Assembly (NCBI GenBank): GCA_965601925.1
Contig: OZ271854.1
Coordinates: 2,464,001 to 2,528,000, forward strand
Source: Alkalispirochaeta sp.
GTDB lineage: Bacteria > Spirochaetota > Spirochaetia > DSM-27196 > Alkalispirochaetaceae
Direction of reading: 5' to 3'
DNA: 64,000 nucleotides
The notes below the pieces were generated by a model that worked only from the letters and a program-made list of their open reading frames with translations, did not search any database and was not told the origin of the DNA. The translations under genes and the position numbers were made by a program. The first letter of the stretch is position 1. Each line of letters begins with the position of its first letter. Of the stretch, positions 1 to 64,000 are shown one piece after another.

Positions 1-351
1 GCCGTTCATCGTTTTCGCGCATTCCGCAAGTGCGACTGCCTCACCGACATCGCGCGCAACGGGCTTCTCCACCACCGCGTGCTTGCCCGCCTCAAGCGCC
101 CTCTTCGCCATCGGCGCATTCAGTGCGATCGGCGTCAGGATCACCACCGCCTCGACTCGGGGGTCGGCGATGAGCTCGTCCGCGTCGCTGTAGATGTTCG
201 CGTGCGGATACGCACTACGCCCGCGATGTTGATTGATCTCCGAGCGCGCCGCTACGGCGCGGACCGCAAAGGTTTCGTGCAAATCGGCGATGATATCGCG
301 ATGGGTGTGTTCCCAGATGAGCCCCGGTCCGATAATCCCGAGTGAAATCAT
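1..351 (-). CDS. Gfo/Idh/MocA-family oxidoreductase, N-terminal part (runs off window)
   Basis: Manual translation from ATG 351: MISLGIIGPGLIW...DELIADPRVEAVVILTP...ALEAGKHAVVEKP. Rossmann start and the 'AGKHVxxEKP' family motif. Not in the ORF track because it is open-ended. Confidence 0.85.
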   Translation of the reverse strand, partial: MISLGIIGPGLIWEHTHRDIIADLHETFAVRAVAARSEINQHRGRSAYPHANIYSDADELIADPRVEAVVILTPIALNAPMAKRALEAGKHAVVEKPVARDVGEAVALAECAKTMNG

Positions 352-471
352 AGCTCTTAGCATACATGGGAGCCGGTTCTATTGCCAACATGGAGAAACG
401 GCGCGATGTACCCGGCGGACGAAATGCGCGCAAAGCTTGCTGAACCGCACCTTACATTGTACCTTGGAAAT

Positions 472-2118
472 GTGACACAAAACGTAACGATTCGCACCAT
501 CGTCCTCTCCGCACTGGCTCGTTACGCCGACCGCGACGCGTACCGCGTGGTTAACGGTGGAACGTGGACATTTCGACAGATCGGAGCCGCCATCGCCGGT
601 ATTCAGCGCGTCTTCATCTCTTCCGGCATCGGTCGTGGGGAGAGGGTCGCGTTACTGAGCGAGAGCCAGCCGGCGTGGCCCGCGTCATACCTTGCGATCG
701 CCTCCTCCGGCTCCGTGGTCGTCCCGATCCTCCCTGAGTTTTCTTCTCAGGACGTGACAGAGATCATTCGTCATTCCGGCAGCCGCCTCCTTTTAATCTC
801 GCGGCGACAACTTCAGAAGTTCGGTGACGGCGAGATAACGACCGTTGCCGATGTACCCGTCATGATCGTCGAGGATCTTTTCAACGAGGCGGTACAAGAA
901 GCCGCCGAAGGCGCACCCGATTCCGCCTTCGAATCGCTCCCGGAAATCGGCGGTGACGACGAGGCGGCGATTATCTATACCTCCGGGACGACCGGACATT
1001 CCAAGGGTGTCGTTCTGAGCCACGGCAACATAACCTCCAACGTCGAGGGCGCCGATACGTTCGCCTACGTTCAACCCGGAGAGCGTCTCCTCTCGATTCT
1101 GCCCCTTGCGCACACCTATGAGTGCACCCTCGGTATGCTTCTGCCCTTCTCGCGCGGGGCGTGCGTATCGTACCTCGACCGGCCCGCCTCTCCGACGGTG
1201 CTCTCTCAAGCCTTAGAGGCGGTAAAACCGCATATCATGCTGGCGGTACCGCTATTGATCGAGAAGATCGTCCGAGGACGGGTCGTACCCCAACTCGACA
1301 AACCGCTCGTAAAGGTGTTGCGAAGTATTCCCGGCCTCGGGCGTCTTATCTACCGCGCGGCCGGTCGCAAGCTCGTAGCCGCATTCGGCGGTGCCTTGCG
1401 GTTCTTCGGGATCGGCGGCGCTCCGTTGGCGGCGGATGTGGAGACTATTCTGTATCGTTCCGGTTTTCCCTACGCGATCGGGTACGGTCTTACCGAAACC
1501 TCGCCGCTGATCGCCGGCACCCGGGCGGGCCGCAACTATCCGCGCAGCACCGGTACGCCGACTCCCGGCGTCTCGGTACGCATCCGAGACGGGGAGATCC
1601 AGGCCCGCGGCCCCAATATCATGAAAGGGTACTATCGCGATCCCGAACGCACCGCCGAGGTCATGACCGACGACGGGTGGTTTCGTACCGGCGATCTCGG
1701 CGAGATCGACGGGCGTGGACTCTTGTACGTCAAGGGACGCAGTAAGACCGTAATCCTCGGCAGTAACGGCGAGAACATCTATCCCGAGGCGATCGAGTCG
1801 ATTCTTAACCAGTTTCGGGGCGTCGTGGAATCGTTGGTGGTACAGAACGGTTCGCGCCTGGTCGCGCGCGTCAGGTTGGACTACGAGCTGGCGGAACGTC
1901 ACGCCAAGTCGCTGGCAACCTCAGCGGTAGAGGCGGTGGCAAGCGCCGGCTCGGCCGCGATCGACGCGGCGGGGCAGGCGAGCGCGTATCTGGAAGAGAT
2001 GCGCGTGAAGGTGAACACGAGACTGAGCGCCTTCAGTCGTCTGTCGGATATCATCGAGCAGATCGAACCGTTCGAGAAGACGCCGACGTTCAAAATCAAA
2101 CGATATCTCTACCAATAG
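472..2118 (+). CDS. Long-chain fatty-acid--CoA ligase (AMP-binding enzyme)
   Basis: IIYTSGTTGHSKG, GYGLTETSP, DGWFRTGDLG and GENIYPE motifs. ORF track starts at 382; GTG 472 preferred because it lies 6 nt after a TTGCTG-17-TACCTT promoter. Confidence 0.9.
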   Translation: MTQNVTIRTIVLSALARYADRDAYRVVNGGTWTFRQIGAAIAGIQRVFISSGIGRGERVALLSESQPAWPASYLAIASSGSVVVPILPEFSSQDVTEIIRHSGSRLLLISRRQLQKFGDGEITTVADVPVMIVEDLFNEAVQEAAEGAPDSAFESLPEIGGDDEAAIIYTSGTTGHSKGVVLSHGNITSNVEGADTFAYVQPGERLLSILPLAHTYECTLGMLLPFSRGACVSYLDRPASPTVLSQALEAVKPHIMLAVPLLIEKIVRGRVVPQLDKPLVKVLRSIPGLGRLIYRAAGRKLVAAFGGALRFFGIGGAPLAADVETILYRSGFPYAIGYGLTETSPLIAGTRAGRNYPRSTGTPTPGVSVRIRDGEIQARGPNIMKGYYRDPERTAEVMTDDGWFRTGDLGEIDGRGLLYVKGRSKTVILGSNGENIYPEAIESILNQFRGVVESLVVQNGSRLVARVRLDYELAERHAKSLATSAVEAVASAGSAAIDAAGQASAYLEEMRVKVNTRLSAFSRLSDIIEQIEPFEKTPTFKIKRYLYQ

Positions 2119-2140
2119 CTCGATATTGCGTCTCTGTACA

Positions 2141-2190
2141 TTGACCCCTTTTAGGTGTATAGATATGTTTTCGGCCAGCATATCTATGCA
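2141..2190 (+). promoter_or_regulatory. Putative sigma70 promoter (TTGACC-17-TATGTT) overlapped by an inverted repeat
   Basis: TTGACC 2141-2146, TATGTT 2164-2169; inverted repeat TGTATAGATATG 2156-2167 / CATATCTATGCA 2179-2190. Confidence 0.5.
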
Positions 2191-2213
2191 CCAGAATAAA
2201 AGGAGGATTGTGT

Positions 2214-3773
2214 ATGACAAAGCGAGTTATGGCTCTTACGGTGCTTATCGCCGTGAGCGCGGCTCTGGTGTTTGCCGGCGGCGGCCAGGAGGGCCCCGCG
2301 CGAGAAAATACCGACCAAATTATCGTGGCGATCGGTGCGGAACCGGGCTCCCTCGATCCGATCGCGATGGCGTCGGCTCCGGCGGCGACGATCGTCGAGC
2401 ACGTTGCCGAATCGCTCATCTATCTTGCTCCCAACGGCGATTTGGTTCCGCGTCTCGTGACGGAGTGGGAGGCGGCCGCCGACAATTTGAGCTGGACGCT
2501 CAGCCTGCGCGAGGGCGTCGTGTTTCATGACGGTACGCCCTTCGACGCCGAGGCGGTTAAGCTTAATCTCGACCGATTTCTCGATCCGGCGAGCGCCGCA
2601 CCCTTTGCTTTTCTGCTGAGTGAAGTGAGTTCGGTCGACGTCGTCGATCAGTACACGGTGCAGCTCAATCTCGAGCGACCCTTCGCCCCGATTATCAGCC
2701 ACTTGTCCCACAGCTTCATCGCGATGCTCTCGCCCACGCAACTCGCGGCGACTCCCGCCGGTGAGACGGTCATGGAACCAGTCGGTACCGGCCCCTACCG
2801 CCTCGCAGAATGGCGACGGGGTGAAGAGGTCGTCATGGAGAGAAACGAGGACTACTACGGCGACGCTCCGGCGATCGGAACTACGATATTCCGTTTCGTG
2901 CCGGAGGATGCGGCGCGCGTCGTGGCGCTGGAGACCGGTGAGGTCGATGTAATCATGAATCTTCCGCCCACCGATGCGTTGCGTCTCGCCGATAATCCCG
3001 ATATCAACGTCGAGTATCCCTCGAGTGTGCGCGTCCTCTACGTCGGCTTCAACGTCACGTCGGGTCCGTTCGCCGATCAGCGCGTACGACAAGCTCTCAA
3101 CTACGCGGTCAACAAAGAGGCGATCGTCAATAACGTGCTACAGGGATCGGGACAAGTCTCTACCGCGCCGATCGTGCCGGCGGTCTTCGGGCACGCCGTC
3201 GCCGGCCCGTACGAGTACGACCCGGCCCGCGCACGCGAGCTGTTGGCCGAGGCGGGATACGCCGACGGGTTCGAGGTGGAGTTTTATCATCCCACCGGTC
3301 GCTATCCCCTCGACGCGACGATCGCCGAGGCGGTACAGGGCATGCTCGCAGAAGTCGGTATTACCGCCAACCTGCAGACGCTCGAGTGGTCGAGCTACCT
3401 GGCCACGATGCGTGTAGCGCCGGAGGACGCCCTGCAGGATATGCACATGTTCGGGTGGGGAACCGTTACGTTGGACGCCGACTACGGACTCTACGCGCTC
3501 TTTCACGGCGCCGAGGCGGCTCCCGCCGGTTGGAACACGACCTACTACGGCGACGAGACGGTGGACGCACTCCTGTCCGAAGCTCGCACGATTCCGGACC
3601 GCGACGAGCGTTCGGCGATTTACGACGAGGCGATCGGCATTATCTGGGAGGACGCTCCGTGGCTCTTCCTCCACGACGTCGGACAAATCAACGGATATCG
3701 GTCCGATATCAGTGGGCTTATTCACCATCCTTTGGAAAACGTCTTCGTCTGGGACGCTTCGTTTGTCCAATAG
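2214..3773 (+). CDS. Peptide/glutathione ABC transporter substrate-binding protein (family 5)
   Basis: AGGAGG RBS; signal peptide then AGGGQEG; LREGVVFHDGTPFDAEAV, PVGTGPY and VRQALNYAVN motifs. Confidence 0.92.
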   Translation: MTKRVMALTVLIAVSAALVFAGGGQEGPARENTDQIIVAIGAEPGSLDPIAMASAPAATIVEHVAESLIYLAPNGDLVPRLVTEWEAAADNLSWTLSLREGVVFHDGTPFDAEAVKLNLDRFLDPASAAPFAFLLSEVSSVDVVDQYTVQLNLERPFAPIISHLSHSFIAMLSPTQLAATPAGETVMEPVGTGPYRLAEWRRGEEVVMERNEDYYGDAPAIGTTIFRFVPEDAARVVALETGEVDVIMNLPPTDALRLADNPDINVEYPSSVRVLYVGFNVTSGPFADQRVRQALNYAVNKEAIVNNVLQGSGQVSTAPIVPAVFGHAVAGPYEYDPARARELLAEAGYADGFEVEFYHPTGRYPLDATIAEAVQGMLAEVGITANLQTLEWSSYLATMRVAPEDALQDMHMFGWGTVTLDADYGLYALFHGAEAAPAGWNTTYYGDETVDALLSEARTIPDRDERSAIYDEAIGIIWEDAPWLFLHDVGQINGYRSDISGLIHHPLENVFVWDASFVQ

Positions 3774-3823
3774 CATCCGGCCCTGAATAGTCTTCGCGTC
3801 TCGGACGCGATTCGTTTTATCAC

Positions 3824-3863
3824 ACCGCGGCGTTCCCGATAGGGAGCGCCCGGTTACTTTTTT
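3824..3863 (+). terminator. Hairpin plus U-tract between the SBP and permease genes
   Basis: GGCGTTCCC-GATA-GGGAGCGCC stem followed by TACTTTTTT; a second hairpin TCGCGTC-TCG-GACGCGA lies at 3794-3810. Confidence 0.5.
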
Positions 3864-3875
3864 CAGGAGGGTGCG

Positions 3876-4808
3876 TTGTACCACTATATTGTACGCCGGT
3901 TGTTGTTAACCGTTCCGGTTATGGTCGGCGTCTCCCTATTGGTTTTTTTGATCGTGCGGCTCATTCCCGGCGATCCCGCCACCGCGCTCGCGGGGCCGCA
4001 GGCGACGCCGGAGTTCATCGCGCAGATCGAGGCCCAGTACCACCTCGACAAACCGATACATGTCCAGTACGGGATCTTCTTGCAAGGTATTCTACGTGGT
4101 GATTTGGGTCGTTCGACCTTTAGCCGGCGGCCCGTCGTAACCGAGATTCGTGAACGATTTCCGCGCACCGTGGAGTTGACGCTTGCCGCGATGTTCATCG
4201 CAACTTTGGTCGGTATCCCCGCGGGCATTCTCTCCGCGACGCGGCGTAATTCCTGGTTCGACCATATCGGCATGATCGTGGCCCTCTTCGGAGTGGCGGC
4301 GCCGGTCTTTTGGCTCGCTTTGATGCTGCAGCTTCTTTTTTCCGTTGAGTTAGGTTGGCTTCCCGCCACGGGTCGAGGAAGCTTCATGCATATCATTCTC
4401 CCGGCAGTTACCTTGGGTCTTTCGTCGGCCGGACTCCTTGCGCGGATTACCCGCTCCAGTATGCTTGAGGTACTTCGTATGGAGTACGTGACCACGGCGC
4501 GAGCCAAGGGGCTCGGCGAGCGCGTCGTCGTCTCCCGTCACGCCCTGAAGAACGCGATGATCCCGGTGGTGACCGTGATCGGTCTTCAGTTCGGCATCCT
4601 CCTCGGCGGGGCGGTGTTGACCGAAAGCGTCTTTGCCTGGCCCGGAGTGGGACGCCTGCTTGTCGATTCGATTTTGTCGCGAGACTACCCGGTAGTCCAA
4701 GGGACCGTTCTGCTTTTGTCGCTGACCTTTGTAATGATCAACCTTTTGGTCGACCTTTTTTATGCGGTCCTCGACCCGCGCATCAGTTATCAAGGAGAGT
4801 CCGAATGA
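3876..4808 (+). CDS. Peptide ABC transporter permease (DppB/OppB type)
   Basis: GDLGRS; EAA loop 'EYVTTARAKGL'; C-terminal LDPRI; AGGAGG RBS before TTG. Confidence 0.92.
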   Translation: MYHYIVRRLLLTVPVMVGVSLLVFLIVRLIPGDPATALAGPQATPEFIAQIEAQYHLDKPIHVQYGIFLQGILRGDLGRSTFSRRPVVTEIRERFPRTVELTLAAMFIATLVGIPAGILSATRRNSWFDHIGMIVALFGVAAPVFWLALMLQLLFSVELGWLPATGRGSFMHIILPAVTLGLSSAGLLARITRSSMLEVLRMEYVTTARAKGLGERVVVSRHALKNAMIPVVTVIGLQFGILLGGAVLTESVFAWPGVGRLLVDSILSRDYPVVQGTVLLLSLTFVMINLLVDLFYAVLDPRISYQGESE

Positions 4809-5704
4809 GCACGCAGCCGATATACGAACACGAACCGGAGACCGTCGAGGTCGAGGAGCGTTCATCGGAGCTACGGGCCGTCGCTCGCCACCTGTTGCGT
4901 AATCGCTCCGCGGTGTTGGGCCTCATTATCATCGGCGGATTCATCATCGCCGCGGCCGCGGCACCGCTGTTGACCAGATGGGATCCGACGACCGTCGATT
5001 TCGATCGCTACCTTCTCTCGCCGTCTGCCGAGCATCCGCTGGGGACCGACGAGCTGGGGCGCGATTTGCTTGCCCGTCTCCTCTACGGCGCCCGGATCTC
5101 TCTCGGTATCGGGTTGATATCGGTCGGGATCGGCCTCCTATTCGGCGTACCGATCGGCGCGTTCTCCGGGTACTACGGCGGCAAGCTCGATCTTACCGTC
5201 CAACGCCTCATCGATATCATGATCGCCTTCCCGGGAATTCTCCTCGCGATCGTCGTCGTTGCAGTTCTCGGTGTGGGAGTTCAGAACGTCATGATCGCTA
5301 CCGGTATCGCCTCGATTCCCGTCTATGCCCGTTTGGTTCGAGGGAGTTTTCTCTCTCTCAAGCGTAACGCGTTCGTAACTGCGGCAAAGGCGGCGGGAAT
5401 CGGAGATATGCGTATCATCTTCGGTCATATTCTACCCAACTGTTTGGGACCCATTATCGTCCAATCGACCTTTCAGATTGCGACGTCGATTCTCTGGGCG
5501 GCCGGGTTGGGATTTCTCGGTTTGGGAGCGCAACCGCCCATGCCGGAGTGGGGCGCCATTCTCAGTCGCGGTCGTTCCTACATGCGCGCCGCCCATCACC
5601 TCACTACCTTTCCCGGCGTGGCGATCTTTCTCATGGTTCTGGGATTCAACTTGGTTGGTGACGGGTTGCGCGACGCGATCGATCCTAAGTCTCGGGCCCA
5701 ATAA
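4805..5704 (+). CDS. Peptide ABC transporter permease (DppC/OppC type)
   Basis: [17 protein letters not shown] and [13 protein letters not shown] motifs; ATGA overlap. Confidence 0.92.
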
Positions 5705-5725
5705 CAGTGCAGTACGAGGATACAC

Positions 5726-6856
5726 GTGAACAACATACGTAACAGTGCGACCGAGTCGCCGCATCCGAGTGTCGGCGAGGTCGATGGAGACCCATCGGAC
5801 GACGGCGTGCTCCTACGCATTCGCAACCTACACACTGTCTTTGACACTCCGTCGGGGACCATTTCGGCGGTCGACGGCGCGAGCCTGGACCTGCGCGCCG
5901 GGGAGATCCTCGGGATTGTCGGAGAGTCCGGGTGCGGTAAGACGCAGCTTTCGTTGAGCGTCATGCGCCTGGTACCCTCTCCCCCGGGCAGAATCGCCGG
6001 CGGCGAGATCGTCTTCGGCGGTCGCGATCTGTTGAAGCTCACCGAGCGTGAGATGCGCGATGTCCGAGGGAATGAGATTGCCATGATCTTCCAGGAGCCG
6101 ATGACTTCGCTCAATCCGGTGTACACGATCGGCTATCAACTTATGGAGACGATTCAGTTGCACCAAAAATCGGATCGTAAAGAGGCGCGGGCGAAAGCGA
6201 TCGAGATGCTCCGCCTCGTCGGTATTCCGCGCGCCGAGGAGGTCATCGACGAGTATCCGCACCGCTTCTCCGGCGGGATGCGGCAACGGGCGATGATCGC
6301 CATGGCCTTGAGTTGTCGCCCACGGCTCCTCATCGCAGACGAGCCCACCACCGCCCTCGACGTGACGATCCAAGCGCAGATCCTCGAGTTGATGAAGGAG
6401 CTAAAGGATCAGATCCGTACGGCGATCATGTTCATCACCCACGATCTGGGAGTCATCGCCGAGATGGCGCAGCACGTTGTGGTTATGTATGCCGGGGAGG
6501 TCGTCGAGAAGGCCGACGTCGAGACGCTCTTCAGAAATCCGGCCCATCCGTACACGCGTGGGCTCATCGAGTCGCGACCGACGATCGAGGACGATCACGA
6601 GCGGTTGGGATACATCAAAGGGTCGGTACCGAATCCCGCGCATAAACCGGCCGGCTGTCCTTTTCATCCACGGTGTCCCGACGCGATGGACGTGTGCCGC
6701 TCGGCGATGCCCCCGGTACGCGATTTGCACGATACGGTCGACGATGCCGAGGAGCATCACGTGCGATGTTGGTTGCACGAGCGCGCAGAAGATCGGGAGG
6801 CGGCGCTTTCGGCGGCGCGCGCAACCGCGAACGCGGGAAGCGAGGTGCGGTCGTGA
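5726..6856 (+). CDS. Peptide ABC transporter ATP-binding protein (DppD/OppD type)
   Basis: [26 protein letters not shown]-terminal GCPFHPRC. Confidence 0.93.
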
Positions 6857-7905
6857 GCACCGGCGCAAAGCATCTTCTCTCGGTCCGCGGGCTTACGAAG
6901 CACTTCCCGATTCGCGGTGGTGTCTTCAGTCGCGTTCATGGACACGTGCGCGCGGTAGACGGGATCGATTTCGACATCGCCGAGGGCGAGACGTACGCGC
7001 TGGTCGGCGAGTCGGGATGCGGCAAGTCGACCACCGGTCAGACGTTGTTGCGCCTCATCGAGCCCACCGCCGGCACGGCGCATTTCGACGGCCGCGATAT
7101 TTTCGAGCTTACCCCGCAGGAGCTGCGGGCGCTTCGAAGACAGATGCAGATCGTGTTCCAGGATCCCTACAGTGCACTTAATCCGCGTAAGACCGTCGAG
7201 GCCGCCATCGCCGAGACGTTGTCGATCCACGGTATTGCGCACGGTCGCGATGCGCGGGAGAAGGCGCGCGATGTTTTGGAGCGTTGCGGACTGGCGCGCT
7301 ATCACGGGGCGCGCTACCCCCATGAGTTTTCCGGCGGACAGCGGCAACGAGTCGTCATCGCCCGAGCCTTGGCGTTGGATCCGCGGTTCGTCGTCGCCGA
7401 CGAGCCGGTTTCGGCCCTCGACGTCTCGATCCAGTCGCAGATCGTCAATTTGATGAAGGATCTGCAACGAGATTTCTCGCTCACGTATCTATTCATTTCC
7501 CACGATCTGGCGGTGGTAAAGCACACCGCGGATCGCATCGGCGTTATGTATCTGGGCAACCTCGTCGAGGAGGCGCCGCGGGACGAGTTCTTTCGGAATC
7601 CGCAGCATCCGTACACCCAGGCGTTGATTTCCGCGATTCCGCCTTCAAATCCATGGACCAAGCGGAAGCGGATCGTGCTCAAAGGGGACGTCCCCTCTCC
7701 GGCCAACCCGCCGACCGGTTGTCCTTTTCACACGCGGTGTCCCTACGTGATGGATGTGTGCCGCACCGTTAAGCCGGAACTCCGACGGAGCGCCGGCGGC
7801 CATCGCGTGGCGTGCCATCTCGTCCATCCCCACGACACCGCACGATCACCTGCGCCCGGCGGTGGAGCCGCCTCAGGCAATACCGTTCCCGCCGTCGACG
7901 GATAA
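6853..7905 (+). CDS. Peptide ABC transporter ATP-binding protein (DppF/OppF type)
   Basis: GESGCGKST, FSGGQRQR, ADEPVSALD; GTG 6853 overlaps the upstream TGA (ORF track starts 6673). Confidence 0.93.
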   Translation: MSTGAKHLLSVRGLTKHFPIRGGVFSRVHGHVRAVDGIDFDIAEGETYALVGESGCGKSTTGQTLLRLIEPTAGTAHFDGRDIFELTPQELRALRRQMQIVFQDPYSALNPRKTVEAAIAETLSIHGIAHGRDAREKARDVLERCGLARYHGARYPHEFSGGQRQRVVIARALALDPRFVVADEPVSALDVSIQSQIVNLMKDLQRDFSLTYLFISHDLAVVKHTADRIGVMYLGNLVEEAPRDEFFRNPQHPYTQALISAIPPSNPWTKRKRIVLKGDVPSPANPPTGCPFHTRCPYVMDVCRTVKPELRRSAGGHRVACHLVHPHDTARSPAPGGGAASGNTVPAVDG

Positions 7906-8073
7906 CGACGGCGGGCGCCGGTAATCGGCGCCGATATACATCGTCATTCGCGCGGTCCGAGTAGTCCGGCCGAGCGACTCCGACGCCTCACGGGATTCTC
8001 AAAAAAAGAAACGAACCCGCTTCTTGCCGTCTCATCCATCAGTTGATACATTTTGAGTTCAAAGGAGTTTGAC

Positions 8074-9051
8074 ATGTCTATGCAAAGAAATCATCGTGGG
8101 TGGACGGTTGCAATCTTCGCCTTCTTGCTTATATCGATGCTCGTTCCGGGTATCGTGGTAGCCTCCGGAGCGGGCGAGGATGAGTCGGTTGAGGCGGCGG
8201 ATCCCAAAGGACCTATTTCGGTCGCCAGCAAGATCGACACCGAAGGAAGCCTTCTCGGGTACATGATCCTGCATATATTGGAGGATGACGGGTTTGACGT
8301 GGATAACCAAGTCGAGTTCGGGCCGACCGACGTCATACGACGAGCGATTACGTCCGACGAGATCGACATCTATCCCGAGTACACCGGCAACGGTGCGTTT
8401 TTCTTCGACGAGGCGGGAACCGATGTATGGAACGACGGGGACGCCGGCTACGAGCGGGTGCGACAACTCGATATGGAACGAAACAATCTGGTCTGGTTGA
8501 CTCCGGCGGATGCCAACAACACGTGGGCGATCGCCGTGCGCAGCGAGTTGGTCGATGCCGGCGTGACCACTATGGACGATATCGGTCCGTTTCTCGCGGC
8601 CGGCAATCAGTTCAAGCTTGCGGCGAGTGAGGAGTTCGTGAGTCGACCCGATGTGCTCCCGGCCTTCGAGGCGACGTATGAGTTTCAACTCGAGCAGGAC
8701 AATCTCTTGGTATTCTCCGGCGGTAACACCGCAACGACCATGCAGGCCGCCGCGCGCGGTCAAGAAGGGGTAAACGCGGCTATGGCGTACGGAACCGACG
8801 GACAACTCGCCACGCTCGGTCTTCAAGTTCTGGAGGATACGCAAGGCGTTCAGCCGGTGTACCGCCCCGCTCCGATCGTACGCGCCGAGGTGCTGGAGCA
8901 GTACCCCGAAATCGAGCCGCTCTTGCGCCCCGTATTCGAGAGTCTCGACAGGGAGACGTTGCAGATGCTCAACGCGTCGATAGCCGTCGAGGGACGGAGC
9001 GCCGAAGTCGTCGCCGAGGAGTACCTTCGAGAGAGCGGCCTTCTCGACTGA
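8074..9051 (+). CDS. Osmoprotectant (glycine betaine/proline) ABC transporter substrate-binding protein, OsmF/YehZ type
   Basis: VASKIDTEG, DIYPEYTGNG, ANNTWAIAVR and AMAYGTDG motifs; AAGGAG RBS. Confidence 0.9.
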   Translation: MSMQRNHRGWTVAIFAFLLISMLVPGIVVASGAGEDESVEAADPKGPISVASKIDTEGSLLGYMILHILEDDGFDVDNQVEFGPTDVIRRAITSDEIDIYPEYTGNGAFFFDEAGTDVWNDGDAGYERVRQLDMERNNLVWLTPADANNTWAIAVRSELVDAGVTTMDDIGPFLAAGNQFKLAASEEFVSRPDVLPAFEATYEFQLEQDNLLVFSGGNTATTMQAAARGQEGVNAAMAYGTDGQLATLGLQVLEDTQGVQPVYRPAPIVRAEVLEQYPEIEPLLRPVFESLDRETLQMLNASIAVEGRSAEVVAEEYLRESGLLD

Positions 9052-9056
9052 CACCA

Positions 9057-10274
9057 ATGGCACACATGAAAGTCGGCCCCGAAGGGCCGACGAGCATGCT
9101 CCCTGTCGTCGTGTCCGTTCTTCCGGCGACAGGGCTTTTTGTACTCGAGCTCATCGTTCTCAGGCCCAACCGAGTCACCGACGGCGTAGGATACACGATA
9201 GGCGCCCTCGGGCTTCCGTTGTGGCCGTCTCTCGTTCTTCTCGCAGCATTTACCGCGCTGGTTCTCGCATTTTTCGTATATAGGAAGTTCGTGCTTCCGG
9301 CGCTGCTCCTGTGGGCGATTGCGGTAACGGTCGTTCCGTGGGCCTTGGCAAGCTTCGCCTCGCTGGCCTTTTCCCTCGACGGACGACTCGACGAGCTCGC
9401 GCGCATCAATCCCGGGAGCGGCATCTGGCTCGTGATGATATCCGCCCTCGCGGCGTGGCACGAGCTGTTCAAGGGAGCGCGCTCCCGCCGGTGGCGTGCG
9501 ACCTCGGCGGTCGCGCTCGCCGTCTCGATCGGTGTCGTCATCGCGTTGATAGTCGAGTCGCCGTTGAACCGCCTTTCGTACCTGGTGGAGTACGGCGTAC
9601 GCGTGGAGCGATTTCATCAGGAACTCGCTCGGCACGTGCGGTTAAGCGGCAGCGCGGTTCTCCTTGCGACGATCATCGGGATACCGGCCGGTATGTCGGC
9701 GTACCGTAATCGCCGTTTTCGGTCACTCATCCTGGACGTGACCAGTACTATTCAGACGATTCCGAGTCTCGCTATGTTCGGATTGCTCATCGCGCCGCTC
9801 GCAGCGTTGAGCAGGGCGGTTCCGGCGTTGCGATCGATAGGTATCTCCGGAGTCGGCGCAACGCCCGCGCTCATAGCCCTGACGCTCTATGCACTGTTGC
9901 CCATCGTCCGCAACACGCTCATCGGCCTGTCCATCGTACCGCGCGGCGTACGCGAGAGCGGCGAGGCGATGGGGATGAGTCGCCCCCAACGGTTCTGGAT
10001 GGTCGAGGTCCCGCTGGCACTACCGATTGTGCTTCGGGGCGTACGAACCGCCGCCGTACAGGCGATCGGCAATACTACCGTTGCCGCGCTTATCGGCGCC
10101 GGTGGGCTCGGGTGGTTTATATTTCAAGGGTTGGGCCAAGCGGCTACCGATTTAGTGGTTCTCGGAGTGATTCCCATCGTGCTCCTCGCCGTTGTGGTAG
10201 ATCGTCTTTTTACGCTACTGCAACGCCTTACCCATAGAGGCGAAACGAACGGGTCGGCGCCGGGCGCCGCGTGA
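9057..10274 (+). CDS. Osmoprotectant ABC transporter permease (YehY type)
   Basis: QTIPSLAMFG, YALLPIVRNT, AALIGAGGLG; multiple TM segments. Confidence 0.88.
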   Translation: MAHMKVGPEGPTSMLPVVVSVLPATGLFVLELIVLRPNRVTDGVGYTIGALGLPLWPSLVLLAAFTALVLAFFVYRKFVLPALLLWAIAVTVVPWALASFASLAFSLDGRLDELARINPGSGIWLVMISALAAWHELFKGARSRRWRATSAVALAVSIGVVIALIVESPLNRLSYLVEYGVRVERFHQELARHVRLSGSAVLLATIIGIPAGMSAYRNRRFRSLILDVTSTIQTIPSLAMFGLLIAPLAALSRAVPALRSIGISGVGATPALIALTLYALLPIVRNTLIGLSIVPRGVRESGEAMGMSRPQRFWMVEVPLALPIVLRGVRTAAVQAIGNTTVAALIGAGGLGWFIFQGLGQAATDLVVLGVIPIVLLAVVVDRLFTLLQRLTHRGETNGSAPGAA

Positions 10275-10283
10275 GGAGGCCAT

Positions 10284-11198
10284 ATGATTCGATTCAATGA
10301 TGTAACGAAACGCTACGGAGAGAAAACGGCGGTCTCGCGATTGAATATGACGATTGAGAACGGGTCGGTCTGCGTGCTGATCGGGCCGTCCGGATGCGGC
10401 AAGTCGACAACGCTCAAGATGATCAACCGTTTGTTGGAGCCCGACGACGGTACGTTGGAAGTCGCCGACGTGCCGCTCAGGGACTGGGATCCGGTCGCGT
10501 TGCGGCTCAAGATCGGATATGTGATTCAGTCGGTCGGCTTATTGCCCCACATGCGGGTGTGGCAGAATATCTCTTTGGTACCGCGCCTCCTCGGATGGGA
10601 TCGCCTACGGCGCCGCGAGCGCGCTGAGGAGCTGTTGGAACTGGTCGGTTTGGATCCCGCGGAGTATCGCGACAAGCACCCGAGCCAGCTCTCCGGCGGC
10701 GAGGCGCAGCGAGTAGGTGTGGCGCGCGCGTTGGCCGCCGATCCGCCGTATCTTCTCATGGATGAACCGTTCGGCGCCGTCGATCCGCTGACGCGCTCGA
10801 GCCTGCAGCAGTCCTTTCGTGAGATTCAGTCGCGGTTACGGAAGACGGTCGTCTTGGTGACCCACGACCTCGACGAGGCGATTTTTCTCGCCGATCGGAT
10901 TGCGCTTTTGCGCGACGGCGAGCTCCATCAGTTCGGCTCTCCCGGTGATATTCTCGCGCGTCCCGCCGATCCCTTCGTGGCGGAGTTCGTCGGGAGCGAC
11001 CGCATGCTTCGTATACTCAACACCGTTGAGCTGACCGGAGTCAACGGATCGCGGCGCGGCGACGGTGCAAAGCCGACCCTCAGGGACGCTTTGGCCCAAC
11101 TCCTCTCTTCGGAAAAGGAGACGATCGAGGTCGCTTTCGGAAACGGAGAGTCCAAAGAGCTCGATTTTGCCGGTATCCGCGAGATGGTGCGGTCGTGA
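10284..11198 (+). CDS. Osmoprotectant ABC transporter ATP-binding protein (YehX/OpuA type)
   Basis: GPSGCGKSTTLKMINRL, LSGGEAQR, MDEPFGAVD. Confidence 0.92.
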   Translation: MIRFNDVTKRYGEKTAVSRLNMTIENGSVCVLIGPSGCGKSTTLKMINRLLEPDDGTLEVADVPLRDWDPVALRLKIGYVIQSVGLLPHMRVWQNISLVPRLLGWDRLRRRERAEELLELVGLDPAEYRDKHPSQLSGGEAQRVGVARALAADPPYLLMDEPFGAVDPLTRSSLQQSFREIQSRLRKTVVLVTHDLDEAIFLADRIALLRDGELHQFGSPGDILARPADPFVAEFVGSDRMLRILNTVELTGVNGSRRGDGAKPTLRDALAQLLSSEKETIEVAFGNGESKELDFAGIREMVRS

Positions 11199-11932
11199 AA
11201 TTCGCGCGCCTCGTAGTACTCGTCGTGCTCCTCGTCGTAGTGCTCATCCCGAGCCTCTACGGACCCGTCGCGCGCGCGCTTTTCCCCGGGGAATCCACCT
11301 ACATATACACGCGAGTGACGATGGCCAACCTTCTGCTGCAACATATCGTGCTCGCCGGAGTCGCAACCGCCGCCGCCGCGGTAGGCGGTATTTCTATCGG
11401 CGTATTGGTGACGCGCCCTGCGGGACAGCCGTTGATTCCCCTCGTGCGCGACTTGGCGGCTCTGGCACAAACGATCCCGCCGGTGGCCGTGCTCGTTCTC
11501 GCCGTGCCCCTTCTGGGATTCGGTACGGCGCCGACGATTCTGGCACTCTTTCTCTTCAGTGTGTTGCCGATTCTCGGAAACACCGTGACCGGATTGCAGC
11601 AGATCGATCCCGCGTTGTTGGAGGCGTCCACCGGTATGGGGATGCGCGATTGGCGACGTCTTTTGGTGACGGAGCTACCCCTCGCCGCACCGGTGATGCT
11701 CGCCGGCGTACGTACCGCCGCGATCATATCGATCGGTACCGCCACGATCGGCGCGACGATCGGCGCCGGAGGGCTCGGCGTCGTCATTATCGCCGGGTTG
11801 GTGAGAGATAATCTCGCGTTTATCGCTGCGGGTGCGCTCGCCTCGGCGCTCTTGGCGCTCATCGTCGATTGGTTTTTCGAAGTCGCAGCCGCCTGGGTTA
11901 TGCGCATTCGGCAAGGCGAGAGCGCGGATTGA
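11195..11932 (+). CDS. Osmoprotectant ABC transporter permease (YehW type)
   Basis: QTIPPVAVL, EASTGMGM, GATIGAGGLG. Confidence 0.88.
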   Translation: MKFARLVVLVVLLVVVLIPSLYGPVARALFPGESTYIYTRVTMANLLLQHIVLAGVATAAAAVGGISIGVLVTRPAGQPLIPLVRDLAALAQTIPPVAVLVLAVPLLGFGTAPTILALFLFSVLPILGNTVTGLQQIDPALLEASTGMGMRDWRRLLVTELPLAAPVMLAGVRTAAIISIGTATIGATIGAGGLGVVIIAGLVRDNLAFIAAGALASALLALIVDWFFEVAAAWVMRIRQGESAD

Positions 11933-12070
11933 TACACCCTCCACAATCGACACAGTGTACGGTTCGTCGACGGAGGATGCGCCGACGGCGCGCCGTTGTC
12001 TGCGGACGAGTCTTTCGAAGAGTCCGAGTATCGACGGGTAACGCCGAATCCGTCGGCGGTTAGAGTAGGC

Positions 12071-13126
12071 CTATTTCTCCGCCTTGGGCAGCGTTATCGT
12101 CACGCCCGCGCTATGGTCATGCGACTCGAAGGTGCCGCCGTGCAGCGCGACGACCAATCTGGCGTGCTCGTCCTCGATATTGGTGTGCGACGGCCCGTTC
12201 GATGTCCCACCCGCGTTGTCGTTGGTAACCTTGATTGCGTAGTTCTCGCCGTAATCATCGACTCTAACGGTCACGGTGCGGTGCTGCGGTGCCGGCTCTC
12301 CCGATCTCCTCTCGATTGCGTGTTGCAGGGTGTTCAGGAGCACTTTGTTGATGAGATCGGCATCGACGGCGACCACGGCACAATCCGCGTTAATCGCCGC
12401 CTCTATCGAGGTAGTCGAGTGCGCGTGCTCGGACGCCTTGTTCTGGATGGCGCTGCGAACGAGGGGCACGATGTCGACGGCGCGACGATACACCGCATGG
12501 GTGCCCGATTCGAGCGCGCGAATATCCCGTAATATGGCTACAAAATCACGCGCCTTCATCGACCGCTCGCGAAGAGTTCGCACCAAAGGCGCAAGACCGT
12601 GGGCGTCGTGCCCGTCCAATTTACGGTGGAGCAGATCGGAGATTCCCACGATCGGAGCGAGAATGTTTGCAAGTTCATGCGTAATCGCCCGCTCATGGTG
12701 TACCCAGTGCGTGACGTCGTTCCCGCCCCCGTTTCCCGACGTCCGTGTGGTGCGTCGTCGTCGCGCGGCAAGCTCCGAGCCGATCCGCTCCAGCAACTCC
12801 GGAGCATCGATCGACCGCCGTAGCACGCCGTGAATACCGTCATGCACCGCGTTGAGCCCGGCCTTGTCCCACCCGTTGTCGCGCGTAAGCAGGACAACGG
12901 TATCGGGCGATGAACCGGCGAGACGTGCCCCCCACTGCGTCCCGTCCCCGTCCGGCAGCGTTTCGTGCACGATAACGACGCTGATTTTCAGCGCCTGCAA
13001 TACTTCGTCGGCGCGCTCCAAGCTTTCAACGCCGAAGGCCGCATATTCATCACCCTTTATCGCCTCCACGAGCGACTCTCTCGTCGGCGAATCGGGATCT
13101 ATGATCAATATGTTACATGCCGTCAT
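12071..13126 (-). CDS. Pseudo-receiver + HisKA + degenerate HATPase protein (possible phosphotransferase)
   Basis: REC-like N-terminus lacking the phospho-Asp (VVIVHET); H-box THELANILAPI; N/G boxes eroded (LNTLQHAI, VTNDNAGG, no GxGLG). Confidence 0.7.
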   Translation of the reverse strand: MTACNILIIDPDSPTRESLVEAIKGDEYAAFGVESLERADEVLQALKISVVIVHETLPDGDGTQWGARLAGSSPDTVVLLTRDNGWDKAGLNAVHDGIHGVLRRSIDAPELLERIGSELAARRRRTTRTSGNGGGNDVTHWVHHERAITHELANILAPIVGISDLLHRKLDGHDAHGLAPLVRTLRERSMKARDFVAILRDIRALESGTHAVYRRAVDIVPLVRSAIQNKASEHAHSTTSIEAAINADCAVVAVDADLINKVLLNTLQHAIERRSGEPAPQHRTVTVRVDDYGENYAIKVTNDNAGGTSNGPSHTNIEDEHARLVVALHGGTFESHDHSAGVTITLPKAEK

Positions 13127-13548
13127 TCAAACAACTCCGCCAATTTTGTTATAAGTTCATCGATATCGAGTGGTTTGGGGACGATACCCGCTATGCCTTC
13201 CTGCAGTAGTTTTTGGGCCTCTATCGAGTACGGTAGTGCGGTCACCAACAGCACGGGGGTACATATACCGGCTTTTCGCAACGTGCGATATACCGTTGTC
13301 CCGTCGACATTCGGCATGTTGAGGTCCAAGAGAATAGCATCGACCGAGTCATGCTCGGGATAGTCGATGCAATCCCGGCCGCTGGTGAACTCGATCGTCC
13401 TATACTCATAAAGACGAAGAATGCTCGCGATAGTGCTATGTACGGCGACGTCGTCGTCTACGATCATTATAGTCTGTCGAGCGTCTCCGTGCTTAGTGAG
13501 GCGCACATCGTGCGGGCGTCTCATATCGTCAGTGTTTGTTCTTCTCAT
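13123..13548 (-). CDS. Single-domain response regulator
   Basis: IMIVDDD, LLDLNMPNVDG, LVTA and PKPL: intact receiver residues. Confidence 0.85.
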   Translation of the reverse strand: MRRTNTDDMRRPHDVRLTKHGDARQTIMIVDDDVAVHSTIASILRLYEYRTIEFTSGRDCIDYPEHDSVDAILLDLNMPNVDGTTVYRTLRKAGICTPVLLVTALPYSIEAQKLLQEGIAGIVPKPLDIDELITKLAELFE

Positions 13549-15299
13549 ACGCCGCTCCCGGAGAGGTAACCTACGGTCTCATGGATTGGAATCGGTTTTG
13601 AATAATGGTATCCCTGTGCGAGATCGCAACCGAGATCCCGCAAAGCGGTCTTTTGACTCGCCGTCTCGACACCTTCGGCCACGGTACCGATACCAAGTTT
13701 CTGCGCCATCGATATGATGGTCGAAACGATCGTTTCGACTCGTGAATTGACGTGCATGGTACTCACGAACTCACGATCGACCTTGATGAGATCAAACCCG
13801 AATTGCACGAGATAAGACATCGACGAATAACCGGTGCCGAAATCGTCTATCGCTACCTTCACCCCGATATCTTTGAGGCGCTGCAAGGTTCGGATTGTGC
13901 GGTCGGAGTTCGATATGAACGTACTCTCGGTGATTTCCACCACGACATTATCATGATTCTTCAGTTTGTCCATGATTTTTCCGACGAGGTTTGCCGAATC
14001 CGACGAGCACTGCAAATGCATCGGCGATACGTTGAACGATAGATGAAAGTCCGCCGGCTTAAACGATCCAAGCGTGTCTTGTAGTCGTGCGATTGCCTCA
14101 ACGATCCACTCCGTGACCGGTATAATGAGACGACTCTGCTCCAAGACCGGAACGAAGATGTTCGGTGGAACATCTCCGAGTTCCTCGTCGTTCCATCGTA
14201 GCAGCACTTCCCCGCCGTAAGGAGCGTCGTCGACCAAACGATGATACGGTTGCACCACAAGATCCAGCGCATTGTTCGATACCGCCTTTCTCAAGCGGCT
14301 TTCCAATACGGCGTTTTTGCGAACCACGCGCTTCTTTTCCGATTGAAAGAACTGATATCCGGCTCCGCCTTGCTGCTGTTGTGTATATAACGCCGTGATT
14401 GCCCGGTCATACATCATCTGCGTTGTCGTACCGTCCATGGGAAACAGAGCGATTCCGGCGCTCAGGCTTATCCGGGAGTAGCGCAACGCATCCGATTCTC
14501 GTTCAACGGCGAGAATTCTGTTGACCTTGTCGACGACGATGTCAATTTCCTCGGCGGCGCGTAACTCCATTACTAGTGCCAGTTCGCCCGGTCCAATGTG
14601 CGCCAACGTATCTCGCTCAAACAGCTCGCCGCGCAATCGCGCCGACAGCGAGTGCAACATCGCGTCGACGCGACACGCCCCTTCGGCGATCACGATCGCC
14701 GGTAGGTTATCCACGCCGATTGCGATAAGTGCGACGTGTCCCCCCTGTACCCGTTGGCGAACGATCGCCTCCTCCAGCGTCTCAACCAACGCAGTGCGGT
14801 TGGGTAGTTCCGTCACGGCGTCGCATACACTCAAAGGACGCTCGTGACCGGCCGCCCGCGGCTCGATGTCCTCACGCGAAAGACGAGCAAGTTTCAATGC
14901 GAGACGGCGGTACTCCAGTACACGGCGAAGCGAGAGGCGAAACCGCTCAATGTGGAACGGCTTCGCTAAACAGTCGAAGGCGCCGCACTTCAAGACATTA
15001 CCCAAGCATTCCCCGCTTGCATCATCGACCGTCGCAATGACTTGCGGGCGGGAATGGACCCTATTCGCGCTCGTGACGATGGTGTCGACCGACGAATCGT
15101 CGCCCGCGAGATCGGCAAACACTACATCGATCGTATCGTGTTCGAGGTGACGAATCGCGGCCAGCGGTCCCGGCGCGGTGATCACCTGACAATCGATTTC
15201 CGTGACGATTTTCTGAAAAAACGAGTGCGTCTCCTCGTCTTCGCCCACCACTAATAAGCGAATCTGATCGCGCGTCTGATTGGGTTGTTCTGTTCTCAT
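13545..15299 (-). CDS. REC-GGDEF(degenerate)-EAL protein, probable c-di-GMP phosphodiesterase
   Basis: REC (VFAD, AKPF); GGDEF site reads GPGEL; EAL residues intact: QP, EVLLRW, FNVS, EITES, DDFGTGYSS, IKVD, AEGVET, QGY. Confidence 0.9.
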   Translation of the reverse strand: MRTEQPNQTRDQIRLLVVGEDEETHSFFQKIVTEIDCQVITAPGPLAAIRHLEHDTIDVVFADLAGDDSSVDTIVTSANRVHSRPQVIATVDDASGECLGNVLKCGAFDCLAKPFHIERFRLSLRRVLEYRRLALKLARLSREDIEPRAAGHERPLSVCDAVTELPNRTALVETLEEAIVRQRVQGGHVALIAIGVDNLPAIVIAEGACRVDAMLHSLSARLRGELFERDTLAHIGPGELALVMELRAAEEIDIVVDKVNRILAVERESDALRYSRISLSAGIALFPMDGTTTQMMYDRAITALYTQQQQGGAGYQFFQSEKKRVVRKNAVLESRLRKAVSNNALDLVVQPYHRLVDDAPYGGEVLLRWNDEELGDVPPNIFVPVLEQSRLIIPVTEWIVEAIARLQDTLGSFKPADFHLSFNVSPMHLQCSSDSANLVGKIMDKLKNHDNVVVEITESTFISNSDRTIRTLQRLKDIGVKVAIDDFGTGYSSMSYLVQFGFDLIKVDREFVSTMHVNSRVETIVSTIISMAQKLGIGTVAEGVETASQKTALRDLGCDLAQGYHYSKPIPIHETVGYLSGSGV

Positions 15300-15315
15300 C
15301 GTTAATTAGAAGCGA

Positions 15316-15331
15316 AGCAATATACATGCCA
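15316..15331 (-). promoter_or_regulatory. sigma54 -24/-12 promoter for the leftward EAL operon
   Basis: Minus strand reads TGGCATGTATATTGCT (GG-N10-GC), 16 bp upstream of ATG 15299. Confidence 0.75.
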
Positions 15332-15446
15332 TGGATCTACAAGTGACCCAAAAAGACGATTATCGGGACATCGCCGGTGCAGAGCTCGAGTTTACCGGTT
15401 TTGTCGTACGCGTGCTTCGTGCCGAGAGTGGCCCGGGCGGCGCGAT

Positions 15447-15498
15447 TGTTTCATGTGTGTTTCACATATGAAACAGATTCTGTTGCAATCCTGCAACA
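15447..15498. promoter_or_regulatory. Tandem palindromes, putative enhancer (UAS) for a sigma54 activator
   Basis: TGTTTCA-CATA-TGAAACA 15458-15475 and TGTTGCA-ATCC-TGCAACA 15481-15498, plus a half-site TGTTTCA 15447-15453. Confidence 0.7.
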
Positions 15499-15622
15499 AA
15501 TCATATGCGCCCGATCGGTGAAGCGGGCCGCGTCCCCGCTTTTTCGTCTCACATGAGCGGGATATCTCGCGTTTTCCGTTCGATTACCGTCCTGTGTAAT
15601 CGTTTACTCCTTTTTCGTCTAA

Positions 15623-15639
15623 TTGGCATCGAAATTGCT
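15623..15639 (+). promoter_or_regulatory. sigma54 -24/-12 promoter for the che operon
   Basis: TTGGCATCGAAATTGCT (GG-N10-GC), 14 bp upstream of ATG 15654. Confidence 0.75.
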
Positions 15640-15653
15640 TGATAACAATCGGC

Positions 15654-18020
15654 ATGAAAAACCAATTCGCGGAAGACAATAAGAAACTCGAGTACGACGG
15701 ATCGGGTCAGGAAGCGAACCGGAACGGGACGACGGATGCGTCGCCCGCGGCGAGTAGTGAGTCGCAGACCCATACCGGCGATCGTTCCGACGAGGGTTCG
15801 ACCGGCACATGGGAAGCTACTCTGGTAGAGATCGACGACCTCATGGTTCTGAATACCTTCCTGCAGGAGTGTACGGATCATCTCGAGAACATCGAGGAAA
15901 AGATCATCCGTCTCGAGCAGAAGAACGATACCGAGTTGGTCGATGAGATCTTCCGCTCCATGCACACGATCAAAGGCACGTCCGGATTCTTCGGCTTCCA
16001 ATCGATCATGCAGTTGAGTCATGGATTGGAGACGATCCTCACCGACCTACGAAACGACTCCCGGACGATGTCGCCGACGCTCGGCGATCTGCTCTTGGAG
16101 GGGTCCGATCACATCCGGAAGATGATAGACGACATCAGATCGGCCGTTACCGGGCGAGATCAAGACGACCTTCCCTTTTCCATTCCCGAGGCTACCAAGG
16201 ACATCTCGGCACTGCTTGAGAAGGTAACATCGTCCGGTTCTGAAGAGCTGGCCGCCTCAGATCGCGATTCCGACGCGAATCGCGTCGTGGTCGAGCTCAC
16301 ATCCGAGGAGATGAGCGAGAGCTTTCAATCCGAGACGCTTGATCTCCTGGCGCAGGTCGAGGCGCAGTTGTTGGAGCTGGAGAAGGGCCCGAACGACCGT
16401 AACATCGTCGACCGGATATTCCGCCATGTACACACGATAAAGGGAAACGCCGGGTTCCTCGGTTTCGATGCGATCGAGCGCGTCTGTGCGAATCTCGAAG
16501 ATGTGTTGGACAGTCTCCGAAATGATTCTCGTGCCGCGAGTCAAAAGATCATCACCGGTTTGCTGCGTACCGTAGACGCATTGCGCCACTCGGTAACCGG
16601 CATCGCCGCGCAGGACGACGACGCTCCCGGAGACGGTTGTCAGTTCTCATTGGAGGACCAGTGTAAACCTCTCGGAGAGATTCTTGTCGAACTCGGGCTC
16701 GTGGCGGAGGAGGCGGTCGACGAAGCGCTGGACGAGCAAAAACGTCGGCTGGGCGAGATTCTCGTATCGAAAGGGTGCCTCTCGGAAGAGGGCCTTGGTC
16801 GCGCGCTCGAACAACAGCAGAAACCCGGCGGTACCGACCGGTTGGTCTCCAGCCGGAAAGACGTGCGGGTGAATGTGGAGAAGCTGGATCGCTTGTTCGA
16901 TCTGATGGGGGAGTTGATTACCGCTCAGGCGATGGTCGTCCAGAATCCCGATCTTGAAGGGCTCGATCTGCAACGCTTCAGCAGTGCGGCGAACTACATG
17001 GGCAAAATCACTCGGCAAATGCAAGAGATCACGATGTCCGTTCGTATGATCCCGTTGGAGGGAATGTTCAACAAGGTGCGCCGCGTCGTACGCGATTTGT
17101 CGCGCCGCATAGAACGGCCCATCACGCTGACCGATTCGGGTGGCGATACCGAGATGGATCGTAACGTTATCGAAGCGCTGTCGGATCCGTTGGTGCATAT
17201 CATCCGCAACGCCGTGGACCACGGGATCGAGCCGCCTGAGGGACGGAAGGCCGCCGGTAAAGCGGCTGAAGGACATATCGACCTTAGTGCGCGTTACGAG
17301 GGAAGCGAGATTTGGATAAGTGTGCGCGACGATGGACGCGGTCTCGACCGGGACAAGATCGTCGCACGCGCCGTAGAAAAGGGGTTGGCTACCGACTCGG
17401 AGGCGCAATCGCTGTCCGACTCCGCGGTGTGGCAGTTCATCTTCCACCCCGGTTTCTCCACGGCTGAGCAAGTATCGGACGTTTCCGGACGCGGTGTCGG
17501 TATGGACGTCGTGAGACGAAACATTGAGCAGCTGCGAGGCAAGATCGATGTGCTGACGACACCGGGAACCGGTACCGAGATCGTTCTTAAGATACCGCTG
17601 ACGTTGGCAATCATAGACGGCGTAATCACGAGGGTCGGCAATATCCTCTACGCGATTCCGCTCATCGATATACGCGAGTTCCATCAAGTGCTCCCCGGTC
17701 AAATCGTCGCCTCCACGTCTGCGGGAGAGGTGCTCCGTTTGAGGGAAAACGTTATTCCGATCGTACGACTCAGGGAGTTCTTTAAACGTTTGCAGGTAGA
17801 GGATCACCAGGGAAAGAGTGTTTTTGTCGTCGTACAGTCCGGTATCGAGCGGGCGGCGCTTTTGGTGGACGAGATCGTGGGGTACCACCAAATCGTCGTG
17901 AAGTCTCTCCCCGAGTACATGGGACACATGAACGGTTTGAGCGGTTGCAGTGTCCTGGGCAACGGAGACGTGAGTCTCATCATCGACACGAACGCGATAG
18001 TGAAGGGACGAGCGGCGTAG
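15654..18020 (+). CDS. cheA: Chemotaxis histidine kinase CheA with two Hpt domains and a tandem MshEN-like motif
   Basis: IFRSMHTIKG and IFRHVHTIKG; PLGEILVELG...RLGEILVSKG; VRVNVEKLDRL; HIIRNAVDHGIE; DDGRG; SGRGVGMDVV; C-terminal CheW-like P5. Start codon uncertain. Confidence 0.95.
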   Translation: MKNQFAEDNKKLEYDGSGQEANRNGTTDASPAASSESQTHTGDRSDEGSTGTWEATLVEIDDLMVLNTFLQECTDHLENIEEKIIRLEQKNDTELVDEIFRSMHTIKGTSGFFGFQSIMQLSHGLETILTDLRNDSRTMSPTLGDLLLEGSDHIRKMIDDIRSAVTGRDQDDLPFSIPEATKDISALLEKVTSSGSEELAASDRDSDANRVVVELTSEEMSESFQSETLDLLAQVEAQLLELEKGPNDRNIVDRIFRHVHTIKGNAGFLGFDAIERVCANLEDVLDSLRNDSRAASQKIITGLLRTVDALRHSVTGIAAQDDDAPGDGCQFSLEDQCKPLGEILVELGLVAEEAVDEALDEQKRRLGEILVSKGCLSEEGLGRALEQQQKPGGTDRLVSSRKDVRVNVEKLDRLFDLMGELITAQAMVVQNPDLEGLDLQRFSSAANYMGKITRQMQEITMSVRMIPLEGMFNKVRRVVRDLSRRIERPITLTDSGGDTEMDRNVIEALSDPLVHIIRNAVDHGIEPPEGRKAAGKAAEGHIDLSARYEGSEIWISVRDDGRGLDRDKIVARAVEKGLATDSEAQSLSDSAVWQFIFHPGFSTAEQVSDVSGRGVGMDVVRRNIEQLRGKIDVLTTPGTGTEIVLKIPLTLAIIDGVITRVGNILYAIPLIDIREFHQVLPGQIVASTSAGEVLRLRENVIPIVRLREFFKRLQVEDHQGKSVFVVVQSGIERAALLVDEIVGYHQIVVKSLPEYMGHMNGLSGCSVLGNGDVSLIIDTNAIVKGRAA

Positions 18021-18065
18021 CCGGTCGTGGATAGCAGAAGCGATACGAAAAAGAGGAGCGAGCGG

Positions 18066-18587
18066 ATGGCCAATACGATGCAAGAGAACGATTTCGTCGA
18101 CGAGCTGTGGGCGGAAGATGATGAGGATACGAAGGCCGGGGCGTCCAAGTATCTCTTGTTTTATCTCGGCGACGAGTTGTACGGCGTGAACATCATCAAT
18201 GTGACCGAGATTATCGAAATGCAACGCATTACGCCGGTTCCCGACATGCCGAACTACATCAGAGGGGTGATCAATCTCCGCGGGAAGGTCATTCCCGTGA
18301 TGGATTTGCGCCTGCGATTTCGCATGTCGGAGCGAGAGTACGACGACCGTACCTGCATCGTGGTAACCAGCATCGACAAATCGTCCCTCGGACTCATCGT
18401 CGACACCGTCGCCGAAGTCCACGATATCCATCCCGACAACGTGGAACACGCGTCGAGGATGCCGTCGTCGGAGGGCGAACAGTACGTAGAGGGTATCGGA
18501 AAGCTGGACGATCGAGTTTCGGTGTTAATCGACGCGCGCAAAATCCTCCGCGGAGAGGCGTTGCAGGCCGTCCAGGACCAGCTCTGA
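18066..18587 (+). CDS. cheW: Chemotaxis adaptor CheW
   Basis: YLLFYL, ITPVPDMPNYIRGVINLRGKVIPVMDLR, GLIVDTV. Confidence 0.93.
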   Translation: MANTMQENDFVDELWAEDDEDTKAGASKYLLFYLGDELYGVNIINVTEIIEMQRITPVPDMPNYIRGVINLRGKVIPVMDLRLRFRMSEREYDDRTCIVVTSIDKSSLGLIVDTVAEVHDIHPDNVEHASRMPSSEGEQYVEGIGKLDDRVSVLIDARKILRGEALQAVQDQL

Positions 18588-18625
18588 AGAGTCGAATATG
18601 GCGAAAGGTAAAAAGGCGGACGATA

Positions 18626-19558
18626 ATGACGGCAGCGCGCTCTGATCTCGTGGCGACAAACGGACTCCTTACCATCTCGCATGGAGAGTTCGCACGCGTG
18701 CGCGAGCTTATCTACCGACGGTTCGGTATCCACCTGTCGGAACAAAAGAAGACGCTCGTCCAGGGGCGGCTCAACAAACACTTACGGTCCAAGGGCTATC
18801 GGGCGTTTGGAGACTATCTGGACGACCTCGAGCGCGACGGCTCCGTGGAACGCCTCCTTTCGCTGGTGGATTGCATCTCGACAAACCACTCGTTCTTCTT
18901 TCGTGAGGCGGGTCACTTTCAATATCTTCAGGAGACGGTGTTCCCTCAGCTGCAGCGGGATGGGGTTGCGCCGACGGATCTCGCGATCTGGTGTGCGGGT
19001 GCCGCCGGCGGACAGGAACCCTACACCCTGGCGATGGTCCTCCGCGAGTACTTCGGCGACTCCGTCACGTGGCGTAGGCCGGCGATTTTGGCGACCGACA
19101 TCTCCGTGAGCGCCCTCGAGCAGGCCAAGGCGGCCACATATCCGGCGGAGGTCGTTAAGGCAACTCCGGTGCGGTATCGCAAATACTTCGTCAACGACGG
19201 GTCGGGCGGCGTCCGCGTGACCGACGACATACGCAGGATGATTTTGTTCAAGCGGCTCAATCTCATCCAGCCGCGCTTCCCCTTCAAAGGAAAGTTCCAC
19301 GTCGTCTTCTGTCGCAACGTGATGATCTATTTCGACACTCCGACGAAGATGGAACTTGCGGCTCGGTTCAGTCGGTACACGACCCCGAACGGTTATCTGA
19401 TCATCGGCCACTCCGAAAGCCTCGGCCGAGAGCCTGCGGGATATCGATACGTTCAACCCACGGTATACCGACGATACCGCGAGGGCGATGGAAGCTTGTC
19501 GGGAACCAAGGACCGCGCCGTAGGCGCGAAGCATACAGAGAACGAACACGCGAGGTAA
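18626..19558 (+). CDS. cheR: Chemotaxis methyltransferase CheR
   Basis: STNHSFFFRE, IWCAGAAGGQEPYT, ATDIS, VVFCRNVMIYFD, GHSE. Confidence 0.93.
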   Translation: MTAARSDLVATNGLLTISHGEFARVRELIYRRFGIHLSEQKKTLVQGRLNKHLRSKGYRAFGDYLDDLERDGSVERLLSLVDCISTNHSFFFREAGHFQYLQETVFPQLQRDGVAPTDLAIWCAGAAGGQEPYTLAMVLREYFGDSVTWRRPAILATDISVSALEQAKAATYPAEVVKATPVRYRKYFVNDGSGGVRVTDDIRRMILFKRLNLIQPRFPFKGKFHVVFCRNVMIYFDTPTKMELAARFSRYTTPNGYLIIGHSESLGREPAGYRYVQPTVYRRYREGDGSLSGTKDRAVGAKHTENEHAR

Positions 19559-19674
19559 GGAGAGCGATATATGGCGGGAAGCAAACAAGCGCCCCGACCG
19601 GGGGCAGGCGCGAGACGATACCGTCCCGCTCCGCACGTACGTAACTCGAACATCACCATAAAAGGAGTCATGAT

Positions 19675-21783
19675 ATGGCACGGCAAATGAAAATGAGTAC
19701 AAAGATAACGGGAGGATTTCTCCTGGTATTGGCCCTTCTGCTCGTCGTCGGCACCCTCGCCGGTGTCTTCTTGACGCGAGCCTCGTCCGACTTCGTCCAG
19801 TATCGCGAGTGGTCGCAGGAGTCGATGCTCATGGCGAATACGCTGGAGCACATGTTGATGGTGCGTACCTCCGTGAGGAACTTCATCAACTCAGGCGCGC
19901 AACGCGACATCGACGCGGTTGAGGCGGGGCTCACCGAGGTAGACAGCTACATCCTCCGGGCCCAAGAGATGATTCACTCGGGGGAGCGTGCCGAGATGGT
20001 CGCCGAACTCCACGAGGATATCGAGTCGTATCGCGCGGCATTTCACGAAATCGTCGGGCATCGCCAGAGCAGAGACGTGCTGGTGGAACGGTTGAACGTC
20101 TTGGGACCGGAGATCGGTGATGAAATGTCGGACATTCTCGTCTCGGCGCGCGACGAGAACGACCTCGACACCGTCTACATCGCGAGTCTCGCGACGCGCG
20201 ACCTCCTCTTTGCACGATTGTACGTCGTCAAGTTTTTTGAGGACGGGTTGGAAAGTAACGTCGAGCGCGTTCGCGACTATTTCGGAAGCATGAACGGCCA
20301 CATCGATAACTTGAATGCGCGATTGACCAACGCCGGGACGCGCGCTCGACTCAATAGGATCGTAGCGGACATTGACGAGTACATCGTCGACTTCGACCAG
20401 ATCGTTAACCATACCCTTGCAAACACCGAGATTATCGATACTCAGCTCGACGTCATCGGACCGCACGTCGCGGAGTTGGCCTCGACGGTGGTGCAGGCCA
20501 TCCAGACGGATCAAGGGGTGCTGGGAGACCAGCTGCAACGCAACAACCAGACCGCAGTCGTACTGGCGATCATTATCTCCGCGGCGGCCCTGGGAATCGG
20601 TATCTTTTTCTCCATATTCATTACGCGCAGCATCTTGGGGCAGTTGGGCGCCGATCCGGCGGTCATCGAAGATATCACCGAGCGTGTAGCCCGCGGCGAG
20701 CTCGACGTCAAGATCGACGAAGATCGGCTGCAAGGCGTCTATCTCTCGGTGGGAGAAATGGTTCGATCGCTGAACGACGTACTCGGTCAGGTGAACGAGT
20801 CGGTGACGCAGCTCACCGCCGGCGCGGCCCAGGTGGCAGACTCCAGCCAGTCGCTATCCCAGGGCGCTACCGAGCAGGCGAGCTCCCTCGAAGAGATATC
20901 CGCGTCGCTCAACGAGGTAAATAGCCAATCGACGCAAAATGCCGAGACGGCCTCGGAGGCGAACGCCGTCGCCAAGACCGCATTCCAGAACGCCGACAGC
21001 GGCAACCGACAGATGAAACAATTGGTCGAATCGATGACGCTCATCAACGAGAGCTCCGAGCAGATCACCAAAGTGGTGAAGGTCATCGACGACATCGCCT
21101 TCCAGATCAACCTCCTGGCACTCAACGCCAACGTCGAGGCGGCGCGGGCCGGCAAGTACGGTAAGGGCTTTGCCGTGGTCGCCGAAGAGGTGCGCAACCT
21201 CGCCGCGCGCAGCGCCGAAGCGGCCAAGGAGACCGCCACGATGGTGGAGGAGACGACCAAGAACATCGAGGAGGGCAACAAGGCCGCCGAGTTGACCTCT
21301 ACCCAGTTGGAGGAGATCGTCGCCGGGGTCACCAAGGTCGCCGATTTCTTGGAAGAGATCGCCACGGCGAGTAAGGAGCAGGCCCAAGGGATCGAACAGA
21401 TCAATCAGGGGCTCGTGCAGATCGATCAGGTGACGCAGTCCAATACCGCCAGCGCGGAAGAGAGTGCCGCCGCCGCCGAGGAACTCGCGTCGCAGTCGCA
21501 GCAGGTGCGCCACCTCGTCGGGCGGTTCCGACTCGCCGGGAGACAGATTGCGGGACCGCCCGCGATGTTGACCGACGGGCGGCACGAACGTGTGGCCATC
21601 GGCACCGAGGCCGCGGGACTGGGAGCCGGCGTGGACGCCGGGCACTATGCCGAGCCCTACGGCGGATACCGCGACGATCGCGAAACCAGGGACCTTGTTG
21701 GAACCGCGACGACCGTAGAGCCGAACGGTCAACGTCCGAAGGATGTGATCCAGTTGGACGACGACGACTTCGGATCATTCTAA
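19675..21783 (+). CDS. Methyl-accepting chemotaxis protein with a large periplasmic sensor and C-terminal pentapeptide
   Basis: Two TMs flanking a ~260 aa helical domain; [20 protein letters not shown] hairpin tip; ends DFGSF. Confidence 0.95.
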
Positions 21784-21797
21784 TCGACGAATGAGCC

Positions 21798-21833
21798 GGC
21801 GGGCTCCTCACCCGAAGCGGTGAGGAGCCCGCC
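21798..21833. repeat. Perfect 15-bp stem-loop downstream of the MCP gene
   Basis: GGCGGGCTCCTCACC-cgaagc-GGTGAGGAGCCCGCC; no U-tract. Confidence 0.75.
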
Positions 21834-22026
21834 CGGTTCCGGATACCGATTCGCGCGTGCCCAATACGTAGCGTGCCGACGCAAGAAGACGCGGTTCGGG
21901 AACGACGTAGTACGTATCATCGTGCCGTGGGGTAGCGCTCCTTCGGCGATTACATCGATGATCGTGAACGCAACGGCGCCGGCGGTCATGTGTTGACGCC
22001 GGTGTGTTAATGCTGGTGAGTCGAAT

Positions 22027-23070
22027 ATGGCAATAAGAGTACTCGTTGTAGACGATTCCGCACTTGTTCGAAGAATATTGCGCACCGAGCTCGATCGATA
22101 CGCGGATATCGAAGTAATCGCCGCCGTTCCCGACGTATATGTCGCGCGCGACCGCATTGTGCTCGACAAGCCCGATGTCGTGACTCTCGATATCGAGATG
22201 CCGCGTATGGATGGGGTCGAGTTTCTGCGGAGGCTGATGCCGCAGTATCCGTTGCCGGTGATTATCGTCTCCGCATTGGCGACCACGCACGCCGACCTCA
22301 CGTTTCAAGCCCTCGAGTACGGCGCCGTCGATTTCGTCACCAAGCCGTCGGCGCGCTTGGGCAGTGCGCTCAAGGATACCGTCGAGGAGTTGGTCGGGAA
22401 GATACGGGTCGCCGCGAAAGTCGACGTGGCGCACCATCGGAACCGCACCGACGGATACCGGCCGAAGCCGCGCATCGCCACCGCGCTTTCGCAAAGCACC
22501 GACAAGATCATTGCCATCGGAGCCTCCACCGGCGGCACCATCGCACTCGAGCATATCATTCGAGAGTTGCCGGCCGACACCCCGGGCATCGTCGTGACGC
22601 AGCACATGCCGCCGGTGTTTACGAAGCAGTTCTCCGAGCGACTCGATCGAGTCTCGGCGATGGAGGTCAAGGAGGCGGAGAGCGGCGATCGGGTCTTGCG
22701 CGGTCGGGTGTTGATAGCCCCCGGCGAACAACACCTCGAAGTCGTGCGATCGGGTGGTGTCTATCTCGCTCGATGTACCCAGGGTGAGAAGGTAAATAGA
22801 CATCGTCCCTCGGTGAGCGTCCTGTTTCGATCGATGGCAAAATACGTCGGGGCAAACGCAATCGGGGTCATGCTGACCGGTATGGGCGCCGACGGCGCCG
22901 ATGAGATGGTACTGATGCGAGAGGCCGGTGCGCGGACGCTCGCACAGGATGAGGCGACATCGGTGGTATTCGGCATGCCCAAAGAGGCGTATGAACGCGG
23001 TGGCGCGGAGCGGTTGGTTCCGCTTCCCGACATTGCCGGGGCGATCGTGGAGGCACAACGAGCACTATGA
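22027..23070 (+). CDS. cheB: Chemotaxis response regulator methylesterase CheB
   Basis: REC TLDIEMP; IGASTGG, QHMP, HRPSV, LTGMGADG, SVVFGMP. Confidence 0.95.
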   Translation: MAIRVLVVDDSALVRRILRTELDRYADIEVIAAVPDVYVARDRIVLDKPDVVTLDIEMPRMDGVEFLRRLMPQYPLPVIIVSALATTHADLTFQALEYGAVDFVTKPSARLGSALKDTVEELVGKIRVAAKVDVAHHRNRTDGYRPKPRIATALSQSTDKIIAIGASTGGTIALEHIIRELPADTPGIVVTQHMPPVFTKQFSERLDRVSAMEVKEAESGDRVLRGRVLIAPGEQHLEVVRSGGVYLARCTQGEKVNRHRPSVSVLFRSMAKYVGANAIGVMLTGMGADGADEMVLMREAGARTLAQDEATSVVFGMPKEAYERGGAERLVPLPDIAGAIVEAQRAL

Positions 23071-23552
23071 GACGTATCGTAAATGTGGGTATCGGCGAGT
23101 ACGCCATAGCGAACGGGGCCGCAGACGAGATAAAAACGTATGGTCTCGGTTCGTGCATCGCCCTGATCGTCTACGATTGGCGACGCAAAATGGGCGCACT
23201 CATACATATCGCCTATCCCGAGGCGTCGGTGAACCCGACGCGGGCCCGGGACCAGCCGGCGTATTTTGCCGATACGGGAATACCTCTGCTTATGAACGAC
23301 TTTGTGTCGCGCAACAAACCGGACCGTCGCGATCTTACACTTAAGATTGCCGGTGGGGCGACCATTATGGACGAGGAGGGACGCTTTAACATCGGCAAAC
23401 GAAACGCCCTGGCGGTGAAGCGGCAGCTCTGGCGACTGGGCTACGGTCTGAAGAGCGAAGACATCGGGGGAAACATCAGCCGTACTATCTCACTGTCCGT
23501 GGGAACGGGAACGACCTTGATAAGCAACGGTGCGAAGCGGTGGGAGTTATGA
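23067..23552 (+). CDS. cheD: Chemoreceptor glutamine deamidase CheD
   Basis: TYGLGSCIAL, HI, FADTGI, KIAGGA, IGKRN, EDIGG. Confidence 0.9.
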   Translation: MRRIVNVGIGEYAIANGAADEIKTYGLGSCIALIVYDWRRKMGALIHIAYPEASVNPTRARDQPAYFADTGIPLLMNDFVSRNKPDRRDLTLKIAGGATIMDEEGRFNIGKRNALAVKRQLWRLGYGLKSEDIGGNISRTISLSVGTGTTLISNGAKRWEL

Positions 23553-23583
23553 CGTATTAGCTCGGAACCACGAGGAACAATTC

Positions 23584-23952
23584 ATGGACTATAATACGAT
23601 ATTGATAGTGGATGATTCGAAAACTTCGCGCCTCATCGTAAGACGGTGCCTGGAGATGGCCGGTTTTGCCGAATCCCGATTTTTAGAAGCGGGCGACGGT
23701 ACGATGGCGCTGGACGTGGTGTACGATGAGGGGGTGGATTTGATCGTTACCGATCTGAAAATGCCGCGTATGGACGGACGGACGCTGGTACGGCAACTCC
23801 GATCGCGTGCCGAAACGGCGGACATTCCGATCGTAGTCGTATCCAGTTTGGCCGGGGAGACCGACGAGGACCCGATCGTCGGCAAGAACATACTGGCTGC
23901 GATTCAAAAACCCGTATCACCGACGAAGTTCATGGAAGCCTTGGGAGTGTAG
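23584..23952 (+). CDS. CheY-like single-domain response regulator
   Basis: ILIVDDS, VTDLKMPRMDG, VVSS, QKP. Confidence 0.88.
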   Translation: MDYNTILIVDDSKTSRLIVRRCLEMAGFAESRFLEAGDGTMALDVVYDEGVDLIVTDLKMPRMDGRTLVRQLRSRAETADIPIVVVSSLAGETDEDPIVGKNILAAIQKPVSPTKFMEALGV

Positions 23953-23954
23953 CG

Positions 23955-24404
23955 ATGGAGATTGCACAGGCGGTCAATGAGGCCGTGGTAGAGACATTTT
24001 CCGAGATGGCGTTTATGGACGCCGAGCCGATACGCGACTTCGCAAGTGCTCCTCCGTTCGGGCAGATCGTTGGAGTCGAGTTTCTTCATCCTCTCCAAGG
24101 ACACTTGATTTTGCACCTTACGACGACCGCTAAGCAGATGGTGATAGAGAACATACACGGCCTCGATTGGCGTTCTTTGACTCGTCAAGAGGTTGACGAC
24201 TGTCTTATGGAACTCGTTAACATCATGGCGGGCAATTTCCTTCTCCGTATGGAGACGGGCGAGCGTCGGTACGCCTTGTCGCTCCCACAGGTCTGGTACG
24301 ACGAATCGGACATCATCGACTGTGGACCACTCGATGACTTCTGTTTTACGGTGAACGACGAAGCGGCGAAAGTGTCGCTCGCATTCGTGCCCGCAGAGGG
24401 CTAA
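23955..24404 (+). CDS. cheX: CheX-family phosphatase
   Basis: ETFSEM...DCLMELVNIMAGN (ExxN motif), LSLP; lies directly after a cheY-like gene. Confidence 0.7.
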   Translation: MEIAQAVNEAVVETFSEMAFMDAEPIRDFASAPPFGQIVGVEFLHPLQGHLILHLTTTAKQMVIENIHGLDWRSLTRQEVDDCLMELVNIMAGNFLLRMETGERRYALSLPQVWYDESDIIDCGPLDDFCFTVNDEAAKVSLAFVPAEG

Positions 24405-24407
24405 CGC

Positions 24408-25709
24408 ATGATACGTGTCGAGTCGAGCTTCAGACAGATCATCCTCATCGGCGGCACCGAATCCACCCGTAGTCATGTGCGAGGCGTGTTTTCACAGCTC
24501 GGCGTTCCGGTACTTACCGACGATACGTGGGATTTGGACGCGTATGATAGCGCTACGCACGTCTTTGACGTCGCCCTCGTCATGCGCAACCGACAAACCT
24601 CCTTCGCCTCGCTGGTTCGAGCACTCTTAAACGCCAATCCTCAAGTTGCCGTCGTGTGTATCGACGATCGTGTCGATCTTGAGAGGGCCTTGGACGCGAT
24701 GCGCGCCGGTGCACAGGATTACTTCACGAACGATATCGAAGATAGGGACCTCGTTTCCCGTGTTGAGCTGGCGGTACAGCGGCAACAGCTCTCTATGACC
24801 GCCGAGCGAACGGCCCGCGAAGAGCTGCGGTCATACGTCGCCAAGACGCAACTCGTGGACTGGAAGAGCATGTACGGCTCAAAAGACGTCACGCAAGCGG
24901 ATATCATGATCGAGTTATTGGCGCGAACTATGAATCAAGAGGGAGGCTTCATGTGGCTCGACCTCCTGCGCGACGGTCAGACCGAGATCGACGAGTCCAA
25001 TGTGTCGGTCCCGAAAGAGATTATGGAGCTGGCGTTGGTGAGCGCCGAAACGCAGAAAAAGGTGTTTGAAACCGTTGCATTTCTCTCGGAGATCGACAAG
25101 ATCCCGCTGGAGAGCGAATCATTTTCCGGGCCGATGTTGATTGAGCGTATTGCGCGAAACATCGACGAGAAGTTATTCGCGTTATGCCCCTCAAAACGGT
25201 TGAATTACTCCGTCACTCCGTACGGCGCACCGATTGCATACACCGTACGCATCGACTTCGGCCAACTATCCCGCATCCTCGATGAGTTGGTTATCAACGC
25301 CGTGAAGTTCACACCCGAAGGAGGCGCCGTTCGCGCCTTTTTCGACATCACCAACGAGCCGTATGCGGGAGAAGTGCTGACCCTCCATATCCAGAACTCG
25401 GCGCGACCGTTGAAGAAGTTCAGCGAAGGAGTGGAAAATGCGGTCGGAATTCCTTACGAACTCAGTGAACGAGTATTTGAGTTGTTCTATACCATAGACC
25501 CCTATCCTTCGTATCTCGACACCGAGGAGTGGCGCGACGGGACCGGGCTGTATATCGCACGCAAGTTAATGAAGCGTTTCGGCGGCTGGATCGAAGCGGC
25601 AAACGTACGTTTGCATACCCACGACGCCATCGAAACGATGGTGGACGTCCGAGTTCGCCTATCAATACAACAGGAGGATGCAGATGAGCCAGAAGGTTCT
25701 CATAGTTGA
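24408..25709 (+). CDS. Pseudo-receiver + HATPase_c protein with no recognisable H-box
   Basis: REC-like fold ('ALDAMRAGAQDYF') without Asp/Lys; ELVINAVKF, GIP..SERVFELFY, GTGLYIARKLM; no His in the DHp region. Confidence 0.7.
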   Translation: MIRVESSFRQIILIGGTESTRSHVRGVFSQLGVPVLTDDTWDLDAYDSATHVFDVALVMRNRQTSFASLVRALLNANPQVAVVCIDDRVDLERALDAMRAGAQDYFTNDIEDRDLVSRVELAVQRQQLSMTAERTAREELRSYVAKTQLVDWKSMYGSKDVTQADIMIELLARTMNQEGGFMWLDLLRDGQTEIDESNVSVPKEIMELALVSAETQKKVFETVAFLSEIDKIPLESESFSGPMLIERIARNIDEKLFALCPSKRLNYSVTPYGAPIAYTVRIDFGQLSRILDELVINAVKFTPEGGAVRAFFDITNEPYAGEVLTLHIQNSARPLKKFSEGVENAVGIPYELSERVFELFYTIDPYPSYLDTEEWRDGTGLYIARKLMKRFGGWIEAANVRLHTHDAIETMVDVRVRLSIQQEDADEPEGSHS

Positions 25710-26037
25710 CGACTCGGCGACCATGCGGCAGATGATTGCCATTATACTCAAAGGTGCGGGATACGAAACGCTGGCCGTTTCGGACGGAGCTGCCGCGATT
25801 GAAGCGTTCGACGATTCGATCGATCTGGTTGTAACGGATTACAACATGCCTAAGATGAACGGGGTGGAACTCGTCGAGGCGATTCGATCCGGCGGCGTCA
25901 ATAGCGACGTTGTGATTCTCATGGCAACGACCGAGTCCGAAGCCACGCAGTCTCAGGGTCTCGCCGTTAATAAGTGGCTGCAGAAACCGTTTGCGAAGCA
26001 GGCGCTGGTCGATGCGATAGAGGAGGTGCTCGGGTAA
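25684..26037 (+). CDS. cheY: CheY-like response regulator
   Basis: VLIVDDSATMR, VTDYNMPKMNG, ATTES, QKPF; AGGAGG RBS. Confidence 0.85.
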   Translation: MSQKVLIVDDSATMRQMIAIILKGAGYETLAVSDGAAAIEAFDDSIDLVVTDYNMPKMNGVELVEAIRSGGVNSDVVILMATTESEATQSQGLAVNKWLQKPFAKQALVDAIEEVLG

Positions 26038-26170
26038 CCTATGGAGCGCTTTCGTGTAACCGCGTCGTCGAGCATCGGGACGCCCGTCACGGCATATCGA
26101 GGGGACGCGGCTCCAACGGCACGGGCGTTCAGCATTGTAGCTCGCAGGTGCGACGACAGGAGGAAGCGCG

Positions 26171-27607
26171 GTGTCGGATACGAACATCCGTGGGGTTCGG
26201 ACATCTGAGAGTCTGTCTCGTCTTATCGTGGTCGACGACGACGAGTGGATTCGCGACTATTTGGTACAGCTTCTGAGCGATGAAGGTTACCAGGTCGATA
26301 GCTGCAGCAGCGGCGAGGAGGGTATCGAGCGCATTCGTCGCTTCGAGTACGACCTCGTACTAACGGATGTAAAGATGGACAAGATCGACGGGATTGCGTT
26401 GCTCGAGATGGCAAAGCAAACCGAAGATCCTCCCGAGGTACTCGTGGTGTCGGGCTTTGCCGCGATAGAAGACGCGGTGAGGGCCATCAAAAAGGGCGCA
26501 TGCGATTACTTAGTCAAGCCTCTCGATGGGGACCGTGTGATAAACGCCGTCCGTCTGGCCACCGAACGGCGCAGCCTCAAGCGCGAAAATCGACGGCTTC
26601 GCATGCGGATGCACAACTCATACGGCGATGATCGGCTGGTCGTGGTAAGCCCGGCGATGCAAAAGACGATGGTGATCGTCGATGCTGTCAGCAACGCCGA
26701 TACGGCGGTCCTCATCGAGGGCGATAGCGGTACCGGAAAAGAGATCATCGCCAAATCGATACACCGGCGCAGCGCTCGCGCCAACGGTCCGTTTATCCCG
26801 ATCAATTGCGGGGCACTGCCCGAATCGTTACTCGAGAGTGAGCTATTCGGCTACGACAAGGGAGCGTTTACCGGCGCGACACAAGCCAAAGTCGGGCTCT
26901 TTGAGGCGGCTCACGGAGGCACGATATTACTCGACGAAATCGGCGAGCTGCCGCTCAATTTACAAGCGTCGCTCCTACGTGTGCTCCAGGAGAGTGAGAT
27001 ACGGAGGATCGGCGGAACGAAGAATCTCGATATCGACGTGCGAATCATCGCCTCGACGAACAGAAATCTCAGTCGGATGGTACGAGACGGAAGTTTCCGA
27101 GAGGACCTCTATTATCGTTTGAGAGTCGTTCCGATTCGTGTCCCCCCTCTTCGAGAGCGGCCCGAGGATATCATTCCCCTCACCATGTACTTCCTCGACC
27201 ATTACGGCCGCCTGCTGGGTAAGGAGTTCACGGGGCTCGACGAGGAGGTCGTGCGATTTCTCGGGCAAAGGGAGTGGCGCGGTAACGTCCGGGAGCTCGA
27301 GAATCTTATCCACGCCGCAGTAACGCTCTATCCGCCCGGTAATCTCACCCTGGGGCAGATTATCGCCATCGTCGAGATGAATCGGGATACCCACGCGCCG
27401 GCTACCCCCCAAGCTGCCCCCGAGGACGAGGATCAGGAGGCGACCACACTCCTCAGAGATCGCGACGATGCGGAACGCAAATCAATCGTCGACGCTTTGG
27501 AGCGGTGCCGCGGTCACCAAGGCCATGCGGCCGAACTGTTGGGAATTAGTCGTACTTCGTTGTGGCGAAAAATGAAAAAATACCGCATAAACGTTCTTAC
27601 CCATTGA
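26171..27607 (+). CDS. NtrC/AtoC-family sigma54-dependent response regulator
   Basis: REC (LTDVKM); GDSGTGKE, ESELFG, GAFTGA, LDEIGE, FREDLYYRL, WRGNVREL; Fis-type HTH AAELLGISRTSLWRKM. Confidence 0.95.
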   Translation: MSDTNIRGVRTSESLSRLIVVDDDEWIRDYLVQLLSDEGYQVDSCSSGEEGIERIRRFEYDLVLTDVKMDKIDGIALLEMAKQTEDPPEVLVVSGFAAIEDAVRAIKKGACDYLVKPLDGDRVINAVRLATERRSLKRENRRLRMRMHNSYGDDRLVVVSPAMQKTMVIVDAVSNADTAVLIEGDSGTGKEIIAKSIHRRSARANGPFIPINCGALPESLLESELFGYDKGAFTGATQAKVGLFEAAHGGTILLDEIGELPLNLQASLLRVLQESEIRRIGGTKNLDIDVRIIASTNRNLSRMVRDGSFREDLYYRLRVVPIRVPPLRERPEDIIPLTMYFLDHYGRLLGKEFTGLDEEVVRFLGQREWRGNVRELENLIHAAVTLYPPGNLTLGQIIAIVEMNRDTHAPATPQAAPEDEDQEATTLLRDRDDAERKSIVDALERCRGHQGHAAELLGISRTSLWRKMKKYRINVLTH

Positions 27608-27663
27608 TAATGCGTCGATTCCCGCCGATCATCGTTGTATATTAACGGTACCAGTACAGTACT

Positions 27664-27675
27664 TTGTATATACAA
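27664..27675. promoter_or_regulatory. Palindrome TTGTATATACAA, candidate GntR/HutC-type operator
   Basis: Perfect 12-bp palindrome in an AT-rich intergenic region just before the TTG at 27690. Confidence 0.45.
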
Positions 27676-27689
27676 GGGGGATAACGCAC

Positions 27690-29486
27690 TTGAGGCGTTA
27701 TTGGGCGATCGAGGACTCGTGGATCGCCAAAGTATATCCAACGGCGTCAACGCCGCAAAAGCAGCGAGTCTTCGCATTCTCGATGCTTCTCGTCGTCGGA
27801 ATCGTTGCGTTGGTCGGCTATCTGGTCGTCAATGTGTTCGTCGGCGATTACTACTTCGCCGCTGAAAATGCAATTATCATAGTTCTGTCAGTTGTTGCGC
27901 TTTTCCTTCTGAGACGCGGACGGTATACCGAGGCCCTGTACGTCGCGGTCTTCTTCGGCGGCGTCGTCGTCGAGCTGTTTATCGTCTTTGCGGGTGCGTT
28001 CTCGTGGAGTCAGACCATGGCGTTCGGTGGGGAGACGCTCCCGCTTACCGCTACCATGTATCTGCTCATCATCGGCATACTCTCCACGGAACGAAGAATG
28101 GTGTATCTCTCGATCGGCGCATTCACTCTGATCGTCACCGCCGGTACGGCGTTCATCGACGAGTCGACGACCCATCTGGCAATCTTCTCGGCGACCAACG
28201 CATTTCTTTTTCTGCTCATCGTGTCCACGGTGACATTTCTTCTTTTTCACCTGCAGCAGCATCTCGTGACGTCGATACGAGAGAAAGAGGTGCTTACCGA
28301 GCGTCTGGAGACCGAAAAGCTTGCGGCGGAGCGGGCCAACGGAGCAAAGTCGATATTCCTGGCGAAGATGAGCCACGATTTGCGGACGCCCATTAGCAAC
28401 GTTCTCGGAATCAGCGAGTTGCTGTTACGGACTACGGACGACGGCGAAACGCGGAGATTCGTGAAGAGCATTCAGCATTCCGGCAAAACACTCCTACGAC
28501 TCGTCGAAGACATTCTGGATCTCTCGAAGGTAGAGGCCGAAGAGGTGTTGTTCGTTCGAGAAGAGTTCAATCTTTCGACCGTCATAAAAACCGTCGTGCG
28601 TTCGGTAACCACGGCAATCAGGGAGAAGGGTCTATCTCTCGAAGCGCATATCGATATCGACGACGCCCTACGTGTCGCGGGGGACCCCGCCCGACTGGAG
28701 CAAACCATTACCAATGTTCTGGTGAACGCCGTGAAGTACACCGATTCCGGAGTTATCGCGGTGCGCGCTTCGATCGACACGCGCAGCGATCCATATCACT
28801 GCACGATCACGATCGCCGACACGGGCATAGGAATCCCGCCGGAGTTACTCGACTCGATCTTCGAACCGTTCTCTCAGGGCGCACCCGAGTACTACGGCGC
28901 CCGACGCGGGGTCGGTCTCGGTCTGTCAATTGTGAAGCACGTTTTGAATCATATGGGTGGAGACGTCGCCGTCCACAGTGAGGTCGGCGCGGGTACGACC
29001 GTGACGATGCGTTTTCCGATGGATGCTGCCGACGGTCTCGTCGAGCCCGACCCCGCCGATGAAATCGAGGAAGGTATCACGCGATCCACACAGGCGTACC
29101 GTGTTCTGATTGCCGACGACGATCCGGTGAATCGCGAGCTGATCATCCACACGCTCCAGCATCTCGGCCATTCGGTGACTGCGTGCGAAAACGGTTCCGA
29201 AGCGGTCGAACAGTTCGAAACAGACGCGTTTGATATGGTTATTCTCGATATTCACATGCCGGTATTAGACGGTATTGATGCAACGGCGAGCCTACGATCG
29301 CTGGAGAACTTTCGGCAGAACCCGGTTCCGATCCTCGGCTTGACGGCATCCGCGATGCCGCAGGAGATCGAATGTTTCCTCGCGGCGGGAATGGACAGAG
29401 TGTTGACTAAGCCGTTCACGATAGACGAGTTGTCCCAAGCGATCGCCGCGTTTGCGATTCACGATACTCGCGCATTCGATACCTAA
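27690..29486 (+). CDS. Membrane-bound hybrid sensor histidine kinase (HisKA-HATPase-REC)
   Basis: ~6 TMs; MSHDLRTP, NVLVNAVKYT, DTGIGI, GVGLGL; REC ILDIHMP...TKPF. Confidence 0.93.
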   Translation: MRRYWAIEDSWIAKVYPTASTPQKQRVFAFSMLLVVGIVALVGYLVVNVFVGDYYFAAENAIIIVLSVVALFLLRRGRYTEALYVAVFFGGVVVELFIVFAGAFSWSQTMAFGGETLPLTATMYLLIIGILSTERRMVYLSIGAFTLIVTAGTAFIDESTTHLAIFSATNAFLFLLIVSTVTFLLFHLQQHLVTSIREKEVLTERLETEKLAAERANGAKSIFLAKMSHDLRTPISNVLGISELLLRTTDDGETRRFVKSIQHSGKTLLRLVEDILDLSKVEAEEVLFVREEFNLSTVIKTVVRSVTTAIREKGLSLEAHIDIDDALRVAGDPARLEQTITNVLVNAVKYTDSGVIAVRASIDTRSDPYHCTITIADTGIGIPPELLDSIFEPFSQGAPEYYGARRGVGLGLSIVKHVLNHMGGDVAVHSEVGAGTTVTMRFPMDAADGLVEPDPADEIEEGITRSTQAYRVLIADDDPVNRELIIHTLQHLGHSVTACENGSEAVEQFETDAFDMVILDIHMPVLDGIDATASLRSLENFRQNPVPILGLTASAMPQEIECFLAAGMDRVLTKPFTIDELSQAIAAFAIHDTRAFDT

Positions 29487-29506
29487 TCTCCGCTTTGGCG
29501 TTCTAA

Positions 29507-29608
29507 CCGGCGGGGAGACTCGAAGGTACTCCCTACGGTCGCACCCTGTGCGGGGTCCTCGGGCTTTGCCCTGCGGTCCTCGCTCGGCTCCGTTCGAGTC
29601 TCCCGGCC
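29507..29608. repeat. tRNA-associated structured element carrying an 18-bp direct repeat of the tRNA-Leu 3' end
   Basis: CCGGCGGGGAGACTCGAA at 29507-29524 is identical to 29673-29690; inverted copy TTCGAGTCTCCC at 29593-29604. Confidence 0.8.
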
Positions 29609-29670
29609 TATGGTTTGAAGAAGTGACGTTATCCTGAGGGAAGAGCCTGATATCGTACGAAATGCGCTCA

Positions 29671-29754
29671 TGCCGGCGGGGAGACTCGAACTCCCACACC
29701 CGTGAAGGCGGCAGATTTTGAGTCTGCTGCGTCTACCAATTCCGCCACGCCGGC
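29671..29754 (-). tRNA. tRNA-Leu (CAA)
   Basis: GCCGGCGTGGCGGAATTGGTAGACGCAGCAGACT-CAA-AATCTGC...GGGAGTTCGAGTCTCCCCGCCGGCA; long variable arm; CCA not encoded. Confidence 0.97.
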
Positions 29755-29814
29755 TCGTACGTCGGTGCACGATACTATCGCATCCCTCGGCGCGCATCAA
29801 GCGGGGACGATTCG

Positions 29815-30222
29815 TTAGCGCCACACGGCGAATATCGCGCCCCCCGCGGCGTGAACAAGCACCATATAGGAGACAAACAACCACGTTAACCCGTGCTTGC
29901 GCTCCTCAAACGTTCCGGTGGTAAGTAGCCCGGTCGCGCCGAAGGCGAACCACAAGAGCGCACCCCACGCCATACCGCTCCACCACGTGTACACACGCAA
30001 TAGGGAGATTACGACGGCCAGCACCACCGCGCTCACGAACGCACCGGCCATCGGTATCGCGTACATTATCGCGTTACCGCCCTCGATCTCTTCCGCTTTT
30101 TTTTCCACGAGGGACAGCCAGAACGTACCGAACAAGGGTCCGTACCAGAGAAAGCCGACGAACATATTGAGAGCGGTCACCGCCAACACCGCCCACCAGT
30201 TGATTAGTTGAAACTGTCCCAT
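29815..30222 (-). CDS. DUF1761-like small membrane protein
   Basis: INWWAVLAV...VGFLWYGPLFG; four TM segments. Confidence 0.75.
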   Translation of the reverse strand: MGQFQLINWWAVLAVTALNMFVGFLWYGPLFGTFWLSLVEKKAEEIEGGNAIMYAIPMAGAFVSAVVLAVVISLLRVYTWWSGMAWGALLWFAFGATGLLTTGTFEERKHGLTWLFVSYMVLVHAAGGAIFAVWR

Positions 30223-30233
30223 ACTATCGCCCC

Positions 30234-30608
30234 CTATTCGCGATGTATCGCGTTATGAGACATGACACGTTCCATAACATATTGCACGAGGCCCATGTCG
30301 AGATCCATCGCATATTGATCGACGACATCGCGGACTGTGCTCCAGTCGTTCTCATCGAGCGGATCCGCTGCATCGTCATACTGTAACCACACCAAATCGA
30401 GAAGATCGCCGAGGGTCTGACGTCGTTCATCGGGAGCCGCACGCGACTGAATACCGTGCATGAACAGATCGGACGTGAACCCCGGGGGAAGGTGAGATGC
30501 ACTGTTCCGAAACAACTGTTCCAACTCCGAGAAGTAGCGATCGGAATCCAACGCCGTCTTTTTTCGCAAACGAACTTCCTGAGCGATGAAGCGCTGGGAA
30601 TGAAACAT
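30234..30608 (-). CDS. Hypothetical protein
   Basis: MFHSQRFIAQE...; start 30608 follows TTCACA-17-TACACT; acidic helical C-terminus. Confidence 0.65.
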   Translation of the reverse strand: MFHSQRFIAQEVRLRKKTALDSDRYFSELEQLFRNSASHLPPGFTSDLFMHGIQSRAAPDERRQTLGDLLDLVWLQYDDAADPLDENDWSTVRDVVDQYAMDLDMGLVQYVMERVMSHNAIHRE

Positions 30609-30638
30609 ATTGTAAGTGTAGCGCGTTGACCAAACGAT

Positions 30639-32222
30639 GTGAATGGCCCTATGTTTCTCGCACAGATGGTCGGTTCCCCAGTTGATTGCGAGACGTCGCA
30701 CCGCTTGAGAGGTGGTGCCCTTTTTTTGTTGCTCGGCGTCTTGCTGAGTTCATGTAGCTCCACACCGGATACGACGGAGACGTTGGATCCACCCCGTTTA
30801 GGTATCCTTCACTACGATACTGCGTTTGAGCTCGCCGACGGAGAGGCACCCGTGGAGGCGGCTTCAATATACATCGACTCTGCTCGCTTACTGGTGGCCG
30901 CCGGTCGCGTGCAGGCGGCGACGGAGGTGCTCCGATACGCCGAGTATGTGATCGAACAGGTAGCCTCCAATGCCGCAGGTCGCGCGATCCTGCGCGTCGA
31001 CCTCGTCTCGGTCTGGCATCTTCTCGGCGCCCTCGATGAGACTCAAACACCTGCAGTCGAGGAGCGCACCATGCGCGTAGTCGACGAGTTGGGTGATCTA
31101 CCGGAGGTTGAGCTGAGAGCCGCCGCCGCGTTGACGTTGTTGGAGGCGCAGCTCGACAATCCGAATGCCGGTGAGGAGTCGATACGACGCACTCTGGATA
31201 TCGTCTATCTAATCGACGACGATGCGACGCGAACATCCGTGTTAGTGGATGCCGCCGAGCGTATCGAACGACGAGGTGGACGCGGCGGGCTCAATCCGGT
31301 GGTTCAACAGGCGATTGCAGCCGTACCTGCCTTGGACGACGCGCTCCTTGCCGCCAATCTGAACGCCCGTCTTGCGCGACTCAGCCGTGCCCTCGGACGC
31401 GATAGCGATGTGGAGCGGCTCCTCCAGCGTACTATTCAGCGCGCCGAGGCGGGATTTGTCGTCGAACAGGCGGAACTCACGCGTGTGTTCCGTATTATCG
31501 ATATCGTGTCCGAAGAGCGTACGCTTCAGGAGGCGCGTATCGTCCTCGCGAATATATCGCCTCAACGCGCCCGTGCCGATTCTACCGCGTGGCTCGCATG
31601 GCAGTTGGCCCGCCGAGGAGATACGACGACCTCGAACGCGTTGTTCGACGAGGCCTTCGAGCTTGCCGCGCTCATACGCGACGAGGAGGCGCGCGCGGCG
31701 ACCGAAGCGCGAGCGATCATGATGCGCACCGCGGTGGCGCAACCGCCCGATCCGGGGCCCGAGATCGCGCGTCTTTTGGCCGGTGTGAGTCCGGCTACCT
31801 TCTCCCCCGACGCGCGCGAAATCGTCATCGTCGACTTAGCCGCCGCCTACGCTATGGCCGGTCAAACGGGTTCGGTCGATCGATTACGCGGTTTTATCGC
31901 CTCAAACGAAGAGTTTCTCCGGATATTCGTGGGCGTTGCCGAGATTCTCAACGACAGGGATCGACCGAATGCGGCGATGGATATCCTCGGTTCCGTCCAA
32001 GGGTTTTCCGACGAGTCCGACGAGAGTACGTCCGCGGCGCTACGGGCCGCGCGCGTATGGTCTTCGTTGGGCGAGCACGATCGTGCGATCGTGACTGCGG
32101 CCCGGGCCCCCGACGACACGTTCGCGCGCCTTCTCGTCGCAATACCCGCCGTATATCAACCTAATCCCGCGACTCGCGCCGAACTGGAACGTAGGGCGGA
32201 ACGGGCGATTCGTACCGGCTAA
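30639..32222 (+). CDS. Hypothetical helical-repeat lipoprotein
   Basis: Hydrophobic stretch then lipobox LLSSC; Ala/Arg/Leu-rich TPR-like helices; true start probably downstream (30651 or 30705). Confidence 0.7.
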   Translation: MNGPMFLAQMVGSPVDCETSHRLRGGALFLLLGVLLSSCSSTPDTTETLDPPRLGILHYDTAFELADGEAPVEAASIYIDSARLLVAAGRVQAATEVLRYAEYVIEQVASNAAGRAILRVDLVSVWHLLGALDETQTPAVEERTMRVVDELGDLPEVELRAAAALTLLEAQLDNPNAGEESIRRTLDIVYLIDDDATRTSVLVDAAERIERRGGRGGLNPVVQQAIAAVPALDDALLAANLNARLARLSRALGRDSDVERLLQRTIQRAEAGFVVEQAELTRVFRIIDIVSEERTLQEARIVLANISPQRARADSTAWLAWQLARRGDTTTSNALFDEAFELAALIRDEEARAATEARAIMMRTAVAQPPDPGPEIARLLAGVSPATFSPDAREIVIVDLAAAYAMAGQTGSVDRLRGFIASNEEFLRIFVGVAEILNDRDRPNAAMDILGSVQGFSDESDESTSAALRAARVWSSLGEHDRAIVTAARAPDDTFARLLVAIPAVYQPNPATRAELERRAERAIRTG

Positions 32223-32243
32223 GCCCCGCGCCTCGCTACGCGC

Positions 32244-32954
32244 TTACTCGGCCGGACCGATCGTCGTGCCGACGAATGCATCGCCTCGAAGGATCGCTCT
32301 TGTGTTGTCGAGATCTCTGCCCCCGGCGGCGATGACTCTGAACCCCTTCTCTCTCGCGCGCTTCGTCGCAATCGGGTCAAACGGAAGGTTGCTTCCCGGC
32401 GCCCAGGTCGTACCGACAATGGCGTGAAACTCCTCCCATCCCACCCGCTCGAGCGGTGTCGCCCCCGGATCGACCGCCGGATCGGCCGTATACACGCGGC
32501 TGATGTTACTGAGGTTGATGATCGTATCGGCCTCGAATCGTTCGGCAAGCATGACGGCGTCGTAATCGGTGCTGAACCCCGGCTTCCAGCCGGCCGCGAC
32601 GAGCACCGAACCGGAAAAGTCGATCCGACCGGTCGGATCGTACACCACCGGATCGAGACACAGCGGCGCAAAGCTGTGTCGCAACAACTCCGCGTTGAGT
32701 CGCGTGGCCATGACGCCGATCCAGTCCTGTGCATCGACATCGGCGCCTCGTTCCGCCTGCATCTCGTCCCGATCCGATACGGCGCGGTATGCGGTTTGGT
32801 AGCGCCTCGCGGGTGCCCCGCCCCCGACGACGACGATTGCACGTTCCTTCGTTTCACGAATGTGCTCGTCGAGTACGGAGCGGAAGCCGACAATGAGGTC
32901 GACATCTACATCGTCGGGTGCGACGATGGAACCACCGAGTGAAATGACAATCAT
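32244..32954 (-). CDS. pyrH: UMP kinase, archaeal-like subtype
   Basis: VISLGGS, VVVGGGAPARRY, GVMATRLNA, GWKPGFSTDYDA, VYTADP, FDPIA, GTTI. Confidence 0.9.
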   Translation of the reverse strand: MIVISLGGSIVAPDDVDVDLIVGFRSVLDEHIRETKERAIVVVGGGAPARRYQTAYRAVSDRDEMQAERGADVDAQDWIGVMATRLNAELLRHSFAPLCLDPVVYDPTGRIDFSGSVLVAAGWKPGFSTDYDAVMLAERFEADTIINLSNISRVYTADPAVDPGATPLERVGWEEFHAIVGTTWAPGSNLPFDPIATKRAREKGFRVIAAGGRDLDNTRAILRGDAFVGTTIGPAE

Positions 32955-33073
32955 GACGACATCCTATCGTCTCTTGAAACAACAGTCACGGTGAAGTGGT
33001 GCGCCGCCGCCGCCGCGATCGTCACAGTAGCCGCGTACCTGCGGAGTGATTACTTTGGAGACGGGATGATGAC

Positions 33074-33832
33074 ATGGAAGATTTGACCGAATTGCTTGAC
33101 GAGTGGCCCTACGATGAGGGGAGTAACGTCCGCATAGTCGTTGCGTCCGACGGTAGGAGCGTATTGCAGGTTCGATTGCCCCTCGGCATCGAACAGTACG
33201 AGATGGAGGGCCGCCCCGATCGGCAGCGCCACCATGAGTTCGATACCGTTCTCGAGTACATGCAAGATCGGCTCAAGCGCTATATCGTGGAACATGGATC
33301 CGATACCGGGTTTGAAGTATCCGAGGACGATGCAAGCGAGCTACAGGCCGAGGGTGTGCTTTTTTACTACCGATACCTCCTGCTTTATCAGGTGCAGTAC
33401 TACGATATGGTGATCCGCGACACGGAACACAACATCAATCTGTGCGATATGCTCGAGCGCTATTGCCGCAATGAGGAGGCGCGAAACGCCGTGCTTCAGT
33501 TTCGCCCGTATATCCTGCGGATGAACGCAGCCTCCCGTGCGATGGCGGTGGGGCAAGGTACGCTCGCCGGCGACCGGCGGCGCATTCTGTCGGACGCGAT
33601 CGAGCGGATCGAAGGCCTCGAGGAGATCGACAGTCCGGCGTTTCAGTTCGAGCGGGTGCGGTCGATCAACTATCTGCGATCGGTGATGCGCTCGTTGGAA
33701 GGAGAGAGTGAGCAGTCGCTGGAAGATGAGCTTCACGAGGCGATCGAGGCCGAAGAGTACGAGCGAGCCGCGCGCATCCGCGACCGTTTGCGAGATCGCG
33801 ACGATATCGATCGTGTTGACAAAGAGCGGTAA
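33074..33832 (+). CDS. UVR (UvrB/UvrC) motif-containing hypothetical protein
   Basis: C-terminal LHEAIEAEEYERAARIRDRL; N-terminal EGRPD motif. Confidence 0.75.
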   Translation: MEDLTELLDEWPYDEGSNVRIVVASDGRSVLQVRLPLGIEQYEMEGRPDRQRHHEFDTVLEYMQDRLKRYIVEHGSDTGFEVSEDDASELQAEGVLFYYRYLLLYQVQYYDMVIRDTEHNINLCDMLERYCRNEEARNAVLQFRPYILRMNAASRAMAVGQGTLAGDRRRILSDAIERIEGLEEIDSPAFQFERVRSINYLRSVMRSLEGESEQSLEDELHEAIEAEEYERAARIRDRLRDRDDIDRVDKER

Positions 33833-33877
33833 GTCGTTAGACTACCATTATAATCCGATTGTCCTGGGCTAATAACC

Positions 33878-34552
33878 TTGAAAATATTTGCATTCGTTGT
33901 TACAGCGTTGAGCGTTTCGTTCGCCCTGTACGCACAAGAAATTCAAACTGCCGCCGCCTTTTTCGAACAAGTCTCGGTCCGCTACGGTGAGATTGAGGAT
34001 TACAGCGCGACGTTGACCATCACTACCGACGAGTCGGTGATGAACGGCCGTCTCGAATATCGCATTCCTAACCAGGTGCGTATCGACTTTGAGGAGCCCG
34101 CCGGGCAAATTCTCGTCTCCGACGGTGAGAACTTACAAGTGTATATTCCACAGTTTAACGTCGTACTACAACAGCCGTTGCGCAGACGGACCGACGAGGC
34201 GCTGGCGACGTTGGCCAACGAGCAGGGACTGAACCTTCTGAGACAGAACTACAGTATCGCCTTTCTCGACAGTCCGTCGCCCGTCCCCTTGGAGACGGGA
34301 TCCGAGGAGTTGGTTACGAAGTTGCGACTCAACTGGCGCAACTCGACCGAAGGATATCGGCAGCTGATCATCTCGATCGACGACGATCTGCTCATTCGCC
34401 GTATCATCGGTGTGACGGCCAACTATCAGGAAATTCAATTCGATTTTGATGAGTTTCGAATTAACGAGGGAATTCCCGATTCGCGATTCGAATACGAGGC
34501 GCCCTCTTCGGCGAACCTCTTTACCAACTTCCTGTTCGAGGGTGAGGGCTGA
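33878..34552 (+). CDS. lolA: Outer-membrane lipoprotein carrier LolA family
   Basis: Signal peptide; PNQVRIDFEEPAGQILVSDGENLQVY; C-terminal FEYEAP. Confidence 0.8.
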   Translation: MKIFAFVVTALSVSFALYAQEIQTAAAFFEQVSVRYGEIEDYSATLTITTDESVMNGRLEYRIPNQVRIDFEEPAGQILVSDGENLQVYIPQFNVVLQQPLRRRTDEALATLANEQGLNLLRQNYSIAFLDSPSPVPLETGSEELVTKLRLNWRNSTEGYRQLIISIDDDLLIRRIIGVTANYQEIQFDFDEFRINEGIPDSRFEYEAPSSANLFTNFLFEGEG

Positions 34553-34554
34553 GA

Positions 34555-35667
34555 GTGGATGCGATCGGTGCCAAGCTGAGCGGCGCCCGAGAAGCTAAGG
34601 GCGTCAGTATCGAGCAAGCGGCTCGAGATACCCACATCGCAAAACGTTTCATCGAAGCGCTGGAGCGCGAGGATTTCGACCTCTTCCCCGGCGAAGTGTA
34701 CCTCCTGGGATTCATTCGCAGCTACTCCGGCTACCTCGGACTCAACAGCGAAGATATCATTTCTCTGTACCATAATATCCGCCTCCAAGAGCAGCCGGCA
34801 CCGATCGACGAGCTGCTCGATCGACGTCCCCGTCGAGAGGGAATGAAGTTCGTTATCATCGGTATCGCGGCGTTGCTGATCGTCGGCGCGATCGTACTTC
34901 TGTCGGCGTCCGGGATCGTCTCATTGCGACGTGCAGCCACCGAGGAGCCGGTCGAAAATCCGACAATGGAGGCGCTTGTCCTCAACGAGCAGTTCGTCGA
35001 GCGGCGATTCGTCGAGGGAAGCAGAGTCGCTGTGCCGCTGGACGGCGAACAAGTGCTGTTGGAGTTTGTCTCAATCGGAGAACGCGTAGCGGTAGGAAGT
35101 GACGCCGGCATCGTACAGCTTGACGTCGGCGAAGAGCGCATGCTCGACATAACCGGCGAAGGGTCCGGTGACGTTAGTCTCGTAATCCGCCAGATTTACG
35201 GCGAGGAGATGCCGCCGGCCGTCGTCGCGCGCGTCGATCGAATCGTCGTCGCGCAGCAACCGGTAAGCAATGTTCAACCTCTCGCCGAGCTCACCGAGGC
35301 GGAGCGTACCGAGCTGGCGCTCGGACGCACCGCCGAACCGAGTCGGGAGCGCGAACCGGTAGTGGTGGCGCAGTTTGATGCGCCCCAGGAGTACTTCATC
35401 GAGGCGGACTTTCGCGGCCTTACGATGTTTCGGTGGGAGATCGACGACTTACCTCAGGAGGAACGCTATCTCCAGAACGGCGATCGCGTTCGCACCGGAG
35501 TCCAGGATACCGCGCGAATCTGGACCAGCAACGCCGGAAACGTCCGCATGCGAGTAGCGGGCAATCCGATTGAACTCGGACGGCAAGGCGAGATCGTCGC
35601 GGTGATGCTACGGTGGAACGCCGCGGCCGACGGCGGATTTCAACTCGAGCTGCTTCCCCTATACTGA
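34555..35667 (+). CDS. RodZ-like HTH membrane protein
   Basis: IGAKLSGAREAKG, IEALE...FPGEVYLLGFIRSYSGYLGL; one TM; C-terminal SNAGNV. Confidence 0.8.
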   Translation: MDAIGAKLSGAREAKGVSIEQAARDTHIAKRFIEALEREDFDLFPGEVYLLGFIRSYSGYLGLNSEDIISLYHNIRLQEQPAPIDELLDRRPRREGMKFVIIGIAALLIVGAIVLLSASGIVSLRRAATEEPVENPTMEALVLNEQFVERRFVEGSRVAVPLDGEQVLLEFVSIGERVAVGSDAGIVQLDVGEERMLDITGEGSGDVSLVIRQIYGEEMPPAVVARVDRIVVAQQPVSNVQPLAELTEAERTELALGRTAEPSREREPVVVAQFDAPQEYFIEADFRGLTMFRWEIDDLPQEERYLQNGDRVRTGVQDTARIWTSNAGNVRMRVAGNPIELGRQGEIVAVMLRWNAAADGGFQLELLPLY

Positions 35668-35685
35668 CACACGCGAAGGAAGATC

Positions 35686-37080
35686 ATGACTATCTCTCAC
35701 GGAGCGGACACGGTCGAATCGGCGACGCCGTCCGCGGGTACGGTATATATTGAGAACCTCGGTTGTGCAAAGAACCAGGTCGATGCGGAGATCATGGGTA
35801 ATCGCCTCGAGGAGGCCGGATGGCGTTGGATCGATAACCCGGAGTCCGCCGATCTGATCATCGTCAATACATGCGGGTTTATCGAGTCGGCTCAACAAGA
35901 GTCGATCGACGTTACCCTCGATCTGGCGGCACGATTTCCCGATACTTCCATCGCCCTGGCCGGGTGTCTGGCCCAACGGTATGCAGATGATATCCGGAGC
36001 GGTATGCGCGAGCTTGCCGGGGTCTTCGGCAATCGCGACCCCCAGCGGATAACGGAGTTTGTCGACCTGCTTGCGAAGGCGCCGGCCTCAAAGGAGAACG
36101 CGGAGCCGGTCGTGTGGCTTCCACCGGGTGAAGAGACGTTGCGCGGCGATATGCGTCGCCGGCGACTGTCGCACCCGCGTTCGACGTACCTAAAGGTCGC
36201 CGAAGGGTGCGACCACGGGTGCAGCTTCTGCGCCATACCGACGATTCGCGGTGCGTTGCGGCTGCGAGAGCGCGCCGATATCATGCGGGAGTTCCGCTCG
36301 CTTCGACGGGACAACGTCTTCGAGTTCAACCTTGTCGCACAAGATCTGGCGGCGTGGCGCGATGCGGAGCGCACCGGGGAGGGGATCACCGCGCTTCTCG
36401 ACGCCATGCTGGCCGAACCGGGACAGTTCTGGATCAGACTCTTATACCTGTATCCCGACACATTTCCCGAGGAACTGTTGCAGCACGTGGCGTCCGATAG
36501 TCGTCTCGTGCCGTATTTCGATCTCTCGTTTCAGCACGCCGCCTCGTCGATTTTGCGCCGCATGGGGCGTCCGGGAACGGCCGAGGCGTATCTCTCCCTC
36601 ATCGAGCGTATTCGGATTGCAGTGCCCGACGTTGCATTGCGTTCGAGTTTTATCGTCGGATTTCCCGGCGAGACCGAGGCCGAGTTCGAGGAGTTGCTCG
36701 CCTTCATTCGAGCCGCGCGTCTGGAATGGGTCGGCGTGTTTACGTTCAGTCCGCAAGAAGACACACGCGCCGCGACGATGAGCGTCCCGTTTGTGCCGGC
36801 CGAGGAGGGCGAACTCCGCCGGGAGCGCCTCATGGCCGAGCAAGAGTCGATCATGACCGAGCGGCTCGAACGGTTCGTCGGCCGCACGCTCCCCGTTCTC
36901 GTCGAGGAGCCGATCCCCAACGGTGGGGTGGCGCTTGCTCGCTCACCGCAGCAAGCACCTGAGGTCGATGGACTCGTGGTTGTGCGCGGCGGCGGGGATC
37001 TGGAGCCCGGCGACGTCGCTGAGGTGACGATCACCGGTGTGTCCGGCGCCGATCTACTGGGCCGTGTGGCACGCTCTTAG
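35686..37080 (+). CDS. rimO: Ribosomal protein S12 methylthiotransferase RimO
   Basis: LGCAKNQVD, VNTCGFIESA, GCLAQRY, CDHGCSFC radical SAM motif, APEVDG TRAM domain. Confidence 0.95.
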   Translation: MTISHGADTVESATPSAGTVYIENLGCAKNQVDAEIMGNRLEEAGWRWIDNPESADLIIVNTCGFIESAQQESIDVTLDLAARFPDTSIALAGCLAQRYADDIRSGMRELAGVFGNRDPQRITEFVDLLAKAPASKENAEPVVWLPPGEETLRGDMRRRRLSHPRSTYLKVAEGCDHGCSFCAIPTIRGALRLRERADIMREFRSLRRDNVFEFNLVAQDLAAWRDAERTGEGITALLDAMLAEPGQFWIRLLYLYPDTFPEELLQHVASDSRLVPYFDLSFQHAASSILRRMGRPGTAEAYLSLIERIRIAVPDVALRSSFIVGFPGETEAEFEELLAFIRAARLEWVGVFTFSPQEDTRAATMSVPFVPAEEGELRRERLMAEQESIMTERLERFVGRTLPVLVEEPIPNGGVALARSPQQAPEVDGLVVVRGGGDLEPGDVAEVTITGVSGADLLGRVARS

Positions 37081-37108
37081 GGTGCGATACGCACGCGTCG
37101 ATCAAGCG

Positions 37109-38797
37109 CTATCGTGTCGGCGCCACTCTCCGCTTGAGCGCCTCGAGCCGATCGGTTTGCTTCGCCGAAAGCGGCGCTCGTTCCAGTTGGGCGGCCAAAA
37201 TCCAAAAGTCATCGCGGTATTTGCGAATTTTCAAACGTTGGAGGAGCCTGAGCGCACGGTCCCAGTCCCCACGATCGATCATCGAGCGGGCCGCCTCCAC
37301 CGGTCCGCCGCTGGCGCGCTCGATACGTCTTTGCGCGGCGCCGGTGTGTTCTCCGTCCGCGGGTAGGGACACGGTCGTGACGCGCAATTGATCGTCCAGC
37401 ATAAGCGACTCGCCGGTCGGGCCTTCGAGCGTCCATGAATCGGTCCCGTTCGGCGTGATCGTTCCACCGGCGTCGATCCACCGTTCGGGAATTACGTATC
37501 GGTTATGGAGCTCTCGCTGCGCCGAAAGCGCCTCTATCGACGATAGAATGTCGCGTCGTTCGGCGACCGACTGCCGGCACGCGCGGAACACGACAAACAG
37601 ATACTCATTGGTGCGGACGGCACCCTGCGTCGCCTTGCCGCCTCGAAACTTGTGGTACTCTCGACTCATGAGTCGGACGGTGTTCGTACCGTCCTCGCTC
37701 AACATCTCGAACAGCTCCGTCGGGTTGATAATCCCATCGTTGTTGTACGACACAAGAAGGGACGCGGTGTCCACCGCATCGAGGAAACGACCGAACGCGC
37801 GTTGCGCAGCGTCGTTTGACTTGCGGCAGAAATCGGAGCGATAGTGGTCACGCCTGATACCTGCGCGTCTTCCGTGTCCGACCGGGCCGGGATCGTATCG
37901 GTCTCCGCGGACCGCGGAGGTAAGCAGGTGGTAGTTGGCGCCGTACTGGTGGACGGTGTAGGGCGGGTCGGCGTACACGAGGTCGTACCGGACGCCCGCG
38001 TCGCGCACGATCTCCTCGGCGGGGCCTACTGTCATGCGTCCCCGCGGGCCGACGATCAGATTGAGGGGTTCGAGCCGGATCGGCGCCATAATCCGGCTCA
38101 GCGCATCACCCCCGCGACCGCCCCAGCCGTGGTGAAACCCTTTCATGACACCCGACGTATTGATATGGATGCTCATTTCCACGAGCACGCTCGCAAGGAG
38201 AATATCGCGACGTATCCGCGCTTGCCGAGATCCGTTCTCGGAGTCGAGTAGACGCCTTGCGCCGGAACCGAACGCACCGCCGTGAATCGCCGAGATTGCA
38301 GCATCGATTCGGAGGGCGTTCTCTCGTGTATAAAAAAGACGTTCGCGCGCCGGATCCGCGTCCTCGGTGGCGCGCGGGGCGTAGTATCGTGCGAAATACT
38401 CGTCCCGCGCATCCTCGGGACGCGCGTGCGCGTTCAAGGAGGAGAGGACGCGCTGATAACCGCCGAACTCGGAAAACAGCGTTTCAACCTCACGGCGATC
38501 CGTCTCCAAGAAGGCGACACCGAAGGGCCGCGTGTAGTCCTCGACGTCGGATGAATGAACTTCCAGCCCCGCTATTCGCCCCAGGCGGCTCACCACACCG
38601 GAGCCCGAGAAGGGATCGGCCATGCGGCGCGGCATACCGCGGGCTTCCGCCACTACCTCCATTCCTTGCCAGATAAACGGGATGAGCGAGCGTTTGTTGC
38701 CCAAATAGGTGATGAGGCCCGTACGCAGGGCGGGATGGTCGAGCACGTGCTGGTCCAGCATGACTGAGAGCATGTGTCGCCGCGCTCGCGTTGTCAA
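37109..38797 (-). CDS. D12-class N6-adenine DNA methyltransferase, no adjacent restriction enzyme
   Basis: ITYLGNKR, DPFSGSG (SAM-binding), YADPPY (catalytic), QYGANYHLL, VSYN; start uncertain. Confidence 0.88.
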   Translation of the reverse strand: MTTRARRHMLSVMLDQHVLDHPALRTGLITYLGNKRSLIPFIWQGMEVVAEARGMPRRMADPFSGSGVVSRLGRIAGLEVHSSDVEDYTRPFGVAFLETDRREVETLFSEFGGYQRVLSSLNAHARPEDARDEYFARYYAPRATEDADPARERLFYTRENALRIDAAISAIHGGAFGSGARRLLDSENGSRQARIRRDILLASVLVEMSIHINTSGVMKGFHHGWGGRGGDALSRIMAPIRLEPLNLIVGPRGRMTVGPAEEIVRDAGVRYDLVYADPPYTVHQYGANYHLLTSAVRGDRYDPGPVGHGRRAGIRRDHYRSDFCRKSNDAAQRAFGRFLDAVDTASLLVSYNNDGIINPTELFEMLSEDGTNTVRLMSREYHKFRGGKATQGAVRTNEYLFVVFRACRQSVAERRDILSSIEALSAQRELHNRYVIPERWIDAGGTITPNGTDSWTLEGPTGESLMLDDQLRVTTVSLPADGEHTGAAQRRIERASGGPVEAARSMIDRGDWDRALRLLQRLKIRKYRDDFWILAAQLERAPLSAKQTDRLEALKRRVAPTR

Positions 38798-38862
38798 TCG
38801 TGCCGCGACGAGGTAGAGCCGTACGGATTTGTACCATACCTGTGCCGAGTAGCCGCCTGTCT

Positions 38863-38877
38863 ATGACTCATGGTCAT
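38863..38877. promoter_or_regulatory. Palindrome ATGAC-N5-GTCAT, candidate TetR operator
   Basis: ATGACTCATGGTCAT between the divergent MTase and tetR genes; TTGACA at 38899. Confidence 0.45.
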
Positions 38878-38953
38878 TTTTTGTCCGGAAAAAGAATATT
38901 GACATATCGTCGGTTCCGGGATAAACGTGCTACAAAAAGCGGCGGTACATATT

Positions 38954-39589
38954 ATGGGGATCACGGAACGAAGGGAACGCGAAAAAACGATGCGGCGCAA
39001 CGCGATTATCGAAGGTGCGGAGGAGTTATTCTTTCGTAACGGATACGATAAGACGCGTATGCTCGAGATCGCCGACTATTGCGAACTCAGTAAGGGCTCA
39101 TTATATCTCTACTTCAATAACAAGGAAGATCTCGCGCACGCCGTCGTTTCCAGGAGCCATAGCATTCTGCTTAACCTCCTGCAGGAGGGCGCCGACCGCG
39201 GCGAAACGGGCCTGGAGAAGGTCAAGGAGATGTTAGAGGCGTTCGTAACCTTTTACGGCGAGTATAATCGAGCGTTCAGCCTCTCGTTTTTACTTGAAAG
39301 TAAGTTACGTAGCGTTCCCCCCGACGGTCATCGATGGACGGACTACATCGATCGAATCCATGCATTGACCGCCGCCGTACTACGCCAAGGGATGCACGAC
39401 GGATCGATTCGGAGCGATATCGATCCCGAGCTCGCCGCCATCACCTACATGAACGCCGCGGAGGGCTTCTTTCATCGCATTGCGTTCCGTTCGAAGATGG
39501 CCGCCATTCACGGGTACAGCGCCGAGCAGCTCGTTCGCGAGCTTTTCACGATTCTTGCCAACTCGCTCACGCCTACGGTCGAATCGTGA
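38954..39589 (+). CDS. TetR/AcrR-family transcriptional regulator
   Basis: AEELFFRNGY...IADYCELSKGSLYLYFNNKEDL. Confidence 0.92.
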   Translation: MGITERREREKTMRRNAIIEGAEELFFRNGYDKTRMLEIADYCELSKGSLYLYFNNKEDLAHAVVSRSHSILLNLLQEGADRGETGLEKVKEMLEAFVTFYGEYNRAFSLSFLLESKLRSVPPDGHRWTDYIDRIHALTAAVLRQGMHDGSIRSDIDPELAAITYMNAAEGFFHRIAFRSKMAAIHGYSAEQLVRELFTILANSLTPTVES

Positions 39590-39623
39590 ACGTCAGTACC
39601 GGGATGATGCCGGAGGATCGGAG

Positions 39624-40688
39624 GTGAAGCGTGTACTCTTTTTCTACCACCTGGCGAGGGAGTTTCCCGAGGAGATAGCGCGTATCGAGGCGCGGTTCCC
39701 TGAGATTGACTTTGTCGTCGCCGATACCGATGAGGAGTTTTCAGCGCGCGTGACCACCTCCGAGGTGATCGTGGCGCCGCCGCAGCCGCGATCGGTTTTG
39801 GAGCGCACTATCGTCAACGGCGCAGCGACGCTTCGGGTGCACATCGTTCCCTTTGCAGGCGTTAACAGGGCGCCCCTGGAGTGGTATGCCGCCAACGCCG
39901 TGGCACTTGCCGTCTCACACGGTAATGCGGCCGTGGTCGGCGAGCGGGCCGTTGCGTTGATGTACGCCGCCGCCGGCAGGGTCGTCGAATTTGATCGTGA
40001 TCTGCGAGTGGGGCGTTGGCACCGGCGGAACGACGACGTACGCCCCTTCGACTATTGGCGCAGCCTCACCGCGTCACGTATCGTCGTTTTGGGAACCGGC
40101 GCCATCGGACGGCGGATCGCCGAGCTGACCGCGCCGCTGGCGAGAAGTGTGGCCCGCGCGGGCGGCCGCGGGGAGATCGTGGGGTTTCGACGCGGCGGCG
40201 CGACGGCACCGCGCGGCAACGGTGGACTCACAGACGACCGGATCTTCGATCGCGTGACATCCGATCTGGCGACCGCCGCGGCGAACGCGGACGTGCTGTT
40301 CCTGGCCCTTCCCTTGACCGGCGAGACGCGCGGTATCGTTACGCGCGACCTTCTGGCCGGGACGAATCGTGCCGTGTTGGTAAACATCGGGCGGGCGGAG
40401 CTCATCGACGAGGACGACTTGTTCGCCGCGTTGACCGACGGGACGCTCTCCTCGGCCGGTCTCGACGTCTGGTATCGCAGCCCCAAGCCCTTCTGGAACG
40501 AGGGGCCGGAAGCGATGCCGAGCACACGACCCTTTCACGAGCTTGCCAACGTCGTGCTGTCGCCTCACGCGGCGAGCCACTGTGAGGAGGGAAAACGCGG
40601 CCAACTACTCGGGGCATTGACGAGTCTCGAGGAGTATCTCTCTACGGGTCGGGTCGCCGGCGCGGTCGATATCGAGCGCGGGTATTAG
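39624..40688 (+). CDS. D-isomer-specific 2-hydroxyacid dehydrogenase
   Basis: VLGTGAIG, LPLTGETRG, LVNIGRA, AGLDVW, LSPH. Confidence 0.88.
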   Translation: MKRVLFFYHLAREFPEEIARIEARFPEIDFVVADTDEEFSARVTTSEVIVAPPQPRSVLERTIVNGAATLRVHIVPFAGVNRAPLEWYAANAVALAVSHGNAAVVGERAVALMYAAAGRVVEFDRDLRVGRWHRRNDDVRPFDYWRSLTASRIVVLGTGAIGRRIAELTAPLARSVARAGGRGEIVGFRRGGATAPRGNGGLTDDRIFDRVTSDLATAAANADVLFLALPLTGETRGIVTRDLLAGTNRAVLVNIGRAELIDEDDLFAALTDGTLSSAGLDVWYRSPKPFWNEGPEAMPSTRPFHELANVVLSPHAASHCEEGKRGQLLGALTSLEEYLSTGRVAGAVDIERGY

Positions 40689-40926
40689 CCGAGAGGCGAC
40701 GGGCGGTGTTTCGACGGATCGCACGGTGTAGCCGGCCGTCACGCGCACCGGGACGACGACGCCGAGACGACGCGTCACGGTGACCGCGGAGCCCGTCGAT
40801 CGACAAAGTACGACGGTAATGTCGGTATCGGTTCCGGCGTATACTCGCCGTCCGGACCGCTCGACGGTGCCGCGCTTGTTGATCGTGTCCGATGGTGAAA
40901 GAGGCGCTTTTTCGTCGTACCGCGCG

Positions 40927-40955
40927 AAAAAAAGGCCGCCCGTGAGGGCGGCCTT
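40927..40955 (-). terminator. Rho-independent terminator of the 40977-42008 gene
   Basis: GGCCGCCC-tcac-GGGCGGCC followed by TTTTTTT on the minus strand. Confidence 0.8.
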
Positions 40956-40976
40956 CTGCAAGAGCGAATCCTCCGC

Positions 40977-42008
40977 TTAGAAGCGCAGATACGTATTGAT
41001 TTGCAGCGCGATCGTGTTCGTCGCGTTTCTGTTGACTCCGTAGACCGGAATGCTGTACTGCAACTTCGTCTCGATCGGTACCGGAAGACTCGTGAAGAAC
41101 GCGTTGACTTGCGGCGTCACAGTCAACAGCTGCGTTGCGGAGTCGTCAACGGTCTCCCCTTCGACTTCGATGTCGGGGGTGAAGGTAAAGCGGGTCGCAA
41201 GCGAGCCGCCGAGTCTAAGCCCCTCGCTGATAGGGAACGCTACCTGCGGATCGATCTCGAACGCTTGCTCATAACCGTACGCGAACTCTGAGTCAACGCC
41301 GCCTCCCTGATCGAGATCGCGCGGAAAGAAGATCTGCGTCTGGGAGTAGAGGTTCAGGAAGAACTCTTCAGTGAAGATATAGTCGTAGTGCACGCGAAGT
41401 CCGATACCCCACACGTCGCGATCGGCGCGACCCGCTCTGTACTCATCTCCGTTTGCCTGATTCTCGTTCTCGTCATCCGGATCGTAGGTTGAGAGTGGAA
41501 TCTTGGCACCCACGGACGTCGCCAAACGCATCGTTTCACTGGGAATGTACCCGGATGAACCGAGAATCTGAATCTTCGCACCGAGGAACAGGTCGTTTAG
41601 CCCCGTTTGTTGCGCATTTTCGATGCTCTCGACTACCGCGCTCGCCGTATCGGGCGCTGCCGCTTCGACGGCCGAAGGCGCCGAGGCTGACGTATTGCTC
41701 GAGAACTGCCAGCCCGGCGTCCACTGAGCGGCGACGTTTATTTGATCGGTAACACCGACCTCGAGGGCGAAGTTAAGCGCCCACACGTTTACCGAGTCGA
41801 TCGGAAAGACTTGCGTGCCGAGAGCTCCAAGATCTACATCTTGGCCAAGATCCTGGCGCTCACCGTCGTTATCGAACTCTTGATTGGTGAACGAAAACGC
41901 CGGAATCGTTCGAAAACGTATGACCCTGTTGGGAAGGATCAATGCGTCGTCGGCAAACATCGGAGCCGCTACCGCAACGAGCAGTAGGACAGTCATAATC
42001 TTCTTCAT
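40977..42008 (-). CDS. Probable outer-membrane beta-barrel protein
   Basis: Signal peptide MKKIMTVLLLVAVAAPMFA; alternating amphipathic strands; C-terminal Phe (YLRF); AGGAGAGGAG RBS. Confidence 0.7.
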   Translation of the reverse strand: MKKIMTVLLLVAVAAPMFADDALILPNRVIRFRTIPAFSFTNQEFDNDGERQDLGQDVDLGALGTQVFPIDSVNVWALNFALEVGVTDQINVAAQWTPGWQFSSNTSASAPSAVEAAAPDTASAVVESIENAQQTGLNDLFLGAKIQILGSSGYIPSETMRLATSVGAKIPLSTYDPDDENENQANGDEYRAGRADRDVWGIGLRVHYDYIFTEEFFLNLYSQTQIFFPRDLDQGGGVDSEFAYGYEQAFEIDPQVAFPISEGLRLGGSLATRFTFTPDIEVEGETVDDSATQLLTVTPQVNAFFTSLPVPIETKLQYSIPVYGVNRNATNTIALQINTYLRF

Positions 42009-42053
42009 GTGTTGGTTCACTCCTCTCCTTCGGACAGCGCCGAAGCTATAAGC

Positions 42054-42090
42054 ATTTTCAGACAGAATCATTCATGTGTCAATCGATTGA
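42054..42090 (-). promoter_or_regulatory. Putative promoter (TTGACA-17-GAAAAT) with an overlapping TCAATCGATTGA palindrome
   Basis: Palindrome 42079-42090 overlaps the -35 (42077-42082). Confidence 0.5.
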
Positions 42091-42225
42091 ACACTTTTGT
42101 CGGTTTGTAGCCGAAAAATTAATCGCCGCTAACCTCGTCTTCGTCGCCCGCATACGCATCGGGGGCCGACGCGGCGGCGGCGGTCGATTGAGTCGGTGCG
42201 CGGGGTCGGGTAATATGAGCGGATC

Positions 42226-44460
42226 ATGACACCTACGCTCCGGGAGGCGCTGGCGGGGCTCAATAAGGCCCAGCGGGAGGCGGTGCTCCACCAAGACGGT
42301 TCGCTCCTCATACTCGCCGGCGCCGGCAGCGGCAAAACGCGCGTTATTACCGTAAAAATTGCATACCTCGTCGACGAGCTAGGCGTCGATCCACGCTCGG
42401 TTCTGGCGGTTACATTCACCAATAAGGCGGCCGGTGAAATGCGCGAACGTGCTCGTTCGCTCATCGGTGCGGGGGACAACGCCTCGCTATTGACGCTACG
42501 GACCTTTCACTCATTCGGTGCGTGGATGCTGCGTCGCAACGCGGGAGTGGCCGGCCTACCGCGCGGATTCACCATTTACGACGACGACGATGCGATCACG
42601 CTGCTGCGCGCACTGTACCCCGAGCAGCGCCGTGCAACGTTGGCGAGGTTCTACCATCTCATCAGCCGCGCCAAGGACTATTGTCTCGGTCCCGACGATG
42701 ATCTGTCGGACGTGAGCGAAGATCCGGAGTTCGTCTCGATCTATCGCGCCTATCAGACGCGCCTGGAGGAGATCGGCAACGTCGATTTCGGCGATCTTAT
42801 CATGAGGCCGGTCACACTATTGGAGAACGACGCGGTCGTTGCCGAACGTATGCAGCGGCGTTTTCGCCACCTCTTGGTGGACGAGTACCAGGACTCCAAC
42901 GTGGCGCAGTATCGAATGCTTCGCGCCCTCGCATCGGACGATGCGTTTGTATGCGTCGTCGGCGACGACGACCAGTCGATCTATCGCTTTCGTGGTGCCG
43001 AGGTCCAGAATATTCTCACCTTTCCCGATCGTTTCCCCGGCACAAAAATCGTCCGTCTGGAACAGAACTATCGCTCTACCGAGCCGATCCTGGACCTTGC
43101 GGGCGCCGTAGTCGCCAACAACCGTGGACGACTCGGCAAGACCTTGTTCACCGACCGCACCGACGGAGAGCGTCCGCGATTGCTGCTTCTGGCCGACCAG
43201 GATGAGGAGGTTTCCTTCGTGATCGGTAGAGTACGCGCTGCGATTGACGCGGGTGAGGAGGGCGAGACGGCGATTCTCTATCGTACCAACGCCCAGTCCC
43301 GCGCCTTCGAGACGGCGTTGCTGAGGGAAAATATCTCGTATCGAATCATCGGCTCCGTGCGGTTCTGGGATCGCGAAGAGGTCAAAGACGCGGTTGCCTT
43401 TCTCAAGTTTCTCGCCAATCCGCGCGACGAGGTGAGTTTCCGTCGCATAATCAACAAACCGGCTCGCGGGCTGGGAGCCAAGAGCGTCGATCGTATTCTG
43501 GAGAAGCTCTCGTATTCCCGTGGGGACCTCTCCTCGGCCGCGGACTACGCAATCCCCGAGTTGAGCAAGAAGGCGGGAACGGCGTTGGCCGGTTTCGTTC
43601 GTCTCGTCGGCCGGCTCGGTGCGATACTCCGCGGTGAGCCGGCCGGTCCGACGTCGCAGATTTCCGCCGACACCCCCGACGTTCTCGGTTCGGCGCATCC
43701 GGCATCGCTCGCGGCGATCGTCGAGGAGATGCTGGTGGGCAGCGGGCTGAATCGACACCACCAGGAGCAAGACGAAGTCTCGGGTACACAAAAGTTGCAG
43801 AACCTCGAAGAACTCGTGAACGCCGCCTCGCTCTATCCCCCGTCTTTCGATGGACTCGCGGAGTTTCTCGAGGCGATCGAGCTCGACAGTTCGCGCGAAG
43901 AGGACTCCGACGACGCTGCGCGCGTCGTACTGATCACGATGCACAACACAAAGGGTCTCGAGTTCGACCGCGTCGTCATCACCGGACTCGAGGAAGGACT
44001 CTTCCCGCGCGACGGCGATCCGGAGGATATCGAGGAGGAGCGACGCCTCTTTTATGTGGCGATCACCAGGGCTCGAAATGAGCTGACGCTCACCAGTTGT
44101 CGCTACCGACGGCTCCACGGCAAGCTTTCGGACTTTTTGCCCTCCCGGTTTCTTACTGAGGTTCCTAAGGAGCTGATACACGTCGACGCCGGCGAGTACG
44201 CGTCCGGCGGCGTTAACGACACGTTGGGGGCCCTCGACGGTTTGCGTAACGGACGCAGCAACGGGGAAGAGCATCCGTGGCCGCGCGGGACGGCGATTTT
44301 TCACGACGATTACGGCAGCGGCCTGGTCGTCAAGGCGTGGTACTCGGGCTCCGAACCGGTGGTGCTCGTACGGTTCGAAACCGGCGCGACGGCGCAGTTT
44401 CTGCCCAAGTACACACCCCTCGAGCGAATCGCCGGAGACGATGGAGAGCACATTTGGTAG
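42226..44460 (+). CDS. uvrD: ATP-dependent DNA helicase UvrD/PcrA
   Basis: AGAGSGKT, VDEYQD, VGDDDQSIYRFRGA, LEQNYRS, HNTKGLEF, EERRLFYVAITRA. Confidence 0.95.
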   Translation: MTPTLREALAGLNKAQREAVLHQDGSLLILAGAGSGKTRVITVKIAYLVDELGVDPRSVLAVTFTNKAAGEMRERARSLIGAGDNASLLTLRTFHSFGAWMLRRNAGVAGLPRGFTIYDDDDAITLLRALYPEQRRATLARFYHLISRAKDYCLGPDDDLSDVSEDPEFVSIYRAYQTRLEEIGNVDFGDLIMRPVTLLENDAVVAERMQRRFRHLLVDEYQDSNVAQYRMLRALASDDAFVCVVGDDDQSIYRFRGAEVQNILTFPDRFPGTKIVRLEQNYRSTEPILDLAGAVVANNRGRLGKTLFTDRTDGERPRLLLLADQDEEVSFVIGRVRAAIDAGEEGETAILYRTNAQSRAFETALLRENISYRIIGSVRFWDREEVKDAVAFLKFLANPRDEVSFRRIINKPARGLGAKSVDRILEKLSYSRGDLSSAADYAIPELSKKAGTALAGFVRLVGRLGAILRGEPAGPTSQISADTPDVLGSAHPASLAAIVEEMLVGSGLNRHHQEQDEVSGTQKLQNLEELVNAASLYPPSFDGLAEFLEAIELDSSREEDSDDAARVVLITMHNTKGLEFDRVVITGLEEGLFPRDGDPEDIEEERRLFYVAITRARNELTLTSCRYRRLHGKLSDFLPSRFLTEVPKELIHVDAGEYASGGVNDTLGALDGLRNGRSNGEEHPWPRGTAIFHDDYGSGLVVKAWYSGSEPVVLVRFETGATAQFLPKYTPLERIAGDDGEHIW

Positions 44461-45278
44461 CCGGCAGCCAGGGGCGGTCGGGTGACTCCGATGCGGCGGA
44501 TACGATGATGAGCGACGCCGTCGTACGAGCCTACCGCATGCCGCCCGGGCGGATCATCCGCCGCGCTCGGGAGTGGCGACTCTACGATCAGGTCGGAGAC
44601 CGGTATACCGACTTCTGGCAGGGAGACGGCGCCGCGTTTCTGGGCCATCGCCCGGCGGGATTCGCCCGCACCGTCGAGGCGGAGATCGATCGCGGCCTGT
44701 GGACCGCTCTCCCTACGCCTTGGCCGCGACGTCTGCGCACCGCCCTGAATCGCCTGGCGGAGCGCGCCGGCGTACCGTCTCTATCCGTGTTGAACGGCTC
44801 GGAGGCGGCGGGCCGCGTCGCCTCACATCGATGGCTCCCTCTCGGCTCCCACCTCGACACGTCTCGACGTGACGGCGCCACCGACGATTCGGACGGACCG
44901 CACGGCGTCGTTCTGCCGGCGCCGATCGCTTTGGGCGGTCCGGTACGACAGCCCGAGGAGATCTCACCGGTACTACTCGCCGCGCTCACGCGGGCGGCAT
45001 TGATCCTCTTTGATTACTTGGGTAGCGACGCCGCTCACAGTCGATTGGAGTTGGCACACTCCATCGTCGTGCCTCCCGGCTGGACAAGAAGTGGTTGTTG
45101 GTTCCTCCCTCCGAGCGAGAGCGGATCGACGGACCGGTGGGACCTTATACGTTCTCGAGCCTTGGAACGCGCCATTGTGCTTCCTCCCGATTCGTCCACA
45201 CCGATGGTCGTACCCGGTGAGTTGGGGCGGCGAGAGCGTGCGCAATGGAAGGAATTGTGGAATGAATGGTCCCGCTGA
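44454..45278 (+). CDS. Hypothetical protein resembling the N-terminus of class-III PLP aminotransferases
   Basis: RRAREWRLYDQVGDRYTDFWQGDGAAFLGHRP; the rest is short and divergent; TTG start overlaps the uvrD stop. Confidence 0.6.
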   Translation: MVAGSQGRSGDSDAADTMMSDAVVRAYRMPPGRIIRRAREWRLYDQVGDRYTDFWQGDGAAFLGHRPAGFARTVEAEIDRGLWTALPTPWPRRLRTALNRLAERAGVPSLSVLNGSEAAGRVASHRWLPLGSHLDTSRRDGATDDSDGPHGVVLPAPIALGGPVRQPEEISPVLLAALTRAALILFDYLGSDAAHSRLELAHSIVVPPGWTRSGCWFLPPSESGSTDRWDLIRSRALERAIVLPPDSSTPMVVPGELGRRERAQWKELWNEWSR

Positions 45279-45561
45279 ACTGAGTGTCTTGGTCGTCGAT
45301 CTCCTTGTGAGCGGGGGCGTTGCGTTTGCGGCAATTATGTTGTGGTCGCTGACGCGTTCTCCGGCGTGGATGCTCGTTATCATCGGACTGGTTATTCGAT
45401 TTGGCGATGTGGCCTTCCAAACATTGGATCGCTTTGGTATTATCGCCGTCGTCGACTTGCGCGTTCAGGGTATTCCGGTGTTTTGGGTGCTCATGCGCGC
45501 CGTGCCGCTCCTTTTCATCGCTGCGGGGTTGATCGCAATGATCAGGAGCCTGAGAATTTAG
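45262..45561 (+). CDS. Small membrane protein
   Basis: Three hydrophobic segments; operon context. Confidence 0.65.
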   Translation: MNGPAELSVLVVDLLVSGGVAFAAIMLWSLTRSPAWMLVIIGLVIRFGDVAFQTLDRFGIIAVVDLRVQGIPVFWVLMRAVPLLFIAAGLIAMIRSLRI

Positions 45562-45579
45562 CCGTGACGGAGGATATTG

Positions 45580-45882
45580 ATGGGTGCATTGATTGTAGGG
45601 ATCGTCTTTCTACTGTTTGCCGTATACGCCGTACTTCCGGCTTCGATTCCCTTTGCCCTTCTGAATTGGTGGGAACAGGTGAAAATCGTACTGGCCGGGG
45701 GAATTCCGCTTCTGGCGCTGTTTATCGGTTTTATCGCGATCATGATCGGTATCGCCGACATTAAAGATAAAATCGAGGCCAAAAAGGAAGAAGAGGAAGA
45801 GGCGCGCGCCGCGGCGGAGGCGGAAAAGAATGAGGCCTCCGATACCGCGAAATCGGCCGATACCGACGATAAAAAAGACTGA
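45580..45882 (+). CDS. Small membrane protein with a charged tail
   Basis: GGAGG RBS; two TMs then GIADIKDKIEAKKEEEE. Confidence 0.75.
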   Translation: MGALIVGIVFLLFAVYAVLPASIPFALLNWWEQVKIVLAGGIPLLALFIGFIAIMIGIADIKDKIEAKKEEEEEARAAAEAEKNEASDTAKSADTDDKKD

Positions 45883-45960
45883 TACGGAAGCCGGTGCATC
45901 GGCCTTGACACTTTGTCATCGCTATGCAAAGGTTACGGCTCATATTTTTCGAGTACTACG

Positions 45961-46407
45961 ATGAAAACAATATTCGTAAAACCCAAAGAGGTAGAGCGTA
46001 AGTGGTATGTGATCGACGCTGCGGGTCAGCGCCTCGGTCGAGTCGCTGTAGAGGCGGCCGATATCCTGCGCGGGAAAAAGAAAGCGGCTTACACGCCCCA
46101 CCAAGAGGTTGGAGACTACGTCATTATCATCAACGCCGATCAGGTGGCGGTGACGGGACGTAAGGCTACGCAGAAGATGTATTATCGACACAGCGGTTAT
46201 CTCGGATCGCTCAGCTCCGAATCCTTTCAGAAGGTAATAGGACGCAAACCGCAGTTCCCGATCGAACACGCAGTTCGGGGAATGCTTCCGAAGAATCGCC
46301 TGGGTCGAAAGTTGTTCACCAATCTCAAGGTGTACGCGGGCTCGGAGCATCCTCATGCAGCTCAAAAACCGGAAGCGGTCACGCTTGCGGCGGTAAAGGA
46401 GGCGTAG
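45961..46407 (+). CDS. rplM: 50S ribosomal protein L13
   Basis: [48 protein letters not shown]. Confidence 0.98.
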
Positions 46408-46411
46408 CCGT

Positions 46412-46798
46412 ATGGATCAGTATTTGGGTACGGGGCGCCGCAAAACGTCGGTCGCCCGCGTCTATCTTCGTCCCGGTTCGGGAAGTGTCACCATCAACGG
46501 ACGTAACGTCGACGAGTACTTTCATCGCCAAGAGAACATCATTGTCGCCAAGCAGCCGCTCGTCATTACCGAGAAGGAGACCGACTTCGATGTGTTGGTT
46601 AAGGTATCGGGCGGGGGAGAGAGCGGTCAGGCCGGTGCAATCCGTCACGGCGTCGCGCGTGCCCTCGTCAAGTACGACGAAGAGCTGACACGGACGCTTC
46701 GGGCAAACGGTTTTCTGACTCGCGACCCGCGTATGGTCGAGCGTAAGAAGTACGGTCAGCGTGGCGCGCGCCGCAAGTTCCAATTCTCCAAGCGCTAA
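46412..46798 (+). CDS. rpsI: 30S ribosomal protein S9
   Basis: [32 protein letters not shown]...QFSKR. Confidence 0.98.
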
Positions 46799-46837
46799 AG
46801 CTATCGATCCGGATCATCCGGTCAAAATCGAGTCCAT

Positions 46838-46876
46838 ACGCCCGCACGCATCCGTCGCTGCGGGCGTTTCTGTTTT
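46838..46876 (+). terminator. Probable terminator after rpsI
   Basis: ACGCCCGCA...TGCGGGCGT followed by TTCTGTTTT. Confidence 0.55.
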
Positions 46877-47102
46877 CGCATGGTGGGACCCCCTCAAAGG
46901 ACCCGGTTCCGCGTGGGATCCTTCTTCGAAATATCACGCTTCGTCTCTGAGGCCGCCACGCAATAGCGACCGCCAGCCCCGCGAACGCGTTCGACTCGTC
47001 CGATTCGACATCGCTCGAGCCGTGTGGAGCCGCGAGGGCACGGATCTCGCCGCCGGTGCGTACACGGTGACCGGGCGGCTCCGAGCACTGGCGCAACGGA
47101 GC

Positions 47103-47537
47103 ATGCAAACCTTCGTAACCGCCGATGCCGCGGGTATACTCGCTCGTCGTGAACACAGCGAGGCGGAGCTCGTTCGCAAGCTGCGTCGTAAGGGCTACGA
47201 CAAAGAGAGTTGTCGATTCGCCCTCGAGGCGGTTCGCAAAAAGGGCTATCAGGACGACCGACGGTTTGCCGATGTATGGGTGCGTTCGGCGATGCGGGGG
47301 CGAGGCAAGAGTCGTAATGCGCTTCTCGCGGGACTTGCGGAGCGGGGAGTAGATCGGGACGTTGCCCGGCAGGCGGTCGCCGCATACGAAACGGATCACC
47401 CGGATTGCTTCGATGTCGCTCTGCAAAACGCTCTCTCCAGGATTTCCGGCGGCGATACGACGAATCGCGAGCGGATCATGCGGCGTCTCGTACGCGCCGG
47501 ATTTCCATTAGTTCATATAAGAAAACATTTTACTTGA
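47103..47537 (+). CDS. recX: Regulatory protein RecX
   Basis: LARREHSEAELVRKLRRKG, DDRRFA, LAERGV, LVRAGF; the frame is open upstream, so the start is uncertain. Confidence 0.85.
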   Translation: MQTFVTADAAGILARREHSEAELVRKLRRKGYDKESCRFALEAVRKKGYQDDRRFADVWVRSAMRGRGKSRNALLAGLAERGVDRDVARQAVAAYETDHPDCFDVALQNALSRISGGDTTNRERIMRRLVRAGFPLVHIRKHFT

Positions 47538-47563
47538 CATTAGTGGAGTTTTTTGGGTATACT
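47534..47563 (+). promoter_or_regulatory. sigma70 promoter TTGACA-18-TATACT
   Basis: Near-consensus hexamers upstream of 47585. Confidence 0.65.
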
Positions 47564-47584
47564 TTCGTTATCAGATAGGATAGG

Positions 47585-48214
47585 ATGGAAGGTATGGCCA
47601 AAGCAAAGAAGAAAAAACGTGTTTTCTCGGCTCACGAAGTAGCCAATTTCTGCGATGTAGTAAATCAAACGGCGATCAACTGGATTCGCCAGGGGCACCT
47701 GGATGCATACACGACGCCCGGTGGACAATATCGCGTATACGCCGACGTACTGGCGAAGTTCATGCAACAACAGGGCATGCGCATGCCCGATGAGGTACGA
47801 GAGGTACTCGCGGAGCAGGCCCGCATAGAACAGGTGCTCATCGTCGACGACGATCAAGAACTCAACGATCTGATAAAGCAATACCTCGACAAACGATATC
47901 CCGAGTTCAAGATCAACCAGGCCTACGACGGATATGACGCAGGCAAAGCCATTTTCGAACATAGGCCCGATGTCGTGCTCCTCGATATCAATCTACCCGG
48001 CGTAGACGGCCTGAAGTTGTGCCGCCAAATCAAAGCGGACGAGAATCTATCGCGACCGATCGTGATATCCATCACCGGTGTAGAAGACAAAGAGGTCGAG
48101 GATCGTGCCAAAGAGGCGGGCGTGGATGCCTTCCTGCGCAAGCCCGTGGACCTTGACGCCCTTCCGGGACTCATCGAGCAACTCGCGGAACAACGATCGA
48201 CGCAGCGGGATTAA
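47585..48214 (+). CDS. Response regulator with an N-terminal excisionase/MerR-like HTH
   Basis: FSAHEVANFCDVVNQTAINWIRQG...TPGGQYRV; REC LLDINLPGVDG, RKP. Confidence 0.88.
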   Translation: MEGMAKAKKKKRVFSAHEVANFCDVVNQTAINWIRQGHLDAYTTPGGQYRVYADVLAKFMQQQGMRMPDEVREVLAEQARIEQVLIVDDDQELNDLIKQYLDKRYPEFKINQAYDGYDAGKAIFEHRPDVVLLDINLPGVDGLKLCRQIKADENLSRPIVISITGVEDKEVEDRAKEAGVDAFLRKPVDLDALPGLIEQLAEQRSTQRD

Positions 48215-48577
48215 ATGTCTGACCGGCAGACAACCGTTCTGCTCGTCGAGGACGAAGACGCGATACGGTTAACTCTACGCGATTATCTGGAACGTAAACG
48301 GTATCGCGTTCGCGTCGCATCGGACGGAGTCGGTGCTATTAAGCATCTCCTCGACGGATCGGTCGATGTAATCGTCACCGATTACCGTATGGAGGTGCTT
48401 GGCGGCGACTATTGGATTCGTTTTTTGCAGAAGTTTTGCCCCGATCAACCGGTCATCATCACCAGCGGGTTTCTGAAACCCGACTTTTCCATACCGTATG
48501 AGGTCATCTACAAGCCGTTCGACTACGCCGATCTTGAGGCGCTCATCGTGCGCAAGCTGGCCGAAGTAGAGACATAA
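48215..48577 (+). CDS. Single-domain response regulator
   Basis: VLLVEDE, VTDYRM, ITSG, YKPF. Confidence 0.85.
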   Translation: MSDRQTTVLLVEDEDAIRLTLRDYLERKRYRVRVASDGVGAIKHLLDGSVDVIVTDYRMEVLGGDYWIRFLQKFCPDQPVIITSGFLKPDFSIPYEVIYKPFDYADLEALIVRKLAEVET

Positions 48578-48855
48578 TGGCGTCCAAGGCCGTTCGTATC
48601 GCCGTGTTCGGGCGCGTGCAAGGCGTGGGGTTTCGGTACTTCACCGAGCGCGCGGCGCGCACTCTCGGCCTGGTCGGTTGGGTTCGTAATCGGCCGGACG
48701 GGAGTGTCGAGGTATATGCCGAGGGTTCCGGCGATCGGTTGGATGAGTTCCAAGCGTATCTTCGCGACGGACCCCCTCTTGCGCGCGTCGACCGTCTGGA
48801 CGTCTCGGAAATGGTGCCTCACGCCATATATGAGCGTTTTCGCGTCGAATATTGA
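48577..48855 (+). CDS. acyP: Acylphosphatase
   Basis: GRVQGVGFR, GWVRNRPDGSVE, GPPLARV. Confidence 0.93.
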   Translation: MASKAVRIAVFGRVQGVGFRYFTERAARTLGLVGWVRNRPDGSVEVYAEGSGDRLDEFQAYLRDGPPLARVDRLDVSEMVPHAIYERFRVEY

Positions 48856-48863
48856 GCCTTTTC

Positions 48864-48892
48864 TTGACACCACTTTTGACAGTTCCTATAGT
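48864..48892 (+). promoter_or_regulatory. sigma70 promoter TTGACA-17-TATAGT
   Basis: Near-consensus hexamers; AGGAGG RBS downstream. Confidence 0.7.
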
Positions 48893-48921
48893 TTTCTGCA
48901 TTAAAGCATAGGAGGCTTGCT

Positions 48922-49365
48922 ATGAAACGATTACTGGTCGGTATTCTGTTTCTGTTTATCGCGTTGGGCACCTGGGGGCAAAATTGGAGTTTAGATCCAA
49001 CGTACGGTAGCGTCAACTTGGAGTCGGGATTTCAACCGGATCCCTTCCGCCGCTCCATGACCGCCGGCGGATCGAGCAATCTTTCGCAGTTGGGATACTA
49101 CGGATACGTCGCGGAGGCGCCGGACTTCAGTCTCAACTACTCCGCCGGATTCTTTTCCCTCACGATCAAAGTCGAGAACACCAACGCCGATACGGTGCTT
49201 CTCGTAAACGGTCCGACCGGTAGCTGGCACTTCAACGACGATACGAACGGGCTCGATCCGGCGATCACGTTCAGCAATCCCACCGACGGCCGATACGATA
49301 TATGGATCGGCACCTTTGACGGGAACTTTGCCGATTCGACGCTGGTAATCACCGAACTCGACTGA
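48922..49365 (+). CDS. Secreted beta-sandwich protein (pre-peptidase PPC-like domain)
   Basis: Signal peptide; YGSVNLESGFQPDP, DTVLLVNGPTG...NDD, GRYDIWIG. Confidence 0.7.
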   Translation: MKRLLVGILFLFIALGTWGQNWSLDPTYGSVNLESGFQPDPFRRSMTAGGSSNLSQLGYYGYVAEAPDFSLNYSAGFFSLTIKVENTNADTVLLVNGPTGSWHFNDDTNGLDPAITFSNPTDGRYDIWIGTFDGNFADSTLVITELD

Positions 49366-49381
49366 CGCATCGTTCATTCAC

Positions 49382-49422
49382 AAAAAAAGGCTGCACCGTC
49401 GTTACGACGGGCAGCCTTTTTT
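49382..49422. terminator. Bidirectional intrinsic terminator
   Basis: AAAAAAAGGCTGC-accgtcgttacgacgg-GCAGCCTTTTTT between convergent genes. Confidence 0.85.
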
Positions 49423-49447
49423 GCGTCTCGGTACCGAGAGCTACCGG

Positions 49448-50818
<1,371 letters not shown>

Positions 50819-50988
50819 TCATCCGATCCGGCGAAACGTCCGTCGTCCGAGATGCGCCGCAATCCGATTGGATGGGCGAGTCGAGCCTTCATGTGGTGTG
50901 AGACACGACGCTTTCATCGCGATTGACACCGCCCGATCCGTACACCGCGCTTGTGCCCCGCTCGGCCATGCCATACAATTCCCCCGGT

Positions 50989-52701
50989 ATGCGCTACTCT
51001 CGGCTGTTTATTAAAACGCTCGTGCAGGTTCCCAAGGACGTCCGGGCGCCCAGTCATGTATTCCTGCTTCAGGCCGGTTTCATTCGTACCGTCGGTCGAG
51101 GGTTGTTTACCGTCACGCCGTTGGGCATGATGGTTATCCGCAATATCGAGCGCATCATTGACGAGGAGATGCGCTCATTGGGCGGCCAGGAGGTGTTGGC
51201 TCCGATCGCCAATCCGCGCGACATGTGGATCAAAAGCGGGCGGGACACGCTCATCGGAGACGATATGATACGGTTTCATGACCGCGTCGACCGAGAGTTG
51301 GTTATGGCGCCTACCCACGAGGAGGCGATGGTAGAACTCGTTCGCGACGGGATCCGAAGCTATCGCGATCTGCCGGTGTTTCTCTACCAGTTTCAGACCA
51401 AGTTCCGCGATGAGGCGCGACCACGATGCGGGCTGTTACGCGCGCGCGAGTTCATTATGAGCGACGCGTACTCGTTTCACCGTTCCTTTGCCGACCTCAA
51501 CGGGTTCTTTCCGCAGGTGTTTGCCGCCTACGGGCGTATCTTTGAGCGGTGTCGCGTGCCGGTGAATCCCGCCCAAGCCGGCGTCGGGTACATGGGCGGC
51601 GAACGAAGCTACGAGTTTCTTCTCCCATGCGAGTACGGAGACGATTACTTGATTCACTGTACCTCGTGTTCCTATGCGGCCAACGAAGAGGTTGCGGTCG
51701 GCGTCAAGGAGTTGGTGCAAGAGCCGCCGCGACCGGCGGAACGCGTGACGGTGGCGGATCAGCGCAGCGTAAGTGCCGCTCGTCAGTACCTGGAGCTCCC
51801 GCGTAATCGCCTTATCAAAGCGATGCTCTATCACTCCGACGAGGGCTTAATCATGGCGGTGGTGCGCGGCGATTACCACGTCAGCGAGGAGAAGCTCGCG
51901 CAGGTCGTGCAACGACCGATTCTGGGACGCGCCACGAGCGAGCAACTCGCCCGCTACGAACTGCCGGGCCCGTGGCTCTCGCCCCTCGGTATACCCGATT
52001 CCGCTCGGGCCGGGCTCACGCTGGTCGTCGACGACGCCGTCGCCGATTCGTCCAACCTGTTCGCGGGGATCAACGAAGTCGGGGTCGTGTGGAAGAACGT
52101 CAACTTCGGTCGCGATTTCGATGCCGATCACGTCGCCGATGTCTCGCGCATTCCGAAGGGAGCGCGGTGCAAGCACTGTTCCGCCGGCGTACTGGAACGT
52201 CTGCGGGCGATAGAGCTGGGGCATATTTTCCGTCTCGGCGACTTCTACACGCGCTCTATGAATTTGCGCCTCTCCGACGAGCGGGGTCGGGCGGTGTATC
52301 CGCACATGGGGAGTTACGGTATCGGACTGGGACGGCTTATGGCGGCGATCGTAGAGGTCAATCATGACGAGCGTGGGATAATTTGGCCCATGGAAGTTGC
52401 GCCGTTCACAGTCTTCCTCATGTCTATCGGAAAGTCGCTTTCGGTTCGCCGTCTGGTAGAGGAGATCTACACCGAGCTTCACGGCGCGGTACTCTTCGAC
52501 GATCGGCGGGAGTCCATCAGTCATAAGTTAAAGGATGCGGATCTGCTCGGTATTCCGATCCGCGTCATCGTCTCGGGAGCCTCCATTTCGGAGGGGGTGG
52601 TGGAGCTTGCCGTTCGGGGCGAGACGGAGACCCGCCGGGTCCGGCGCGACGAGCTCATGGATACCATCAATACACTTGTGAAAGATCGCGCCCATGTTTG
52701 A
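50989..52701 (+). CDS. proS: Proline--tRNA ligase, bacterial type with INS editing domain (divergent)
   Basis: PTHEE, YQFQTKFRDEARPR.GLLRAREF, GHIFRLG, MGSYGIGLGR, DADLLGIP. Confidence 0.9.
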   Translation: MRYSRLFIKTLVQVPKDVRAPSHVFLLQAGFIRTVGRGLFTVTPLGMMVIRNIERIIDEEMRSLGGQEVLAPIANPRDMWIKSGRDTLIGDDMIRFHDRVDRELVMAPTHEEAMVELVRDGIRSYRDLPVFLYQFQTKFRDEARPRCGLLRAREFIMSDAYSFHRSFADLNGFFPQVFAAYGRIFERCRVPVNPAQAGVGYMGGERSYEFLLPCEYGDDYLIHCTSCSYAANEEVAVGVKELVQEPPRPAERVTVADQRSVSAARQYLELPRNRLIKAMLYHSDEGLIMAVVRGDYHVSEEKLAQVVQRPILGRATSEQLARYELPGPWLSPLGIPDSARAGLTLVVDDAVADSSNLFAGINEVGVVWKNVNFGRDFDADHVADVSRIPKGARCKHCSAGVLERLRAIELGHIFRLGDFYTRSMNLRLSDERGRAVYPHMGSYGIGLGRLMAAIVEVNHDERGIIWPMEVAPFTVFLMSIGKSLSVRRLVEEIYTELHGAVLFDDRRESISHKLKDADLLGIPIRVIVSGASISEGVVELAVRGETETRRVRRDELMDTINTLVKDRAHV

Positions 52702-53620
52702 AATGCGCGACGAGATCGCCCGTCGGATAGCCTTCGCTATGGAGAATCAGGACACTCGCTATCTCATGGATATGGAAAAGGGCGTGTTGGTTTCCGTCGA
52801 CGATGTAGATCGCGGCGAGCGGTCCGCCGCGCGCGGCCCGGTCGATCCGGCCGCGCGCTATCAGGCGCTGCCGGAATGGAAGAGCGCCGACGGGTTTCAG
52901 TTGATGGAACATTTCCTCACCGAGCTTCACAACCCTATCGTGCGCTCACAATTGTCGGAGATACTGCACAGCGGGAAGGGTGTGTTTCGCCGTTTTAAGG
53001 ATTGCCTTCGGGAGTATCCTGAGGTGCAGCGGCGCTACCACGTCTCTAAGTATCGATACATGCGCAACGCCATTGTGAGTTGGTACAACGAGATCCGGGA
53101 GCTTTCGGGGTTGGATACCGTCGAATTGGGCGCGGACGAGGAGCTCGACGACTTGGTCATGAGCAATATCGATATTCACGAGGTACGACGCGTGCCGCGC
53201 ACCGTCATATCGGAGCTCGATCGACAGGCGTTTTACGAGGCCAACAAGGGAGTATCCGAAGAGATCGTACGGTATCTCTATCGCCGCCGCCGCGCACGCC
53301 TACCCGAGCCGGGCGATGCGCACAGCGTCGTGTTCGGTGCATACATCGCCGGAGAAGATCTGTGCGGTTTTCTGTGGGCGACGCGCGATAATACCGAGAC
53401 TGCGAAAACGATCTATCTCCTGCATCAGGTGTACGTATTACCGGAGCATCGAGGATTGGGCATCGGGACGTCGCTGTTGGAGTATGCGGTTCGGACGTTT
53501 CGAAAGGATCGCGCTATCGGCGTGGTCGCGCGGTTTCCCGGAAGCGGGGAGCTCATTGACGGCCTGCTCAATCGAAACCAGTTTTCGCTGATACAGAGGG
53601 AGCGAGTACTGGTTTTTTGA
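52694..53620 (+). CDS. UPF0158-like domain fused to a GNAT acetyltransferase
   Basis: IAFAMEN, LPEWKSADGFQLMEHF, GKGVFRRFKD; C-terminal VYVLPEHRGLGIGTSLL (acetyl-CoA motif A). Confidence 0.8.
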   Translation: MFEMRDEIARRIAFAMENQDTRYLMDMEKGVLVSVDDVDRGERSAARGPVDPAARYQALPEWKSADGFQLMEHFLTELHNPIVRSQLSEILHSGKGVFRRFKDCLREYPEVQRRYHVSKYRYMRNAIVSWYNEIRELSGLDTVELGADEELDDLVMSNIDIHEVRRVPRTVISELDRQAFYEANKGVSEEIVRYLYRRRRARLPEPGDAHSVVFGAYIAGEDLCGFLWATRDNTETAKTIYLLHQVYVLPEHRGLGIGTSLLEYAVRTFRKDRAIGVVARFPGSGELIDGLLNRNQFSLIQRERVLVF

Positions 53621-53648
53621 GGATTATCAAAAGGCGTCGACGTGAGTG

Positions 53649-54593
53649 TCACCCGGGAGTCGTGATGTTGAGGCGGGTAGGGGTAATTCCCTTTTGGGCG
53701 AGCCCCTCCAGGATTTCGCCGCGAATCCGTTCGGCCGCGTCGTGGAGTTCGACGAACCGTTGCTCCACCGCCCGAGCGACCGCGTCTTTTGCCGATGCCG
53801 CGTCGTCGCCGGACCCGCGACGCGCTTCGTCGCGAAACGCAGCCGCCTTCGCGACCGGGCCCACATGATAGACCATCACATCCGTCCTGGCCTCGTCCTT
53901 CTCCATATCGCCCAACGGGCTCACTTCCAGGGTATTACCGGCAATGCCGACGAATACGACGTGATCAAAGCCCTTCAGGTAAGAGTCGACTTCCGGCAGT
54001 ACCCGCTTGGTGTCCTCTTTACCCGGGCGATAGCGCGTACCGGCGGGAAACAGGAGGACCATGTGGGCGGAGTGTTTCATTCTTATCATCTCGCGTAGCG
54101 CGCTTCGATTGAGCATGCGACTGCGGGCTCGCTCCTCCTCATAGTGCTCCGTGCCTTCCAAAGATTGGAGACCGCGCGCGGGGTAGATGACGATCCTGGT
54201 GTACGCTTCGGTGAACGCAAGCACAAAGCGGCTCTCTTCGTTCAGTTTCGCCCCCGCCATCGCTACGATGGAATCGGTGAGCGGGCCGCCGTTCTCGTAC
54301 CGGTTTGCAAGGTAAAAGAGGCACGGAATGTCGAAGTTACTGAAGTGCTCCATCAAAATAAGGCACGACTCGCCGCGGCAGGCGCGTTCGTAGAGCTCCT
54401 TCAGATGGTCGTATCCCTCGATACGGCTGCCGGGTAGTACGAGCTTTTCGATGATCTTCTCCACCAACGCACGATTTTTCATGTTCGCCGGTTGAAAGAC
54501 GTGGTTGCGCTCGACGTGCTGTCGTTCCTGAGAATTGCGGATAAGCTCATCGGTGATTTGACGAAACAGCTCGTCGATATGAATCATTGTCAC
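53649..54593 (-). CDS. Glycerol-3-phosphate / 1-acylglycerol-phosphate acyltransferase
   Basis: HFSNFD (HxxxxD), FPAGTR; promoter TTGACA-17-TACTGT at 54660-54632. Confidence 0.82.
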   Translation of the reverse strand: MTMIHIDELFRQITDELIRNSQERQHVERNHVFQPANMKNRALVEKIIEKLVLPGSRIEGYDHLKELYERACRGESCLILMEHFSNFDIPCLFYLANRYENGGPLTDSIVAMAGAKLNEESRFVLAFTEAYTRIVIYPARGLQSLEGTEHYEEERARSRMLNRSALREMIRMKHSAHMVLLFPAGTRYRPGKEDTKRVLPEVDSYLKGFDHVVFVGIAGNTLEVSPLGDMEKDEARTDVMVYHVGPVAKAAAFRDEARRGSGDDAASAKDAVARAVEQRFVELHDAAERIRGEILEGLAQKGITPTRLNITTPG

Positions 54594-54803
54594 TCCGAAA
54601 TTGTACTCGTGATGTAGACGTTACGAAATCAACAGTAGACCGACCCCCACCCTTTGTCAACAAAACGATCCGCTCCGTCGCTCGACCACACCGTCTCCGA
54701 GCGCCGGGGCGAGACGAGGGGCTCGATATTCTTGCGTACAATTGCATATAGATCCTCTTTAGGATACCGTAGTTGAAATACATCCCCAAAAAGGAGGAAC
54801 GAT

Positions 54804-56390
54804 ATGCGCAAATTCGCATTTGTTCTCGGCCTCATGGCCATGACCGCAATCGCCGTGTTCGCCGGCGGTGGACAGGAAGGTCCGTCGGGGGCGGCGTCGG
54901 AGTTCATCGTCGGTAACGGCGCGGAGCCCGAGTCGCTCGATCCGCATTTGATCTCCGGTGTCCCGGAACACCGCATCATGATGGGTCTATTCGAGGGGCT
55001 TGTGGTGCCCGATCCCGAGACCGCCACCGCGATACCCGGTGTCGCCGAGAGCTGGGAAGTATCGGACGACGGCACGGTATACACCTTTTATCTCCGCGAG
55101 GATGCAGTGTGGAGCGACGGCACCCCCGTTACGGCGCAGCAGTTCGTCGATAGTTGGCTCAGAATTCTCGATCCTGAGCTCGCGGCCTCCTACGCGTGGT
55201 TCCCCGCGATCTTTCTCGAAGGCGGTGAGGCGTACAACGCCGGCGAAGCGGGTCCCGAATCGGTAGCCGTGCGGGCGCTCGACGAGCGTACCTTTCAGTT
55301 CGAGACCGTCGGTCCCCTTCCCTATACGTTGGACGCGCTGACTCACTATTCGTTCAACGTCGTGCCGCTTCACGCAATCGAGGAGTACGGTGCCGAGTGG
55401 ACACTTCCTGAGAACTTTGTCGGCAACGGTCCCTACACGCTCGCCGAGTGGTCTCCTCAGGAGCGTATCGTGTTGGAGCCCAACCCGACCTTCTGGGATG
55501 CCGATAGAGTTGAGGTCGATCGGGTGGTCTTCCTGCCCGTAGAAGACGATTCGACGATGTACAACATGTTCGTCAACGGTGAGATGGACTGGGCGACAAA
55601 CGTTCCCCTCGGACGTATCGAAGACGCGGAGCTCCGCGAGGATTATCACGTGACCGCGCAGCTGGCTACCTACTACTACTCCTTTAATACGACTCGTGAG
55701 CCCCTCAACGATCCGCGTGTGCGGCAGGCGCTCTCCCTTGCGATCGATCGCGAGCTGTTGGTCGACACCGTAACGCGCGCCGGACAGGTACCGGCCTTTT
55801 CCATGGTACCGGAGATGGTCGGTTATCCCGGTATCGAAGGATTGGGCGAAGATGTCGAACTCGCGCAGCAGCTCCTTGCCGAAGCGGGATTCCCCGGTGG
55901 AGCCGGCTTTCCGGAGTTTACGATTCTGTACAACACCCTCGATGCTCACCGGTCGATCGCCGAGTTCATTCAGCAGCAGTGGCTGACCAATCTCGGCATC
56001 AGCGTCGTCCTGGAAAACCAGGAGTGGGGGACCTACCTCGATTCTCGAGAGCAGAGTAACTTCGATATCGCTCGCGCCGGGTGGGTAGGAGACTATCAAG
56101 ACCCGAGCACGTTCTTGGACATGTTCATCACCGACTCCGCGTTGAACGGCGGGCGCTTTTCCAATGAGCGTTACGATGGGCTGATTTCGGAAGCCGCCCG
56201 CATGCAGGCCGGTCCCGATCGCTACGCCACCCTCGCCGAGGCGGAACAGATCCTCATCGAGCAGGAGATGGCCGTCATGCCGATCTACTACTATGTCGAC
56301 CTGGACATGATCGATCTGAGTCGATGGGGCGGGTGGTACGCCAACATCATGGGATGGCATCCGGTGGGCGATATCGCTACCGCCAACTGA
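54804..56390 (+). CDS. oppA: Oligopeptide ABC transporter substrate-binding protein
   Basis: EPESLDP, YTFYLREDAVWSDGTPVTA, VGNGPY, RAGWVGDY; AGGAGG RBS. Confidence 0.93.
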   Translation: MRKFAFVLGLMAMTAIAVFAGGGQEGPSGAASEFIVGNGAEPESLDPHLISGVPEHRIMMGLFEGLVVPDPETATAIPGVAESWEVSDDGTVYTFYLREDAVWSDGTPVTAQQFVDSWLRILDPELAASYAWFPAIFLEGGEAYNAGEAGPESVAVRALDERTFQFETVGPLPYTLDALTHYSFNVVPLHAIEEYGAEWTLPENFVGNGPYTLAEWSPQERIVLEPNPTFWDADRVEVDRVVFLPVEDDSTMYNMFVNGEMDWATNVPLGRIEDAELREDYHVTAQLATYYYSFNTTREPLNDPRVRQALSLAIDRELLVDTVTRAGQVPAFSMVPEMVGYPGIEGLGEDVELAQQLLAEAGFPGGAGFPEFTILYNTLDAHRSIAEFIQQQWLTNLGISVVLENQEWGTYLDSREQSNFDIARAGWVGDYQDPSTFLDMFITDSALNGGRFSNERYDGLISEAARMQAGPDRYATLAEAEQILIEQEMAVMPIYYYVDLDMIDLSRWGGWYANIMGWHPVGDIATAN

Positions 56391-56427
56391 CCTATCAGTG
56401 CTACTCTTGTTCTGAGTTTTTTGAAGA

Positions 56428-56461
56428 AAGGGGACCCCGCTACTCCGGCGGGGTCCTTTTT
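56428..56461 (+). terminator. Intrinsic terminator after oppA
   Basis: GGACCCCGC-tactccg-GCGGGGTCC-TTTTT. Confidence 0.8.
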
Positions 56462-56534
56462 CGTATATTTGTACGTTGTCGACCGCATTATTCACCCTTG
56501 CGTCGTGTATTTTCGTCCAGGTATAATCGATGAA

Positions 56535-57464
56535 ATGACTCAGTACATCATCCGGAGATTCCTGGGACTCTTTCCGACGTTATTCGTAATCGTCACGCTT
56601 AGCTTTTTCATCATTCGCGTAGCGCCCGGTGGACCGTTCGCGCGGGAGCGACAGATCCCGCCCCAAGTTTTGGAGAACATCGAACGGAAATACAATTTGG
56701 ATCAACCGCTTTTGGTGCAGTACGGACGGTACATGTTCGACGTTATCCGAGGCGATTTGGGACCGTCCTTTCGATATCAAGATCGAGACGTGAACTTTTA
56801 CATCTTCTCGAGCCTTCCGGCATCGATGTTGTTGGGTGTCATTTCGCTCTCGACCGCTCTCATACTCGGCATCGGTAGCGGCATCGTCTCCGCCCTTCGC
56901 CAAAATCGACTCGCCGACTACCTGTCCATGTCCGTCGCGGTTATCGGTATCTCGGTACCGTTGTTCGTTATAGGGCCCGTGCTTATGTATGTATTGGCCC
57001 TGAGGCTGCAGTTGTTGCCGACAAGCGGTTGGATCGGAGGCCGCAACGGGTGGGTACCGATCATCATGCCGGCGATAACCCTCGCCTTTCCGTACTTTGC
57101 CTACATCGCGCGGTTGACGAGGGCGAGCGTGATCGAAGTACTGCGGAGCGACTACATTCGGACCGCGCGCGCCAAGGGGCTCAAGGAGTCGGTCATCGTA
57201 TTCAAGCACGTGTTGAAGGGTGCCCTCCTGCCCGTCGTTTCCTACCTTGGACCGGCGTTCGCAGGGATCGTGACCGGATCGGTCGTCGTAGAACAGATCT
57301 TTCGCGTGCCCGGCTTAGGGCGTTTTTTCGTCCAGTCGGCGTTCAATCGCGACTATACCTTGATCATGGGCACGGTGATCGTATTCTCGACCATTCTCGT
57401 GATTATGAACTTCATCGTGGACATTGTGTACGCGCTGCTCGATCCACGCATCTCGTATCGGTAA
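56535..57464 (+). CDS. oppB: Oligopeptide ABC permease
   Basis: APGGPF, GDLGPSF, DYIRTARAKGL, NRDY, LDPRI. Confidence 0.93.
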   Translation: MTQYIIRRFLGLFPTLFVIVTLSFFIIRVAPGGPFARERQIPPQVLENIERKYNLDQPLLVQYGRYMFDVIRGDLGPSFRYQDRDVNFYIFSSLPASMLLGVISLSTALILGIGSGIVSALRQNRLADYLSMSVAVIGISVPLFVIGPVLMYVLALRLQLLPTSGWIGGRNGWVPIIMPAITLAFPYFAYIARLTRASVIEVLRSDYIRTARAKGLKESVIVFKHVLKGALLPVVSYLGPAFAGIVTGSVVVEQIFRVPGLGRFFVQSAFNRDYTLIMGTVIVFSTILVIMNFIVDIVYALLDPRISYR

Positions 57465-57473
57465 AGGAATCGC

Positions 57474-58604
57474 ATGAGTAACCATCCCATTACGCATGAT
57501 ATGCGGGAAGACGAAGCGGTCGGAGCCGTTCCGGAATCTCAGAACGTGGTGAATGAGTTCGATCAACCGGTCGAAGGGGTCAGTCTCACCAAAGACGCAT
57601 GGCGTCGTCTCAAGAAAAATCGGATGGCGATGTTCGGTCTCGGTGTCGTCGTGTTATACGCCGTGCTTTCGCTGACCGCGCCGATTCTGCCGATTCACAG
57701 TTTTCGATACCAAGTGTCGGAACACCGCGACCTCCCCCCTTCCTTCACCCGTGCCGCCGGTGAATTGTGGTTGGAGCGGGTGGAAACGCGGACGCGTCTG
57801 CTCGCCGAGCGTGACGGCCGCGCAGAGCTCAACGACGAGGAGCTCGCCGAGCTTGCCGCGATTCGAGAGCGCATCTCTACCGAGACCGCCGTTATCGACG
57901 GACGCGAGGTCATGGTTCATCAACGGCGCTACGTCCTCGGGACCGACCATCTGGGTCGCGATTTGTTGAGTAGAATCCTGTACGGCGGCCGGGTCTCTAT
58001 CGCTATCGGTCTCATCGGCACGATCACTTCGGTTCTGATCGGTATCGTCGTCGGCGCCGTAGCCGGCTACATCGGCGGAAAGACCGACTATCTCATCATG
58101 CGCTTCGTCGACGTCATGTACGGATTGCCCTACATGTTGATCGTTATCATTCTCATGGCCATCTTCGGTCGCAGCATCTTTAATCTGTTTTTGGCGTTGT
58201 CGCTGGTGAGTTGGCTCGTCGTGGCCCGCGTCGTGCGCGGGCAGATTATTTCCCTCAAAAACTCCGAGTTCGTGGAGGCGGCACGTAGCATGGGCGCTTC
58301 CAGAGGACGGATCATTTTTCGCCATCTGGTCCCCAACACCGCGGGCATCATTATAGTCTTCGCCACGCTCCGTATTCCCGCCTTCATCATGCAGGAGTCG
58401 TTTCTCTCATTTCTCGGACTCGGCATCTCGGCACCCTTCGCCTCGTGGGGATCTTTGGTGAGCGAAGGGGTGACGCGAATGACTACCGCGCCGTGGCAGC
58501 TCTTTTTCCCGGCCTTGGCGATGACGTTGTTTCTCTTTGCCATGAACTTTCTCGGCGACGGCCTGCGGGACGCTTTTGATCCGCACAGCAAGAACCGGCT
58601 GTAA
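57474..58604 (+). CDS. oppC: Oligopeptide ABC permease
   Basis: DAWRRLKKN, LGTDHLGRD, EFVEAARSMGA, GDGLRDAFDP. Confidence 0.93.
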   Translation: MSNHPITHDMREDEAVGAVPESQNVVNEFDQPVEGVSLTKDAWRRLKKNRMAMFGLGVVVLYAVLSLTAPILPIHSFRYQVSEHRDLPPSFTRAAGELWLERVETRTRLLAERDGRAELNDEELAELAAIRERISTETAVIDGREVMVHQRRYVLGTDHLGRDLLSRILYGGRVSIAIGLIGTITSVLIGIVVGAVAGYIGGKTDYLIMRFVDVMYGLPYMLIVIILMAIFGRSIFNLFLALSLVSWLVVARVVRGQIISLKNSEFVEAARSMGASRGRIIFRHLVPNTAGIIIVFATLRIPAFIMQESFLSFLGLGISAPFASWGSLVSEGVTRMTTAPWQLFFPALAMTLFLFAMNFLGDGLRDAFDPHSKNRL

Positions 58605-58630
58605 CAGTAGTTGAATGGAGTCTCTTAACG

Positions 58631-59662
58631 ATGAGTGAAAAGGTTCTCTCCGATCCGATTCTGCAGGTTCGCGATCTGCAGACCCATTTTAAGACCGACG
58701 ACGGCATCGTGAAGGCGGTCGACGGCGTATCGTTCGATCTCCACAAAGGCGAGACGCTTGGAATCGTCGGCGAATCGGGGTCCGGCAAGTCGGTCACCAA
58801 TCTCTCGGTGATGCGCCTTATTGCCTCTCCGCCCGGTAGAATCGTGGGCGGCGAGGTGATGTTCGACGGGGTCGACTTGCTGCACGTATCCGCCGCCGAG
58901 ATGCGTCGGATTCGCGGTAACAAGATATCCATGATCTTTCAAGATCCGATGACCTCTCTCAATCCGTTTCTCAAGGTATCTACGCAGTTAGTGGAGACGA
59001 TTCGCCTTCACCAAGGGTTGAGCGTGCGCGGGGCGAAGGCGCTGGCGGTTGAGATGCTCTCGATGGTAGGCATTCCGAAGCCGGAGCGGCGTATCGACAG
59101 CTATCCGCACCAGTTCTCCGGCGGTATGCGGCAGCGGGTCATGATTGCGATGGCCCTTTCGTGCAAGCCCGAAATCCTCATCGCCGATGAGCCTACGACC
59201 GCCCTCGATGTAACGATCCAGGCGCAGATCCTGGAGATTATCTCACGGCTCGCGGAGGAGCTCGGTACCGCAGTCATAATGATCACTCACGATCTCGGGG
59301 TCGTTGCCGGGATGTGCGATAACGTGGCGGTCATGTACGCCGGCAAGATCGTAGAAAAAGCGACGACGAAGGAGCTGTTCGCCTCGCCCAAACACCCGTA
59401 TACGCAAGGGTTGATACAATCGGTACCGCGGCTGGACCAGGTGCATCAAAACAGGCTCTTTTCCATAGACGGCCAACCGCCGAACCTCATCGATCTTCCC
59501 GATGCGTGTCCGTTTTATCCGCGGTGCGATCACGCGATGGAGATCTGCAAACGCAAGTATCCCGACGCGGAGGTTTTGAGCGAGACGCGGTCGGTCGGCT
59601 GCTGGCTTTACAAAGAACACGAACCTGAGGAGGCTCGCCTTGTCGAACAACAAGAGCAGTAA
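58631..59662 (+). CDS. oppD: Oligopeptide ABC ATP-binding protein
   Basis: [25 protein letters not shown]. Confidence 0.93.
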
Positions 59663-60725
59663 GCCCGCCGGCGACGTATTATTGAGCGTCCGCGATCTGA
59701 AGCTTCATTTTCCGGTAGAAAAGGGCGCCGTATTTAAGCGGGTGACGGGACACATTCGGGCGGTCGACGGGGTTAATTTCGACATCAAGCGTGGCGAGAC
59801 CCTCGGACTCGTCGGGGAGTCGGGGTGCGGTAAATCGACGACCGCTCGCGCGGTGGCGCAGTTGTACGACGTTACGTCGGGCGAGGTGATGCTCAACGGC
59901 GCCGACCTTACGAAGATGAGTGAGCGCGATCTGTTGCAGCATCGCAAGGATGTGCAGATGGTCTTTCAGGACCCGTACGCCTCGCTCAATCCCCGCATGA
60001 CCGTGCGCGATATCATCGCCGAGCCGATGCAGATTTTCATCAAGCGCGGTCTTATGCACATGAGTAAGTCTGAAATCGACGCACGCGTCGAAGAGCTGAT
60101 GGAGAAAGTCGGGCTGAATAAGCTCTTCAAAAATCGCTATCCCCACGAGTTCTCGGGCGGCCAGCGACAACGCATCGGCATCGCGCGCGCCCTGGCGCTC
60201 AACCCGCAGTTGATACTCGCCGATGAGCCGGTGAGCGCCTTGGACGTCTCCATTCAGTCACAGATTCTGAACCTGCTGCGCGACTTGCAGGAGGAGTTCC
60301 ACCTCACCTACCTGTTTATCGCTCACGACCTCGCCGTCATCAAGTATATCAGCGACCGGGTCGCCGTCATGTACTTGGGGGTAATCGTGGAGATCGCCGG
60401 TTCGGAGATGCTGTACGAGGAGCCGTTGCATCCCTACACTCAGGCGCTCCTCTCGGCGATCCCGATTCCCGACCCGGAGGTCGAGGGGCACCGGAACCGT
60501 ATCATCCTATCCGGGGACGTTCCCTCTCCCGATAAGGAGCGCCATGGGTGTTATTTCTACGATCGGTGTCCCAAACGAATGTCCAAGTGCAAGACCAGCG
60601 TTCCGGCGCTGAAAGAGGTTCGTCCCGGGCATCAGACGGCTTGTTTTCTCTATTTCGAGCCGACACCGGAGAACGTCGTACGGAGCGTATCCGGGGAGGT
60701 CGTCGTCGGCGACGGAGAACGGTAG
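59640..60725 (+). CDS. oppF: Oligopeptide ABC ATP-binding protein
   Basis: GESGCGKST, FSGGQRQR, ADEPVSALD. Confidence 0.93.
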   Translation: MSNNKSSKPAGDVLLSVRDLKLHFPVEKGAVFKRVTGHIRAVDGVNFDIKRGETLGLVGESGCGKSTTARAVAQLYDVTSGEVMLNGADLTKMSERDLLQHRKDVQMVFQDPYASLNPRMTVRDIIAEPMQIFIKRGLMHMSKSEIDARVEELMEKVGLNKLFKNRYPHEFSGGQRQRIGIARALALNPQLILADEPVSALDVSIQSQILNLLRDLQEEFHLTYLFIAHDLAVIKYISDRVAVMYLGVIVEIAGSEMLYEEPLHPYTQALLSAIPIPDPEVEGHRNRIILSGDVPSPDKERHGCYFYDRCPKRMSKCKTSVPALKEVRPGHQTACFLYFEPTPENVVRSVSGEVVVGDGER

Positions 60726-60753
60726 ATCACACGATCCGCGTCGGGGATCGAGG

Positions 60754-61314
60754 CTATATCGGCGTCTCGACGAGTGGGACACCGATCGTCTCCGCCAGTG
60801 TCCGCGGGAGGGCGAGGTCGTCTTGCCAACTGCGCACGCGCCGGATCTCGACGCGTACCCTACGGCCGTCGCGTGTCACGAGCGTATATCGAAGGAAGTG
60901 ACGGCGTAGCGCACGCGATACACGCCCGCCCGGGCTCATCGCCTCTTGAACGAAGGTGTCGTCGCTCGGCGGCGACTGCTCGCTTCCGGGAAGCGAGCCG
61001 GCACGGTAGTGCGTATACTCCACACATTCGATATCTTCAAAAGACCACCGCCGGCGCCGCGAGAGTGCGATAAGGCCGTGACGCGCGACAATCGTGCGTC
61101 GTGTCGGATCCAGTTCCCATTGCTCCTGATACAGCGCTCCCAGGATCAATACGGTCAGCGCTACCAACGGAATGACGGCGACCGACTCCCCGCCGCTCAT
61201 GCCCAAACCGAGCACGGCCGCCAGCAATCCGAATACGAGTCGAAAAACGATACCGAGTTCGAGAAATACACGACCGTCCGGCAGGGAACGTAGTCGAAGC
61301 GAGAGTTCGATCAT
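60754..61314 (-). CDS. Hypothetical membrane protein
   Basis: Two TMs followed by a PH-like beta region; co-oriented with the upstream gene. Confidence 0.6.
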   Translation of the reverse strand: MIELSLRLRSLPDGRVFLELGIVFRLVFGLLAAVLGLGMSGGESVAVIPLVALTVLILGALYQEQWELDPTRRTIVARHGLIALSRRRRWSFEDIECVEYTHYRAGSLPGSEQSPPSDDTFVQEAMSPGGRVSRALRRHFLRYTLVTRDGRRVRVEIRRVRSWQDDLALPRTLAETIGVPLVETPI

Positions 61315-61318
61315 CGGT

Positions 61319-62146
61319 TTAGCGAGGCACCACCACGATATTCGTCAGCGCATCGGTTTGTAGGTCTCGGGCGCGCTCCCGGTTAAACGAATCGAGCACG
61401 CGACGGCCGTTTATCATGAAGTAATAGTAGTGGCTTCCTTCCGATACGGGAAGACGGAGGGAGTAGAAGCCGTTCTCGTCCGGACCGGCAAGACGGTGCA
61501 TAAAAGGATCCCATCCGTTGAACGTGCCCACGACGTTAATTCTCGGATCGCGAATGCTCGTCACGCTCAGCTGTCGTCCGTCGATCGTCTCTATCGTCGG
61601 CGAGACGCGTATGTCGAACGAAAACATGAATGTGACCGTTCCGTCGTCGTGCACGATCGGCGACCGTTGCCTGTAGGGCGGCTGCTCACGCAGCGTAACA
61701 CGTCCGACCTCGACGCCGCGACCGTCGCGAATCATTTCGGGCGAATGCGGATCGACGAGCCACACCCCGTCGACGACCAGTCGATACTCCAGCTGTGACC
61801 ACTCGGTGTCGACGGGATACGCCAAATAGAACAGATCCCCGCGCCCCTCTCTTCGTCGTGCGGAGAAGACGTGCAGCTCACGGTACCCTTCGTGAGCAAA
61901 CGCCGCCGCCACATACCGCGCGTAGCGCGGTTGCTCAAAGGAGAATACGACCAGGTCGTCGAACACCCGCGGCGCCTGAGCCTCGGTTATACCCGCTACC
62001 TCCAGCCAACGATCCGCGCCGAAGGTGACGGTCTCGGGCGACCGACCCGCCTGCTGTGCGCCCACAAATGAGATGAACGGCGTGCTTGTGATGAGCAGGG
62101 TTGCGAGTAGCACCGGTTTCAGATTGCAGCATCGAATCGTGCCCAT
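61319..62146 (-). CDS. Secreted protein with CBM48/AMPK-beta-like glycogen-binding domains
   Basis: Signal peptide; YRLVVDGVWLVDP and VVGTFNGWDP...YYYFMING. Confidence 0.72.
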   Translation of the reverse strand: MGTIRCCNLKPVLLATLLITSTPFISFVGAQQAGRSPETVTFGADRWLEVAGITEAQAPRVFDDLVVFSFEQPRYARYVAAAFAHEGYRELHVFSARRREGRGDLFYLAYPVDTEWSQLEYRLVVDGVWLVDPHSPEMIRDGRGVEVGRVTLREQPPYRQRSPIVHDDGTVTFMFSFDIRVSPTIETIDGRQLSVTSIRDPRINVVGTFNGWDPFMHRLAGPDENGFYSLRLPVSEGSHYYYFMINGRRVLDSFNRERARDLQTDALTNIVVVPR

Positions 62147-62222
62147 GTGTTACAGTGTATCGGAAGGAACGACGAACGGCTTTATTTGTGTTCGCCGTTT
62201 ACCGACATAGAATCAGAGGACT

Positions 62223-64000
62223 ATGCCGTCAACAGAGATCGTAGAGAAGATCCATGAACAACTCATCCCCCTCGGCGACGAGCCTGCCGTCGCCGCCGAG
62301 CGCGGCGAAATAGTCGAACCGCCGCCGCGTCCCAGTCAGGACTTAGACGACGATCTCTCGGCGCTTTTGGCGGATACCGATGTCGAGAGCGAGGCGATCT
62401 CTCAACAGCAACAACGCGATAGCGAGGAGCCCGGCGAGGAAGACTCGACCGAGCTGCTTTCCCGTCTGGACTCACTCTTTGACGATGAGGAGGCGAGCGG
62501 GGAACCGACCGTGGAGGACGCCCTCTCCGGCCTTGACTTGGGGGATGAAGATTTTCCCGCACCGGCTGATTTTTCGTTCGACCCCGACGCCGTCCCCGAC
62601 GAGTTGCCCGGCGATTTTGACGAGTCGCTGACCGACGAGCCGATTTCCGCGCGTGCGCCCGATGAGATGAGCGCCCCCGACGATGTATCGGCGATCGGCG
62701 ACTCCGATGAACTCGACGAACCGCTCGGCGAAGAGGACCGCACGGAGGAGCCTACGATCGAGGCGCCGTCCGGTCCGCTTTCCGGCGACGCCGACGATGC
62801 GCTCGCGTCGCTCGAGGGGACCGACGACGATATTTTGGCCGCCTTCGGCGAGGATATCGATGCGGATCCGCTCGCCGATTTGGCCGCACTAAGCGATGAG
62901 GCCGACCGGAACGACGCGGGCGATAGTGCCGCGAGCGGCGTCGATTTCGATACGGGCGACCTCGATGGAACGGCCGACTCCGGCGATGATGACCTTTTCG
63001 GCCTTGAGGACGCAACGATCGAAGGAGCTGACGAGCCGGAGGACTTCGGTGACGTACTCGGCGGAGATATCGATGGGATTGACGAGTCCGTGGGCGGCGG
63101 AGTATCCGACTCGGACTTTGACGTCGGAGACCTCGACGCGGCCGGAGAGACGGGCGAGTTCGACGAGTCGTCGGACCACGGGATATCCGACCCGGACCTC
63201 GATATCGATGCGTTCGGCGAGCCGTCCGACGCGGACCGAGATCTCGGCGGCGACGACGGCTCCGCTGAGGACGACGCGTCGCTCGGCGCTTTGGACGGAC
63301 CGGACGAGTTCGGCGACTTCCCGGCGGACGATTTCGGCGGGCCCGACGAGGAGCTATCCGAGTTCGATATCGACTCACTCGGCGAGACCGAGGAAGCCGG
63401 CGACGTCGATCTCTCGGCAACGGACGACGCCGCGCTTGACGGGTTGGACGGACTTGAGGAGTTCGGCGATGTCTCGGGTGTCGATATCGGCGAGAGCGAT
63501 GAGTTGCCGGGCGAAGAGCTGTCCGACTCGGACTTCGATATCGGCGGGCTCGATGATTTTGCCGTTTCAGGCGACGATAGTGCCGGCGAGGACACCGACG
63601 ACACCGGCGAGGACCGCTCTTCCGACGATGATGCGGCGTTCGAAGACCTCGGCGAGGTAGACGACAATTCACTCAGCGACAGCTTCGGATCGGACTTCGG
63701 CAGCCAAATGGACGAGGACTTCGGCGATGTAGAGCTCGACGAAGACGCGTCGACCGGCGCGGCGTTCTCGGATGCGGACGACGTCGACTTTTCATCCGAC
63801 GACGATTCGCTCGACGATCTGGACGCCCTCGACGAAGATGGGTTTAGCCTCGGCGATTTCGGCGAAGAGTTCGACATCCGCGAGGACTCCATCGATGAGT
63901 TTGCGGGGCTCGATTTCGAGACCGAGGGGATCGAGGAGGAGGGCGAAGCCGAGGAGGAGGCGTTACACGGTCCCGCCGGAGAGATCGATCGCGAGCTCTC
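62223..64000 (+). CDS. flcA: Probable periplasmic flagellar collar protein FlcA, N-terminal acidic part (runs off window)
   Basis: MPSTEIVEKIHEQLIPLGDEPAVAAERGE... then several hundred D/E-rich residues; GAGGA RBS. Family assignment from recalled N-terminal similarity only. Confidence 0.6.
   Translation, partial: MPSTEIVEKIHEQLIPLGDEPAVAAERGEIVEPPPRPSQDLDDDLSALLADTDVESEAISQQQQRDSEEPGEEDSTELLSRLDSLFDDEEASGEPTVEDALSGLDLGDEDFPAPADFSFDPDAVPDELPGDFDESLTDEPISARAPDEMSAPDDVSAIGDSDELDEPLGEEDRTEEPTIEAPSGPLSGDADDALASLEGTDDDILAAFGEDIDADPLADLAALSDEADRNDAGDSAASGVDFDTGDLDGTADSGDDDLFGLEDATIEGADEPEDFGDVLGGDIDGIDESVGGGVSDSDFDVGDLDAAGETGEFDESSDHGISDPDLDIDAFGEPSDADRDLGGDDGSAEDDASLGALDGPDEFGDFPADDFGGPDEELSEFDIDSLGETEEAGDVDLSATDDAALDGLDGLEEFGDVSGVDIGESDELPGEELSDSDFDIGGLDDFAVSGDDSAGEDTDDTGEDRSSDDDAAFEDLGEVDDNSLSDSFGSDFGSQMDEDFGDVELDEDASTGAAFSDADDVDFSSDDDSLDDLDALDEDGFSLGDFGEEFDIREDSIDEFAGLDFETEGIEEEGEAEEEALHGPAGEIDREL

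Follow-up and report, generated by a model that had tools for sequence, protein, structure and literature searches.

A cluster of 15 genes, which lies in two divergent arms within a 64,000-nucleotide window of an Alkalispirochaeta sp. genome, is probably best explained as a whole as a sigma54 module that is run by its own activator and that co-produces an accessory chemosensory (che) array and a predicted c-di-GMP phosphodiesterase. The activator encoded at 26171 would bind two palindromes at the centre of the divergent gap and, once bound, would switch on both arms at once. The accessory chemosensory system and the phosphodiesterase would thus appear together, as would more activator, provided that the right arm is transcribed as a unit. 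A fall in c-di-GMP, sensed through the MshEN of CheA, may then tune the newly made array, a step that we hold with moderate confidence. The parts of this module are already known; the likely self-reinforcing wiring is retained by four related genomes.

All 15 genes of the initial annotation were found at the positions and on the strands that it had assigned (Table 1), and all reading frames in the locus are open. The composition of the right arm was borne out as well: CheA with two Hpt domains and MshEN, CheW, CheR, a chemoreceptor (MCP), CheB, CheD, CheY, CheX, a His-less HATPase, a further CheY, the activator and a hybrid kinase. The transcriptional part of the original idea is well supported.

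Table 1. Features of the locus, numbered by position in the 64,000-nucleotide window
Feature	Position	Strand	Remarks
Degenerate REC-HisKA kinase	12071..13126	-	HELAN with His150 retained; deletion of ATP lid/G2 box; no Asp in receiver
Single-domain receiver, motif residues intact	13123..13548	-	ortholog in L036
REC(degenerate)-GGDEF(degenerate)-EAL, predicted active c-di-GMP phosphodiesterase	13545..15299	-	EAL 210.9 bits; catalytic motifs
Sigma54 -24/-12 box, left arm	15317..15331	-	matching box in 4/4 orthologous loci, one a TGGT variant
Enhancer palindrome 1, TGTTTCA-N4-TGAAACA (predicted)	15458..15475	.	rank 1 genome-wide
Enhancer palindrome 2, TGTTGCA-N4-TGCAACA (predicted)	15481..15498	.	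rank 2 genome-wide; 23 bp after palindrome 1
Sigma54 -24/-12 box, right arm	15624..15638	+	present in 4/4 orthologous loci
CheA, Hpt-Hpt-MshEN-P3-P4-P5, no P2	15639..18020	+	likely start ATG 15654; MshEN motifs 16668-16739, 16746-16817
CheW	18027..18587	+	likely start 18066
CheR	18626..19558	+	
Membrane chemoreceptor, 36H class, probable HBM-like sensor	19675..21783	+	C-terminal DFGSF tether motif; two TM segments
CheB	22027..23070	+	
CheD	23067..23552	+	
CheY1	23530..23952	+	start probably 23584; conserved alongside this CheA clade; residue 106 not aromatic
CheX	23955..24404	+	
His-less REC-DHp-HATPase, spirochaete family	24408..25709	+	receiver degenerate here; normally upstream of F8-type cheY-cheA
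CheY2, partner gene of His-less kinase	25678..26037	+	
NtrC-type sigma54 activator	26171..27607	+	recognition helix at 27539-27577
Membrane hybrid kinase HisKA-HATPase-REC, motifs intact	27690..29486	+	not conserved in orthologous loci

The divergent control region and its probable activator

The two arms are separated by 350 bp, in which two sigma54 boxes face outward and two palindromes (TGTTKCA-N4-TGMAACA) lie midway; the outward-facing pair upholds the proposal of a single sigma54 control region common to both arms. Each palindrome is perfect, and the boxes come close to the consensus. A loose sigma54 pattern matched the window at chance level (41 matches versus 40.7 expected). With one mismatch allowed, only two matches were found in the window, both inside the gap, and the boxes of the locus are the sole divergent pair among 91 genome-wide pattern matches. 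Matches to sigma70 promoters were fewer than chance (3 versus 9.1 expected). Tandem perfect palindromes as such are not unique, as the genome holds 22 pairs, most of them in repeats.

The protein at 26171 combines a receiver with an AAA+ domain carrying GAFTGA and a Fis-type HTH, as NtrC-type activators do; its Walker A is present, its receiver is intact, and the genome encodes RpoN. Orthologs were found in four of the 99 genomes of the order, this one included, and a further copy in G034 is split by an N gap. The genomes with an ortholog of the activator are those with an ortholog of the EAL protein. In a sample of the phylum (400 genomes, three to four candidates scored per genome), two activator homologs were found, neither beside che genes in the fetched stretches, and no EAL ortholog was found at E<=1e-85. 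The same layout, with the EAL gene, box, palindromes, box and cheA (preceded by parA), occurs in four other genomes of the order (G017, G034, G087 and G088, the last on a contig that ends inside parA), and the linkage of the two arms was thereby confirmed by synteny. Here, parA is absent between the control region and cheA. A weak resemblance to parA in the opening codons of the cheA frame was given no weight.

The activator orthologs share the recognition helix, which the 10 other activators encoded in this genome lack. There are two independent checks of its pairing with the palindromes, of which the second is a single case: the held-out G088, where two sites 23 bp apart lie between two sigma54 boxes, and G218, a member of another family, where an activator with an identical recognition helix accompanies a site one base off palindrome 1 and 130 bp before a sigma54 box. 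The palindromes track the activator orthologs. The locus-encoded activator very likely acts on the shared control region, as had been proposed, and the sequence evidence is strong that the activator would bind the two central palindromes, each a predicted site of 18 bp.

A matrix built from the sites of three relatives placed the two sites of the locus first and second in 5.05 Mb, a rank that is partly circular because the matrix sites were chosen by eye with the motif of the window in mind. The exact palindrome consensus occurs in the genome at the locus only, and among the 45 best genome-wide sigma54 candidates the motif is found only at the two of the locus (24.2 bits; next best 9.3). No further member of the regulon was found in the genome-wide matrix and sigma54-candidate scans or among motif matches in relatives, where none of the 17 single matches checked had a sigma54 box nearby. 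Since the motif stands at the two promoters of the locus only, the predicted regulon would be the locus itself, for which the case is strong. Of the transcriptional output that was initially suggested, sigma54 control stands; as these scans gave no target beyond the locus, the output would be the locus itself. Positive feedback by the activator on its own locus is moderately supported; it presupposes that the activator is co-transcribed over 10.5 kb of the right arm. A strong hairpin follows the MCP gene within that arm.

Signalling proteins of the two arms

Catalytic motif residues of EAL domains served as the check on the protein at 13545, in which EVLxR, N, E, DDFGTGYSS, K, E and Q are all present, and an active c-di-GMP phosphodiesterase is predicted. 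The earlier REC-EAL label was right about the EAL domain; it omitted a degenerate GGDEF domain (GPGEL), and the receiver has decayed, scoring 29.7 bits (cut-off 30.2) versus 79–90 bits in the three orthologs scanned. The locus has no active cyclase and thus is not self-contained for c-di-GMP, contrary to what had been claimed: intact GGDEF is absent from it, and the genome holds 17 GG[DE]EF ORFs and 16 other EAL-like ORFs.

The two pseudo-kinases had been taken as parts of the circuit, which did not hold, as neither is a conserved part of it. In the protein at 12071 no HATPase domain was matched, and about 15 aa are deleted. Its orthologs were found by synteny, a database search having returned 12071 alone; three of the four (L033, L034 and L070) keep the N, F and G2 boxes, and that in L036 is also degenerate. 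Judged from these alignments, 12071 is a decayed copy of the left-arm kinase; it may possibly serve as a His relay or phosphatase. ChpT-like phosphotransferases are conserved His-only proteins whose ATP domain is dead in all relatives, and 12071 was rejected as one, given the boxes kept in its orthologs. A split-kinase pair, in which the His-less 24408 would phosphorylate 12071, was also rejected, since none of the orthologous loci fetched contains a member of the His-less family. No His was found in the DHp region of the 24408 family (0 of 18 aligned sequences), and in 14 of 20 loci the family stands before a CheA other than this one; the block of 24408 and CheY2 normally accompanies another, F8-type CheA and is foreign here. 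The best fold match of 24408 is LvrB of Leptospira (PDB 8VC9; E 1.7e-17), with which it has REC-DHp-CA in common; the two differ in that identity is 15% and the 24408 family lacks the DHp His. The phospho-Asp is missing from the receivers of both pseudo-kinases, which, with that of the phosphodiesterase, are degenerate and stand on long branches in the receiver tree.

CheA belongs to a spirochaete clade (243 matches) with tandem Hpt domains and MshEN, and with neither P2 nor a receiver. Its MshEN domain scored 50.3 bits against NF053729 (cut-off 38) and has the two 24-residue motifs and the four-helix fold; the model superposes on c-di-GMP-bound MshE (5HTL) at 1.1–1.2 Å over 54 columns, with a fold match of E about 0.01. 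The spacer departs from the canonical five residues, being two residues long here and in 110 of 120 homologs, and the first Arg is Pro. The predicted reading of c-di-GMP by the domain is held with moderate confidence.

The chemoreceptor aligns to E. coli Tar over 272 aa without a gap, which places it in the 36H class. Nine of ten receptors tested from loci of the clade were likewise gapless to Tar, and the tenth gave no alignment. The HBM match of the receptor at 19675, at 25.9 bits, is under the cut-off, and the Atlas lead is 0.94. Receptor length agrees with class F7. The gene order is A-W-R-M-B-D-Y-X with CheD, the F7 order being YAW...R...B, and the CheA clade (support 93/91) did not join the single F7 reference, E. 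coli CheA, in a sparse tree. The 36H receptor and the position of CheA outside the 97/97 clade of 34H-linked Aeromonas and Pseudomonas CheAs speak against F8. The two Hpt domains and a gene order other than B...R...WYA speak against F4, in a tree without an F4 reference; all F4 CheAs have three Hpt domains (PMC10542144). ACF and Tfp are disfavoured by the lack of a C-terminal receiver in CheA and by a receptor that is 36H rather than 40H. The CheW:CheR fusion, extended dimerisation domain and AW:RXY order of F2 are not seen at the locus. A complete F2 (spirochaete flagellar) locus sits separately at genome 4.28 Mb, which sustains the suggested role apart from the flagellar pathway; that the che system of the locus is not the main flagellar one is held with moderate confidence.

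Phosphodonors and competing readings

The receivers of the activator and the EAL proteins group together with support of 94/93, short of the 95/80 bar. The activator and the intact EAL receivers share W16 plus an aromatic residue at 20; on helix 1, the activator has D/E14, W16 and Y20, and CheY and CheB of the locus have S14 and I20. The overall identity of the EAL receivers to the activator (30–39%) is no higher than to another activator (33–38%). The shared kinase-facing surface, unlike that of CheY and CheB, weakly suggests that the left-arm kinase, not CheA, was the ancestral phosphodonor of both activator and phosphodiesterase. In that ancestral form, the che operon would be cargo of a two-component loop, and it is more likely an output than an input. 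Since the receiver of the phosphodiesterase has decayed here, expression would be the sole control on the enzyme; since the left-arm kinase has lost its ATP lid, the activator would be fed by another donor, which may be the hybrid kinase downstream or one of the CheA Hpt domains, possibly with 12071 as a relay.

A less likely alternative, the strong form of the original idea, is a closed loop, in which an Hpt of CheA would phosphorylate the activator, c-di-GMP bound to MshEN would set the activity of CheA, and the phosphodiesterase would close the loop and make expression a bistable on/off choice. Both Hpt domains carry His, and 115 of 120 homologs have the His motifs of both; CheA alone among the kinases keeps its motifs intact throughout the orthologous loci in which it was seen, and the stretch from cheX to the activator holds no other conserved kinase. 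The Che3 system of Myxococcus offers a precedent for CheA acting on an NtrC-like regulator, CrdA; however, in the portion of that report available, the true kinase is CrdS and CheA3 is a phosphatase (PMC3147164). The helix-1 surfaces argue mildly against CheA as the phosphodonor of the activator. Furthermore, the tandem-Hpt clade was found without the activator in the other genomes of the order with fetched loci, so the activator does not account for the second Hpt. It would be speculative to go as far as a self-building, self-gating array, in which one Hpt would serve CheY and CheB and the other the sigma54 activator, c-di-GMP would act via MshEN, and the bidirectional enhancer would make more array, more activator and the phosphodiesterase by which the CheA ligand is removed. 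If true, this would be a bistable cell-state switch and the first defined output for the 36H-receptor accessory class in spirochaetes.

An eroding, rearranged module, with real promoter wiring, partly dead left-arm signalling and no working feedback circuit, is unlikely. The three long-branch receivers, the deletion in the left kinase, the loss of parA and the inserted His-less kinase/cheY block would be expected of it, as would the scarcity of this CheA in the genus, where two of the 16 members scored gave a strong match, both of a different subtype. However, the frames are open, the EAL motifs, palindromes and boxes are well preserved, and branch lengths of the activator and the core che genes are unremarkable. 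It is very unlikely that the locus is simply a further chemotaxis pathway for biasing the flagellar motor, switched on by another activator or condition, with loosely linked neighbours: a full che set with membrane receptor, CheX and CheD is present and motor control by 36H systems is described for some bacteria (PMC7184735, in part), but the genome already has a complete F2 system, CheY1 lacks the aromatic residue at 106, four relatives have the two arms linked and the motif goes with this activator.

Comparison with known systems

The sigma54 module with its own activator has its closest counterpart in Che3-CrdS-CrdA of Myxococcus xanthus, likewise a chemosensory cluster tied to an NtrC-like sigma54 activator with its own HisKA-type kinase. 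It differs in that CheA3 is a receiver-bearing hybrid and CheY is missing from Che3; a phosphodiesterase, MshEN and a shared bidirectional enhancer are not described in the available text, which states that the targets of CrdA are not yet known (PMC3147164). Predicted sigma54 boxes lie upstream of accessory che operons in Geobacter, as here; a cognate activator, enhancer and divergent phosphodiesterase are not described in the part of that report at hand (PMC2577667). A literature search, whose coverage left out subscription journals and bioRxiv supplements, gave no paper describing a sigma54 region between a divergent EAL gene and a che-activator operon.

In Aeromonas veronii, MshEN stands directly before the dimerisation domain of CheA, as here, and the accessible text reports that the MshEN fragment bound c-di-GMP with a Kd of 2.6 µM despite loss of both arginines (PMC5013675). 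That CheA is Hpt-P2-MshEN, in contrast to Hpt-Hpt-MshEN with 36H receptors and a two-residue spacer at the locus, and an Aeromonas CheA with the same motif groups with 34H/F8-type systems. The word MshEN is absent from the main text of a survey of CheA architectures (PMC10542144). According to the portions available of PMC9321776 and PMC7184735, the F7 class has in common with the locus a 36H receptor with pentapeptide tether, CheD and an accessory system beside the motility system; unlike F7, the locus has tandem Hpt, no P2, MshEN, CheX and another gene order.

The function of accessory 36H/F7-type systems is described as an open question (PMC7184735, in part), and the evidence so far for c-di-GMP control of the CheA kinase is fragment binding only, as far as the consulted part of PMC5013675 reports. 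As the locus supplies an activator, an 18-bp site, two promoters and a phosphodiesterase, both expression timing and c-di-GMP feedback can be tested. It also defines a spirochaete CheA clade of the tandem Hpt and MshEN type and gives a testable lead on what spare chemosensory systems do.

Conservation of the divergent locus and its control region

All 15 genes assigned to the locus in the initial annotation are present where it placed them. The genome searched, a single 5.05-Mb contig, encodes RpoN, ten full-length sigma54 activators besides 26171 and four complete CheAs: that of an F2-type locus whose CheW is long, the window CheA and two more. Its relatives mark the host as a spirochaete, since the nearest named matches to the CheA locus and protein belong to the Spirochaetales/Spirochaetota. 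When CheA was used as the query against 99 genomes of the order, three close orthologs (56–64% identity) and 15 more distant genomes were found. The phosphodiesterase arm is divergent from cheA in all three close loci, which supports the linkage of the two arms, and a fourth genome (G088) shows the phosphodiesterase arm, boxes and parA start alike on a short contig. Both sigma54 boxes are present in the four orthologous loci, one as a TGGT variant, together with one to three palindrome copies per locus. The locus is a real, conserved regulatory module that is rare in the order.

Features in the window, the host genome and related loci
Feature	Coordinates	Remarks
Sigma54 boxes	15317-15331; 15624-15638	divergent gap, one per strand; pattern search
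Perfect 7-4-7 palindromes 1 and 2	15458-15475; 15481-15498	divergent gap; 23 bp spacing; ~125-165 bp from either box
Predicted sigma54 starts	15299-15331; 15624-15654	only ~4-6 bases 5' of likely start codons; no Shine-Dalgarno-like sequence at cheA; short leaders also in related loci L034 and L070
G+C hairpin	~21793-21837	strong, without U tract; between receptor gene and cheB
24408-cheY2 block	24408-26037	
OpuAC-type (glycine betaine family) ABC transporter	8053-11932	convergent with left arm
Accessory CheA	genome 3188346-3190571	MshEN-like linker; second 36H receptor at locus
Accessory CheA	genome 3648422-3650581	MshEN-like linker; no cheW, cheY or receptor seen adjoining cheA
Sigma54-like boxes	genome 3979774; 4709130	5' of two ORFs that by eye resemble sigma70-family factors, hinting at a sigma cascade
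Repeat array	genome 267357-267812	27-29 bp unit holding a perfect palindrome, repeated ~17 times
parA-family gene, between promoter and cheA	L033 3830-4600; L034 6100-6864; L054 1-790; L036 near 16400-16570	related loci; truncated in G034 (L036); absent from window
Two more palindrome copies, 5' of a further sigma54 box	L036 4589, 5012, 6189	inside activator gene

A loose sigma54 box pattern matches the window 41 times against 40.7 expected, which is chance level, so support for the boxes rests on comparison with the relatives. When six sites from three relatives were combined into a palindrome matrix, it placed the two palindromes of the window first and second genome-wide, although this test is partly circular, as the sites were chosen with the motif already known. 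G088, which was held out of the matrix, has two sites at the same 23-bp spacing. No P value is claimed for the motif tests because kin are not independent. In the relative G034, the genes behind the further box, which lies 3' of the activator, encode a PAS/GAF hybrid kinase and a REC-HD protein that may be a second phosphodiesterase.

The activator, its predicted site and its possible phosphodonors

Orthologs of activator 26171 (E<=1e-118) occur in four of the 99 genomes of the order, host included, and the genomes that have one are those with a phosphodiesterase ortholog (4/4 handles searched); G034 has a further copy, interrupted by an N gap. These orthologs carry the recognition helix LGISRTSLWRKMK or a near-identical one, a type unlike that of all ten other sigma54 activators of the host genome. 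Among 400 genomes sampled from the phylum, two further homologs passed. One of them, from G218, has an identical helix and, directly 3' of its gene, a site one base off palindrome 1; a sigma54 box follows this site at 130 bp, and the genes behind that box are unrelated. The other, from G274, has an altered helix, and no palindrome site was found within the 8.5 kb fetched. This indicates that the motif follows the helix rather than the che genes. Among the best 45 of 66 sigma54 candidates in the host genome, only the two of the locus carry the motif, and none of 17 single matches fetched from the relatives has a sigma54 box nearby. The predicted regulon of 26171 is the locus itself.

Positive feedback would require that the right-arm transcript include the activator. 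The activator gene showed no promoter of its own in the window, and in G034 the activator lies directly 3' of cheX. The strong hairpin after the receptor gene speaks against co-transcription; it is a possible RNA stability or attenuation element. Of the control scheme first proposed, shared sigma54 control is supported by the boxes and the pairing of motif and helix, autoregulation by the locus's own activator is a likely prediction, and positive feedback a moderately strong one.

The receivers of the activator and the phosphodiesterase group together (94/93). W16 and an aromatic residue at 20 are common to the phosphodiesterases of all four relatives and the four activators aligned there, whereas CheY1 and CheB of the locus have S14 and I20; these positions face the kinase. 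The simplest reading is that one HisKA donor, the left-arm kinase, would be shared by both, much as CrdS is the kinase of CrdA in Myxococcus (PMC3147164). The left-arm kinase (12071) retains its His in the window, whereas a stretch of about 15 residues that includes the F and G2 boxes is gone; these boxes are kept in three of four orthologs, and the G034 ortholog is degenerate too, but an intact kinase follows it. As the phosphodiesterase receiver has also decayed in the window and the activator receiver is intact, the activator there needs a donor other than the left-arm kinase. Hybrid kinase 27690 has intact motifs but is not conserved. An Hpt domain of CheA is another possible donor, though direct signalling from CheA to the activator is considered unlikely.

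Cyclic di-GMP and the 24408 family

The EAL domain at 13545 has its catalytic motifs, and the accompanying GGDEF is degenerate in the window copy and three aligned orthologs, so the locus is predicted to be able to lower c-di-GMP but not to make it. With 17 GG[DE]EF ORFs in the genome (and 16 other EAL-like ORFs), the circuit is not self-contained for c-di-GMP, contrary to what had been suggested. The MshEN motif of CheA scores above the curated cut-off, and its model matches the structure of MshE with c-di-GMP bound at 1.1-1.2 A, with an E value of about 0.01 for this short query. Two features count against it: the spacer has 2 residues, not 5, in 110 of 120 homologs, and Pro takes the place of the first Arg. 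The motif is common among the CheAs of the order, where 16 of the 18 scanned match the model, 12 above cut-off. An MshEN-CheA is already named in PMC5013675, in which a fragment bound c-di-GMP with a Kd of 2.6 uM. Binding by the window CheA is plausible and, as a prediction, somewhat favored.

The His-less protein 24408 belongs to a spirochaete family with full-length members in 30 of 60 relatives. In the 18 sequences aligned, the DHp region never has a His, and the receiver is degenerate in the window copy but intact in the 17 relatives. The family directly precedes cheY and CheA in 14 of 20 fetched loci (L011-L030), and the CheAs that follow (12/12 tested) best match the host's 3.65-Mb F8-type CheA, the locus of which is without the 24408-cheY pair. 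Therefore, the 24408-cheY2 block has likely moved into the window operon, and it may still serve the F8-type system. The family carries an invariant segment, W-x3-Y-x2-KD...NQ-x-GG-x2-W. A literature search gave no description of the family, which may represent a chemosensory accessory protein new to the field, acting as a phosphatase or as an ATP-dependent scaffold.

Comparison with known chemosensory systems

The window CheA has two His-bearing Hpt domains, as do 115 of 120 homologs, and is without P2 and receiver. A receiver-free tandem-Hpt CheA is a minority pattern, since a receiver is present in >90% of CheAs with more than one Hpt. Among the loci L048, L049, L039, L042 and L044, other members of the tandem-Hpt clade adjoin a sigma54 activator of another kind, preceded by a box of its own (genomes G003 and G005), or a HisKA_3 kinase and a LuxR-type regulator (family f6). 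CheY1 has no aromatic residue at position 106, a residue with a role in motor control, and this argues mildly against such control here.

The initial annotation knew of no description of this exact arrangement, and the open-access literature searched gave none in which a bidirectional enhancer links a che operon to a phosphodiesterase and to the operon's own activator. The parts of the arrangement are each published: besides the MshEN-CheA, these are a sigma54 activator under chemosensory control (PMC3147164) and sigma54 boxes before che clusters (PMC2577667). The receptor of the locus is 36H, the F7 receptor type according to PMC9321776 (S1 Table), and its C-terminal end is a tether motif like the one described in PMC7184735. 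In a kinase-core tree of 24 rows, with one F7 reference and one long branch, the window CheA forms a separate group (93/91) that includes neither the F8-type and F1/F2-type CheAs nor that of E. coli. The system would work like an accessory F7 system and is a candidate member of that class.
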